This document shows positions 1 through 64,000 of a stretch of DNA of 64,000 nucleotides, one piece after another. A program made the translations under genes and the position numbers. How positions within the stretch are numbered: the stretch's first letter is position 1; each line of letters begins with the position of its first letter. Under the pieces are notes generated by a model. The model saw nothing but the letters and a program-made list of their open reading frames with translations. It was not told the DNA's origin and did no database searches. The DNA lies in the NCBI GenBank assembly GCA_003971905.1, contig RSEE01000003.1, positions 372,001-436,000 of the forward strand, given 5' to 3'. This DNA is from Moniliella sp. 'wahieum'. Taxonomy: Eukaryota.

Positions 1-1790
1 ACGGATAAAGTCCATGCAATTGGCCGCGTCCGCCGCAGCTTCAATCTCGGCCATGCTTGCTCCTGGACGCGAGTACGCAATATTCTCAGCGATTGTGCCC
101 TCGAACATGACCTATACGTAAAAGTCAGTATACGACAGAGTCTGAATCAAGAAGAGCGCAGAGAACACATACCGGGTCTTGCCCCACCACACCAAAGAGG
201 TTGCGCAGCTCGTCCAACTGATACTCCTTCACGTCGTGACCTGCAACCCTGACCTGCCCCGCGTCTGGATCGTACAGGCGGAGCACAAGGGAATGCACCG
301 AACTCTTCCCTACCCCCATGACCCACAGAGAGCAACGTTGGTGCCCGGCTTGATGGTCAAGTTAAAGTCTTGTAGAATGGGCCGCTCCGGACGACTAGGG
401 TAACTGAAATCGACGTTGCAAAATTCGATTGTTGGATTGGAAGCGTCGGGTGGCTCGAGACGCTTTCCGGACTGAATGTGTGGCTCGCGTTCCATCAAGG
501 CAAACACACGAGCCCCTGCGCCCATACCCTTCATAATACTGGCAAAGAACCCCGTTAGGTTGGCCAGGCCACCGCCGAGATAGGCAGTATACATCATCAG
601 CGACGTGAGATCACCCGTGGTGAGGATCCCCTTGGAGACCAGTGTACCGCCGTAGGCAAAAAGTGAGGATGGCACAGTTGCCGATAAAGCCCATGCCAGC
701 GTAAAAGTAACCTGTTGCCTTGGCCTCCGTCACTTGGACCTGAGAAATAGCCTTGATTTCACCGAGCAAACGCTTGGCCTCCATTCCCTGTGCATTGTAG
801 GCAGTGATGGTACGGAACGCGTGCGGTGCCAGCCGCTCTTGGGCCACATCTGTCATTTTCCCCACAGCGTCTTGGGTCTTGTGGGTCAGACCACGAATGT
901 ACCTGCCGTACCATACAGCACCGACAGCCGTGGGAGGGATAATGCCCAGCATGAGGTAGGTCAAGTCGGTTGAAATCCACAGCATTGCCGTGCCCGCCGC
1001 AACAACCGTGACGGCCGCTCGCAACCCATCGCCAACATCCGAAGTGAGACTGTCGCCGACGATGGTCGTGTCAACACTCAGCCGGCTCACTACATCGCCT
1101 GCGTGCTTGTCAGCCCACTCGACGTCCTGGCGCAGTGCCGAGGAAAAGCTGCGCTGACGCAAGTTTTGGATCAACCGGATGGCTGACATGTCAAGTAAAA
1201 TGTTGCTCCCAGCTTGGTCCGCTGCCCCAATCGCAAAAACCAAGACGAGCACCGGAGCCACTTGATTGAAGGTAAGCCCCCAAAAGGCATGCGTGTCGTC
1301 GGTACCAAACAAGTCAATCAAGCGACCAATGACTGCTGGGATGGTGAGAGTAACACCCGAGGAAATGAGCAACAAGGCGAGGGCCAGAATGATGGTCTTT
1401 TTTGGGTTGCCGCAAGTGCCCACAATTTCTTGAGGCTAGGGTATGGTTCTCCCTCTTTCGCAGGGGGACGAATCTGCGCAAGCACTTGCTGGACCAGGCT
1501 CAGCCGAGGACGGGCCGTCCTGTCGGGTTCGGGCTTGGGCGGGGCGTTGGAGAAGATGAGGAGAAGAAGAAGATGGGACAGAGGAAGCAAACCGGACAAG
1601 GGAGGGTGTGGGTAACGAAGACAGGGCGTTGCGCCGGAAAGGCAAGCTCGTTGGTGCCACCACAGCCGAGGGTGTGGGAGGGTGGGTGGAGCCGCCGACC
1701 CAAGTTGGAGGTGGCAAATTGCCGCGAATGGCAGGGCGTGCACAGCCGAGCAATGCGGGTCGAATGGGCAGGAAAAGAAGGAACGCGCAT
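1..1790 (-). CDS. Mitochondrial ABCB half-transporter (MDL1/MDL2/ABCB10-like); 3' end runs off the window
   Basis: TM domain ([18 protein letters not shown]...LRAAV), [19 protein letters not shown], Walker A region GVGKSS...LRLYDP, Q-loop VVGQDP; intron at about 113-171, then [13 protein letters not shown]. Start codon uncertain; frameshifted. Confidence 0.9.
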
Positions 1791-2163
1791 GCTGAGCCTG
1801 GTAACAGACCACGTCTCAAGCACGTTGAGCGTGGAGAAAGCGCAGCGAGAGGGGGAGGTACAGTGACAACGGCAACAACAATGGCAACCGCGACGGCAAC
1901 GGCGCCCGGAGTTGTGGTTGTGACGCCGAAAATCTTGGGGGCGTGTCACTTTTTGAAGCCCTTCTTCCATCAATAACTCCATGGCTACTGCCATCCCAGC
2001 CGGCCGCGCCCTCGGAGTAGCAGCCCACGTGTCCAACATTTCATTTCAAATGAGTTGCACCGATCGGCCGATTCAGCCCATCTGATCCTCAAGCTTCAAG
2101 AAGCTTTATTATTATCGACCAACAGCTTCATCCGGTTGCTCGATCTCTAGGTTGTGTGCATTC

Positions 2164-2247
2164 CATTGACAGAGCTTAAGGCTGGGACAGGGGAACGCTA
2201 CGTCTAAACCGAACCGTTCATCTTGCGGGGGTTGTTTGGAAGCGCCA
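2164..2247 (-). mobile_element. 3'-terminal fragment (copy A) of the RLE element family
   Basis: Near-identical to 57777-57860 (CATTGACAGAGCTTAAGGCTGGGACAGGGGAACGCTACGTCTAAACCGAACCGTTCATCTTGCGGGG). Confidence 0.8.
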
Positions 2248-2727
2248 TCGATCTCTTTAAAAGGTCGTATGCAAAGCCCTGGCAGAACAAAACCAGTCAC
2301 GGTACAACAGCAGCAAGCAGCTTCAAGGAGGAAAATGAGGCAAATGAGTGGCCGTTCAAGGTGAACGCTGAATCGAACCAGCACCGACCGAACTCTGCAA
2401 TACTCACACAGGAGGGCACCAGTCGCACAACGATATGTAAAACGCTGTGTATAAAAAGCCCATTGCCCACCCGCCACGGGGAGGATCTGGTGGGGTGTGC
2501 CGATGACATTGGCAATAGGTTCCCTCCACAGCGCAACATTGTAGTAGATGGGGTGGGGGAAGACCAGATGGGACGGAAATGGGAAGAGCAGAGAAAAGCG
2601 GATGCAGAGCAATGGGCAGAGAAGGGCATGACATGAAAGGGGTTGTTGCAAGGCAAGGGAAGAAACACCCCCTCCAAGCAGAAGAGGGTAGGAGAGGGGA
2701 GCTAGTAGGGCAGGGAAGGCAAGACTC

Positions 2728-5535
2728 TTACCCTTCGCTTCGCGCCGGGGCCGAAACAGGACCTGCTTCATCCCCAATATGAAGCGTGGCTACTTCCTCC
2801 CGGGCGCTGCGGGAACTCTCGAGAGCTTGGTTAAAGAACTGCCGAGCCTTGTGCGCTTGGGCGATCTGGTGTTCTGCAGCCGCTACCTGCGACGCCTTTT
2901 CACTGATCGCAGCGCGGAACGTCTCTTGCAAGTCCCAGCTGGCGAGACGCATCACCTTACGCACCTCGCGAGAAATACGCTCGGTGCATGGCCGTAAAGC
3001 CTGCATCCTCCACCTCGGCTGAACGAGGGCCCAGAGCAACAACCTCAGCGCTCGATGGCGATCTCGCTGCAGCAGCCGCCAACAAGGCCCGTCCCACGTT
3101 GCGCGGAATCGAGTTAGGCAATCAAAGATCACATATGTCACGGGCCAGCCAAAGCCAGGGCAAAGACGGACCAATAGCATTACGCACGCTGCGGTTGCCG
3201 ATTACTTCTGCAGTCACGCAGCCCCTCAATCACTGCAGTAGACCCGAATGCCTTGCTCCCCACCAGCGTCAACGCGCCAAGGCCAAGGGTAAAGCTGCCG
3301 ACAAGATGGTTCTCCAGTTCTGTCAGCCAGCCTGTTGTCGGGCCGTGATGGGCGTCGATCGGCTTGATTGATTTTTGACTCAGACCATTGAGGGGGGACA
3401 GCAAGCCTGACACGAGGAATGGCACATCCAGCAGATCTGTAGCGGGTGAAATGAGTGCAGTTTTGGGCAGGCCGAGCCAGGCCAAGTGGTTAGCCATGCT
3501 CGTCCGTGACTCGCGGCGCGCATGCGAACGCTTGGACGAAAACATGGCATCAGGCAGAAACACTCGATTCGAGTGGCCCACGCCAGCTGGCAGATGAGCC
3601 TCACCCAGATGCTTGACCAGGGTCACGGCTTCGCTGGTAATCTGGCGAGATTGGTGCTCCGCCTCCCGCACAGCTGCTTCCAATGAGCCAACCATCGCCT
3701 GCCTTACCTCCTCTGCGTAGCGCCACGCCTCGAGCAAACCAGGATAAGCTGGTAACAATACAGCTGGGTGAGCGCTGTGCCCTGCTCGCACGCACGCTAG
3801 GGCACCGGAAAGCTGATCTGCGATCACCGTCTGCGCGGAAGATACCGTTTTGTCCTCTGCTCATCCAATTTGACTGTCAATTGGTCCGCTCGCCGACGAC
3901 AATCTTGCAGAGCTTGGCCAGAGCGAGAGCGGAGGTAGCTGCCGCTTCTTCATCCTGAGCCAACGAAGAGTTGGTCTGAGCCAAGAGGATCACATCGGCC
4001 AAGAGTCGTAGCACATACACCTGTGCAGGAAGCAGTTTGGATTTGGACCGCTTGAGAAGCACAAATTTGCGCAATGACTGTTCCAGACGTGTAAACGCTA
4101 CTTGCCGAGCGCTCGCCTTGCCAGGAAAGATGACAGTCGCGTCAGCCAGGTCAGCATCCCTGGTTGGAAACACATCTTCCGAGTCTACAAAGTGCACCAA
4201 TTCTTCGGCGTCGCTGTAAGTACGTGGACTAAGTTGCTTAATCTGTTCCAGCACAAGACGCTTGCACTTGTCCTTATTCTTGATCTGGTCAAACTTGTTG
4301 ACGACGACGAAGATGTACGCTTTCTCGTTGGACGCATTCCACAAAAATTCCTTGGCCGAGAGGGTGTAAAGTTTCCGCCGAGACGACGAAAACAATGATG
4401 TCGATCTCATCCTGACGGGCAAAGAGAGCTGTAGTCTTGAGCGAATCACGGTTCAGACCAGGAGCGTCGATGAGAGAAATGTCCACTACCCCATTGCGCA
4501 GGAGACTTTCTTGCGTCCCGCGTTGATCAGTGCAGTAGCACTTGAGCAATGGTAATGTCTGGCTCTCTTCCAGCAAGGACATAAGCTCCTCAGCCTGCTC
4601 CAGTGAATAGCGCACGTAGCTGTCATCGTCCTCTGGGCGATAAATCTTGCCTGGTCGCGGCATATGAATCTCCTCCTTGCCCGCGTTGAATTCGAGAGCG
4701 TCCAGCACTTCGCAAAATGCAGTGGTGCACGGCTGCTGATCGGTCGGCATGATTTCGCGACGCAGTAGACTGTTTACGAACGTGCTTTTTCCCGCATTCA
4801 AATCGCCCGTGATTAGCACCTTGGACTGACGGTCGCTGATCCGCAAATGCAACGCTTCCAAATGTTGAACGGTCTGGGCCATCTTTCCATCTAAGAGTTG
4901 GGCCACGGACGACTTTTCCAGCGACTGCAACACCGACTCGCGCACTCGCGGCACATTGAAGCCGGTCGAAAGGGTCGAGCCGGCCCAACTTGCAGATCAA
5001 GGCGAAGGATGCTCAGCCCGTCCTGTTCCTTGGTGGGAAACAAGTCAAGTGTGGCCGAAGAAGCAGAAGCACGGGGACGCATCACAATATTTTCCGTTCC
5101 TGGGAGCCTAGAATGTGTCGGGCCAAACTCAGGTTGGGTAGTCCCAGCCGTGTCCAATGAAGTCGACCGCATCGGCGTGACAATAACAGAGGGCGATGGT
5201 GCATTCATCTCAGGGTACTGTAGAATCCGGCCATTGTTAAAGAGTTGGAGGTTGTTGACTATCTCGCGCGTTTTCGTAACCCATCGAGCAGACTGGGATT
5301 CATAGTGAGAGGACAAGGTTAGTGATCTCGATGGACTAAGGACTAGGGCCAAACTCCCCGGGGGAGCGACACACCGTTCGCGATTAAATCCATACTGGGC
5401 GTCAAACGGAGTGCTGTCAGCAGCGTCCGACTCGCAAGGCGAGTCGGAGCTGAGCTGGACGCTGGCAAGCTCCGCCAACGAACCCGACGAGCGAGCCAGA
5501 CTAGTGAGGGTTGGGGGTGCGTCCTGCCGCGCCAT
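2728..5535 (-). CDS. FZO1: Mitofusin, dynamin-like GTPase
   Basis: SKVLITGDLNAGKSTFVNSLL, PTDQQPCTTAFCEV, DISLIDAPGLNRDSLKTTALFARQDEID, VVNKFD, KRSKSKLLPA, C-terminal TM segments and coiled coil; split by frameshifts. Confidence 0.93.
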
Positions 5536-6467
5536 GCTGCGCTGCGCACCTTCGGGTGACGATAATGCGGACACAAAGAAGGCGGGGATGGTGTGGTGTG
5601 CCAACAGCAGGGGGGGGGGGAGCTGCACGCGCGGGCGTCGTCTGGGGGATGGGTGGAGGCAGGCCAGGCGTGTGGGCGCAGGGGGGAGCTTGGCGCCGGC
5701 GGGGTGGCGAGGCGGACTTGCTGACTGTCGGGAGCGCTGGGGGCGCAGTGAGCTTGACGTGTGACGCTGCTATAGGCGAAACGCTACCCAGTACCAACTA
5801 GAAAGCGTCTATGCGCTGGTTGGTGTGGATGTGATGCATGTGATGTGCGCACGGCCCTGCGCCTTGCAGCCACTAGCAACAAGCAACGTACAACAGTGCT
5901 GGCCCTGTGCAGGGCCGCAGCGTGGGGCGCATCAGCGAGATCAGGTCACATGACCCATTCCAATTTCATTCCAACCTCCAACCCTGCTGGTGGATTGCGT
6001 AATAGCGGCGCAAGCGTCGGGCAGCCATGTACCAGCATCGTGGATGGAAACCTCCAAATTTGGTGGCTGTACTGTAATAGCCACTGCCGAAGCAACCTCA
6101 GCAGTGCCTCGCCACGAAGGTTGAGCAGGCCATGGTGCTTGAAACAACGAGCGCATGGCTCCTCCTCGTTGGTACACGTTAGGTGCACCGTCTCTTCGCT
6201 CCTTCGATGCGAAATCATCGCAGGAAAACAATGACTTTTTGAGGGACATATGCATAGTAGTATGAGGGCCCGGGCAAAGGGAACCAGAGGATACATTGGG
6301 TCCAGACGTAGCCGGGGTCGTATCATACAAGCAGCGCGCCAGCGACGAGGAAGGAGAGGAAGGAGGCGATGACCGAATGCAGGAGAAGAAAATGAGAGCA
6401 TCCACGAGTATGCAGTGGGGGAAGGGGGAGGGGGGCAGCGACTGGCAAAGAGCACCTGGCTCCTGAA

Positions 6468-7269
6468 TCAGAAAATTTGGCACTGTCGTTTCCGGCGTCG
6501 AGGTTGGGGCACTGCAGGCCCAGCGCGCAGAAGTTGATATAGCTGTTGTTTGTCTGTCGAAGGCGTAGCCACATTCCCTTTGGGACTGAAGGCTGCTGAA
6601 TCAGTGGCAACAGGCTCGCCGTAACCCATAGCATGAACCAAGGCCGTGTCGAACACCTCGCGTACTCCACTGTTGAGACGTGCACTGCACTCGACGTAAG
6701 CGGCAGCTCCAATGTCAACGCAACCTGTCTCCCTTGGGAAGGACTGACAGGGGTGGTTCCCTGAGCTTTGAGCATTGCTAGAGCATGTGGGTCCGTCCGC
6801 AGATCTGTCTTGAGACCGACCAGAATGATTGGCACGTGCTCAAGGAAGTGATTGATCTCCGGGTACCACTGTTGCAAAGTCGTCAGTCGTGGGGTCGGAA
6901 AAGAGATGATGCATGAGAAAGTTGAGAGCAAAAAGACGTACCTGTCTTGAACATTCATCAAACTTGTGGGAAAGTCAACGGCAAAGCAGATGAGGATCAC
7001 GTTCGACTCTGGATACGACAGGGGCCGAAGCCGGTCGACTCCTCTTGCCCGGCCGTGTCCCAGAGCGCAAGCTCAACAGGGTGACCTTGAAGCGACCTGA
7101 GCCAGAGTAATTGTCGAAGATGGTGGGCGTGTAGTCCTCGGGGAAACGGTTTCAGAGTAGACGATCAACAAGCTCGTTTTGCCGCACCGCCATCGCCAAC
7201 GACGACGAGCTTACGTTTGGGAATAGACTGATCCGGGGGGGCAGGGTCGTTGAGGTATGTTGAGGCCAT
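6468..7269 (-). CDS. Rho-family small GTPase (Rho4-like)
   Basis: RKLVVVGDGG, LALWDTAGQE, RLRPLSYP, ILICFAVD, one intron (about 6873-6941), WYPEINHF, VGLKTDLR, polybasic tail with CAAX (RRRKRQCQIF). Confidence 0.9.
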
Positions 7270-7623
7270 GGCAAAGGCGTACTTGGGGGAGAGGCTAATC
7301 AGTAACGAGGAGCGGAGGAGTGGTAGCAGGCAAGAGGTGTAGGGAAAACGGAGCCTCTTCAAGCTTCGAGCGTCAAGACTGGACAGGGTCAAGATGTGCT
7401 GTGCGCTCCGCTGCCTCGGGAGTGTCGAACATGTTAGTTGGTGCAAGCATCCATCGATTCACGCTGTCAGGTACACTGCCCTAGTGGGGAAACACGATGG
7501 GTGACGACGCGTCGCCAATTGCCCCCTCCGGCAAGATTGACAAACAGAGGCATCAGACCCCTCTTAGTTGACAGCAGCGCCGTGCCTGACCACACAACTT
7601 GAGTTGTGGGATTTGGCTAGGCC

Positions 7624-7790
7624 TCAATGTTCAATGTTCAATGTTCAATGTTCAATGTTCGTGTTCAATGTTCAATTGAGCCAGAGCGAGAGCCGTGTGA
7701 CATGTGATGCTCCACAACCAAAAGGAGTTGTCATTCTTATTTGCTCTCTCTCCTCCTCTCAGGCCTCAGGCCCTCAGGGCCTCAGGCCAC
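7624..7790. repeat. Heptamer arrays (TCAATGT)n and (TCAGGCC)n
   Basis: TCA at 7624, 7631, 7638, 7645, 7652; TCAGGCC-like units at 7759-7788. Confidence 0.85.
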
Positions 7791-8699
7791 AATATCTTCA
7801 ATTGAACATTGAACAACTTTTCATCTTCGAAAACGAAGCGGGCAGGCGGTGAAAGACCCGCACGTTCACGGAATCCATTGCAGCACACAAAATCCATTCG
7901 AACTCATCGTTCTGAGGGACCATCAATCAAACCACAGACGATGAAGAGAGAGTGGGTAGAGAACATCGATGAAACTAGTGGGGTCTTGTTCACCGTTCCA
8001 TGCACCATGTCCCTCCCTTGTGCCGCCGTTCCACTGACCCCTTTTTCCCATCGTCAACGCTGTCCACCGTTCCATAATCCACAGAGGCCTCCACTCCGGT
8101 CATATTCACCGTGGCAGAGTACACCGTTCTGTAACCAGTAACAGGGAAGCATGGCTCGCGTTAGAAACCCAGAGAGTGACATAGAGGGGACCGGGGTGGA
8201 CGACTGTCCCCTGTCTCTTTTGGCCCCTTCCCCGCCTGTGGGTGTTCCTTGGTGGCTGCACCCTTCAGCGGCTGTCCTTTGATCCGGCTGGGCAATCGGA
8301 GCCACTGTTCCGTCGTCGCCGCCTTTGGCCACAGGGAAATCAACCACCATTGATCGGAAGCCGCCCACATCGCTGACACGGTTCCGATCTGTTCCGGGCG
8401 GCTATCGTCGCTACCGGTGAATCGTTCCACCCTCCTGTTGATTCTCCGTCCATGAAGCGTCCACTTGGCGAAGCGAGCCGAAGGCGTAGGGAAAAGAACA
8501 CGTGTGTGGCAGAGTCTGGTGGAAAGCAACAAGAGAACACGGTCAACATTCTCTAATCCAAAACCCATATAATAAGGGGGGGATCTAAATGACGGATCTG
8601 CCTTGTGTGATGTTTTGACTGCCGACACGGCCTTGGAGGAAACCTAGGAGGACATCTATGAGACTGAGACATATCCTCTACTGATCACACACACAGAGG

Positions 8700-9100
8700 C
8701 GGGAAGCGAGAGACAGCGACGTTTGCGTCGCATACACATTGCCTGGATCCTCTTGCACTTTTGAGGCCAAGATGTATACAGGTCAAGATTCCCAACACGG
8801 GACGTTGTGACCCTAATGCCGGGGGATGACTCCACACTGGTGTAGTGGCTCCAGTTGACCAAGCATGGAACCTTCCGGTTCATATTCCTTCCAATATCCC
8901 TTCCAAGATGTAAGACCGGAGGAACCCAAGGGGTTGGGTGAAGAACCTCTGGAAGTGTAGAGCAATCCAATCGCGATGGTGGTGGTTCCGGTCTAAGCCT
9001 TGTGCCACACCTAGAGACAGGGGTTCAAACAAGCCTGAGTATATATACACGTGGAGGCTTCGGAGGACAAATCAGGGGTGAAGGGTGATGAGGCCCCTTG
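8700..9100 (-). mobile_element. Possible decayed Ty3/Gypsy integrase C-terminus and chromodomain
   Basis: PEPPP followed by CLVNWSHYTSVESS resembles the chromodomain pattern YLVKWxGYxxxESSW; weak similarity only. Confidence 0.25.
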
Positions 9101-9832
9101 GCCTAAGTACGGGACCACGGGTCCCAACACAAGAGTGCAGGAATATTCCCTAGTCTCTGTAGCTCATATACAATTCTATACACCATCAACTGCCGGCTCT
9201 CTTGTCTTCTACAAGGGGGGTAAAATTACAAGCGCTGACCAAATAAAGGGTTGGGACGGTGGCGAGAATGTGTGGGACTGGAAGACAGAGAGTAGCTACT
9301 AGTACTAGCTATATATACTAGTGAGAGGCTTGAAGCTTGAAGAGATATCACATACATGATCATCACATGCATGTACGGGTGTATACAGCCAGGCTAGCGT
9401 ATCTGACAGGCTTAGTAGCTGTGGTGTATGCCACGCACAGTAAAATGTTAGAAATCCACCCCGTATGTGTGTGTGAAAACCCCGCGAATCACGTTAATCA
9501 CGCAGTACAGCAATGGGGCGGTTCTTTTGTCGTCCTCTACTCCCGCTGTGGGGCCTACGGTACAATGCCGCATGTGTTGACCTTGGTCATTTATGGCCAG
9601 GTCACTTCCGAGTGGCATCATGTGTGATCGCGTGTGATGTTTTCTGACGTGGCGTTTCCGACTCCATGATGACTTGGATTCGCCACCGTAGCAATTTGAT
9701 CTCCATCGACCACCATTCCATTTGCTGCTCTTTGAGCTCTTCCTGGGCGTTAATAGAGTTACAATCTGAAGCTTTTCCTTCTGAGTAACTTTTCTCCTCC
9801 ATTTTATCTCTGCGCCCGTTTACCACTCTCCA

Positions 9833-9892
9833 CCCTCCCGCTTCCGACCCCTTAACCCTCCCGCTTCCGACCCTACTCCCGCTTCCGACCCC
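9833..9892 (+). repeat. Three tandem copies of CTCCCGCTTCCGACCC
   Basis: Read directly from the sequence, with short variable linkers. Confidence 0.8.
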
Positions 9893-10306
9893 TACAACTC
9901 AAGCCCACCCGAACTACCCTATACTCTACCTTTTTCCCTCCCCAATGTCCGCCCCCTGGTATAACCACCTCCTTCCCACCCTCCCTGCGAACGATGAAGA
10001 GGCCCAGAATGTTGTCAATAGAGCCTCGGCCATCCTCAACAATCTCCAAATCATATCGCACTTATCCCTCTCAACAGAGCGATGCGCAGACCCACATCGG
10101 TGGGAGTATCGTCCCCTGCACCTGCTCTTAGCTCCGCAAATGGCATGGGTTGGAATACGTTGTTTCCTCGGGCATTCTGGCACAGATCCACCCTGTTTAG
10201 CCCCTCTGCTGTGGAACAAAAAATTAACATGTGGTGTATACAAACTTTGACCCGGGACAAGGGCAGTGTGCCCCACACGCAGATGAGAAGAAACGTCGTA
10301 TAGAAT

Positions 10307-10397
10307 TGAATATTGATCGCTGAGCGCTGATCGCTGATGCGGATGATGCATGATGCATGATGCATGATGCATGATGCATGATGCATGATGGCGCTGA
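10307..10397. repeat. TGA-N4 heptamer lattice ending in (TGATGCA)n
   Basis: TGA at 10307, 10314, 10321, 10328, 10335, then every 7 bp from 10344 to 10386. Confidence 0.9.
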
Positions 10398-10712
10398 TTG
10401 TCTCGACTGTAGCCGACAACCGACATGTGGAATGTTTGTGGCATGGCAACTACCCATTTGTGGGTTGATCAAGATCATACGAGACGCGCGCTGCTGTAGT
10501 TGTAGGCTGTTTGGTCAGGACACCCTGTAAGACACAAACTAACGCCACCATGTGGCTTCGTATATGTAAACAACACAGAGTCTTCACAACGTTCGTCGCA
10601 CATCATCCTTTTTACCCCCAACGGCGATCCGTCCTGAGACCTGGAGACCTGACATTCATCCACACCACCACTCCTCTCTTTTTTGCAGCCAACAACAGCA
10701 TTCCACTTGAAG

Positions 10713-12321
10713 ATGCGTTGGACGCTCTTTGCTTGCTCCCCTTCCTTTTGCCGGGAATGCGCTGGCATCTCATCCTCATCCCCGTGGAAGGCGATCGTCC
10801 GGCTTCCAAACCCACCCTTCCCCTTGGTCAGGTCAGTCCGCCTTGTCCGATTGCGGGGTGGAAGCATCGCTGCTACTCGACCAGAGTAGCCCCAACTTTA
10901 CCGCTTTGACCAGCAAATTTGCCAAAACACCAACTACACGCTACTGCCAATACTGTCGCCCTGCCCAACACAGCGCAAGACGTGTCGTCGCTGGTTCAGT
11001 GCATTGGTCAAAAGGGAATTCCATTTGCCATCCTCTCTGGGGGGCATAAGATGGACCTACCCAATGCCAAGGCGCCCCCCGGCCTGTGATCAACATGGAG
11101 AAGTTTTCTGGCATTCAGTACAATGCCTCGAGTCAGACGGTCACGTGTGGTGCTGGATTGCGCTGGGTGATGTCTACAATTACATGGAACAGGTATGCAC
11201 ATCTACTCTTCACTTTCCCTCACTGTGCTGGGCTCTTTTAATGGACAGGAAACTGACGAGACGGATTCGGGGGAGGTGCAGGCAACAAATGGGACGCGTA
11301 TGCCGGTGGGAGGACGTGCGTCGCACGTGGGCGTGTCAGGGTGCTTGCTCATGGGCTGTGTGATAGCTGGTCGAGCAGTGCCCACGGGTTTGGTTCGCAA
11401 AACATCGTTTCTATGGAGGTGGTATTGGCCAACGGGACGGCTACCACGGCCTCGGTGACGCAAAACACGGATCTGTTCAATGCGCTCCGTGGCTCGGCGG
11501 GTCAACTGGGTGTGGTCACGTCATTTGAGTTGCTCACCACCCTGTTTCGCCGGTCCCAATATGGTGGGTCGTGGGCTTATGCGGCAGAAAATACGACAGC
11601 GTTGGTTCAAAGCGGCCCAACACTTGCTTCAGAGTTTCCCAGTGGAGACTCAATGTGGTCATCACCTTTTTTGGGAACGGGCCAGGTGGGTGTGCAAGAG
11701 TGGTATAATGGCACCGAAGCCGAAGTCAACCAGACTGGTGTCTTTGCCGACTTTGACCGCCTTGCCCCATTCCACTCTGCCTGTTCTAAAGGCGCCCAAC
11801 GAAACAAACTATGCAGGGGTGAACGAACTGGACGACCCAGGTTTGTGTCGGGCCGAAGCATGATGGACGCCGTTCCGATTAATGCTTTGGATCCGGATAT
11901 GTTTGTGCGGACCCGAAGAGGCTGATGACCTGACGACAGCTCACCCCGAATTCAACTACACGTCCATCTACATGGAGCCGTGAAGCGGGTGTGGTGGCAA
12001 ACGTGCCGGTCCCAATGCAGCCTGGCCGCCCGACGAGGGACATGGCTGCCATCATCGGGATCAACCGTTGCCTGGACCGATGCCAAGTACGATGCCGCGG
12101 GAGCAGAGGCGACAACGAAGTTGCGCAGCAGCTGACACAAGATGCAAGCATCTGGGTTGCTTAACGATACGCAGACGGGCAATCCGTTGGCTACTTTACC
12201 AACTACGCCAAGTTTGACCAGGACATTACAACAGCATGTCTACACCTCCAAGCTTGACTGGCTCGAGGGCGTCAAGGCCGAGTATGATCCCGACTGTGTC
12301 TTCTACAAGCGCCGGCATTAG
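10713..12321 (+). CDS. FAD-linked oxidoreductase (berberine-bridge/FAD_binding_4 family), possibly secreted
   Basis: WGDVY, VGGRASHVGVSG, SSAHGFGSQNIVSMEVVLANG, DLFNALRGSAGQLGVVTSFEL, C-terminal VKAEYDPDCVF; hydrophobic N-terminus MRWTLFAC; introns and frameshifts. Confidence 0.8.
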
Positions 12322-13635
12322 GGGCCAACTGCTACGCCTAAGGCCGGTTGAACGTGGGCGGCGCTGCTGCTAGGTGCACACTATTATATCTTTTTGGTAT
12401 GGAAGAGCATATACTGTTGTCCTTTTGTCTGTCGGTCTCTTTATTGCGATGGTTGGGGATGGTGTGCAGCCAGTTGAAGTTGCTTGCGGGGTGGAAGGAG
12501 GGGAGGAGGTCATCATCATGGAGAATGGAATCATCTACCGCAATATCATGATGGTCACAAGTATAGGAGCTCAATCATGTCACGTGATATGTACCGTACT
12601 AATACCCCGCGGTGCTGTAATTATGTGGAGGGGAGATTTTGCGGGGCAGAAAGCTTGAGCCTCAAGACCCAACGAGATAAGGCAGGCGGGGGGGTGGACA
12701 GTGATGCAAACTTCCGCCTGAGCCAGCGGGAGGAGAGAAGAAGATGCGAGGAAAGAGCGGTGGGAGCGCCGCAAGCCAAGCGGTTTGAATATTCCGATGT
12801 CATGAGATAAAGCAGTTATTGAACGTTGTTGATGATTGATGCAATGTGATGACGTTGAGTTGAACGTTTTGAACAGCTGCCAGTCCAATAGGGGGCGGGT
12901 GGGGGCTCGCGAGCCCCCTGTCGACATGTCATGTCTGCACATTTGATGTCACATATCACAGAGCGAGAGCAGCGGCCGGCAAAGGGCCCGGCTGAGCTTC
13001 AGGCTCCAGTTTAATGCCCAGCTCAAAGGCCGATGCCGTACCTCGTGGTGGCAGCGCTAAGGCTCAGCCGAGCAGTGCAGGCAGCGCAGCTGCTGGGTGC
13101 CCGCTGGTGCAGCGGGATGGGATGCGTGCAATCAGCAATCAGGAAACGGTGAGCGGTGGGTGACGGCTGCATGGTGTGGGAGCGGCGCCTGGGCACACTG
13201 TGGGCAGGTGCGCGGGGCTAGGAACATGCGTGGGTGGCGCGAGGCTGGGCAGCTGCTGCGCACCATCCTGCTCTCGCCCGCTGGTCCACTTTCGCCACTG
13301 CCACACAGCCCCCGCGCCGTCCGGGGGTCTGGGCGGCGGTGGTCGTTGGGCTTGCCTGTGTGGGACGCAGTGCCCCGTGCCCCCGCGGTCGGCTGCGGCA
13401 TGGCGGACCTGCAGGGCTCGCGTCCATCACGCATCAGCTGCGGCGGCTGAGGCTCAGCGCTCCGCCTGAGCTCCGCGGCTCAGCCTCAGCGTCTGAGCGC
13501 TGCCGTGGGCATCGCCACGAATGACGCCTCGCTCCGTCTCCCTCTACCACCCCCACTTCCGCCTGCTCGCCCCGCACGCACCGCACACGCACACGCGTCA
13601 CTCGTCCCACGCCCGCTCCCTCTCTTCACGCGGCC

Positions 13636-16600
13636 ATGGACGACGCCGTCCAGACCCAGCCGGCCTGCCCAACATCGGCAACTCGTGCTTCCTCAATGTC
13701 GTCCTCCAGTCCCTCGCTGCCACCGAGCCCCTTCGCACTGCCATCCAGGCCTCCGCCCCCACCGATGCTACTGCTGCTGTCACCAGCCCAGGCTCCTCGG
13801 CATCCCCGCTGCTGCGTCGGCGTCATCCGCGCCCGCTCTGCCTTGACCTCGGCCCTGCTTCAAGTGCTTAGCGACATGTGGGACCCCCTCCTACCGCCAA
13901 GCGCACCCGCCCCCAGGGAAGCAAGCTGCCGTGCATGTGGTTGACCCCAAGCCCCTCTTGGCTGCGCTCAAGAAGCGCTTCCCCGATTTGGTCACGGAGA
14001 GCAGCAGGATGCGCATGAGGCGCTATCGCTGCTGCTTGATGCCTGCCAAATGGAGGAGAAGGATGCGATCAAGGCGCCGATCTCAAGTGTTTAAGAGCAG
14101 AGGCAGCTCAACACCTTCTTTTCTATTCAGATCCATCTCTGCATCTTCCTCGCCTCCCCCACCCTTCTGATGATGATAGGTTGCCTCTCGATGTCCCACC
14201 ACCCGCTGGGGATTTGCCTCTTGTCCACAGGCCATCGGCCGGACCGGACGCCGGAACTCCAACGCAAGTGGACACTGTCTCTACTCCTATCCAAACGCCT
14301 ACTCCCCCAACCCCTGTTTCTCCATCTCGGCTTACCAAGCGCCAAGCCAGTTTCCCTAAGGGTCTCAGCCCTCCCGCTGACATGGACCCCAAGGCAGCTC
14401 TCACAGCCGCCAACCCTTATGCCCGCCTTCTCCCACCCACCTCTGTCTCCATTCCTGCAGAGCCCCATCCTACCCCATCCGACCCAACCATGGATTCCTC
14501 TACTCCAACCCAGTACAACAACTCGGTTACTTTCCCTCTTCACCAATTACTTCCCAGGCCAGCGAGCTACCCACTTCTGTGGCGACAGAGGCACCGCCTC
14601 GGTCGGTGGCTTCCACATCGGTCGCATCGGCTGGCAGCGTAGACCCTGCGCTGCACGATGGAAAGTCATCTGTCCAACCCCTGGTCGACCAAGTGTTCGA
14701 GGGCAAACTGGCCTCGACCATTATTTGCCAAGCGTGTGGCTATGTCAGCCAGACGTACGAACCATTCTACGACTTATCGCTCTCCTTGCCCCAACCCACC
14801 ACGTCGGGCACCTTCGTCACAAAGCAAAAACGCATGGCTTTCTTACGGCTTTCCGAGCGTTGGTCCAGTCGCACCGCGGGACGTTCTCGCCCCACACCAG
14901 GCACTGTGCTGGGTGGCGCTGAAGAAGGGACGGTCGACATGCCGGCGGCAGCTGGTACTTCATTCTCCCCTTCTATGGCCAAGGCTGTCCAACGGACCGC
15001 TGCTTCCCTTTCCCGTCCCGGCAGCACAGCCCCTGATGAAACTCCTGTAGGCCCAGGGCAATCAAAGAAGCATCGACCACGTTCGACGGCAATACCCGTT
15101 CCAAGCTTGATAGCGAGTGGGGCCACCGACCTTAGCTCGATTCATTTACCTGCGTCGACGACCCCCTCGCGTGTCGCCTCTCGATCTGCGGACAAGCCTT
15201 CACCTGCAACGCCCCGCCCACAGTCTGCTGGCCCCAGTGATGGCATTCCAGGCAAGGAGCGGAGAAGGTTTTTCTCGCGTACCCCCAAACAAGAACCTAG
15301 TCCAGAAAATGAGGAATCGCGTGTAACTTTTTCCGTCGTCGGACTACCATGCGCAAATCCAAGAAGGCAGTTGACCCAGCGCCACCTCTCCCGGCCTCCC
15401 CACGGCAACGGGTATCGGCACACGCCCCTGTCGCGCGCCATACGACCGGGCTGGACTTCACCTCCATGACAAAGGGGTCCGAGAGCTTGGACACGAGGAG
15501 TACAACCGTTTCATCCCTCTCGGGAGTCCCAACACAAACAGGCCAACTTGCTTCCGCAACCTAGCCCTTGGGCACGAATGCCACCTTGCCGCCTTCACTG
15601 GCTACTCCGAGCCGGCCCGAAATGGACCGGGAAGCGACACTGGTGCCTCCCGACCCTAGGAGGGAGGCCACCATCACCCCTGACTTGGTGGCAAACTGGA
15701 AACGGCCACTTCCCCCTCGCACGTGCCGGATACGCTTGCAATAGGACCGGGGGAGGAGAAGAAAGAGAAGTGGCACTCGCATTTGGGCCCGCCTGGCTTT
15801 GAGTTACCTCACCCACCTCATTCGCATAAGCTCCATCGTCCGTTCCGTCGCTCGTTCCGACCCCATGGCGCCGCCGACTCGTTGGTGCCAGCACCCTTGG
15901 CCATGTCCGAGTCGCACTCTCAATCGCAATCCCAATTGGGCGAGCCGGAACAGGTGCCGGCCCATTTGCTCTACATTGCTCAACTTTTATCGGGCTCACC
16001 GCGAAAGGCAGTGGACCCGGCGGTGCTCTATGTGCTTCGGGATCAGGCGTCGTCACGACGAGGCAAGTTGAGCGTGGCGGATGTGGCGGCGGCGTGTGCG
16101 TCGGCGGCGCAGACAGGGACCTCGCTTTCCCTCGCGGTACCCGCGTCGCAATCGTCGGAAGGCGGCGCGCCGGCTACCGGAGAGGACGGCAGTGCGCTCC
16201 GTTCCCAAGAAGGCACTGGCTTGGTTGCCGCTCTCACACATTCACCCAATCCGAGCTACTGGAAGGCGAGGACGCGTTTCTGTGCAAACGGTGTTGGCGC
16301 AACCAGCACGGCTTGCGCGCTCGGTCGCCTTCGTTGCCGACAGAGCCAGGGTCAGACTCGTCTCCCGACGCCGACTCGGACGACGACCGTCTGCCTCTGG
16401 CCCCGTCGGGTCTGGGGTTGAGGGGGATGACCTCCTCTACGAGCCGTGCATCCATGTCGGTCCCGACGCTCCATACGGGCACGAGCGCGGTCAGTTTGGG
16501 AAGTGATACCTCTGCCCCATGATGCGCTCCCGTACAGGATCGGTTAGGGAAGGAGAAGGATGGGTGTCGGATGCTTCGGCCTCGTGCCACATGCGGAAGG

Positions 16601-17293
16601 CGGCCGTTTGGCTCCTGTTTCGGATGGCAGTGTGTCTGCTCATGCACTCGGTTCGCGGCCGGCCGAGCAGGATGCAATGACGCTCTCGGACCGGAGCGCC
16701 TTCACGCCTTCCAAGCCCATTCGTCGAACGGGCCGGGTACGGCAGCCAGCACTGAAGCGGTACTTGATTGCGTCGGCGCCGCCCGTGTTGGTGGTGCAGC
16801 TCAAACGATTTGCTGTCACGTCGCTGTCGGGCTGGGAAGTTCCTTGATGCCGGGCAGTGCGGCAGGGGGGAAACATGGCGAAAAGCTGGACGACTTTGTC
16901 TCTTTTCCTCCTGTGCTGGATATCGCGCCGTGGCTGGCGCCCCCGCGGCAATCGTACGACCGCTTGGGTCGGCCCAAGCTGCGCTCCACCGAGGCACCGG
17001 CTCCCAAGCTGGACCAGTCTACGCGCTACTGCTTGGTGGCAGTGATTGTGCACACGGGCCAGCTTGCCTCGGGCCACTACACAGCCTTTGTCCGCCATTC
17101 GCTCGCACGTGGCGGGGGGAAGTTCTGGGTGCATGTGTCGGACGAGCAGGTGCGGCATGCATCGTGGGAAGAGGTGAGCAAGGCCAAGGCGTACATGCTC
17201 TTTTACCAACGGATTGACCCCTTGCCCTTGGTACCCCATCCTACCCCGACCGCGCCATCGTCCGCTGCTGCTGCTGCGCCCACGGAATCCTGA
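13636..17293 (+). CDS. Ubiquitin carboxyl-terminal hydrolase (USP, peptidase C19) with large low-complexity insertions
   Basis: Cys box GLPNIGNSCFLNVVLQSL; VFEGKLASTIICQACG; ELLEGEDAFLCKRC; PPVLVVQLKRF; His box VHTGQLASGHYTAFV...WVHVSDEQV...AYMLFYQR. Confidence 0.92.
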
Positions 17294-17584
17294 CTTCTCC
17301 AAGTTGGGTCATCTGGTCATCTGGAGGCTCGTGGGCGCCGGCCAGTTCCCCCTTTTTTCTCTATGTAACACTTTTCGATCACGTCTTCAATACTCATCTT
17401 CGCATCCATCCCCACCCATTCACATAGACTGACCAACTTGGACCCAACGACTACTAAAGATAGATGGATCGCTGATCAGATCCGCGAGGTCTACAGGCAG
17501 TGACGGTTACGGATCGATGGCAGAAGGACGGTTTCGATCGAAGCCTACAGCGTGCACCAATGAAGAGGGGAAAAAATTAAAAAG

Positions 17585-17683
17585 AGGAGTAGGTCGGACT
17601 TGAACCAACGACTTCAAGATGATATCGAACCGCCTAAACGACCTCGTTGCAATCTCACACGCTAACCGCTGCGTCACTACTCC
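17585..17683 (-). tRNA. tRNA-Cys(GCA) with 26-nt intron (17621-17646)
   Basis: Acceptor stem GGAGTAG/CTACTCC, discriminator T, D arm ACGC/GCGT, anticodon GCA at 17648-17650, intron after position 37, T arm GTTGG-TTCAAGT-CCGAC, downstream T-run Pol III terminator. Confidence 0.93.
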
Positions 17684-18370
17684 TTAGTGTTCCTGACGAC
17701 TAAATAAACAAATGTCTATTTCCAAGGGGTTTGTGTCATTGCGAAAAGGGATGCAAAGCAAAGACAGCATGGGTGAATATAGGCATAGTGCGTAGCCGAG
17801 TCTGGTGCTACACGCATAGCAATGTAAGACCATGACTAGTAGCCTTCTCCGGTAGCCCTCGTCCTGCTTCGTACCACCAACGCCTATCTCTCGCTCCAAT
17901 TGATCGCCTACGCTACCTTCCTGCACGCTTCAGCATCCATTGCCGTCTCTCCATACATAGCCGGGTGGATCAGGACGTCGCTACAATTCCCCTGCATATG
18001 CTTCCCCTATCAACAGGGGAGAAAAGGAGAGAGACGCGTTCATTCGTCAACAGGGCGAGCGAGATTCCAAGAAAAAATGGTACAAGCCCCTTGTGCGAGT
18101 CAACTGAGCACGGAGAGAAAAGAGACGTGAAAAAAGTCATTGTCAATCGTAAAAACTGATCGTAACAGATAATGTAGAGTTTTTGTGGGACAGGGGAAGA
18201 AAGGAAAGGAAACGATACAATGAGTATCAGGAAATAAGTGCCCCCTCGGAAACAAATTGGTGCCATAGTCGTGGTAAAAAGGGGGCAGGAGGGAGAAACA
18301 GTGCGAAACCTGGGAGGTTAACGGGTTTTCTTTTTTGCAGGTGCTCGGCCCAAGACAAAAAGCGTCGAGA

Positions 18371-21300
18371 TCACTCTGCCAGTGCGGGGTCAAATGCATC
18401 GTGAAGCAAGTTGTCCAATTCGCGCAGGTGGTGCTTCTTAATGCCCGTCGCCACCGAAAGAAGGAGGCCGGGAAGCGCATTTGATAAAGGTATCACGGTG
18501 GAGTTCGGAGTGACAGGCAGCATTGCGCAAGCGAGGGCCAACGTATGACCAGCACCCATTGTTGAGCGGCTCCTCCTGCACCCAGGTTATATCGGCATTG
18601 GGGTACTTGTCCAGGTGAGGAGTCAGTACATCGTAGGGGAAAGGTGAAATTTGCTCCAGACGGCTGATCGCAACATCATTGATGCCCTGGTCGCGGCGAT
18701 ACTTCAGCAACTCATAGTACACCTGCCCGGTGCAGATGATGTGCCGACGGATCTGCTCGGCGCGACCAGCGCGTCCTCGCCCTCTTCCTCATGCGGCTCG
18801 GCAATGTACTTTTTGAAGCCCCCAGAACCGGGAAGGAAGTCCTTCAACTCCGAACGGGCCATGGGGTGACGAAGGAGCGACTTGGACACAAAGTGGATCA
18901 ATGGCTTGCGGAAGTCACGGTGGACTTGGCGGCGAAGAACATGGAAATAGTTGGCCGGAGTGGTGGTATACACCAACTGCATGTTGCAGTCTTGATGCTG
19001 ACGGTTCATCTCGGTCGGGGTGGGGAAGTGAAAGGGCGTGTCATCACAAAGCTGGAGGAAGCGCTCGATGCGAGCTGAGGAATGTTCGGGACCCTGTCCA
19101 TCGTAACCATGAGGTAGACTGAGTACCAACCCCGTGCGTTGCAACCACTTGCGCTCGCCCGATGCAATGAACTGGTCGATGATGCATTGGGCATTGTTGG
19201 CAAAATCGCCAAATTGCGCCTCCCACATCGTTAGGTTTTTGGGGTCGACCAGCGAGAAGCCTAGCTCGAAACCAAGGGCGCCATATTCGGAGAGGGACGA
19301 GTTGCAGATTTTCGGTGCTTGGTGTGCGTCGATATGTTCCAAGGGGTATACGTTGCCTCTGTGTTTTGATCGTGAAGAATGGCATGGCGCTGAGAGAATG
19401 TGCCACGCTCCACATCTTGACCACCGACCCGGACGTAGTATCCCTCTTTGACAAGAGAGCCAAAGGCCAGAGCCTCGCCTGTCGACATGTCGATGCCCTC
19501 CCCAGTCTAGATCGTCTTGAGGCGGTTGCGCAAGATGCGGGCCAGGTTGCTGTGCACGGTAAACCCATCTGGATATGATGAAATTACCTTGCCGATGTGA
19601 GTCAGCACCTCGCTGTCGACCCCCGTCTCCTTGTGGTCAAGAATCTTTTCCTTAAGCTCCTTGGGCGAGGGGAAACCTTCCCATGCGGATGAGAGCCACT
19701 CCCGCTCGCCCGGGTTATAGTCCTTCGCCTTAGCCGATGACTCTCCGAGCTGGCTCCAAACCCACTTCTCATGCTCTTCCACTTGCTGTTGGGTAAATGT
19801 CCCTTCCTTCACCAGCTCCTCTGTATAGAGTTTCAATGCCGTGGGCTTCTTGGCGATGGCTTCATACATCCGAGGCTGAGTAAACGAGGGCTGATCCGTC
19901 TCATTGTGCCCATAACGGCGATAACAGACCAAGTCGATCACCACATCTTTCTTGAACTTGTAGCGCCAGTCGGCAGCCAGTTGGCAGACAAAGGTAACCG
20001 CCTCTGCATCATCACCGTTGACATGGAAAATGGGGGCGTCAATAGCCTTGGCCAGGTCAGAGGGATACGGTGTTGAACGGGAGAAGCGAGGGTCTGTGGT
20101 AAATCCAATCTGGTTGTTGACAATAATGTGGATCGTTCCACCCTGGAATAGTTGGGAATTGTACATGCCCATCGTTTCGTACACGACGCCTTGGCCAGCA
20201 AATGCCGCATCACCATGCATAAGCAAAGCGACAGAAGTTTTGTTCTCCTTGTCCCCAGCAAGATCTTGTAGTGCACGTGTCTTTCCTGTCACGACCGGAT
20301 CCTCGGCTTCAAGATGCGACGGATTTGCGACCAAAGAGAGAGCGACCTTGCGGCCGCTGGGAGTGGGGCGGACATAGTTTGCGCCTAAGTGGTACTTGAC
20401 GTCCCCGCCACCATCAGAGCCATCATCAGCGCCCTTGAATTGGTTCAGAATACCTTCAACTGGGCGACGAATGACATTGGCCAGGACGTTCAAACGGCCG
20501 CGATGGGGCATGCCAATTGTCACGCTGCTGGCCCCATGGTCTACCAGACGATCAATTAACGCCTTGACCCCTGGGATGAGAGATTCGCCCCCTTCAAGAC
20601 CGAAACGCTTGTCAGTGGGGAACTTGCTGGCAATGAAGCGTTCAAAACTGTCGGACCAAATCAGGCGGTCAAGAATGCGTCTCTTTTCATCAGTCGAGTA
20701 CTTGTATGGTGCCGGGCATTCGATCCGAGATCGTAGCCAATTGCAACGCTCACTGTCGGGAATGTGCATGTACTGGTAGCCGATTGAGCCACAATAGAGC
20801 TTCTTGCATGTCTCAATCAGTTCCCCGATGGTCATCTCGGACGTGGTACCGGAAAAGTGGGGAAGTAATGCGGGAGTGATCTTGATCGTCTTGCCAAGTC
20901 TGCCTCAGAGAGACCGTAGTAAGCGAGTGTAAGCTCTTCCGGAACGGAGGCGCCAGTGACAATTCCAAGAGGATCAAGATTTGCCAGGCGGTGGCCACGG
21001 ACCTGGAAAGCACGGACCAAGAGTTGGGCCTGTGTTGGAAGGGGTGAGTGCGTGTGTCAGAAAATGTAGAACAGCGAGAACGCAGCCCCATGGGAAGAGA
21101 GAGGACAAGGAAAAAAAAAGTAAACTCACTTTGAGATCATCCCCAACAAGTTGGGCTTGTTCTGATGTGAACGGAACTTGGAGGTGGGCAGCGCCATCAA
21201 GAGAGGGCGGAAGCACGACGGCATCCTGGGAAGGAAGGCCCCGCTTCAGACCAGAAAAGTAAATACCCCAGCTGGCGTGAACAGATGATGGATCCTTCGT

Positions 21301-21527
21301 CCACTGGCGGTGCATCTCCTCCACGTAATAGGCATTGTTGGGGGTGAGGAATTTGTCGTTGGGGGATGGGGGGGTTGCGAGGGGGGCAGCCTGATGGGCG
21401 AGCGGTGGTGGCAAAGGCACGGGCCGCACTCAGGCGAGGGGGGAGTTGCTGAGCTTCGTACGGCTAGCAATGCGGCGGCGCGCATCTGCACCGGCACATG
21501 AGCTGAGCGGAGCATCAAAGGCAGCAT
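18371..21527 (-). CDS. KGD1: 2-oxoglutarate dehydrogenase E1 subunit
   Basis: [102 protein letters not shown]. Confidence 0.97.
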
Positions 21528-22275
21528 GGTTAGGGGGGGGGGGGGGGAGGTGGGGCAGGAGAAGGGCCGCCAAGGGCAGGTAAGCAAGGCGGTATTATCC
21601 CTCACAAGTCAGGCCCGTGCGGGGCAGTATAGCTGCCGCCCCTGGCCCACGGATTTAGTGTGGCTCCCAGGCTCCTGGCATTAGCCCAATACATCCCCCG
21701 TACTAGGACTGTGCTTTTTCAGCGCCATTTCTTTTCCCATGCTCCAGGCCTCTTGCGCGGCACTCCCCGCCGTCTCTGACACGCAATCGGGCCCATGACC
21801 ATGTTCGACGTTCAATGCTGCTCATCCGCCCACGCATGCACATATCGTGTGCGCCGTCCCGTCATATTCACCACGCTCAGTGGGCACAGCATTGCCACAA
21901 ACGTAGGAAATGGTATTAGCAGTGCTACGAGCAAACAGACAACACGTGGAGCTGGCATGTGCAATTCGGTCCTTACAGCGCAGGTGCACTGGCATATAGG
22001 TTTCCTCGGATCCGTCCGCCTTGAAGCTGTCAAGTTCGATAGGGGAAATCGGAATCCAGGCAATATTTTGGTGTCCGGGCCTCCATAAGAGGTCAATGGA
22101 CGGGAATGGCCGACAGCCAAGTTCGCCTTGTCAGCCACAGTGAAAATACTGCGCGCTTTGAGCAACACAGGGCATGAGAGGGGGGAATGAGAACAAGACA
22201 AGAAGGGTCAAAGCACAGGTTGTCTAACCTGGCTTGACTCATCACAAACTCTGCAACAGGACAAAAACACGTGGT

Positions 22276-22850
22276 TTAGATCAAGCCAATCTGATTAGAC
22301 ACGTCAAGGGCGTCCTGGTCCTTGTGCAGGCGGATGTACGCCTTCTTTTGCCATCGGGACGGATGAGGGTGTAATCTTGGCTGCTTCGACCGAGTAGGCC
22401 TTCTTGAGAGCGGCCTTGATCTGGTGCTTGTTGGCGCGGCGGTCAACGATGAAGACGAGGGTGTTGAACTCCTCAATCTTCTTCATTGCCGACTCGGTGT
22501 TGAGCGGGAACTGCAACACCTGGTACGCGTCCATCCGAGGAGCCGAGGGGATGCTCTTGCGCAGGTACTTAGGCTTGCGGGGAAGCGCCAGGGTCTTGGG
22601 ACGGTGGAAAGTCACATTGCGGCGCACCTTCTTAACGCGGGTGCCCTGCTGACCCTTGAGGGCAGCCTTCTTGGCAGCAAGAGCCACCGACTTTTTCTCG
22701 GCTGGACAGAGAGGGACAAGTCAGCACTCGTGGCTTTTGTACACAATTGCAGCCGGATATTAGGCCAAGCTACTCCACTGGCACCGCAACCAAGGTCCAA
22801 CGACAGTACTTAGGAATAGGATGCGTGCACTCACTCTTGACGATCGCCAT
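22276..22850 (-). CDS. RPL25: 60S ribosomal protein L25 (uL23)
   Basis: [37 protein letters not shown]...[11 protein letters not shown]; short first exon and one intron. Confidence 0.95.
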
Positions 22851-23039
22851 CTTGTCCAGGTTGGTGTGGTGGAGAGCCTCGCTGCGAATTGGGTGCCAGG
22901 CCGGGACCAGCAACAAGTTGGAAACCGCCGGCGGGGCGGAATGCAGCCCGGCGGCACTACAGCACTGTGATACCGCAGTATTGCGCCCGCCGGGAGCGCA
23001 GGGCCAGTATCCAGAATTGGAATGTCTCCCTTTTTGAAT

Positions 23040-23060
23040 CAGGGTTCGTAAATAACCCTA
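23040..23060. promoter_or_regulatory. Inverted AGGGTT/AACCCT pair in the RPL25/RPL17 bidirectional promoter
   Basis: CAGGGTT-cgtaaat-AACCCTA; the same heptamer occurs near the other RP genes in the window. Confidence 0.5.
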
Positions 23061-23144
23061 TTGCTACCATCCCAGCCGCCTGCCCTCCCTGCCAACTTCG
23101 CCCCGGCTGTCCGCTTAACCGTCACCGCAAGACACTTGTTAGCA

Positions 23145-23837
23145 ATGGTTGTGCGTATGGCTCCTCCTCCAGAGGATCCGAGGCTGGCATGCTGTGTGAT
23201 GCGTTCCCGCGCAGCAGCCACCTTGCCAATACTGGCCCTGCCATGCACTCTGTCACTCCGTTCACTAACTCTGTCTAGCAATACGCTATTCGTGACTCGG
23301 ACCTGGCTGAGAAGAGCTCCAAAAGCCGTGGGACTACCTGCGTGTTCACTACAAGAACACGCGCGAGACCGCGGCCACGATCCAGGGCATGAAGCTGTCC
23401 AGGCCTACGCTTTCCTTGCCGACTGCAAGAGAAGAAGCAGTGCGTGCCTTTCCGCCGGCACAACAAGCACGTTGGCCGCACTTCGCAGGCCAAGCAGTGG
23501 GGGTCGGTCACCCAGGGCCGCTGGCCCACCAAGAGCGCCAAGTTCCTTGTGGCGCTGCTCAAGAACGCTGAGTCGAACGCCGACCAGAAGGGGCTTGAGG
23601 TGGAGAACCTGCTCATCAAGCACATTGTCATCCACCGTGCCCGCACACCTACCGCCGCACCTACCGTGCTCACGGCCGTATCAACCCCTACAAGGGTTCC
23701 CCTTGCCACGTCGAGATCCACCTCGTCGAGCAGGGCTCGGCCGTTCCCAACGGTCGAGGTGGCTGCTCCCCGCCTTAACAAGCGCCAGCTTGCCATCCGC
23801 CTAACGCTGCCGCTCAGAAGGCCCCGTGTCGGCCTAA
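23145..23837 (+). CDS. RPL17: 60S ribosomal protein L17 (uL22)
   Basis: ATG GTT, intron 23151-23278, [50 protein letters not shown]. Confidence 0.95.
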
Positions 23838-24238
23838 AGGTCGCGCAGGGACGTATGAATGGTTCTCTTTCCATTTGCGATTCGAGACACGGGCTGTAGA
23901 GTGCCAGGGCAGGTTCATGTTAGGCTCATTCTATATCGACCCCTTTGGCCGTTTGTAAGAGTCTGTCCGGTATCGATTCCAGCCCAATAGAAACACAAGC
24001 AGGATCCTCGTGTCTATACCTGCACCTCTAATCTGGTTGCCTTGGGTGTGGGACAAAACATTCGCATGGTTAGCGAGAGATGCTTCCGTTACATGGTTTT
24101 GTATATGAGTTTTGTAGCTTTGTAGGGCCTACCCACTTTCTCAAATGCCTGCGGACTTCTCTGGTGTTTATGTCACGTGCTCGGTGACTCACCAGGGAGC
24201 CGCAGTGCCCCGCGACCAACATCGTTATGCCCCCATGT

Positions 24239-24558
24239 TGCATCCATATCATTGACAGAGGTTAAGGCTGGGACAGGGAAACGCTGGAACCTAAACCGAT
24301 CCATTCATCTTGCATGTGTCCTTGGTAGCGCCACCAATGTTAAGGAATCAGGGGATCGCCAGGATATCAGGACCCTCTGGTGCTCGCCATCCGGTCCCGT
24401 ACCAAGGTAAGCGCGTGTGGACACGGATTAAAGTGGTGGACATCCGAGCGAGGAACCATTTCCATTGAGACTCAGTAGCCAAATCCTTCCAGTGCGCAAA
24501 CATCTTGCCCGCTGTCTTGGTGCCGTGGTATCCTCGCGTCGTCAAAACCAAAGGGGAA
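24239..24558 (-). mobile_element. 5'-truncated copy B of the RLE element family
   Basis: Encodes PLVLTTRGYHGTKTAGKMFAHWKDLATESQWKWFLARMSTT and has the shared 3' end CTCTGTCAATGATATGGATGCA. Confidence 0.85.
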
Positions 24559-24929
24559 CTGTTGGTCTTTTACATCTTATAGTATGCTGCGCGGCCTCGT
24601 GCATATCGAGGAGAGAGTACAACCAAGCGAGTGTTGCGGATGGCTGAAAAAAGTATATATGACAAAATACAATAAGTTACCCGGGAAAATAGGCCTGGGA
24701 TGATGCGAAAGAGAAGACACCGCTCTGGAAATCAACGGGGAGAGGTGGAGCGCGTGACATGAGAGGACGTGCGGGCGTGAGTGCTGGTAATAGCTCTAAG
24801 CCTTGAGAAACGCAAGTGTGAGTGTCTGAAAAGGTATGGCCCGTGCAAATGGCGTCCAGTGAAGTTTTTTTGAAGGCAACGCAATGGATGGAAGTAGCGA
24901 TATGCAGAAAGGGAAGTATTTGCCCTGCC

Positions 24930-26696
24930 TCACCCTTCCAGCAGAGCCGACTTCCGGTCCTCGGTTTCGTCGACGAAACCTCCTCCGCCGCTTGCGAGCC
25001 CGGTGGGAGTGGTCCCCTGTAGTTCTTCTTGCCGTAGCAGTACCAAAATACGGGCCCCAATCCCAGGAACGCGACCAAGATCACGCACGTGTAGTTCATA
25101 CCAGACTGAAAGGGAATTCTGGTCAGTACAGGTAAGGCCAAACAAAAAAACTTTTGGAAGGTGCGACTTACCCCTGCCGGTGACGGGATCTCGTAGGGAG
25201 ACAAAGGAAGACGGTCAAGCAGACAGTAAAGACAATTGTCATAATGTTGCAAGCGGGGCCAAGATTGGTCCCAACTTGAAAACTAGGCCTCAGGTTGAGG
25301 TGAGGGCGTCCATTGAAAAGCATCCAGAACGAGACCCAGCTGTAGCTCGCACCAAGGCAAATGATAGGAGCCGAGATAAACGCATTAAACGCAGCATCTG
25401 AGCCAATGTTGATGAAACCGAGCCCAGCCTGGATTGCAGTGACGACAACAGAGAGAACCAAGGCGCATCCCACTTCTGGTTCACAGCACCAAGATTTCGG
25501 CAAACCACCGCGGTTGGCCATTCCCCACATTACGTGCACAGGCCATATTGCCATCCACACGCCATCCAGTAGGGGACCACAATGCTCACAATGATGACCG
25601 TCGTTCCGGGCGACTGAGCCCGTTATTGATCATGAGATGGGTAAAAGCGCTCCCCGAATCCGCGTTGGCCACCGAGTCGTCCGAAGGTGGGTGCAAAAGA
25701 GTAGAACGATGGCCATGACGAGAGTGGTAAAGCAGTGTGAAGCCAGCCCCGTAACAGCGGCGATGGGCGCACTGCGTTCGGGGAAGCGCATTTCACTGGC
25801 AAGTGGAACGTTGAGTCGTAAGCGCACGTAGCAAATGCGACTGACGACAAGGAGGTCATCCAGGGGATCACTAGGTTCCTCATCCACTTTCGTGGGAACG
25901 AAGATAAATGCGTTGTAGGCGCTGTGAATGAGTGTTCTTGCCCGTCTCAATGAGCAAGACGAGGAAAATCACAAAGAAAGTTGCGACATTGAGCACAAAA
26001 TTGCCCGTGTTGGCGTGTTCGAGGAGAGAGCTTCCAAAGATGCCCATAAAGGTGTGAGACCGAGATGCCAAGCATGAGCAACGACGTGTGCCATGCTTCA
26101 ATCGTGTATGAGGGATTGGTAATCTGGGCCATGGCCAGGATGAGCTGCAGAGGAGAAAAGTCAGTGAACAGCATAGACAAAAGATGCAAGGACTTACTTG
26201 AGCAATCACAGCATTTGTTGACAGACCAAGGAGGATATACCCACGGCAAGAGCCCAGCCCGATTGGTAGGCAGACACTCCTCACGAAGGCGTGGCCATGT
26301 GGTAGGCCCAGACTTCTTGATTACCCGTAGGCCAGAGGGAAGAGGCTTCGGCCAAGCTCATGACGCTCATCAGGCTGCAGACAATGCAGATGATGAGGCC
26401 CCAGAAAATAACCGAATTGCCACCAGCAGTCATGGTGGTGTCAATTGTGCCAATGAGGGAACCAGGAGGCGCCAATCAGGTAAGCAATCGCGATACTGCC
26501 AGATGTGCCAAGTTGGGCTGGAGACGGTGGTCGTCGTCAATGCCAAGGAGCTGGCCCTCTTGGTAGTCACTGACCAAGGCCTCAGCCTTAGTGGGGTCAG
26601 CATGGGCGGCTGCAGGGCTGCCGCCTCAAAGCCGTACATGGAAGCAACGGGCTTGTCGCTGCTGCCGGAGTAGCCCTCCTTGTCGTAAGCACTCAT
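24930..26696 (-). CDS. APC-family amino acid/choline/GABA permease
   Basis: GGNSVIFWGLII...SLAEASSLWPT, YDSTFHL, WGMANRGGLP, LGFINIGSDAAFNAFIS, MNYTCVIL...WYCYGKKNYRGP; frameshifted. Confidence 0.88.
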
Positions 26697-26914
26697 GGCG
26701 TGGAAGCGTGCGGAGGGGAAGGAATGGCAAGAGAGGGCGTTTGAGGGGGGGACGGCGGATGACAGAGAACGGCGGCGCGTGTGGGGGACTATATATATGG
26801 GCCGCAACACAGCACAGCACATTGGCAACCATGGGTGTCTGATGCACTTGGTGGTGGCGGTGGCTGCAGCCGCAATGATTAATCGTCGACCATCGATGAC
26901 AATCACCGACCAGA

Positions 26915-29900
26915 TCTCAAGCCTCAAGCCTTCGAGCCGGGCTCGGCGCGCCCAGCGCTCACAGCGCTCAGGCGCTCAGGAGGGCTCACCGGCACCAGCG
27001 CTCAGGCTGAGCCCCCAGGGCCTTAGAGCAGCCCCGGCCTTAGGTCTCAGGAGGGCAGGCAGCCAAGTTCGCCGTGTCGCGATAGTTCAGCGGGTTCGGC
27101 CATGGCAGGTCCGCTGCTCTCCCAGTTGCAGCGACCAGACGCCAGCACCCAGCGACCCCATCTGGGCGCACAGCGCCGCCGACAGGAACGCGCCTCGGGG
27201 CAACGGAGCAAGTGTGAGATGCCCACCCAGGCCGGCACCGGGCTCGTGTGGGCAGGTGTCTGGCTCCTTATCGATTATCAGCGAATGTCTTACTGTTTTG
27301 AAACCTGTGGTTAACGCACGCCGCTTGAAGCTTGATTAGTGTCCCTGTGCCTTGGAATACACATTGATACTTCGCTTGGAGCGCGCTTTGCGCGCTTCTG
27401 TGGAACGCCTGCATCAGCCACGACACATCCTCATCAATCAGCCGGATCTCAAAACCTTCAGGCGCGTCAAGTAGAAAGCCTCGCTGACTAGCGACTAGGC
27501 GTTAGCTGTTAGTACTTAGTGACTAGTGGCATGTGACATGTGACACGTGGCAGTCACCGGTCACACAGATCACCGGTCACATGGTCACACCAGACCATTC
27601 ACGATGGTGTTTATTTACCCTTGCAACACCGCCAGCTGAGCGCGTATGGAGGAGGCGAGCGTACATTCATCGCATGCCGCGAAAGATACTTTACTGTTAC
27701 TGCAGCTGCAGGGGGGGGATGCAATATCCCCAGACGAATTTTTACCAGACTGCCTTGCTAGACAGACATGATAGGTTTTGTGGCGCTCAGGTATAATGAC
27801 CGTGACGCATGACGAAGTATTATACGAAGTGTCCTGCATGAAGCTTAGCGCTTGAAGCTTGAAGGACACTAGTCAAAACAGGAGACTCTCTCGTCTTATA
27901 TATCAACACTGAGCCGTTGAGCGTTGAGCGCTGTGGTGAGCTGAGACTTGAGGCTCAGTAGTGGCTGAGCCTAGTGCTCAGCGAGCGCTCAGAGCGCTCG
28001 CAGGTATCTCAGAGCGCCTCAGGGCAATCGGAACGTCGAGCCTTTGTGCCCCACCATTTAACCAATAAATATAGTCTCACAGCATCTCGCATCTCAGAAG
28101 AGGCGCCCAGAAAAATTAGAGGTGTCGAGGAGTTGTTGGGCGTTTTGAGCGGTCTACGCTCACGCGCTCACGCTTATTGCGCTTGACGTTTAACGCTCGA
28201 TACGTTCAACATCCAGTAGTTTTTTCGAACGGCAAGCAAGCCTTCTCTGATCCTGTGATTTCTATTCGTAGCACAGAGGCGACAGGGAACCCCACTCGGA
28301 TATGCTCTGTTGGGCGCTTATAGGGGGTTAGAGCACTTACTTCACTAGCAAATCCATGTCTCCTCAAGCTTCAAGCCTTTTTTATTGTCCCGTTTGCTCT
28401 TTCACTGCCTCTGTTCCAGGTTTATTGTGCGGGGACACATTTCTTGTGGTCAATCCGAAAATTCTGCATGGCAAGGCATCGCGTAGCCTGATGCGCTGCC
28501 GCAGAGCTCTTCTCTCTCTCTCTCTTCAAGCTTCAACGTTTGCAATGGCGGATGCAAATGTTACAGGTTACCCCGGGATGCAGATGGATGCATACCGGAG
28601 GGAGTGTTGCTTGTCCTCAGATCTCAGACTCGGATCTCATACAAGCATTTACTAGCTCAGTACTGACGCGTCACGCATCATGCATCGCACATCATGCATC
28701 ATGCATCATGCATCATGATGCATCATGCACCAAATCTCAAACATCAGTACTTCCTCAGGCCTCAGGCCCCTCAAGAGGTTAGAGACCCCAGGGAAGCGTC
28801 ACGCGTCACGTTCAACACGTTCAATGTTCGCTGCGCGTGCAGCGCTCTAGTTGCGCCGAGGAACAGAAGCCGCAATCGTAATAGCAATCTTAAAAGCTTA
28901 AATCCATAATCCGGCAATCATCTAATCGGGGAGCGCCTGGGTGGCTGCGGCCAGGGGCCAAACTGAGGGCGCAGATAAGGGTCAGGAACACGTACGCACC
29001 GACACTGCCCTTGTGGCATGTGGGTGAGTTCTCGTATATCACCGGTCCCCGACCACAGCTCCGACACTGTATGCATGAAGTGGAAAAAACACATCTATTT
29101 ATCCGGGCCTGGGGCGGCAGGGGGGCGTCTAGTGCCCTACGCCGGGGAAAAGCCCGCACTGGCCCAATGCCTCAGATGACGTATGCACTATGCCACATAG
29201 AAAACATCGGCAGGCATCATGCACCAGGCCTTCAGGCCTCAGGCCTCCAGGCCTGAGGTTGAGCGTGTTGAGCCTCAGGCCTCAGGAACTCCTGGGTAGG
29301 CTCGGGCAAGCGGGGCTCGATCGATGAGCGATGGTTCCACGTTCAACTGAACGTATCATTGTGCCGTATCCAGAGAGGGCGAACCGGTGAGGCGTTGAGC
29401 CAACAGTAGTCACGCGTCACGCGTCACGAGTATTCTAACCCATCCTCTCGTCACGCGTCATTATTATAAACCTCATCGAGAGCTTTTGGACCTTAAGCCT
29501 TCACGCTTTAACCTGCAGCCGCTCCCCGTTCAGGTCGCCGGTCAGATCACTGACGGTCACCTGAGCCCAGAGCCCTGGGGAAGCCTGGGGGAAGCACACT
29601 CTAATACCACCGTCACATTGTCGTCAGTGCTCACATGTCGCATGTCACAGGCGCTCAGGCCCCCAGGCTGAGTCCCCACAGCTTAATCTCCGAGAAATGA
29701 AGCTTGAAGCTCATGAAGCCATGAAGCTATTAAGGTGAAGCAGGTGAAGGTCGGAATGCTTGAAGCTTGGAAAATGTGCGGAGGCACTCTGAAGATGTGC
29801 AAGTGTTATAGTATCTTTTCGGCGGGTTAGGGGCCGCGGTCTGGCGCGGTCTGCGCGCTTGCGCTTATACTGCGTAATGGGCTGCTCATGCATCATGCAT
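26915..29900. repeat. Gene-free interval dense in TCA/TGA plus palindromic-tetramer repeats
   Basis: Units CATG (27534), CCGG (27554), AGCT (27853, 28364, 29698), GATC (28617), TGCA (28678-28728), GGCC (28755, 29232), CGCG (28798, 29410). Confidence 0.85.
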
Positions 29901-30799
29901 CCTGGACCTGCGCAGCAGGACCCCACATCGACAGTGCCGAGAGCCTGTCGCAAAGAACAGCCACTGCAGAGGAAAATATGCAGCAGCGTCATTACATCCA
30001 TCCATTCTGAGTAGATTGATGCAAAACACTAACGTATTGGTGTGGGATCGATCCGTAGGAGCGTATAGTAGCGCTATATAGGGTAACCCTGCACGGCCCT
30101 AGTTGTTCGGTGATGCGGCGGAAGAGTTCCGCTGGCAGGCTGCTGTAACAGTCGGGGCTAAACGAGGGAGACCAAGGTCCTGTCAGAGGCGGGGGGGGAA
30201 AGGCCAATCGCCTCTTTACCTTTATACCTGTCTTCTGAAGCCTGCTGTGCAGCTCATCTCGTAGAACCCTCCTTCCCCCCCAATTGCTTCCAAGTCGCAC
30301 TTGCTGTGAAGGAGAGAAGGAGAATGAAGGATGTGGTTCAGAAGAGCGGCGCAGGAGAGGCTATGAGAAAAGGGTGGGTGCAGTTGTCATCCTCATGATC
30401 AAGGGTCGCTTGATCCATATGTCATCGCCATTATTCACTACTCAATTTTGCACACTACTTACTTGGGTAAGGAGACGCTTGCCAAAATGGATACATGCGG
30501 CCTCCGATGAGCGTTTCCCAAACTGTCCCACAGTGATGGAACGAACACTCTCCAGAAAGAAAAGCGGAAGTTGCTACTGGTCGCGGATTATAGCTTACTA
30601 AATGTGGGGTTATGATGTTCTTGTCCAGAGCGCCATTTCTCTGACTGATGCGGAGCAGTGAATAACTGTGCATGTGTACTAACAAATGGGAATTGTGGCA
30701 AGAACATCGATGAGATAAAAAGAGGAGCGCTCCGTGAACATCAGGCCAGTCACTTCCTTTCGTACAGCATCTCCCACGAAGCTCCCACCAGGGGAGACA

Positions 30800-32056
30800 T
30801 CAAGACAAGTGGAAGCGGGCTTCGACCACACGCTCCAGCAAGGGCCAAATGGAATTCGAAGTCGTTCCTGCCAAGGAGACAACAACCAGCTGGTCAAACG
30901 GTACTGAAGCCAGGTCATGCTTCAGCTTTTGGATTATTGCCTTTTCATCCGCGGGGCTAGCTCCCGCGGGTGAAGCAATATCTTTGTTACTCAACACCCG
31001 TGCCGCCCCCCGTGCATAATGGGCCAATATAGGCTCGGTTAGCTGATGGAATGTTTCGAGACGCTTGCTGAACACCTCCGGCGTGTCGTCAGGCCGTTTG
31101 GAGAGGGGTTCGCCAGTCTCATCGTCTTTGCCGGGTACCTTCGGAGGGTTAAAAGTGAGATTGCTAAAGAGGCAAAAAGGGTCAGTGATGATCTTCGAAC
31201 AGAAGAAAAAATGGAGGGGGGGGCTAACAACTTACTACACACGGCCAGAGGGGATGTGGACCCATCGGTCTGGGACAAGAAAAGACATCGTGTCAGAACT
31301 TATGCCACGCAGGCGCAGAGCGGGATCACTCACCCTTGATACGGTCAAGAATAACGCTTGCAGGAACTTGAAGGTTAATCATCATATTGATGGGCTTGCG
31401 TCCCAACTCCAAGTTTTGATCCAATAATCCAGCTTGGGACAAGGTGCGAGGGAAACCATCCAGCATCCAGTTCTGCGTGGACGCGTAACTCGGTTTAGTA
31501 CACAATCCTTAAACGAAGATAAGTAACATACCTTGTTGTCCATCAAGTTGAGCTCAGATTGAACCAGATCAGCCATGATCTGGTCGGGCATCAGACCTTC
31601 GAGGGAAACAGTCAGCAGTGCGTCGGAAGGAGAAAGGGACAGCACATACCTCCTTGGTCAATGACCTGGGATGCTTGCTTTCCCAGCGGCGTGCCCGCTG
31701 AAATGTGATGGCGAAGCAGATCTCCAGCGGTAATGATAGATAGGTTCCCCACTTTCTTTTGCAGGCGGGCAGAGAGCGTGCCCTTTCCGGATCCGGGGCA
31801 GCCTACAATAAAGAGACGCATCTGGGAGGGGAACCGCGAAGGTTAGTGGTGCCCCCTGAGCCACAGCCACAGCTTCGGCTGCTGTTTTGGCTGCTACTTC
31901 AGACGATGTATGCACACCCAGCTTATGGGAGTGCGCGAGGGGAAGCTGGGGCACCTGGAGCTCCCGAGGTCGGCCACAGAGCAGGCTTGAGCTACATGTC
32001 GGGCGCCGGAGGGGTATCCTCATTGGGGGCCGCAGCAGCATCAGGCCGGGTGACAT
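30800..32056 (-). CDS. ADK2: Adenylate kinase, mitochondrial GTP:AMP phosphotransferase type
   Basis: MRLFIVGCPGSGKGT, ITAGDLLRHHI, LMPDQIM, WMLDGFPRT, DETGEPLSKRPDDTPEVFSKRL, GTTSNSIWP; several introns. Start uncertain. Confidence 0.85.
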
Positions 32057-32647
32057 GGAGGAAGGGAGCGAGAAGAGGAGGTGAGTGTGATGAGGAACGA
32101 CCGAAGTGAGGGCAGGGGCCAGGTGGGCTGGTAAGGGTATCCGGATGGTGGTGCTAAGCGACGTTGATCCGGGCGCGACAGCATGAGCGCGCTGAGCCGG
32201 CCAGATACATGGCAGCTTTGAAAGCGCGGTCCCGCTCGTCTCCGAAGACTGCTCCCATGCCGCCCTCCGGCATTCCGCTTCTAGCCAAGACACGACTCAC
32301 GCGAGCGTCGCTGCCAGCTTGGCTGCCGCCAATCAGCATCTCCGCTTGAGGAGCCCGGCAGACCTTGCCGATAGTCGCGGATGGATGATGACCTGACCAC
32401 CGGGAGCCAGAGCCACTGCCAGGCCTCCGGGCCGGGGCGCAATTGGGAGCCTGGCTAGCGATGCCTGCCGTTACGCGTTACGGCTGGGCCCACTCGGCCA
32501 CCATGTCAACAAGGAACGGTTATGCGCGCTGGGTGGAGGTGACATGTGACATGCGACAGAGGGCCTTCTCCCGTCTTACGTAACCATCGGCTTCGCAATT
32601 GTAGCCAGTCTTCACGGCACGCATCACCCCAACAATCATAGGCTCTT

Positions 32648-32725
32648 TTGAATTCATCATTGACAGAGCTTAAGGCTGGGACAGGGGAACGCTACGTCTA
32701 AACCGAACCGTTCATCTTGCGGGGG
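32648..32725 (-). mobile_element. 3'-terminal fragment (copy C) of the RLE element family
   Basis: Near-identical to the 3' end of the copy at 57766, including the TTGAATTCAT terminus. Confidence 0.8.
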
Positions 32726-33659
32726 AAAAAACGGGAAAAGGGGGCTCAGCGGGAACGTTCACCATATAAGTGCTAACCCTTCGATTACCCCTTTCTTTTA
32801 GAGGGCGATTCCAAGTACGGGACCTCACATTCCTATCATTTACAAACCTTGAGCAGGACAGTGGAAAAGTGCGTCCGCCAAGCACGTTTAATAACCTGTT
32901 CTTTTGCCGTGATGCGGTCAAAGAGAGGTGAAAGTGACAAGGCAATTATATGGTGGACTTGAAAGCGGTGAACCACTGCCTGTAGTTAGCGTTTTCTTCA
33001 CAAGCCCTCTCTTCTAGCCTATGTGTAGAAATATGTATCTCTTATCCTCTTGCGCCATCTCTCCCCCTCCTTCGCGATATAGAGCCGATTCCTCGATAGG
33101 CTTACCAGCCATCTTCCGTGCCACCCACTCTTCCTGCCTCTTCGCCTTCCGATTCTTCGCCCTTCACTTCAACTTATAGTCCTCATACCGAGCCCAGCAC
33201 AAACGCTTCTCTATTCCTGTCCTTTCAAAGGTTCTCACCCAATGGCTTTCCCATAGTAGTATGAAATACGTCCAGTTCTCCGCCCTCAACCGTCACTCGC
33301 GGCCATCCTCAGGGAGGTGTGTAAGTTTCTCCGATTCTCTCTGCTCTGCCACTGACAATGGGGAACGGTGTGTTAGGCGGGATGTTGAATACCATTGACA
33401 ATTATGCATGGTGTGGAATGGTGGACTATACATAGTATCGACTACAAAAGTTGTGGCTACTCCATTATAGGGACCATGACGGGGGAACGGTAGACGGACT
33501 TGTTGGGGCGATCCAGACATACAAAGCAGATAGACCCTAAACCAGCATCGCATATATATATGGCACTCAGACCAGGCGGTAGGTCCAGCTTTGTCCTCTC
33601 GTATTCGATAATGCATCATCATCATAATACAGTAGTATCTCTCCTTTTCTTAAGGCGTA

Positions 33660-34330
33660 CGCCCAGGGGGCGTGTCAGAATCACACCGTGCTAGGGGGGG
33701 CCCTTGCCCACTAGGCCCGTATGGACACTATGGCGTGATTCCTATCAGTTGGGAGATCCTGTGTCCACCTCTCGACTGTGCCCCTTCCTGAGGAGGTCAT
33801 ATACCTCCTCTGCGTCCATAGATGTATGCAATCCATCTGCACCCTTTCCCCCCATCTCCGTCTCCTGGCAGGGCGCCATGAATATTCAAGGTTACCCCTC
33901 CCTTTGTCAAACCGTCAGAAGGATATGTCACCTTTTGACATCAATAAGGACCACACTACGAAGGTTACATTTCACCTCCCACACCTTTAGTTATTGCCAC
34001 ACCCATTTTCTCTCTTGTCGAAAACCTCTCATACACCTCAAGTGCATCTGAAGGTATGCATCACAACTTGAGGGATTTGTCGGGCACAAAAGGAACTCAT
34101 GGTTGCGGATACTGGAAGCTGGTGCACAAAGAAACCGCGACACGTGTCAATTAAACCCCAGGAGAAAAGGAACCCACTGCATCCTCGACTGTTGGAAAGC
34201 AACCAGGATGCGACAAGAACCTCAATAATAAGTACATCGTACCAACAACATGGGCACTTGAGAACCGTTTTCCCTTGTGTTGTCATGACGACGCGCGGGT
34301 ATGAGTACTGTACCACCATCAGACGGCCAA
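33660..34330 (+). mobile_element. Possible decayed LTR-retrotransposon integrase fragments
   Basis: H-x5-H...K pattern (HTFSYCHTHFLSCRKPL) and CTKKPRH..KPQ...PL resemble the Gypsy integrase zinc-finger region; heavily degenerate. Confidence 0.2.
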
Positions 34331-35067
34331 CACATCATTGAACACTGTGTGGACCACAGGAGTTTCTGAGAAAAGTCTCATTGGAGATAGTATAATAGTC
34401 CATCTCGCCATCTCGCCCCTCTCGCATATCTACTGTCCTCATTCGTATCCACGCGCGCTGCTCTATATATATCCTGTTTGGAAGCGAATGGAGAAAGGGA
34501 GTCTGAGGGTCTCTTTGACCTGCTGGCGACGTCTCCTAACAGAGGGCTGGCACAAAAGCAAACAGAAGCATCAGAAGCCGGGCGAGTGTGTCTAATGCAG
34601 AGGGTGGGTGCAGTCGCGTGTTTGCATGGGATTAACGTTTAACACTACAGCAGTAGGATGCATTATGATTGAGATGGTCGCTGCTGTTGCTTTGGTCCAG
34701 CTGAGCGCAGGAGCGCGACGCTGATATAAACCATCGGATCTGCCGGATGAAGCCCGGATGTTCTACTAATAAGGACTTTTACATTCGGCTTTCCCGAGGA
34801 TGTAAGATGCATGATGGATGATGCGGGCGGTACAAGATAAGCGCTACAAGCGCATGCTGTTGTTTCTCGTTCCTACTTCTGGTTCCGAGCACCGTGTCCA
34901 GTGATTACGTACAACGAGCAGCTGCCAGGTGGGGAAGATGCCTCGGCCTTAGCCAAGATAGGCTGAGCCCCGAGTTCAGGGTTCAGGCTGAACGTTTTTA
35001 AGGCGGTGGCCTGTGCACTGCTCATCCATCCCCACCCCCACCCAACTTCTCTCGCCTGCGCTTGCGA

Positions 35068-37059
35068 ATGAAGCCCTTTACCCCTACTAAGGAGGCGTTG
35101 CCTCTCCTGCCCCAGCGGCAGCAGTTCCCGCTCGAGCTCATCGCCAAGGCTCAGCGTCCAAAGCCCTGCTGCTGACGCTCCTCCTGTTCGCCAGCACCTG
35201 CGTTCTGTCAATGGCCGCGCCGCTGAGCGCCTCCTCCGCTATGCCGACGGCGTGGACATCCTTCTCGCCGGTAAGGGCCCGTTCCCCACAGAGCTGTGCC
35301 CACAGCCCGAACGTTTCGTCAGCCCGATCGACAAGGTGCAGCTCCCCGACAACGACACATTAGCCCAGCGCCTATCTGCCGCGGTGCAGGTGCCGACATA
35401 TGTTTATGACAACTGGCCGAGCCCCGAGGAAGATCCTGCCCTGTGGGAGGGTCAGTTTGCACCCTTCCGTAAGCACCTCCATGCTACCTACCCGCGCATT
35501 CATGACAAACATGGTCCCATCACCCTTGAGCTGGTTCACGGCCACGGCCTCCTCTACACCTGGGCTGGCAAGGACAGCAGTCTGAAGCCACTCTTGCTTA
35601 TGGCTCACCAAGATGTGGTACCTGTTGACAACACAACGATCGATCAGTGGCGTTACCCTCCCTTTTCGGGCACCATTGACAAGACGAAGGGCGAGCCGGT
35701 CCTTTTTGGTCGCGGTTCCACCGACGCCAAAGCCTGGGTCATTTCGATTCTCAGCTCGATTGAGGCCTTGTTGGAGGCTCAGTACCAACCCGAGCGCACC
35801 GTGCTAATCTCATTTGGGTACGACGAGGAAGCGTCCGGAAAGTACGGCGCGTCTCATCTCGGCCCCTTCATTGCCGAACGCTATGGCCACCACGGCATTT
35901 CCATGATTGTTGACGAGGGCATGCCAGTTATGGGACCTGGATCTCTCAATCCGCTTGGCGCCACTCCGGTGGCTGCCCCTGCCTTGTCAGAAAAGGGACA
36001 GATGCAAACCAGCATCTCGGTTACCGCTCGCGGTGGCCACAGTTCCCTCCCTGATGAGCACACTGGCATTAGTGTCTTGGGCAGGCTGATCGCCGCCGTG
36101 GAAGACTCACCTGCGTTTGCGACACAAGTTCTGGGGACCCCAGACGATTCAGCTTACCGGCAGCTTCGGTGTGCTGCGACGGGAAGCAAACTGCCTTGGT
36201 CTATCAAGGGACTAATGCTCGAATTGGAGTGGGCTTTGGCTTCGCAACCAAACTACACAGGCGCAACTGACCGTTCCTGGCTCCAACGGGCCGCTGGGGT
36301 TGACAAGAGTTTGCTCCGTCAGGCGGCAAGGAAGCTGGGTTCCCGTCTCGACCTTTCTATGCAGGCTACAAAGCGTGTGGACAAGGCCCGTGCGGCCCTA
36401 GCCAAGGCGCTCAGTGTCGACCCCGTGCTGAGCCTATCGTTCCGCACCACCCGTACGGCCACTATCATTCATGGAGGACACAAGGTCAATGCGCTGCCCG
36501 AAACGAGTGAGGGGATTATTGACCATCGTATCGCTCCTCTCGATTCGGTGCCCAAGATCCAAAAGGGATACCAAGACGCTCTGGTACCTCTGGCTTGCTC
36601 TTTGGCAATTAACCTCACCGTTTTTGGAAAGGACTTTAACTCTTCTGCCTGCCCTGTGCCAAAGCCGGCGATTGCCCATGCAGTCGTCAAACCTTGGCTC
36701 GACTTCACACCCCTTGCGCCGGCCCCACCTACGCCTGCGACGCAAGCCGACGTTCCCTTTGCCTTGTTGGGATCCGTCATCCGCTCCGTATGGGACGAGC
36801 AGGCCGTTTCCCTGTACGGTGAGAACGTGACGGTCATTCCCACCGTGATGGGAGGCAACACGGACACGCGGTGGTACTGGGATGTGACCCACACATCTTC
36901 CGCTTTGGTCCTGCCAGCATCCGCGTCGATCCGTGGGCCGATCAGACGCCGCTGTCGGGCGTCCACACGGTCAATGAACACTATGTCATCGATGGCCTGG
37001 TCAAGGGCGTTCAGTTCTACAAGACGCTCATCATTGCCGCGAGCAAGGCGGAACTTTGA
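35068..37059 (+). CDS. CPS1: Gly-Xaa carboxypeptidase S (M20 peptidase)
   Basis: LKPLLLMAHQDVVPV, GRGSTDAK, SFGYDEE, VDEG, GGHSS, GGHKVNALPE, MGGNTDTRWYW, HTVNE; N-terminal TM segment. Confidence 0.92.
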
Positions 37060-37811
37060 GCCGAACGTGAGGCGTTCATACGTCTAAATGTGATGGTTGT
37101 GCCCTCAAAAGAATATGATGAAGATTGATGCATCTCTTCATCTCGTAACGTTGCTAAACATTTGCTTAGGTGCCAGGTTCAGGGCTAGAGACAGAATTAC
37201 AACGACTGGCACGACTCGGCTGAGGTACTAAGGCTTGTACACTGCCGTGGGCAGTGTACCCCACTAAATAGGAGGTATGGTTCTCGCGCGCTACGACTAT
37301 AGTCCAAAAGTGCCGCGCTCCAAGAGATCGGCACGTCAAGTCATGTCGCCCTACCTGCAATACGGAGACCACTGGAAACTTGACAGAACAACGGCATCTT
37401 CTGGCGACGCTAATGGCCTGCTTTTTGGATTCTCCTGTACAGAACCCGGACGGTTGGGGTGCAGCAGATGGGGCCTGGAGCAGCATGGGAGCCAGTATAG
37501 TACGGTTGGGCGTTATTGGATTGGCAGTGCTGCTGGCTCACAACCCATGGCCCTGAAATGTGAAAGGAGCCCCGTGTGTTTGAACATTTAACGTTTAACA
37601 GCGAGGCTGAGCTAATGGGTCGGGGCTTCTCGCCAGCCCGGGACAGTGTTGTGGGGCCTGCGTGTGCCCCAAGTGAGGTGCCTTTCGCTCGGCCGAGGCG
37701 GCTGTGCCCGTTCGAGACGCAGCTCTGCAAAACGCTCGCATCGACAAACAACTACCATCCTCGCCTGAACAGATCGCGTTTCGTGGCAGGCGGACAACCT
37801 CGGCGGCAAAT

Positions 37812-39254
37812 ATGGCGTCGCTGATTGCCATTGTCGACATTAAGGGCAAGTCGCTCATTCAGCGCTCCTATCGCGACGATGTGGCCGCCTCTGCCGTGGA
37901 GCGTTTCCTCCCTCTCCTGCTGGACCTTGAAGATGAGGCGGGCGGAAGCGCTGTGCCGCCCTGCTTCAGCAACGAAGGCATCAATTACATGTACATCCGA
38001 CACAACAATCTCTACTGTACGTTGATCTTTCTTTTTGACATGTTTTCAATCAGCTCACATACCTCTGGCTAGTGCTCGCCCTCTCCCGCAGGAACTCGAA
38101 CGCGTCCGAAATCATCGTCTTCCTCCACAAGCTCGCTTCGGTGCTCGAGGAGTACTTCAAAGAGCTCGAGGAAGAGTCGATCCGCGACAACTTTGTTGTC
38201 ATTTATGAGTTGCTTGACGAGATGATGGACTTTGGCTGCCCCCAGACCACCGAGTCGAAGATCCTTCAAGAGTACATTACCCAGGAATCGCACCAACTCG
38301 AAGTCCAGGCTCGCCCTCCCATTGCACTCACCAATGCTGTGTCGTGGCGATCGGAAGGGATCCGGTACCGCAAAAATGAAGTGTTCCTCGACGTCGTGGA
38401 GTCGGTCAACCTACTGGTCAATGCAAATGGCAATGTGGTGCGGTCCGAGATTCTGGGTGCTGTCAAAATGAAGTGCTATTTGAGTGGTATGCCGGAACTG
38501 CGCTTGGGGCTCAACGACAAGGCGATGTTCGAGTCAACGGGAAGGACAGCCCGGGGCAAGGCAGTGGAAATGGAGGATGTCAAGTTCCATCAGTGTGTTC
38601 GCCTGTCGCGTTTCGAGAACGACCGCACGATCAGTTTCATCCCACCTGACGGCGAATTCGAGCTCATGTCTTATCGTCTCTCAACGCAGGTTAAGCCTCT
38701 GATTTGGGCTGAGGCGTTGATTGAGCGCCACGAAGGAAGCCGAATTGAGTTTTGGTCAAGGTTAAGGCGCAGTTCAAACGCCGTTCTACGGCCAACAATG
38801 TGGAGGTTATCATCCCTGTGCCCGATGATGCCGACTCGCCCCGTTTCAAGGCAGGGGTGGGCTCAGTGAGCTATGCCCCGGAAAAATCGGCGATGATATG
38901 GAAGATTAAGCAGCTGGCAGGTGGGAAAGAGTTCTTGATGCGGGCTCACTTTGGTCTTCCCAGCGTGAAGAGCGAGGACACGATGGAGCGACGGCCGCCA
39001 CTGAGCGTCAAATTTGAGATTCCCTATTTCACTGTGTCGGGCATCCAGGTGCGGTACCTCAAAGTGGTGGAAAAATCGGATACCAAGCCCTGCGTACGTT
39101 ATTTCCCTTGTTTGCTGCTGGGCATGTTCCGAGTACTGACTTGCCTTGATCGTATACAGCATGGGTGCGTTACATTACCCAAAATGGCGAGTACGACTTG
39201 CGAACCCAATCGGAAAAGGGCCGGGATGTTCGCCTCACCCCGATTGATGGATGA
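37812..39254 (+). CDS. APM1: AP-1 adaptor complex mu subunit
   Basis: MASLIAIVDIKGKSLIQRSYRDD, EESIRDNFVVIYELLDEMMDFG, YRKNEVFLDVVESVN, KAQFKRRSTANNVE, VKFEIPYFTVSGIQVRYLK; two introns. Confidence 0.97.
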
Positions 39255-39389
39255 ACTACATTGGATATTGGAGATTACTGTGCGAACACCCTTCTATTCT
39301 GTGCTTGGACCCATACATACATATCATCCATTACCTGGATCGGGCATGCCCATCCCTGCATTGTCCGCTAGAGCTCGTAATCGCGTATT

Positions 39390-39930
39390 GCATCAAGGTC
39401 TATCTCGATGTAGTGGGACGGACAACATATTGGGAGTGCCGCATACCTAGTCCTAGTTGCTAGGTCATTCTCAGCCCTATTCCCTCACTCAATGCTCAAC
39501 CCACGCGCAACCCTGACCAAGCCTTGATGCTCGAACCCACGCAGTTGGTGTCGAGACTCGTCTCTTTCCAGTCCAAAGTTGGGTTGCATATTGTTTTCAA
39601 TGTGTAGGCCGCCATCAGCCAATACAAGTTCGGTAGCCCATGTGATGCGTGTGACGGCTACTACACTTGAGGTGCAGTGGCATCACCATAAATATTGTTA
39701 GTTTGCGCGTCGCCTACAAGGATGCACCCAACAGGCACTTTGACATGGAGCGCCGAACGATCCCATTCTTTTTGCGGCAACAAGGTCGATGTCAAAGATC
39801 ACAAGGTTAAAACTGGTGCAGTCATCTTCCACAGGAGAAGAGCCTGTACAGCACTTCGAAATCATGGCCAAGAACAACTACAAGAACTTGGAGAAGTGAC
39901 TTCTGTTATCTTGTGCTTTGCTGTTTTTTG
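39390..39930 (+). pseudogene. GSP1: Ran/GSP1 GTPase pseudogene
   Basis: Collinear decayed motifs GVE, FNV*AAISQYKFG...DGYY, YKDAPNRHFDMER, CGNKVDVKDHKVKTGAVIFHR, FEIMAKNNYKNLEK*; in-frame stops plus many missense changes. Confidence 0.85.
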
Positions 39931-40318
39931 CCAGAGACCTCCGATCCTGGCTAACAAAGTGCTCTTTATCTGTGGTCGTTCCCTCCTGCCGAGGTGGCAG
40001 CAAGATTATCTCCTTGGCGATAGTAGTTGAGCCCGTTGATAGACAAGTGTAGGCTCAAGTTAGGTGGCAAACCATGTGGAGTCATACATGCATAAGCTCA
40101 GTTAAGAGGTGATATCGCCGAGAAAGCGACAGCAAGATATGGGCGTCTTACGGCCCAACCCGTCCTGCGGGGGCTCAACTGCAAGAATTGCAAGATCATA
40201 GGTTGCGCAAGCTAATGAAGGCATCCCATATGACACAAGACGAATAGGACCCAAGCCAGCTGAGAGAGAGTAAGCTGGACGAGGCGAGATTGGAATAGCA
40301 AATGAGGATGCGACCCAT

Positions 40319-41076
40319 TTATTCATCGTCCTGGACGATAGTGCCCTTGGCCGAGACGTAGAGACCGTCCAAGAACTTACGGATATCCTTGTTGCGGACA
40401 AGGCAGGCACCGTGCATGTCGGCAGCCGACTGGGACACAGCGTTGATGTCGTTGCCCTCAATCAGCACCTGGTCCTTCTGGGCCTTGTCCTCGGTGATAG
40501 TCACACCCTCGCGCATAGGCACGTGGCGAACACGCTTCTCACCAAGGAAGTTGCGGATCTCAACAGCCCGCTTGTCACCGGAAATGATAAGGTTGACGGG
40601 GAAATGGGCGTACACGGCGCGGACCTTGTACTGGAAGCCCTTCGTCACGCCCTTGATCATGTTGGCCACAACCGAGGCAGCAGTGCGGAGGCAAGCAACG
40701 TGCTTGCGGCCACCGTGCCAGACGACGAAGCGGACCTTGGTGCTCTTGGCGTCCTTAACCAGACGAATCTCCATGTTCAGGTGCTTGAGCGACTTGCTCA
40801 GCTCGCCGCGAGGACCTTTGACCCACACATCGCGGGAGGCCACCTTGACCTCAACGTCGGCGGGGACGGGGATCTCGATGTCCTTGTAGATCTGCAGCAT
40901 GTGGCGTACTGCAACACACCCAGAAGGACGGTTAGCATCTGCAGGCCATCCACTTTGACCAGTAGGTCATGAAAGCGTCATTGCTCGAATTGTCCACGAA
41001 GGGTGCCCACAACCGATGGTCCGTCAAAGCGGACGCAAATCCCAGTGAGCAACCTAGGCCGTAACAATTGACCCAT
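40319..41076 (-). CDS. RPL9: 60S ribosomal protein L9 (uL6)
   Basis: VKGPRGEL, WHGGRKHVACLRT, YAHFPVN, EIRNFLGEK, KDIRKFLDGLYVS. An in-frame ATG G exon lies upstream of intron 40909-41072; the start could instead be 40900. Confidence 0.96.
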
Positions 41077-41466
41077 CTGGGGTGTTGAGGGGACGTGGAG
41101 TATGTGTGCTTACCTGGAGACCGATGGCTTGGTGTTGTCACGAGTTCACGATCGAGCTCGGCATTGGGAAGAAGCCCTAGCGCGCCTAGAACGCTGGACC
41201 GAACGGATATCACTGGCCTCGTGCCTCGAGCAGGCAGCTCAACGCACGGGAACACTGTAGATCCCTTCCTATCGGCGCAATTAATCCACACAACCCTAAA
41301 CGTGGCACTGCCTTAGCTGCCTGAAATGTTGAGCGTTCTGCTTGTGTATTTGTGTTGTGCACGTGCAATCATGTCAGCTTTCGTCATCTTACGTACTTCA
41401 ATTCTACATGCGACCCTGGAGTGACATGCAGTTTGTTTAAATCGCTGTGGAACCACCACGATCGCC

Positions 41467-42203
41467 ATGGAGCCATCCGTTGCAGTCCCACTCATTCCTG
41501 AGCACCCGGAAGTGGGGGATAGCCATGGGGAATCGGAGAGAAGGTCATGGGCATGGGATGTCGAGGTGACCCAGACGCTTCTGAGGTTACGGGATTGCGA
41601 AACTGTAAGTATCTGCCTGCTTGTACACGTCTAGGGCTGACCGAGGTTGTCTAACTGGATAGCAATTGGTATCGCTCCTGGCGCATGCGGGCGACACCAT
41701 TGCTTCACTTATCCCTGGTGATGGCGCCGAAGTTCCTGAGGCGGACACAGATGTGTTTGAGGAGAAGGCTCAGCAATGGCTCGTTACAGTCAACGATGTA
41801 CAGACTGTGCTCAAAACGGCCATTGCTCAGTTGCGGCAAGCCAACGTGGTGCCGCTTACGCCGAATGTGAGCTCGGAGGCTCGTGCGACTGGCTCATTGG
41901 GTGTATCAGATCCAGCGCCAGTGGACTTCGCTTTGCTTCAGCGTGCTTTGAGCGCCGCCTCGACGGTTCAATCGCCTGGTACCCCCTCCTCACTCGCAGA
42001 CCCCATTCGTCTGCTCACCCGAAGATGCAGCTTTGAGCTTGAGTGCGCTGCGATTGGAAGAGCAAGCCTGGGTTGATCTAGCTGCTGCATTGCGAGATGT
42101 TGCTCGATTCGCCTCTCCCTCGGATATTTCAGATTCGTCGCCTTCAGCGCCCATGGCCGATGGGGACCAGCGATTGATCGCTGCAATTCTCGCACAAAAG
42201 TAG
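41467..42203 (+). CDS. Mediator subunit 11-like protein
   Basis: Two exons (GTAAGT...CTAAC...TAG); LRLRDCETQLVSLLAHAGDTIASL...FEEKAQQWLVTVNDVQTVLKTAIAQL matches the Med11 helical pattern as I recall it; divergent from RPL9. Confidence 0.6.
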
Positions 42204-42900
42204 GCGATGTTTACCATTTGGAAAGCAGTAGCATGATAACATTGGATGTCACTTGGTAGATCAATTCACGCGCAAGAGTGTAAGTGTAAAGCAGATGGCC
42301 TTTCTCGTTTACTGCGTACGGTGCATATGTTGGCCTTGCAACGGTGCCAATTCCATGAGGTTGAAGTTGCCGTCAGGCCTGCAATCTTATGGGCTGCTGC
42401 GTGCCTGCTCTGGCCCATGGTCGGTAGTATCGATATTCGATCATCGATCCAATATGGATGCACAATCGATACACACTATATTACACAGTATCAGGCTCTC
42501 ATCGATGGCCGCTGTGGTCGGTGGGGCTCTCTGCAGGCCGTCCCCAGCGAGGGCAGACGATGTGGTACTTCTTGGGAGGGGACTGGCGCTGTGCGGCCGC
42601 AGAAGACGCAGAGTGTCTCTGGGCTGCTGCCTCGGCCGCAAGGTGGAGCGCCCCAAGACAGGCGCCATGCGTCTGATGGTTGGTGCAAGAAGTAGGGTTG
42701 CCCAAGGGGGCGCGGGGGCAGGCAGAGCAGGGGCTGCGCTGGCCACCCTGGACCACCTCCACCTTGCCTTGCCGGACAGCTGCTTCACCTCGCCTCGCTT
42801 TGCTTTGCTTTGCCGACATATTCCTAGCCAGCAAGCAGGTGTCTGCGTCTTATCGAACCTCACCACCACCACCGGGCTCATAGAGCAACCCTCGGCCGCG

Positions 42901-45243
42901 ATGCCCCCTTCCAGTGCAGCAGGTGCGCCATCCCCTCTCTTCCGAGCCGCTCGTGCTGCTGACACGCTTCCGGCAGCCGGTGCCCTCCGCCCCCACCCGG
43001 CCTCGGTATCGGCAGCGGCCTCGGCATCGGCCGTACCCCTCCTTCCACGTCTTCTGGTGCCCCGCTCCCCTCCGTCCCGCTCAACATTCCGCGTGCAGGA
43101 CGAGGCCCGCCCCCATCTGACGACACCAACCCTGCCTCCCCCGCAACCTCCTGGAACCCCACCGACGCAAGCCTGACCGGCGGCAAATCGCCGTCCCCCC
43201 AAGTCTCCAAGCCCCTGCTGTACCTGCATTTGTCTTATCGGCTTCCAAACGCCCCCCACATCAGCCGACCAGTCGAGTACGCTATACCATTCAAGCCCTA
43301 CTCGACCTTTCCGGTCCCCTTCCGGGCGAGCCACACGCCCTTGCCGCTCCACCCGACACGGTTCCATTCCATGTCTGGTATGGCGCCTTTCCCAACTCCC
43401 AGAGCAACAACCGCAGTGTCCCTTCATACCGTCCTCCGCGTGCCGAAGGCGGAGACGGTGGGTACGGGAACCCGAAGCGCCACTTCCATGCCCATGGCCC
43501 ACATGATGAGAGCGAACGGGATGGTACGTTGAGCCAATTCCAGGGTTACTTTCTGTCCTAACCTATTGACATCCTCTCACAGGTCGTGTCCATGGCTTTC
43601 CTACGGCCAACTTCAAAACGGCTGCAGCTAGTGAACGCCGTGCGGCGGCCCCGTAGGCGTGGGGCGGATGTCGACGAAGGAGACGAGCATCACAATCACC
43701 ACGGCCACCCGACACGGGATAACACGGCCGACGCCGCTTCCGACTGGCGCCGCCCCACTATAAATCGCCCGGGCCGCAAACAGCAGGAAAATGTCCCTTC
43801 ATGGATGGACGAAGATCCTTTGAGCACTGGCCCGGCCATGTCTGGCGGTATGGACGACATCCAAGCATTCAAAGCCGCGATGCGCGAAGCCGAGCGCACT
43901 CAGAAGGGGGTTGCTGGTGCGCCCCCGGGTTGGCTAAGCCGGCTGGTCCTCCCCCTGGGCTTCCAAACCTAGTGGCCCACCCCCAGGCTTGAATTTAGGC
44001 CCCAAAGGCGATGATTCATTCGAATCGGACACACGCTCGACGGGCAAGCGAGACATTCCCCCACCGACACGGCTCCTGTTCCTTCTACGGGCGTTCTTCT
44101 CGCTTTGCACGTTTCTTTGACACCACTTCTGCCTCGGCTCCATCGCCCACACAAGCGGCACACGCGCCTTCCCTGGCCGAGCCTCAAACGAAGCCTGCCT
44201 GAATCTGCTACCACTCCACAGCTGGACTTGGCCGCTCTGTTGTACGGTCAACCTATCCAGCACTAACCCTCCGCCGAATCCGGTCCCAAACACCGCCCCA
44301 ACTCCTGCCGCACCCACGACTGCCCCTGGCTCGGATGACCAAGCCAGTATGGCTAAAGTGCTCGCTATGCTTGCTGGCTCGGCTGGTGGGGCAAGCAACA
44401 TGTCTCCGGCTCCGGCTCCGGCCCCGCCCGGTTTGGCACCCCCTACTCAAGGAGCGCACCGCCAAGAATCAGGACAACACGTTGCTGCCGGGTAACAATG
44501 TTAGCGCTGCCAACCGTACGAGTCAGCCGAATGCTCATTCGCTCATGACCGATGTCCTCCCCCCCTCGCGAGATGCGACCTCGCCTGCGTCATCATCCGT
44601 CCCGAGCGCGGCTCACAGTCGGGCGCACAGCATGCGTACCGGCCCGATCCCTCTTGGTCTACATGACCATACCTCGGGTCCTGTCTTCCCCATGGTTCAA
44701 GGACCGCCCGGAGTGGGAGCCCCTGGGCTGCCTACCCAGTTCGGCTTTCCACCGAACTTTTTCCCGCCTGAGGGGATGCCTCCTCCATCGCGTCCAAACG
44801 GTCCAGCGATGTACGACCCTACTCTGCCCGCGTTGAAGCTGACCCGGCCATGCTTATGAGCCACGGCCAAACCGTGCCCCCCGGGCCTGGAAACATGCCC
44901 CCTGGCTTCCACCCCAAATGATGCCGGCTATGATGGGCAACCATGGTATGGTTCCTGGTCCTGGCGGTGTGCCCATGATGTTGCCGCCGCATCTGCAGCC
45001 TCCACCCGGTTGGAAGGGCTTCCCTCCCCCACCTCAAGGACCTGGGGGAGCCCGTCCTCCCCCTCCGGATTGGAAGCGGATCCACGTCAGCCTCATCCCT
45101 GGGGACAAGGCCCGCCACCGCCGACTGGCCATCCTCCCCGCGACTTCATTAACCATTCGCCTAGCAACCCGGGTCACCCCGCGTCAGCTGCGGATCTGAT
45201 GGCCTTTCTGACTGGTGGCAATGCTTCTTACGGACGTCAGTAA
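42901..45243 (+). CDS. Pro-rich disordered protein, possibly 4E-T/Eap1-like
   Basis: Motifs ENVPSWMDE, DDIQAFKAAMREAER, SSRFARFF, MAKVLAML and terminal AADLMAFL within low-complexity sequence; many frameshifts. Confidence 0.5.
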
Positions 45244-45543
45244 CTTCCCCAGAGGCGATGGCCGGCGCATACATGTCGTGATGCTCCGTTCTCTGCCTTT
45301 CCCGCCCCCTCTGATGGAGATGCAGCAACTAAGCTGGTGGACGTGGTTTCGTCGACGCGGTCTCCAATTCCATTCTCTTTGGTCATGATCTTGTTTTCCA
45401 ACCTGTCGGCGCGGTGTCTCCTATGGGAGAGGATAGTGGAATGCAAAGTCTGTCACCAACCCTTTTTCATTTGGTCACAAGAGCGGAAACAATAGAGAAC
45501 AAAGATAGTCAAGCAAGGCGTAGTCACAGCTGACGCAACCCAA

Positions 45544-47201
45544 CTAGTAATCTTGCCTTCTGGGACGGTTGTAGTTACCCCAACGAGAAGGCCCTCCCCC
45601 CGCCCCACCCGGCCCGTCGCCCATGGGACGATAGGAGCGATATCCACCGCCACCGGGACCATTGCCATCGCGGTGCTCGCGCATAGCGAATTGATCCCTC
45701 TGGTGCGAATCCGTCATATGCGGCCGCCTCCTTCAGTAGCAGAAGGATCCTTGCCCTTGACGGGAGTCAATGGGTTCTCGGGGCGTGCGCGGCACCAGAA
45801 GCGGGTGGTATGGTCGTTGCTGCCGCTGGCCAAGATATGGCCCAAGGGGTGCCAGGCAGAGACCAAATGTTCGAGTCGTGTGCCATCTCCTCACTATACA
45901 GAGGACGTTCAGGGTTGGTACTGCTGAGCAGCCAGTATTGCATGCCGCCGCTAGCGTCACCGGAGACAAGCAGGTCGCGGTGGATAGGGTGCCATGCAAC
46001 GCCTGGAACGATCGAAGTCGGTCAGTCAGTCAGTCAGGAAAGGATGTGCAGACAGGAAACAGAAAGCAATGCGTACTGTTCACTTCGTCTTGGTGGCCCC
46101 GAAGTGTGTAAAGTTCTTTCATAGCACGAATGTCCCAGACCTTGAGCAGCCGATCGCGCGAGGCCGAAACGATCAAATCGTTACCCGGACCGCCCCAGCT
46201 GATGGCCTGGATGGTTTGCTTGTGGGAGCTAAGTGTACCCAGGTTGGAACCCGAACGAGGATCCCAAAACTTGACCAGGTTGTCCTTGGAGCCCGACACA
46301 ATCAACCCTCGCGTGGGGTGCCAATCAACGCACTTGACGTCCCATTGGTGGCCCGTCAGGCTCTGTTCTTCGCGTGCCTCTTCAAATCCCCAGATACGCA
46401 GCTTCGCATCATCTGAAGCCGTGACGAATCGGCCATTGTCGGGCTGAAGGAGATGCCGCGAATGGCATTTTCGGAGCCTTGGAATGCCTGGACATTGTTC
46501 ATGTTCAGTTAATATTTGAGCATCCCCCCTGTCCCCTGATACGAGCCAGTCCCGTGTGAGACCATTCGAAAGCACGCACAGCGCTATCGTGGGCTTGGAG
46601 AATGCTCTCAAAGTTGAACGTCATCCCGTTCCATAGCGTGAACTCGCCCGATTGTGAGCCGGTGAGCAAGCGACGGCCTTCGGGTGTCCACTGGGGAATT
46701 TGTTAACAGCAGCCAAATCGTCAGCATGGCGTCACCGGGAAACGAGGAACAAAACACGTACCCTCACCACGTTTACCGGGCAGCGAACCTTGTTGGTAGA
46801 AGTATGGACGAGAGTAGAGGTGATGCTAGAGGCAGCACTGTTGTAGTAGACAGGGGCCAAGAGCGCGTTCATGAAGTGGGCCGATGGCCGCATGAAATGG
46901 TCGAGGCGCGTGGAGGGTTGCTGAAGGCGCTCGAGGCTGGACAGCATGTAGGTGCACGAGTAATCGACGGTGCGGCGCTGTAAGAACTTGCGTACCCTCC
47001 GCGGCTCGTACCCAGCAGCGACGGCGACCGCTTGCGCTGCCTGCTCCTCCTCCACCCGTACATCGGTTGGGGCGGCCGTGGCTGCTCGTCCAGCAGGAAG
47101 TCAGGAGACCAGCGGGGCCATCCGATCTCGTCTGTGCTGGCCGTTGCAGGTGTAGTAATGGTGGAGGCAGCAGCCGAGACGGCCATGTCCGGCTTGTCCA
47201 T
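45544..47201 (-). CDS. PFS2: Polyadenylation factor WD40 subunit (WDR33)
   Basis: [102 protein letters not shown]. Confidence 0.95.
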
Positions 47202-47814
47202 CTCGCAGCAGCCAGGGAGATGATCGGTGAGAAGAAGTGGTGGGCGTTGGGCGGACAGCCCTGCGGCCGCCGCCCCCCCAAGTTCACTAGGGAAATTTGA
47301 AACCACAGATGTTCCGCTACGCACTATTAGGTCTTTTTTTAGGCACCGCCTCCCATTGCTGTATTAAGCACTGAGAGGACCTCCTGATGGGAGTCAACGC
47401 AAAGGACGCTCGCAGCCTAACAATCGCGGATGTTGGTACTCCGACGGCCACCTCTTCAGCAACTACCGCACAGATGTCCGTATACTACCGACTAAAATGG
47501 GCAATTCAAACTGATGATGCGTGCATAAGCCAGGTAATATGCGGCTGTTTTGAGATTGCATGGATGGCTGCAGTCTGGTACGGTTGGGGCTAAGCCATGG
47601 CCCACGAACACATCAAGCAGCAAGGATGACAAGAGCGATATACAAACGATCGAATCGGTCGAATCGGTCGAAAGCATGGCGGATGACCCCATCCGTGCAA
47701 GGGGTTTCGCCAAAACAGGCCTGCCATCAGGGAATTGGCCAGGTCGCGACCATAGCCGCGACCCAAGATACAAGATCACAGAAGACAGAAAGGGACAGTA
47801 CGGCTGCGTGCAGC

Positions 47815-48223
47815 TTAGTTGGAAACCGAGCTGAGCAGGTCCGAATCACCAGCGTCCGTGACGGCGAGCACGCTATAAAGTTCCAAACACACACCACGTC
47901 AGATGACCGGTTTCATTACCCCAGGTAAAAGAGAGAGACGTACCCAACACGGAAGAGCTTGCCGGAAGCCGTGCCAAGGGCAACGTTCGAGCCCTGGTAG
48001 TGGTGCACGAGCGTCTTGGACAGCATGGCGTAGTACTCAAGCTCCGACTTGCGCGAGGAGGGGTGTTGGCCGAGATAAGGACAAGCTTGGCCTTGCCATT
48101 CCGGAGGGTCTTGAGCGTGCTCGAGTAGCCGAGCTGAACTTTGCCCGACTTCATGACAAGCTGAAGCTTGCCATTGATGTTCTCCTGTGTGGAGGTCTTC
48201 TTCTTGTTGCTTACAGGCGCCAT
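47815..48223 (-). CDS. RPL30: 60S ribosomal protein L30 (eL30); 5'-UTR intron at 48230-48354
   Basis: [53 protein letters not shown]-like segment, [13 protein letters not shown]. Confidence 0.95.
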
Positions 48224-48865
48224 CGTGTCCTGTTGCTCATATGGTCAGTACCTCTGCTTCAAGCGCGATGGGATGGCATCCTGAAATGCACCCCTCCAGG
48301 AAGCCTCATTCCTGGGGGGGAGGTCTGTCGCTCTTTCTGGAGCATGGCACTCACTCTTGTCAGTGAGTCGTCGGTAAAGACCAGCGGGTTGGACGTCGGG
48401 ACGGAGGGATGCTTCTGGCAATGTGGGCGATAGGGTTTGGATCTGGTCTGAGTTCTACACTGGCCTACTGCCTCCTTGCCGCAGTCGCGGAGACAGCCCC
48501 CCAGTATGTCTGTCCATCTGCCTACCTGATGTGGTGAGTAACAGGGTTACATCACGTGATGCGGGCCAACCTATCGACACACTTGTTGGCTGCTCTTGGT
48601 ACAACCGCGTTCCCAACAACCCATCGAGTTTGGCTTCCAAGGACAGGTAAGCACCATTCCCACATTGTGTTCCCACGAACTGCTCGTCCGCATGCCAAGG
48701 CATATTGGCGCCTGGCATCTCCAAGTATTCACGCGGCTTGGTCCCCGCTCCCATTCGACTGATTACGGTCCATAGCCGGGTGGGACTGCGGCGGGCCCGC
48801 AAATACCGAAAGGGGGAGAGCAGTCATGAGTAATGGCCTGACACAAGGTCCCAAATACAGATCAA

Positions 48866-49131
48866 ATGACGACGCGCGGTACTACTTCATTTGGCCTTCG
48901 CCACATTAAGGCGCACACGTTGTGCCGCCGCTGCGGAAAGCGCTCGTTCCACAAACAGCATAAGGAGTGTGCCTCCTGCGGCTACCCCTCGGCCAAAACC
49001 CGTTCGTACCAATGGGGCAGAAAGCTATCCGGAGGCGCACTACCGGCACGGGCCGGATGCGCTACCTCAAGACGGTGCCCCGCAAGGCTAAGAACGGTTT
49101 CCGTTCTGGCGCGCCTAAGGTGTCTGCTTAG
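48866..49131 (+). CDS. RPL37: 60S ribosomal protein L37 (eL37); leader intron at about 48533-48860
   Basis: [51 protein letters not shown]. Confidence 0.96.
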
Positions 49132-49909
49132 GTGTCGCATTTTCGTCTTCTGATTGCTTCCTTCGTTTACGGTGCGCGCTTGATGGGTGTTTTACGTCGT
49201 CGGTCCCATCATCCTGTATGTTTGTTTACAGTGAACCTCAGATCCTCAGCGCTAATCCCGCTGGTGCTGGCTTGGTTTTCGGCACCGCTACTACCACCCC
49301 ACACTTCGTCAGCCTGCCATCTCTATATTCGCGCCGTACTGGCAACCATGCATTGTAAGCTCTACCGGGCGTCGCGTTCATGAACCACATTTACTGTGCT
49401 TGTTCGTTATGAAGGGGACTTCGCAGGGCTGCTGGAAGGTGGTCGCTAAAATCTGTGCGATCCCCTTCATATATCGGAGGAGAGGCTTGGAATGAGAAGA
49501 TTTTTGCGAATACCACGAGCTAAGGCCTGGCTGAGTACCCTACTGTGTGTTCAGACACGAGCGTCTCGTGTACCACTTTTCGGAAGCATTCCGCACTCCT
49601 CATGGTGTGGTCCACCTCCATCTCTCATTCTCCTCTTCTTCCCCCCCAACCGGCTCATATCATACAGCGTTGTGTGTACCCCCAATGCTTGGGGATTGGG
49701 TCCCGCATTGCCTCGTGGAGCGCCCCAGGTCCAGAGCATGATGTCCTCCAGACTTCTGTCTCCAACTGTTCTGGTGTGCTGGTAGCTACAGGCGCTTGAG
49801 ACTTGAAGCTGAGACTGGATACTGGAGCGCTTCAGGTGTTCGTATGTGTCGTGGCCAATTTCGCTGCCAACGAGATGCAACGTGTATAAATTCAACTACG
49901 ACGGAAAGA

Positions 49910-49989
49910 ATCACGTGACCATTGCGGACTCTATTAGTGGTCGTGCCCAATTCCCAGCCCATCATGCATTACTCAGCAGCAGTAGGGTT
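49910..49989. promoter_or_regulatory. E-box ATCACGTGAC (Cbf1-type) and TAGGGTT upstream of COX VIIc
   Basis: Motifs at 49910-49919 and 49983-49989. Confidence 0.4.
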
Positions 49990-50086
49990 GCGCGATGAGC
50001 TGCCAAACTGCCGTTTCCGGCCTCAGCGCGGCAGCGCCCACCTCTGCCGCCTGTCTGGCTCCACCACCTCCCCACCGCTCATCACC

Positions 50087-50462
50087 ATGGTCTCTGCTCT
50101 CCTCGCTCGCTCTTCCCTCCAGGCTGCCCGTGTGGCCGCGCCCCGCCAGGCACTTGCCCAGCAGGTCCGCAGCGTGCACTTTGAGAACAAGGTTCACCAC
50201 GTACGTTGACCACTGCGTCCCCCGCATTCGCGTGCGAGTCCAAGCGTTAACGCGCTAGATGCTAACCTCTCTCCCGCATCAAGACTCTTCCTTTTGAGAC
50301 TGGCCCCAAGCACAAGGTCCGCACTGCCGTCATCATGGGTGCCTTCTTTGGCACTGCCGCTGCTCTCCCGATCATCGCGGTCACCTTCCAAAAGTGAGTG
50401 CTCCTTTTTTCCCTCGACTCTGCATGCTAATCCGTCCACTTTTTCTGCTCAGGCTCAAGTAA
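50087..50462 (+). CDS. Cytochrome c oxidase subunit VIIc (yeast Cox8 type)
   Basis: Three exons giving a presequence plus VHFENKVHH|TLPFETGPKHK...GAFFGTAAALPIIAVTFQK|LK. Confidence 0.8.
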
Positions 50463-50617
50463 ATCAACTGGTTCATATTTGAGGTACACTGTATGTTCCC
50501 TTGATTGGCTATTTTTGGTCGCACCCGCCAATAAAACGATCGCTAGTGCGAGTTGGGGATGTTGCCAGGACCATTTCATGGTGGATCCACATAGACTGCC
50601 GTTATCGTGCATTGCTT

Positions 50618-52735
50618 TCAGCGTCTCTTATGCTCTGGTGTCACGGGAAGAAGGCTCCGACTCCTGGCACTGGCACCGACACTCTCGCCAAGGCCAGGGG
50701 CGTCCTCGACAACGTTAGGCATCATGGTGCCTCGCTCGTCCTGATTGACAGCCAGGATTAACGTGCCATTTGGACGGAAAGAGCCCACATCGGTTGTATT
50801 GACCCAGATGCCCAGAGGGTCAGGCAGGTTAGACGGGATCGGGTCGAGGGCAACTGCTGTAATGCCTCCCCGGACCAAGACCATACCAGCCGGATCGTCA
50901 GGCCAGCGAGTATGGAGATGCTCTGCCTCGGCGCTTTTGGCCTCGACTGGCTCGATGGTCCAGCCCTGTTGCCTCAACAAAGGCGATTCCACCAGCTGAA
51001 TTTCGGCTGCAACGGAGGGGGGACCAACATGGATTGCCCCATATGGCCCACTTCAAACGCTTGCAGGTCGGAGGCGTGCGATACGCTCAGAGGCGCAGTG
51101 AAGACAGCTGGCGTACCCGGGGGTACCCCATGCCTATGGCGACGTCCGCCATCTCGGAACTGGAAAGTGGCTGGCTGCTTGGTCGGTTTCTCATACCCTG
51201 CTACCTTGCCGCTAGATGGGAGGTAGGCGTGGACAACTGCTGCCCCAAAAAGGCCCGCAGCGTCTAGCGTATTTTGCCCCATAGCCCGGCCAGTGGAGGA
51301 AACAATGGTGGCATGACGGACTGAACGCAAGTGCGGAACGAGCGTCTTGCGAGCAAATCGGAAATAGGCCAGTCCCCGAGCCAACCAGCGGTACCTGATC
51401 CCGTCCGTAACCCTTCGCACGATGGGGAAGAACGCCGTGGCGTAAACGATAGAGAGTGAACGCGCGACCCACGTACCAATGTAGGAGGACGAGCTGCTGG
51501 CGACACAGGCCGACGCTACAGTCCGAGCAGCGGCGGGAGTAGCGTAGAGCATAGTCGGGCCCTCTGACCAAACACTTTCGGTGGCGAATGCATCAAGGTC
51601 AAACTGGATCCCTGCACCTGTGTAAATGGCGAGAAGCAAAAGACCCAGGCCAGCGGGCGAGACCAAGGGGGACAATTGGGCAGCATCCGCATCGGTCGTC
51701 ACGGACGAACCTACCCCGATTCGGTCACGCTGAGTCGGAATGGCATCAGGGCGAATGCTCCCAGATGCGAAGTTACAGCCGAGGTGAGGCTAGCTTCCGT
51801 AATGCGTGCCCACCTCCGTGCTTGGGGAGATAGTAGTGTGTATACACCGACTGGGGCTTGGTCAAAAGTGTGGTGTCGGTACCTGGGGCGGGTGTGATCG
51901 AAATGTTTGCTGCAGCCTCCTTAGCGGAAGCGAACTGCGGATAATCCTTAGCCACCTCGAGTAACTGCGAGAAGGATAAAAGTCGCTTGGACTCGATTCC
52001 GGGCAGCATCTTGGCTTGTTCCAAGTCGGAACCGGGCACCCACAATGACCTTTGCATGAGACATGATATGCGTACCCAGCAACCCCGTGGCAGGTCCTTG
52101 GCAGTGGTCGACAAAGCCAGGATGGGCAACGGGAGAGGGACCAGACTCAGGGGCGGGACCAGGGGGGAGAACAAAAAGTTTGAACCTGGTCGACTCGGAG
52201 GTGTCCACCGCCGGAAGCAACAGGGTCGCAGCAGCTAGGTCAGTGACAAGGCCAGCTGAAAGGGCCACATGAATGTTGTCATCCGACCCTACCAGGATCC
52301 GGATTCCAGCTGCTAGCTGAGCTGCCAGCTCCAAAAGGGCCATGCCGCTACGAGGGGATGCCAAAGTAGGAGCGGCAGCTTCGGGGGAGGGCGCTCCATA
52401 GGAGACGGAACGGCGTCAGAAGAAACGTTTCTGCCTCCGAGGCCGATTGTGCCCGTCACTGCTGATGTGCGGGCACCAAGGCGCACGAGACTGGAGACTG
52501 TCTGGGCAGCGGCGCGTGGGCGCACGGCAAGGTGGCTCCCGAGAGGAGTGTTGGCATTGCGGAAAACAGGAGAGTGTTGGAAGGCACGGACACGAGCAGG
52601 GACACCCTGGCGCGCAAGGACGAGAGGATGGAGAGCTGGCTGGAGCACACGTGCCTGCGCAGCGGCAATGACAAGGACCACAACGATGGCCAACCCGAGG
52701 AGGAGAGTGGTGTCGTCGACGGCGATGCCCCACAT
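50618..52735 (-). CDS. Membrane-anchored, degenerate acyl-CoA synthetase-like (AMP-binding fold) protein
   Basis: N-terminal TM, LHPLVLARQ...VR...SPVFRN, DLQAFEVGHMG, C-terminal WVNTTDVGSFRPNGTL; no canonical YTSGTTG loop seen. Confidence 0.6.
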
Positions 52736-53076
52736 TGCGGTTGATGGCGGCGGGAACAGGGTGTCTGGGGGTTGAAAAGGGATGTGGGATGAGACCAAGG
52801 GATGAGGGCGGGGGGGCGCAGGCTGAGCGCTCGTGGGCGCTGATCTGCGGTTGGGATGCCCAGGAGGGTAGGGAGAAGGCGGCAGGCGGTGGTTGGCCCC
52901 AGCAGCGGTCTGGATCTGACGCTTGCGCTTGCTGAATGCGAGACTTGGGGCAGCAGAAGACGATGCAGGCGCATGGGCCACTGGCCCTCGGCCGTCTGGT
53001 GTGTGCGGGGTGCCAGTGGCCACTGGAACCGGCAGCGGCCTAGTGCCGGGGCGGAGCATGCGCTCATCGTCGCCGA

Positions 53077-53170
53077 TCACGCATCACGCATCACGCGCCA
53101 CGCGCAACATGGAAGCATGCAGTGCGCAGCCCACGCCCCGTCGCAGCATGCATGAGCATGATGCATGATG
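53077..53170. repeat. (TCACGCA)n and TGATGCA/TGAGCA heptamer tracts
   Basis: ATCACGCATCACGCATCACGCG and GCATGAGCATGATGCATGATG in the divergent promoter. Confidence 0.75.
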
Positions 53171-53669
53171 GCTCCATTCTAGTCACCGAATACCTGGCCA
53201 GGGACGCCGGACGCCTCCTCGCAACGCCGTCCCATCCACATCACTTCCGCGGCCCCCGCGTCTCTAACCCATGCTGCACTTCAACTTTCAAAACACCAGC
53301 GCGGGAAGGAGGACAATGCATAGGGTTATGGCTACGGCGCAATAATATACAGTGGGCCTGTACCCCGCTGGAATAATATTCGTATACTGCCCCCGTGCGC
53401 CTGCTCATGAGGGCGTTGCCGCTACCGAGAAGCTCGTCGCTGCCGCTCCCGACTGTCCTGACCCCACCCATCGCCAAAGTAAGTCTGATGACAGGATATT
53501 GCGCGCCTGAGTGGCGGTCCCAGTAGCCCGTGCTGGCGCGTGCGATCCACATCCACTGCCCCACCTAGCCGTGTTGCTGCGAAACCGCGTGGGCGCCAGC
53601 ACTACGCCCGCTCTGGCCTACCTGATGTGGAGAGAGGACTAACTTTAATTGGCCCCTGTCTGTGTGCAG

Positions 53670-54173
53670 ATGTCTAACCCCCAAGCCGTCTCCTGCTTCG
53701 GCAAGAAGAAGACCGCCACGGCGGTGGCGTACGCCAAGGCCGGAAAGGGGCTCCTTCGTGTCAACGGCCAGCCGATCCACCTCATGAAGCCCGAGGTGCT
53801 CCGCTGGAAGCTCTACGAGCCCGTGCTCATCGTTGGTGAGGACAAGTTTGCGTACGTGACCCCTCCCCTCAACAGCAGGACGACTTTCTTTTACTATAAC
53901 AAGTTGCTAACCTTGCTCCTTCAGTACGGTTGACATCCGTGTCCGCGTCTCGGGTGGTGGCCACACCTCGCAAGTGTACGCTATCCGCCAAGCGATTGCC
54001 AAGGCGCTCGTGGCCTACTACGCCAAGTTCTACGACGCTTCCTCGGCCCTTGAGCTGCGCCAGCTCTTCGTCAGCTACGACCGCACCCTCCTCATTGCCG
54101 ACCCCGCCGCATGGAGCCCAAGAAGTTCGGCGGCAAGGGTGCCCGCGCTCGCCGCCAGAAGTCGTACCGTTAA
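53670..54173 (+). CDS. RPS16: 40S ribosomal protein S16 (uS9); leader intron 53479-53669
   Basis: [71 protein letters not shown]. Confidence 0.97.
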
Positions 54174-55123
54174 GCAGTTATGTCCAAAGAGGGAGCAGGG
54201 ATTTGCCTCGCATTATGCAATCTCATCCGAATCACTGCTTCCCGAGGCTTTTGCTGCTCGTACCGTTGTGCATTGGTTTTTGGTGGACCTCTTGAAGTTC
54301 GCATCGTATGATCTTCTCTCATCATGTGTCCTTGTCCAGGGCACACCTCTGGCACTCTTACCAATCTCATCAAAAATTGATCTTCGCGGCCAGTATGTCC
54401 CCAACCATGTTTGTTTTGTCGGTATGCTGTTGCTAGACCTATTCGTACCTGTAGAACTCTCGAAGCACCGATTAGTGTCTGATCTTGCCCTGCTTGTCAG
54501 GGCTCGCAACACAGAACCGACCATAGCTGACTGACCCCAGCCTATGAAGGAGAAGCTAGAGATCCTTGCTGATGCGCTCAAAGTTTAGACCCGCCTACAT
54601 GTGCTTCAGCTCAAAAACACAGGATGCACATGCTGAGGTGATACCTGGCCTGCTGTATGATATAGGAATACCCAACGTCCAATCGTAGCATCGAGTGCCC
54701 ATATTCGCACCCACGTTCCCAACTGTGAACCCATGCCGTGTGCGAGTCGGCCAATGTTTTTAGAACCACTTAGCATCCTCTCTATATCGCGATCTAGCGA
54801 AGAGGACCGAGACATCTAACATCAATTGTGGAGGGGCTCAGGGCCTGATAGAAGAAGAGAACAGCAACATTGGTGCTGTATATTTGACGAAACGAAACGG
54901 TACGAGAGCATAGTGTTGGAAGCGGAAGAGAAAAAAGTCATGTGAACACTGTCCTTATTACATGTTGGAGCTTACACCCAGGGCCTGGGCCTGGGACCAC
55001 GCCGTATCAACCCGCTCTTGAAGCGCTAGAATCTGCTTGACGGCGTCTTGCGTTTCAAACGGTTGTCGGTGTCCTCAGCAGGAATAGTGTCAAGTGACAA
55101 GAGAAGCTTGGTTAAGAGTTCGT

Positions 55124-57130
55124 TCAACTTGGGTGAGACAAAACAATCTGGTGCAAGTTGAAGTAGCCATCCGTTTTCGCATTGGCTTCGACCAAGTTGA
55201 ACTCCGAGTCAGGGACACCTGGATGCTGAGAGGCAAAAAGGGCGATTGATCTAGCTTCGGGGATTGCAGCCACACTACGCTCCAGCTGCAGAACCTCGGG
55301 ACCTAGTTGTTCCGTGGCAGTATCTTGGGCCATGCTAATTCGCTTTGACACGCCTTCTTTGGTTTGGTCCGACTCGAGCGCTTTGCGAGCAGCGGCAGCC
55401 TTCTGTTGTGCTTCAAATAGAGCAGTGGGCCGGCTGTGGAACTTGGCACGCTGAGCAGGTGGAGGGGGCCGAATTACGGAACTGTGGATATTGTGGTTGT
55501 GCAATAACGGCGCATCATCATGATGGAGTGTGTGGGGAATCAGTCGGTTCAGGGGTTGCGCCGTGGTGTCGCTCTTCAGTCGGAACACTGTTGTGCCTGG
55601 CTCCTTGACCCGGGAAAGCATCATGATTATGCTGCGTCACACCCTGACGGCCTGTGGAGGGTGGGCTCCGACGTTGTCGTCCCCTGAACAGCAGGGGTCT
55701 TGATGTGATGAGTGGCACTTTGGGTACCAACCATTTTGCTCGTCGCTACCCCGGCACCCTTTTGCATCTTGTTTGTAAGCACTTGCCGGTGCTGAGCGGT
55801 CCATTTTATACACTTCATCAACACCTTCATAAGTAGACGGGAAGACAGTCATGGAAGCATGCGCGTTGGGCAAAGATACAGCAGCAGCTTGCTGGTCAGA
55901 TTGAACCTCCGCAGAGGCAATGACATGCTTGGAAGGACGTTGTTGCATTTCTGCCTTCGCATGACCCCAGTTTGTGAATGCCTTCTGATCGGCCTTGCTC
56001 GGGGTAGTCGGTTGCTGTTGCACTTGTACCTCATAGGAGGGCGAAAGTTGTGTTGCCTTGCCATTGGCAGAAAGGGGCGGGGGTGGCAGGGATGGCAGGG
56101 GTGGCAGGGGTGGCATGTCTGATGTTGGCAGGGCTGGCAGAAGTCGGGGATGATGGCTGCGCTTCATTCCTCCCAGGAGAAGTGGCAAAGGCATCCGACG
56201 GGACCGTTTGTTGTGACTCGTCCATAACCGGGGCTTGCTCCTGTTGTTCAATGTGGAGAGTGGGCGCCATGGGCTGGGAAGCGTCGGGATGGAGTGCTTC
56301 GCCACTGGATGTAAGTGCACCGCCAGTGATGGCTTGCTCCTGGACTACACTGGAGCTCGGGGTAGATCCGCAGACGGCCGTGGCTACAACAGTTCCTTGA
56401 TTACAGACGTGATAGCTGCCCAACGAAGCATCGTCGTCGACCATGGGTGTATTCCCGCTCCACAGATCAAGGATGGGAAGGTCGTGTAACATGGAGGAAA
56501 CAACATGTTTGATAGTCCCCACCGTTGTTGCTTCCCCATCTGGGGGTGTGACCAGTGGGAGATAGAGATGCCTGCAAGCGTTCAAAAGGGCTGTTAGTTA
56601 TATTGACTTGGTCTTGGTCATTCATGACATCCAAAGTATGGGACATACAGTACAACTTGAATACGGAAGGGGCCAGAGGGTTGTATGGCTGGGGGATTCG
56701 GTTGTTGTTCGCCGGGGGTGGCTGCCATGGTGTCATGCGTAGGCTGTTCCTGGGACGATGGGAAGGCTGCGCGGTGCCCTCCGTAGACTTCTGCTTCTGC
56801 TCTGTCGAGGCAATTACGGTGGTTGTCGTGGGCAGGCTGTTGTTCGCGGGGGTGGCTGCCATGGTGTCATGCGTAGGCTGTTGCTGGGTCGATGAGAAGG
56901 CTTCTGCGGTGCCCTGTGTTGTAGGCTGCGGCTCCGTCGAGGGGGCGGGTACGGTGTTGCTGTCGTGGGTAAGCTGTTGTTCGCACGGGGTGGCTGCCAT
57001 TATGGTGCCATGCATAGGCTGTTGCTGGGTCGATGAGATGGCTACCGCGGTGCCCTCCGTAGGCTTCTGCTCCGTCAGGGAAGCAGTTGCGTGGGTGCCC
57101 GTGCAGGAGAACCCCCTCCACCGTAAACAC
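55124..57130 (-). CDS. Hypothetical low-complexity T/Q/P/A-rich protein (orphan, possibly decayed)
   Basis: Chain of overlapping minus-strand ORFs of similar composition; no recognisable domain. Confidence 0.35.
56700..57075 (-). repeat. Three tandem copies of a roughly 135-bp unit
   Basis: GGTGGCTGCCAT...CATGC(G/A)TAGGCTGTT...GCGGTGCCCT recurs near 56717, 56851 and 56988; encodes HDTMAATP-like repeats. Confidence 0.85.
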
Positions 57131-57765
57131 TGCTAATTCCGTTGTCGGGAACCACCACGCCCATCATTGTTGTCTTTGACAAAGCTCCCATCTGCGCAAG
57201 ATCACCAGGAGATAGAGAGGTGTGTAAGCCAAAAGGGGGCTAAGCGGGTCGGGTGACTAGCGGGTGGGATGACGAGCGGGGGGTGGGAGTGGTGAGTGTG
57301 ACCGGTCGATTTGGTCCAGCTGAACAAAGGCTTAAATACGCCTGCTTGTGCGATATATGACGGTAACGCCATAGCCTGCATCAGCCCATATATCGCTCAG
57401 GAGCGATGTTCATCTGCTAATACAAAACGCTGGGCAGAACCAACAACTCCCCTGAGACAGCTCAGAACGGCGTGAGCGCGGCGTGATATGAGGGGCGAGG
57501 GACATGAGATCTGAGAGGGGGACAAAGCCAGGATAACATGAGTCGATATGACCTTTGAGAAGATTGAAGATTATGCTCTTCTGGTTCAGAAGGTGCTGGA
57601 AAAAGGCTGCGTTCGTTGTACGCAGCGGGCAAAAGGCCATTCATATTCATATCCATCCAATAAAGTCCCACACTGCGCCTGCGTGACGCAGCCGACGGCG
57701 CAAGCCAAATGTGCCACAGGACGCATGTTCTCCGACCATATCTCCATCTTACTATATCTCCCTTC

Positions 57766-58541
57766 TTGAATTCATATCATTGACAGAGCTTAAGGCTGGG
57801 ACAGGGGGAACGCTACGTCTAAACCGAACCGTTCATCTTGCGGGGTTACTTGGAAGCGCCACCAAGATTAAGGGACCAGGGGGATCGCCAGGATATCAGG
57901 ACCCTCCGGCTCACGCCATCCGGTCCCGTACCCTAGGAAGCGCGTGTGGACACGGAGGAACGTGGTTGACATACGAGCGAGGAACCATTTCCACTGAGAC
58001 TTAGTAGCCAACTCCTTCCAATGCGCAAACAACTTGCCCGCCGTCTTGGTGCCGTAGTATCCTCGCGTCGTCAAAACCAGGGGGAAAAACGGTTCTTGAG
58101 TGCGTCCCTGGTACTTGGCGTTCTTGTCGCATTCTGCTTGTTCAAGCAGCCGAAGCAGTTCCTTCTCCCGGCGTTCCAAAGGCGACGCAGTGCTTCATGC
58201 ACCACCCGCCGGTACGCGCTCTGCGCCTCCTGCGATCCCGTGTCGCGCAGCGTGTGGTCTACCTCCATTCCGGTTCTCCAGTGCTCCGGGCCCCATCACG
58301 CGGTAATAAATTTGGAACGGTTTTTCTTCCCCCGCTGCGTAAAATTGTACATCAGCATGCCACCTGGCACGTTCCAGGCAGCCGCAGCCAGGCCGATGCA
58401 TATGGGTGATAAAATTCGCCCCTCCAGCGTGGAACGGTGGTTACGGTGGACCGGTGGAACGGTGGCTAAGGTGGCGACGCAGCACCAAGCACACCAAGCT
58501 GGGGCGAAGCCCCAGCTGAGGGCCGTAGGCCCGGTGGTCTT
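57766..58541 (-). mobile_element. Copy D: internally deleted, RT-less element encoding an RLE-type endonuclease domain (CRE/Cnl1-like non-LTR derivative)
   Basis: HADVQF...QIYYRV, then AECDKNAKY...FFPLVLTTRG...ARMS, fitting the RLE pattern D...D...KxxKY...FxPLV...G; 5' end shared with copy E. Confidence 0.75.
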
Positions 58542-58995
58542 CTAGTCTTCATAATAATCGCGGTTTTTAATACCGGTCGGTGTCACAGTCCTCTTAGCTT
58601 ACCAACATTTTGCAATCAACACAGCCCCAATATATATCAACCACAGCAGCCTCGCACGTCTCTCAGATCTCACAGGATATATATGTTGAGCCATCATTGC
58701 AGGTGGCTCGTGCTTTGGTCCATGTCCCTTCAGTTCCTCAGGCCTGGGAGTTCCGTTGTTTTCTCCTGTGTGTTTTTCCTTGTTCCGCAGCTTAGCCCCT
58801 GGTGGCGACTCGCTGCTTGATGTTCCTCTGTAGGGGTTGCTGGTTGGCTTAGACCACTGCACAACCACCACCAGTGCGATTGCATCACCCTCGAGGACCA
58901 TCTGGACTCCAGGTTTCATCAAAATAACCTTGTCACATATGTCACACCAATAACCTCTTTTCACACAGGGCGCGTCGTTTCCTCTCACCACGAGG

Positions 58996-59643
58996 AGACC
59001 ACCGGGCCTCCGGCCTGGTCAGCTATGGCTTCCCCAGCTTGGTGCTGCGTCGCCACCTTAGACACCTTCCACCGTAGCTACCGTAGCCACCGTCCCCCCG
59101 GTCCACCGTTCCACTTGGAACCCTTCCACCTTGGAACCCAAAATAATATCTCGCCGAGACGTGCTGGCTGCGAGCAGTGGGGGTGCATTGAGAGCACCGC
59201 GACGCCTCTGGAGCGCCGGAAGAAGAGAGCTGCTTCGGCTGCTGGAACAAGCAGCATGCGACAAGAACTCCATGTACCAGAGACGCACTCAATAGCCGTT
59301 CCCTCCCTGGTTTTGGACGACGCGAGGATACTACACGGCACCAAGAGACAGCAGGCAAAAAATGCTTGCGCATTGGAAGGATTTGACTACTGACTCTCAA
59401 TGGAAATGGTTTCTCGCTCGGATGTCTACCACGTTCATGCGTGTCCATACGGGCTACCTTGTGTATGGGAACGGATGGATGGTGGGTACCAGAGCGTCCT
59501 TGATCTCCTGGCGATTCCCAACATGGTTCCTTGAACGGGGTTGGCGCTACCAAGCAGCACACGCAAAATGATGAGCGGGGGGGTCGGTTTAGGCGTAGCG
59601 TTTCTCTGTCCCAGCCTTAAGTTCTGTCAATGATATGGATGCA
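58996..59643 (+). mobile_element. Copy E: inverted, more diverged copy of the same element
   Basis: Same 5' end (AGACCACCGGGCC), same RLE peptide (AHWKDLTTDSQWKWFLARMSTT) and same 3' end (TCTGTCAATGATATGGATGCA). Confidence 0.8.
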
Positions 59644-59674
59644 GTATACTGTGAATTGCATGATTGTGTGTATA

Positions 59675-60228
59675 TGTGAGCTACAGAGACTTCGCTGGTA
59701 CGAGCGGTTATCTCCGGACGCTGAGTGCATGAGCCCCGCGTGTCGTAGACATCTCAGCCCAACACGCGTCAGTCCGGTTAGACTAGCGAGAGAGAGCCAG
59801 TCGACACCTTATCCTTGCTGCGGATATCATCGATCATCGATCATCCGCGGCCCCATGGTCGCATGGGCTTATCGGTACGATGCTTTGTGCCCATTGCGTC
59901 CAGTCTTGTCACAACCCTTCCTGCTGCGCCCGACTACGCACAGCGTCAGCGCCTTGGAGAGCAAGGCTCTGCATTAGTCTTTGCCTCTCTGGGAAGTGCC
60001 CGCATTCTGTCTATATCCTGTCATGAGGACTTGAGGCCCGATTCCTTCTGCCGTATATAAGCAGCCATGTCTAAGGCTTGCTAGCTGTGGTTAAGCCTTG
60101 TCGACCATTTTTCTCTACCTTGGTCTTCCCGACTACCAGTTCCTCTCTCGCCCTCCCCCTTCTACCACTCTTAAGCTTACGAATTTACGACTTACGTCGA
60201 GTGCACTGCAAGCCGCGGTTACTCTCAT
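59675..60228 (+). mobile_element. Possible LTR
   Basis: TGTGAG...CTCTCA termini, internal TATATAAG at about 60054 followed by a pyrimidine tract, PBS-like AGTAGCG downstream; no partner LTR in the window. Confidence 0.25.
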
Positions 60229-60837
60229 CAGTAGCGATTGCTCTTCTTTAGGACTCTGTTGTTCCCGCCAGTTACAGCGTACCAAGTGTGGTAACGCTGC
60301 GAGGAACAGAGTAACTTCGGAGCTCCTGGACCCTTCAGCTGATCTAACGACCTACGTACGCTCCTCCTACCTCGGAGGGTCTGGACTGCGGCCTTTGCAC
60401 GTGGCTCAGCCCCCAAACTAGAGGGTCTCTCCCTCGCCTCTACACCCGCTCGGTTCAACCAGGATCTGGAGCAGTACCTAACGTACGAGCACACGATTGA
60501 TCTGTTCAAGGGTTTATACCCTTAAACTACAGGGGGGGTCCCACCTCGGGACCCCCCATGACATTCGCAGAGAATATGTGTTGCTCTCTCCGTCGAGACC
60601 GCGTGTGTGCATATTTTGAACTCGGGAAGGAATGCAACAGAGGGAACCGGGCTTGGGCTACCGGAGCGCCTTCCCCGTGTCGTCGACGAAGGGTAGTTAA
60701 TCAGGTGACAGTATCCTTGCCTTATATCCATTCCTAAGTATTAGAAGGCCATATACTAATCGGGCTTGGCTTGGTTGGGTACTGTATATAAGTAGCATAG
60801 CTAATCGAAAATGCTGGTAACAAGGTTCCGGATAGAT

Positions 60838-61275
60838 ATTGAGGCTTGTGAGGTGTGACATGTGAGGTCGGCCTGAGGCCTGATGAGCCTGGTGCGCAGT
60901 AGATGCCAAATATCAAAGCGTTGATATGTCGACACGTTAGGGCGCGCTTAAGCACTTCCTGAGAGGAATCAGAAGAATCAAAGAAGCAGGTGCGGTGACC
61001 GGTGACCCGTGACCGGGGAGAGACGATGATCGATGGTCAGTGACTGCGTGACCGGTGACGTGTGACATGGACATGTGACATGTCACATGTCACGCGGCGA
61101 CAACGCGCGGCAGCAGGCAAGATTGCTCAGACTGAACCTCTTGAGCTCTGCGATCGTCGAGAATCACGTCACTTTCTCACTTCGGCAATGAATATTGAAT
61201 CGGCTGTCCCATGCCTGCATAATCGAAAGTCTGTCATTCATGTCATGATCGATACGACTATCGATCATCGTCAAA
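60838..61275. repeat. TGA/TCA plus palindrome tracts (CATG, GGCC, CCGG, TCGA) including a perfect 22-bp palindrome
   Basis: GGTGACCGGTGACCCGTGACCGG at about 60994; GACATGTGACATGTCACATGTC at 61070-61091. Confidence 0.85.
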
Positions 61276-61380
61276 CGTTCAATGTGTGCCACAGGTTGCC
61301 ACCTGTTCGATAGTCTGTAGTCAACCTATCGAGCCGACGGGCTAACATACCTCACTGAGAAGATCCAGCCCTTTATACCA

Positions 61381-61410
61381 CCTTAAGCTCTGTCAATGAG
61401 ATGGATGCAG
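61381..61410 (+). mobile_element. Minimal 3' remnant (copy F) of the RLE element family
   Basis: CCTTAAGCTCTGTCAATGAGATGGATGCAG matches the family 3' terminus. Confidence 0.7.
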
Positions 61411-61769
61411 TTATAGAGGTGCTACGGTTGGGATATAGTGATGAGTGGCTTTTCTTTCAACCAATGGCGCAACACGGAGGGCATCCGCCCATCCAACTCA
61501 CAGAGGAGTCATCCCTCTGAATATGCTACACACTACCACCACCTCTCCCGCCCCCATCCCCTTCCCAAAGTCTCACAGGCAGCTCGACGCTACCTCTTTC
61601 CCCTCACAAAAGGTCTCCCAAAAGCAGGCTCTTTCGGTATCTTTTCTCAACTTTTCTTTTTCTCACTCACTCTCGCTCTTCTTCATCTCTGGCCCTACCC
61701 GTCAACCTGTGCTCCCTCCATTCTCTCTTCCACTTGATCTCCTCCTACTGCTATGCACTTCCTGAGCCC

Positions 61770-63175
61770 CATGGGCTATCATTGTCGCGGGATCGACATG
61801 GTGCTTCCAATCCCGATTTGAACTCGGAAACGATGCCAGCTGGCATCATATCGAAGCGTAGTTGGATCATTCACATCGTGGAATGATCCGGATGCCTCGC
61901 CAACGTAGAGTCTCGGACTCGAATGGATCAGGATCAAATTCGTCTCGCCCATCCTCGGAATCTTCCAAATCAGGTTCTTCCAGCTCCCGACTCGGAGGGG
62001 GCCTCAGGAACTGACACGAGCTCTCACGACTGCTCCTGCTGGGGCCTCAGTATCGAGCTCCTCATCGCTCGCTGGCATTAGCTCGTCTTCAAGAGTATCT
62101 GGTTCTTCAAGCGAATATGGTTCTTCAAGCGGATCTAGTTCTTCCAGCGGATCTAGTTTTCCAGCGGATCTAGTTCTTCCAGCGGATCTAGTTCTTCCAG
62201 CGGATCTAGTTCTTCCAGCGGATCTAGTTCTTCCGGCTGGTCTGGTTCGTCCTCTGGTTCGTCTGGTTCGTCCTTGGTTCGTCTCTGGTTCTTCCTCTGG
62301 TTCTTCCTCTGGTTCTTCCTCTGGCCTCAACGTGGATAAGAATGGTCTGGCTTGGCCCAATGGACCGTGGGTTAAACATTCAGTCTTACAAAAGTCGATG
62401 GGCTGGCTCTACTCGTGGGATGCCATCCGGCAACGGGGGATCCGAGGCGGCCACCTTCGTTCCTCTTCGATCAAGTTCTTCCCCATGTTGTGGGGGGGAC
62501 TCTGGCTCGCGCATATCCGACTGGGAAAAATACGTGCTCAATAACCGTACCTCCCCTCAAAACAGTGCCAAAGTTGCCATGGGACCCAACGAGGTCAACC
62601 AACACGGCCAGTCGAAAATGAGCGTGAGCGACACTTGCACACTTTTCCGTGACTACATTGTGCCCCTCAAGGATGAGGATGGCTGGTCTATCATCGGAGC
62701 ATCGACTAACGGAGCCCCTAGTGGCATCACTGGATGAACAAGTTCAAATCAGAATGCAGCGATGTGTGGAACAAAGTATGCTCCCAATCACATTTCTCTA
62801 GTTGTGTCACCAAAACGTTGATCTGACTTTTCTTCGGTCTCACTTTACAAGGTCGACGCTGGACAGCCTGCACTACTATGGAACCGACCCCAAAAAGGCG
62901 ATTTCTTACTTTGAGAAGTGGTACGATACATTCAAGAAGCCCATCTTCATCACGGAGACGGCCTGTATGAATTACGATGGGTCGGCCCTCGCTTCGCTTG
63001 GTCAAGCGTACAGTATGTTAAAGAAGTCAACAGCTGGGCACACTCGACCACATACGTGAAAGGAATCGCATTTTACGGTATTATGAAAAACATCAATAAA
63101 CTGTGGACCGTCTTTCGACCGCAAGTGGCACTCCCACAGACCTGTTCAACTTTGGGTAAACAAACTCTTCCTAAT
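61770..63175 (+). CDS. GH128 beta-1,3-glucanase-like protein with Ser/Gly-rich N-terminal linker
   Basis: GLAWPNG, WLYSW, FFPMLWG, GPNEVN, LHYYG, KPIFITETACMNY, VKGIAFYG. Start uncertain. Confidence 0.82.
62098..62325 (+). repeat. 18-bp (GCGGATCTAGTTCTTCCA)n and 12-bp (TCTGGTTCTTCC)n coding tandem repeats
   Basis: About six 18-mers at 62128-62237, then 12-mers; unit lengths are multiples of 3 and encode Ser/Gly runs. Confidence 0.85.
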
Positions 63176-64000
63176 CATTCTATTTCTCGTTCATTCCCCT
63201 CCCTTTCGCGTTGATCACGAAGAGGGAAACACATTTTGGGGGGTATGCGGCTCTGTTGGTGCCTCTCCTCTCTCTTACTACACAGATATGACATCTGTTT
63301 ATCTCTACATAACGATTTATAAAACTTGTTTTTATTGTAGTGGTTGTTGAGAGGAGACGGATATGTGACAGGTAAAGGTGGGGGGGGGGGGGGGGGTTCC
63401 TTGACGGAGGGCCGGATGGGAGATGATGTACGGGCGTATGTACATCCTTTGACTGTAGTCGTGCCACAGAAGACTTATGTGTTTGTGTGCGATAGAGTAT
63501 AATCAACTCCATATTCGCAGCCACACACACTCTGTACGTGTGGTCGGAAGACACATCAGTTGAGAGATGTGAATGATGTTTTGGTGAATCATTTCCTCAT
63601 CGATGATGAGCCGAAGACCCCACAGCTAGTCTCGTTTAAATACCTTTCTACTCTGAGCCCACCCTTCCCGCCCCAACTCCCATAGATACATTAATGATCA
63701 TCGCAATCCACTATACTGTTCGAGCCCAATAAAAGTCAACATCGCGGGCGGCATGCTGTGGAAGCTCTCCACACAGTCGCAGTACTATTGTCGGGCAAAC
63801 CAATACATAGCCTGTTTCCGATCATCGATCATTGCAGATCACATGTCACACTAGCGCCGCGCGGGAAATCTCCCCCCCAAGAAGCAGGCGTGTGCATAAC
63901 GCACTGGGTCACTGTCCCTGTATTATGCCGTGGCATGGACATCCGAGATGCTTTTCTGTGAGACATCGGCGCTCCGCCAACGCCGAAAACACTGATGTTC

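Follow-up and report, generated by a model that had tools for sequence, protein, structure and literature searches.

The non-coding DNA of Moniliella sp. 'wahieum' analysed here carries many short arrays of tandem heptamers, most of them built on the core TCA or TGA and many of these with a palindromic tetramer as spacer. These arrays seem to be the mark of an unusual duplication process that depends on sequence, not ordinary microsatellite noise. The window studied is a stretch of 64,000 nt from a fungal, probably basidiomycete, chromosome (GCA_003971905.1, contig RSEE01000003.1, positions 372,001-436,000, forward strand). Below, TSA stands for TCA or TGA and P4 for a palindromic tetramer. 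No report of self-complementary heptamer arrays in fungi was found in the literature searched, nor were the TCACGA-type heptamers of smut fungi that an earlier note on this DNA had mentioned.

Excess of heptamer duplications

An array was scored wherever the sequence repeats exactly with period 7 over 14 bp or more, and counts over the whole window were compared with 200 simulated sequences for each of the Markov orders 1, 3 and 5. The window contains 39 such duplications (null means 3.6-4.0, maximum 12). TCA or TGA is present in 31 of them, where 0.7-0.9 are expected, and 22 consist of interrupted-palindrome units (0.3-0.5 expected), 21 of which are centred on T-C/G-A. The earlier note had proposed the rule TSA plus P4, and all 21 positions that it named carry such units, three of them displaced by 1-2 nt (9331, 28692 and 28799). 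The enrichment over a Markov null is also there: TSA-N4-TSA pairs number 136 against 65-73 expected over the whole window, and those with a palindromic spacer 55 against 4.2-8.5. The excess of heptamer arrays is thus real and far above chance.

With units within the range of 1-9 nt joined head to tail, the 39 exact arrays (2-7.7 copies) are simple sequence repeats (SSRs). Repeats formed by slippage, however, should not depend strongly on the sequence of the unit once composition is allowed for, and these do (31/39 with TCA/TGA, 22/39 interrupted palindromes). The arrays are very unlikely to stem from chance or base composition, or to be artefacts of assembly or sequencing. Simulations preserving up to 6-mer composition never came near the observed counts, the arrays are short, diverse and unlike known platform artefacts, and like arrays occur in independently assembled metagenome contigs.

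Core, spacer and period of the units

A comparison with other cores and other spacer lengths confined the effect to N4 and to the T-N-A core. Between TSA cores, 55 N4 spacers are palindromic where the number of pairs would predict 8.5, whereas N2 (19 against 15) and N6 (4 against 1.5) spacers restrict the effect to length 4. Six symmetric cores with N4 (AST, CSG, GSC, CWG, GWC and AWT) stay at chance level, with 0-10 palindromic spacers observed against 2.3-9.9 expected. The period is equally specific, as symmetric units make up 22/39 period-7 arrays, 2/46 period-6 arrays and 0/7 period-8 arrays. The fixed TSA core of the earlier note survives as a preference for C or G; the core is better written T-N-A, given the TWA core with N4 (5 palindromic spacers against 1.4) and an array with a TTA core, (CGTTACG) x2, at 32469-32482. 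The spacer ACGT occurs with the TTA core.

Ten of the 16 palindromic tetramers are found flanked by two like cores, at 37 loci, and GTAC lies between TCA and TGA, which together give the 11 of 16 first claimed. The two flanking cores are the same in 47 pairs, and perfect TCA-P4-TGA palindromes account for 8. In 21 of the 25 arrays that contain a palindromic tetramer, the other three bases are TSA. Each spacer position can hold any of the four bases if the partner base is complementary. Among the 31 TSA arrays, both spacer pairs are complementary in 21, one in 8 and none in 2 (chance shares 6, 38 and 56%), and the dependence on self-complementarity is therefore graded. A spacer that varies freely yet stays symmetric is the signature of base pairing and not of base readout by a protein. 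The view that neither plain slippage nor one base-reading factor predicts the rule is upheld by these 31 arrays.

All arrays are described on the + strand. With AGCT as spacer there are TCAAGCT at 2089-2101 and 28364-28376 (~1.9 copies each), TCA-AGCT-TCA at 28526-28535, and (TGAAGCT) at 9328-9342 and 27850-27864 (x2.1 each) and 29698-29711 (x2.0). The unit (TCAGGCC) forms ~4 copies with 1-nt indels at 7758-7788, x2.3 at 28753-28768, and blocks at 29225-29286 that include variants of 8 bp and a single stretch in TGA orientation. The longest perfect array, (TGATGCA) x6.9, lies at 10343-10390 and is predicted to form a hairpin; the same unit recurs imperfectly at 34806-34824 (TGATGCA-type, x2.7) and with one indel at 53148-53170 (x3.4), and (TCATGCA) x2.3 is found at 29886-29901. 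Other palindromic spacers occur in (TCAGATC) at 28616-28639 (~3.6 copies, imperfect), (TCACGCG) at 28796-28810 (x2.1) and 29409-29460 (x2.9, with an additional TCA-CGCG-TCA at 29451), (TGACATG) x2.9 at 32539-32558, (TCATCGA) at 59826-59845 (x2.9) and 63819-63848 (x2, plus TCA-CATG-TCA), and (TGACCGG) x3.4 at 60993-61016.

Several tracts are mixed. At 10307-10338, TGA recurs each 7 bp with the spacers ATAT, TCGC, GCGC and TCGC; at 28657-28729 a TCA-GTAC-TGA-CGCG-TCA-CGCA chain continues as (TCATGCA)n, the unit at 28716 being inverted; and at 60849-60883 a TGA-GGTG-TGA-CATG-TGA chain is accompanied by (TGAGGCC) x2. A degenerate heptamer tract of ~100 bp at 27488-27585 runs from TAG-phased through GTGAC-NN to GTCAC-NN units, with a C/G flip in mid-tract, and a GTGAC-NN chain with a predicted hairpin likewise flips to GTCAC-NN at 61040-61093. 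The spacer is one pair off a palindrome in (TCAATGT) x7.7 at 7624-7676 (TCA core, pair T/G), in (TCAAGCC) x2.3 at 26916-26931 and in (TCACGCA) x3 at 53076-53096; (TGAGCGT) x2.3 at 27915-27930 contains one G/T pair. The (TGAACAT) x2.1 array at 7801-7815 is the reverse complement of the 7624 unit. Non-palindromic spacers are seen in (TCAGCAA) x2.1 at 13128-13142 and (TCAGGGT) x2 at 34974-34987.

Tandem state and predicted folding

Enrichment is found only in units that are both tandem and self-complementary. Single b'a'TSAab heptamers outside periodic stretches are not enriched (128 observed, 120 expected), and neither is X4-TSA-revcomp(X4) with non-palindromic X, which can form a hairpin only (11 against 7.5). 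Direct-only repeats of non-palindromic X number 19 against 7.5 expected, and palindromic X, where direct and inverted repeat coincide, 22 against 0.5. This coincidence agrees with the fold-back or template-switch process suggested earlier. The spacer-centred version of that process predicts TCA-P4-TGA palindromes, and their minority (8 against 47 like-core pairs) argues against simple fold-back.

Folding energies were set against 200 shuffles. The hairpins predicted for 10300-10395, which holds the x6.9 array (-22.9 kcal/mol, z -3.4), and for 61040-61100 (-18.7 kcal/mol, z -3.4) beat all 200 shuffles, and their loops sit on TCA. For the array at 10343-10390 the prediction reproduced the proposed hairpin, in which a single C or G stays unpaired every 7 nt. 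A z of -2.2 was obtained for 29222-29290. Most arrays are short, with two to three copies, and these have no folding advantage over shuffled sequence (z -0.5 to -1.1). The array second in length, (TCAATGT) x7.7, lacks self-complementarity and gives no fold (-2.3 kcal/mol, z +0.6).

Array behaviour and genomic setting

The arrays resemble microsatellites in several respects, among them their clustering and the lack of a fixed duplication phase. Copy numbers range from 2 to 7.7, and imperfect copies, 8-bp variants and degenerate tracts are present. Most arrays have two copies, with merely 0-2 bp of extra periodicity, which leaves little repeat for a first duplication to slip on. The two copies, together with the strict length of 7 bp where slippage should also act at 5, 6, 8 and 9 bp, could point to footprints of an enzyme making staggered cuts with a constant offset, either as transposase target-site duplications or as symmetric overhangs in which repair turns the central mismatch into C/G, each repeat visit adding 7 bp. 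The otherwise symmetric unit has C or G at its centre, like the mismatch-resolved footprints that Tc1/mariner-type elements leave, and a TIR/LTR-type repeat family shares the gene-poor regions with the arrays. We nevertheless consider such footprints improbable. The phase of duplication is not fixed, since all seven phases are found and the S-centred 7-mer fits only 8/17 two-copy symmetric arrays. Independent events predict a mixture of C and G, but inside arrays the base is uniform (47 like against 8 unlike pairs), arrays reach 7.7 copies, and a freely covarying spacer is unlike a protein-type target consensus. The 64-kb window was searched for elements that end in 12-bp terminal inverted repeats and lie between direct repeats of 6-9 bp, and none with a T-S-A target duplication was found. 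One inverted-repeat candidate with 7-bp flanks was seen, its flank sequence unrelated to T-S-A units.

The arrays are strongly clustered: the median distance to the nearest neighbour is 76.5 bp, where random placement gives 659 bp (lowest value 128 in 1000 trials). Clustering, the ~100-bp degenerate tracts along which the conserved portion of the unit shifts (27488-27585, 28657-28770) and ten successive TCA-oriented loci at 28364-29451 could also be expected if the clusters had decayed from a small number of long heptamer satellites or from arrays borne by mobile elements, the grammar then being due to common descent instead of repeated independent origin. We hold this to be improbable, as at least 11 palindromic spacers are spread over 37 loci and 62 kb, the flanks of the arrays show no mutual homology, the arrays are not part of the TIR/LTR-type family found, and descent alone does not produce palindromic spacers. 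A runs test on orientation over all loci was not significant (P = 0.25). Array pairs of opposite orientation occur at 27526-27580, 61040-61093 and 7624/7801; most arrays are solitary and self-complementary by unit.

Coding DNA was judged from Pfam-supported ORFs (14,877 bp of the window). None of the 39 arrays overlaps these ORFs, in keeping with the earlier placement of the arrays outside coding exons, although three lone TSA-P4-TSA 10-mers do lie within them (1184, 6907 and 39008). The stretch at 35-52 kb, dense in ribosomal-protein and other housekeeping genes, has no arrays. The arrays avoid constrained DNA.

Several arrays lie just upstream of ORFs, at 13128-13490 before UCH-domain ORFs (start 13497) and at 34806-34987 before an M20 peptidase ORF, or between diverging genes (53076-53215). 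With the clustering and a near-invariant T-S-A core beside a variable spacer, this could fit selected cis-acting sites in promoters and other spacers, where a putative protein, dimeric protein family or chromatin factor would read T-S-A in symmetric context at 7-bp spacing. Such a role is possible but unlikely. Homotypic clusters of transcription factor sites have a motif enriched in single copy, and symmetric TSA heptamers are at chance (128 against 120); together with the lack of periodicity at 14, 21 and 28 bp after removal of the exact arrays, this is evidence against long arrays bound by protein. The use of all four bases at each spacer position, given a complementary partner, would not be expected of a protein that reads bases, and many intergenic spacers are array-free, including all those in 35-52 kb.

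The rule in metagenome contigs

The same rule was seen again in a few metagenome contigs. Mosaic arrays in three of the loci (L006, L032 and L068) change stepwise from AAGCTT-type through AAGCCT-type to AGGCCT-type units, an asymmetric intermediate thus standing between palindromic ones. In homogeneous TSA+RGCY arrays, non-palindromic spacers outnumber palindromic ones both in contigs below 58% G+C (22 against 10) and above 58% G+C (42 against 12), and heptamer expansion therefore does not in general depend on self-complementarity. No homologous pairs were present among the 119 loci retrieved.

Proposed mechanism

Our best but tentative reading, which may well be correct, is that the arrays are not a designed element and are the residue of a lineage-specific mutational process in which self-complementary units promote the duplication or slippage of 7 bp. 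To judge from the sequence, weakly constrained non-coding 7-bp stretches duplicate in tandem and copies are then gained, lost and mutated. Duplicates are far commoner when the 7-mer consists of T-N-A (mostly T-C/G-A) and a palindromic tetramer. A direct repeat of such a unit would simultaneously be an inverted repeat. Adjacent copies on either strand could pair palindrome with palindrome into a stem of 4-5 bp with T-S-A as a three-base loop, and longer arrays could pair so that each repeat holds a single C.C or G.G mismatch. Self-pairing would stabilise out-of-register intermediates in replication or flap processing, the extra copy would be retained, and arrays would accumulate, decay and re-homogenise in gene-poor spacers. 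This reading is favoured by the bias of tandem units alone, the graded dependence on self-complementarity, the microsatellite-like behaviour, the avoidance of constrained DNA, the folding of long or flipped arrays and the mosaic metagenome arrays. It is weakened by the poor folding of short arrays and of (TCAATGT) x7.7, by the small extra periodicity of two-copy arrays and by the predominance of non-palindromic spacers in homogeneous metagenome arrays.

Self-pairing slippage does not account for the T-N-A core and the strict 7-bp period, as hairpin energetics predict neither this core nor the lack of effect at periods 5, 6, 8 and 9. A dedicated activity of the lineage, one that would recognise T-C/G-A where the local sequence is self-complementary and would add 7-bp units there or maintain them, is quite unlikely; it could be a nuclease, a recombinase, a polymerase activity or a structure-reading chromatin protein. 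If it existed, the arrays would show the work of an undescribed system that edits or marks the genome under the direction of sequence, and not a passive by-product of replication.

Comparison with known repeat systems

CNG triplets are expandable, hairpin-forming repeats that are self-complementary with one regular mismatch, and a link between hairpin and unit gain has been proposed for them. The heptamer arrays resemble them in this pairing and in the proposed link, but CNG units have 3 nt and tens to thousands of copies, whereas the fungal arrays have 7-nt units, 2-8 copies and a free spacer. Tandem repeats in yeast promoters reportedly tune expression, as Vinces et al. are said to have found in 2009. 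Those repeats, which are unstable, are also short and located in fungal intergenic DNA; unlike the present arrays they are mostly AT-rich, of many unit lengths and without a core-plus-palindrome rule.

Template-switch mutations at quasi-palindromes and growth of inverted repeats are described for yeast promoters in two reports (PMC3820800, PMC13100816). They share the rise in self-complementarity and the non-coding or promoter location, but as presented there the events extend inverted repeats, while the fungal product is a direct tandem repeat and TCA-P4-TGA a minority (8 against 47). In Beggiatoaceae, TAACTGA direct repeats with a proposed post-transcriptional role are reported (PMC4679880). 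These are likewise TGA-containing heptamers, intergenic and present at many loci, but form one fixed, non-palindromic unit in a bacterial host.

The bacterial heptameric SSRs include GGGAATC in Xanthomonas, often in convergent pairs, GGGGA(C/T)T in Nostoc and tandem heptanucleotides of cyanobacteria (Rehm et al. 2015, PMC4692102). They have a 7-nt unit, strong intergenic over-representation with other unit lengths normal and an unexplained function, all as in the fungus, where intergenic over-representation is evident (39 against ~4 expected; 0/39 in Pfam-supported ORFs). Their hairpin potential by inverted arrangement may also be shared. One or two G-rich units dominate the bacterial genomes described there, whereas the fungus has no one or few dominant units and shows at least 11, sharing the T-S-A core (11 or more palindromic spacers across 37 loci). 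The host here is a eukaryote, and where the bacterial hairpin needs two opposite arrays, the fungal unit is self-complementary, so that a single direct array is its own inverted repeat.

Heptameric tandem repeats in the window

Among short tandem repeats, heptamers predominate in the window's non-coding DNA. Tandem Repeats Finder returned about 35 rows of period 7, and exact period-7 tandem duplications with two or more copies (here called arrays) numbered 39, where 2.9 are expected from uniform random sequence. The corresponding counts were 46 for period 6 (11.7 expected, partly coding) and 7 for period 8 (0.7 expected). All statistics are based on this single 64-kb window and on the metagenome contigs described below. 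In 200 simulated sequences for each of the Markov orders 1, 3 and 5, the 39 arrays were matched by means of only 3.6–4.0 and a maximum of 12. TCA or TGA (together TSA, where S is C or G) occurs in 31 arrays (0.7–0.9 simulated), and 22 are interrupted palindromes (0.3–0.5 simulated). We regard chance or artefact as an extremely improbable source of the arrays.

The earlier note had described intergenic repeats of TCA or TGA followed by any self-complementary tetramer. Its units were found at every position it named, three of them displaced by 1–2 nt, and the pattern of core plus palindromic spacer was confirmed: TSA-N4-TSA pairs numbered 136 (65–73 under the same Markov models), and 55 of these had a palindromic spacer, as against 4.2–8.5 in the simulations.

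Core, period and spacer

TCA and TGA recur at 7 bp from themselves at 3.1 times the expected frequency, and no peak of similar size is seen at 4–6 or 8–12 bp. Palindromic spacers between TSA cores were in strong excess at a length of four (55 vs 8.5), compared with 19 vs 15 for N2 and 4 vs 1.5 for N6. Comparison across cores and spacer lengths, which the earlier note had suggested, placed the excess in the window at TSA-N4; with N4 spacers, the six symmetric cores AST, CSG, GSC, CWG, GWC and AWT all had palindromic spacers at chance level. A weak effect was seen for TWA with N4 (5 vs 1.4 expected), TTA being found to flank TCGA, GTAC, CGCG and ACGT, and the core is therefore better given as T-N-A with C or G strongly preferred in the middle.

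The same rule emerges from the arrays themselves. In 25 period-7 arrays, some rotation of the unit contains a palindromic tetramer, and in 21 of these the remaining three bases are TCA or TGA. Symmetric units are centred on T-S-A in 21 of 22 cases and on TTA in one, and they make up 22/39 arrays at period 7 as against 2/46 at period 6, 0/7 at period 8 and 0/6 at period 9. Ten palindromes were found with the same core on both sides, at a total of 37 separate loci in the window (AGCT 7, CATG 6, TGCA 5, GGCC 5, CCGG 3, GATC 3, CGCG 3, ATAT 2, TCGA 2, GCGC 1), while GTAC lies between TCA and TGA.

The favoured state is tandem and self-complementary

Single symmetric heptamers outside periodic stretches occur at chance level (128 vs 120 expected), so the motif itself is not favoured. 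When 4-base arms flanking TSA were sorted by their relation, arms that were only inverted, i.e. plain small hairpins, were also at chance (11 vs 7.5) and arms that were only direct repeats showed a mild rise (19 vs 7.5), whereas arms both direct and inverted, and hence palindromic, numbered 22 vs 0.5. Both spacer base pairs are complementary in 21 of the 31 TSA arrays, one in 8 and none in 2, the chance shares being 6, 38 and 56%, respectively. Together these counts identify the favoured state as a tandem repeat with a self-pairing unit, and the arrays depend on tandem state, self-complementarity, core and period. Any of the four bases may stand at each spacer position, given its complementary partner; a spacer that is free but complementary is the mark of nucleic-acid pairing and not of base readout by a protein. 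The interpretation offered by the earlier note thus stands in part: structure dependence is supported by the enrichment of the tandem self-complementary state, a chromatin factor is hypothetical, and simple fold-back is unlikely.

Anatomy of the arrays

Most arrays have 2.0–2.3 copies and span 14–16 bp; the longest are (TGATGCA) with 6.9 copies (10343–10390) and (TCAATGT) with 7.7 copies (7624–7676). Chains with a constant TGA or TCA every 7 bp and a changing spacer are found at 10307–10338, 28657–28680 and 61040–61093, and degenerate heptamer tracts of about 100 bp with a drifting conserved part at 27488–27585 and 28657–28770. At 27488–27523, directly upstream of a GTGAC-NN heptamer tract, TAG occurs six times at exact 7-bp spacing; this is a degenerate heptamer array in which the conserved triplet is TAG and not TSA. 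A role of the arrays as stop-codon barriers, with TGA in three frames, was considered and rejected, as most arrays have two copies and the palindromes would be unaccounted for.

After removal of exact arrays, a 1.45-fold excess of TSA-TSA spacings was left at 7 bp and none was seen at 14, 21 or 28 bp in the window, so arrays are not, as a rule, long and phased. Arrays are uniform for C or G (47 like neighbours, 8 unlike); a flip from TGA to TCA in a few arrays (27526–27580, 61040–61093) creates long palindromes. Ten successive array loci with six spacers, between 28364 and 29451, all carry C (TCA) on the forward strand. This run could hint at a strand-asymmetric process; a runs test of regional C-versus-G strand consistency over all loci was not significant (P = 0.25).

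Genomic setting

Judged from its sequence, the window is eukaryotic, fungal DNA. Pfam domains in stop-to-stop open reading frames (ORFs) included an ABC transporter, a dynamin-like GTPase, ubiquitin hydrolase, 2-oxoglutarate dehydrogenase E1, adenylate kinase, M20 peptidase, an AP-complex mu subunit, Med11, a WD40 protein and several cytosolic ribosomal proteins, and the genes are broken into several ORFs, which indicates introns. The E1 fragment has 77–80% identity to proteins without a name and 67–68% to named basidiomycete and ascomycete proteins, and the protein-atlas cluster nearest to the M20 peptidase is mostly basidiomycete. The G+C content is 50–62%. A tRNA gene on the reverse strand at 17585–17683 is the sole Rfam match in the window and probably has an intron, since the match covers 99 bp on a 71-position model. 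Other simple features are a tandem repeat with a 134-bp unit (56703–57062; 2.6 copies, 81% matches) within long Pfam-negative ORFs on both strands, and G runs at 21533–21555 (23 nt, 81% matches) and 63380–63396 (17 nt, perfect). Tandem repeats of 18 and 12 bp at 62086–62324 (9.3 and 7.4 copies) are in frame with an ORF extending into Glyco_hydro_cc and likely encode the Ser/Gly-rich linker of a secreted glycosidase.

The arrays are clustered, with a median nearest-neighbour distance of 76.5 bp vs 659 bp for random placement (minimum 128 in 1000 trials), and sit in gene-poor stretches at 7.6–10.4, 26.9–29.9, 32.5, 53.1 and 59.8–61.1 kb. None of the 39 overlaps a Pfam-supported ORF (14,877 bp), and the stretch from 35 to 52 kb is free of them. 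At least six ribosomal-protein ORFs (L23, L22, L6, L7Ae/L30e family, L37e and S9/S16) fall within 32 kb, and the spacers of ribosomal-protein ORFs at 22307–23896, 40322–40966, 47876–49150 and 53911–54531 are compact and without heptamer arrays.

Binding sites for a protein would accord with the constant core and with the promoter-like positions of the arrays. We consider such a function unlikely, since the motif in single copy is at chance, no longer periodicity is present, spacer bases covary freely and arrays are missing from many intergenic spacers.

Dispersed repeats and the search for an element

The window also carries a dispersed repeat family whose copies have a terminus in common, at 2159–2231, 24239–24620, 32656–32725 and 57767–58200 on the forward strand and at 59190–59643 and 61381–61409 on the reverse strand. 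The copies at 57767–58200 and 59190–59643 face each other as inverted arms of about 400 bp, about 1 kb apart, an arrangement like that of a non-autonomous element bounded by long terminal inverted repeats; a clear target-site duplication was not observed. Fragments of the family share the gene-poor stretches with the arrays, which are not members of it: the copies have flanks unrelated to the arrays, and indels in the copies were not T-S-A duplications. A metagenome scan with the family terminus gave 0 matches, and a search of the window for inserts with flanking repeats of 6–9 bp gave nothing relevant.

The strict 7 bp, the C or G at the centre and the predominance of two-copy arrays would fit footprints left by a transposon or by an enzyme that makes staggered cuts. 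Such an origin is nonetheless quite improbable, as no matching element was found in the window, arrays are uniform for C or G, and the duplication phase is not fixed relative to the core (all seven phases are present, and 8 of 17 two-copy symmetric arrays permit an S-centred phase). An origin by descent from a small number of long arrays or from a mobile carrier, with which the degenerate tracts would fit, is likewise a poor candidate, because descent does not create palindromes and the 37 loci have unrelated flanks.

Predicted folding as single-stranded DNA

The region around the TGATGCA array (10300–10395) had a predicted fold of −22.9 kcal/mol (z −3.4), equalled by none of 200 shuffles, with stem segments of 5–6 bp separated by one unpaired base per strand. 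The model thus reproduced the hairpin with a regular single unpaired base that the earlier note had predicted. Predicted folds were also found for 61040–61100 (−18.7 kcal/mol, z −3.4) and 29222–29290 (z −2.2), while arrays of two to three copies reached only −3.5 to −5.6 kcal/mol (z −0.5 to −1.1). In the form predicted for these short arrays, palindrome pairs with palindrome around a three-base TCA loop. Folding is not predicted for the TCAATGT array (−2.3 kcal/mol, z +0.6).

Arrays in metagenome contigs

Metagenome contigs were searched for three TSA+RGCY units, which gave at least 120 stretches, and 119 loci (591 kb) were analyzed. Among the matches listed, homogeneous arrays below 58% G+C were palindromic in 10 cases and not in 22, and those above 58% in 12 and 42. 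As there is no palindromic preference across these listed loci, TCA/TGA heptamer arrays are common in nature without the palindrome rule. With the array used for retrieval masked, the listed loci of lower G+C held six more symmetric T-N-A arrays in 148 kb (two in L006 and one each in L014, L040, L068 and L070), and those of high G+C one in 426 kb. The grammar is therefore not private to the window. Some metagenome arrays are mosaic, and in these one palindromic unit gives way to another via the asymmetric intermediate. All-against-all BLAST of the 119 loci revealed no allelic pairs.

Pfam domains on the contigs sharing the grammar were limited to ankyrin repeats (L068) and a phage GP88 domain (L070). 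L006 (12.6 kb), a tentative agaricomycete candidate on the basis of BTB-like gene families, has three or more paralogous ORFs that belong to a single small protein family (2453–2908, 5400–5852 and 10763–11302) and a shorter motif in common with them at 377–1003; its T-S-A heptamer arrays lie in the spacer between two ORFs of this family. A homologue search with one paralogue gave 554 metagenome relatives, only one of which was assigned BTB (PF00651). Three further stretches, L002 1–6662, L049 and L118, are extremely rich in period-7 repeats; L002 has 105 exact period-7 duplications in 6.7 kb, with units TGGGGCC and TCTGTGG, as well as a 10-bp array of 50 copies.

Possible origin and relation to known repeats

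We tentatively prefer a mutational origin, in which self-pairing favours 7-bp duplication; this leaves the core, the exact 7 and the first duplication unaccounted for. Stretches of 7 bp would be duplicated in tandem, and copies then gained, lost and mutated. Yield or retention would climb steeply where the unit is T-N-A plus a palindrome, as neighbouring copies might self-pair and stabilize misaligned replication or flap intermediates, and arrays would build up where constraint is weak. For the first duplication, only 0–2 bp of prior repeat are present. One speculation on the choice of core is that T-N-A is the only three-base loop reading T-N-purine on both strands; four paired bases plus the smallest loop as the source of 7 are suggestive only.

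With T-N-A fixed, a period of exactly 7 and a tetramer that may be any palindrome, the rule is sharp enough for testing. If self-pairing acts in replication or repair, the arrays would be a natural many-allele series on small hairpins driving repeat gain, a question that also arises for bacterial heptamer repeats; if a protein reads or writes the units, fungi would have a sequence-directed activity of a novel kind. The arrays should also serve as highly polymorphic markers. A full-text literature search, with most subscription journals outside its reach, did not find such repeats in fungal nuclear DNA. To our knowledge, surveys of fungal microsatellites usually cover units of up to 6 nt and would thus overlook a class of heptamers.

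CNG triplets, as repeats forming mismatch-bearing hairpins, are alike in their possible working and unlike in size and unit. The closest known likeness is to the over-represented heptameric repeats of bacteria, which are often paired oppositely, giving stem-loop potential, and have no known role (PMC4692102). Compared with the bacterial heptamers as described there, the present repeats comprise many units with one common core, each of them self-complementary, in a fungal host.
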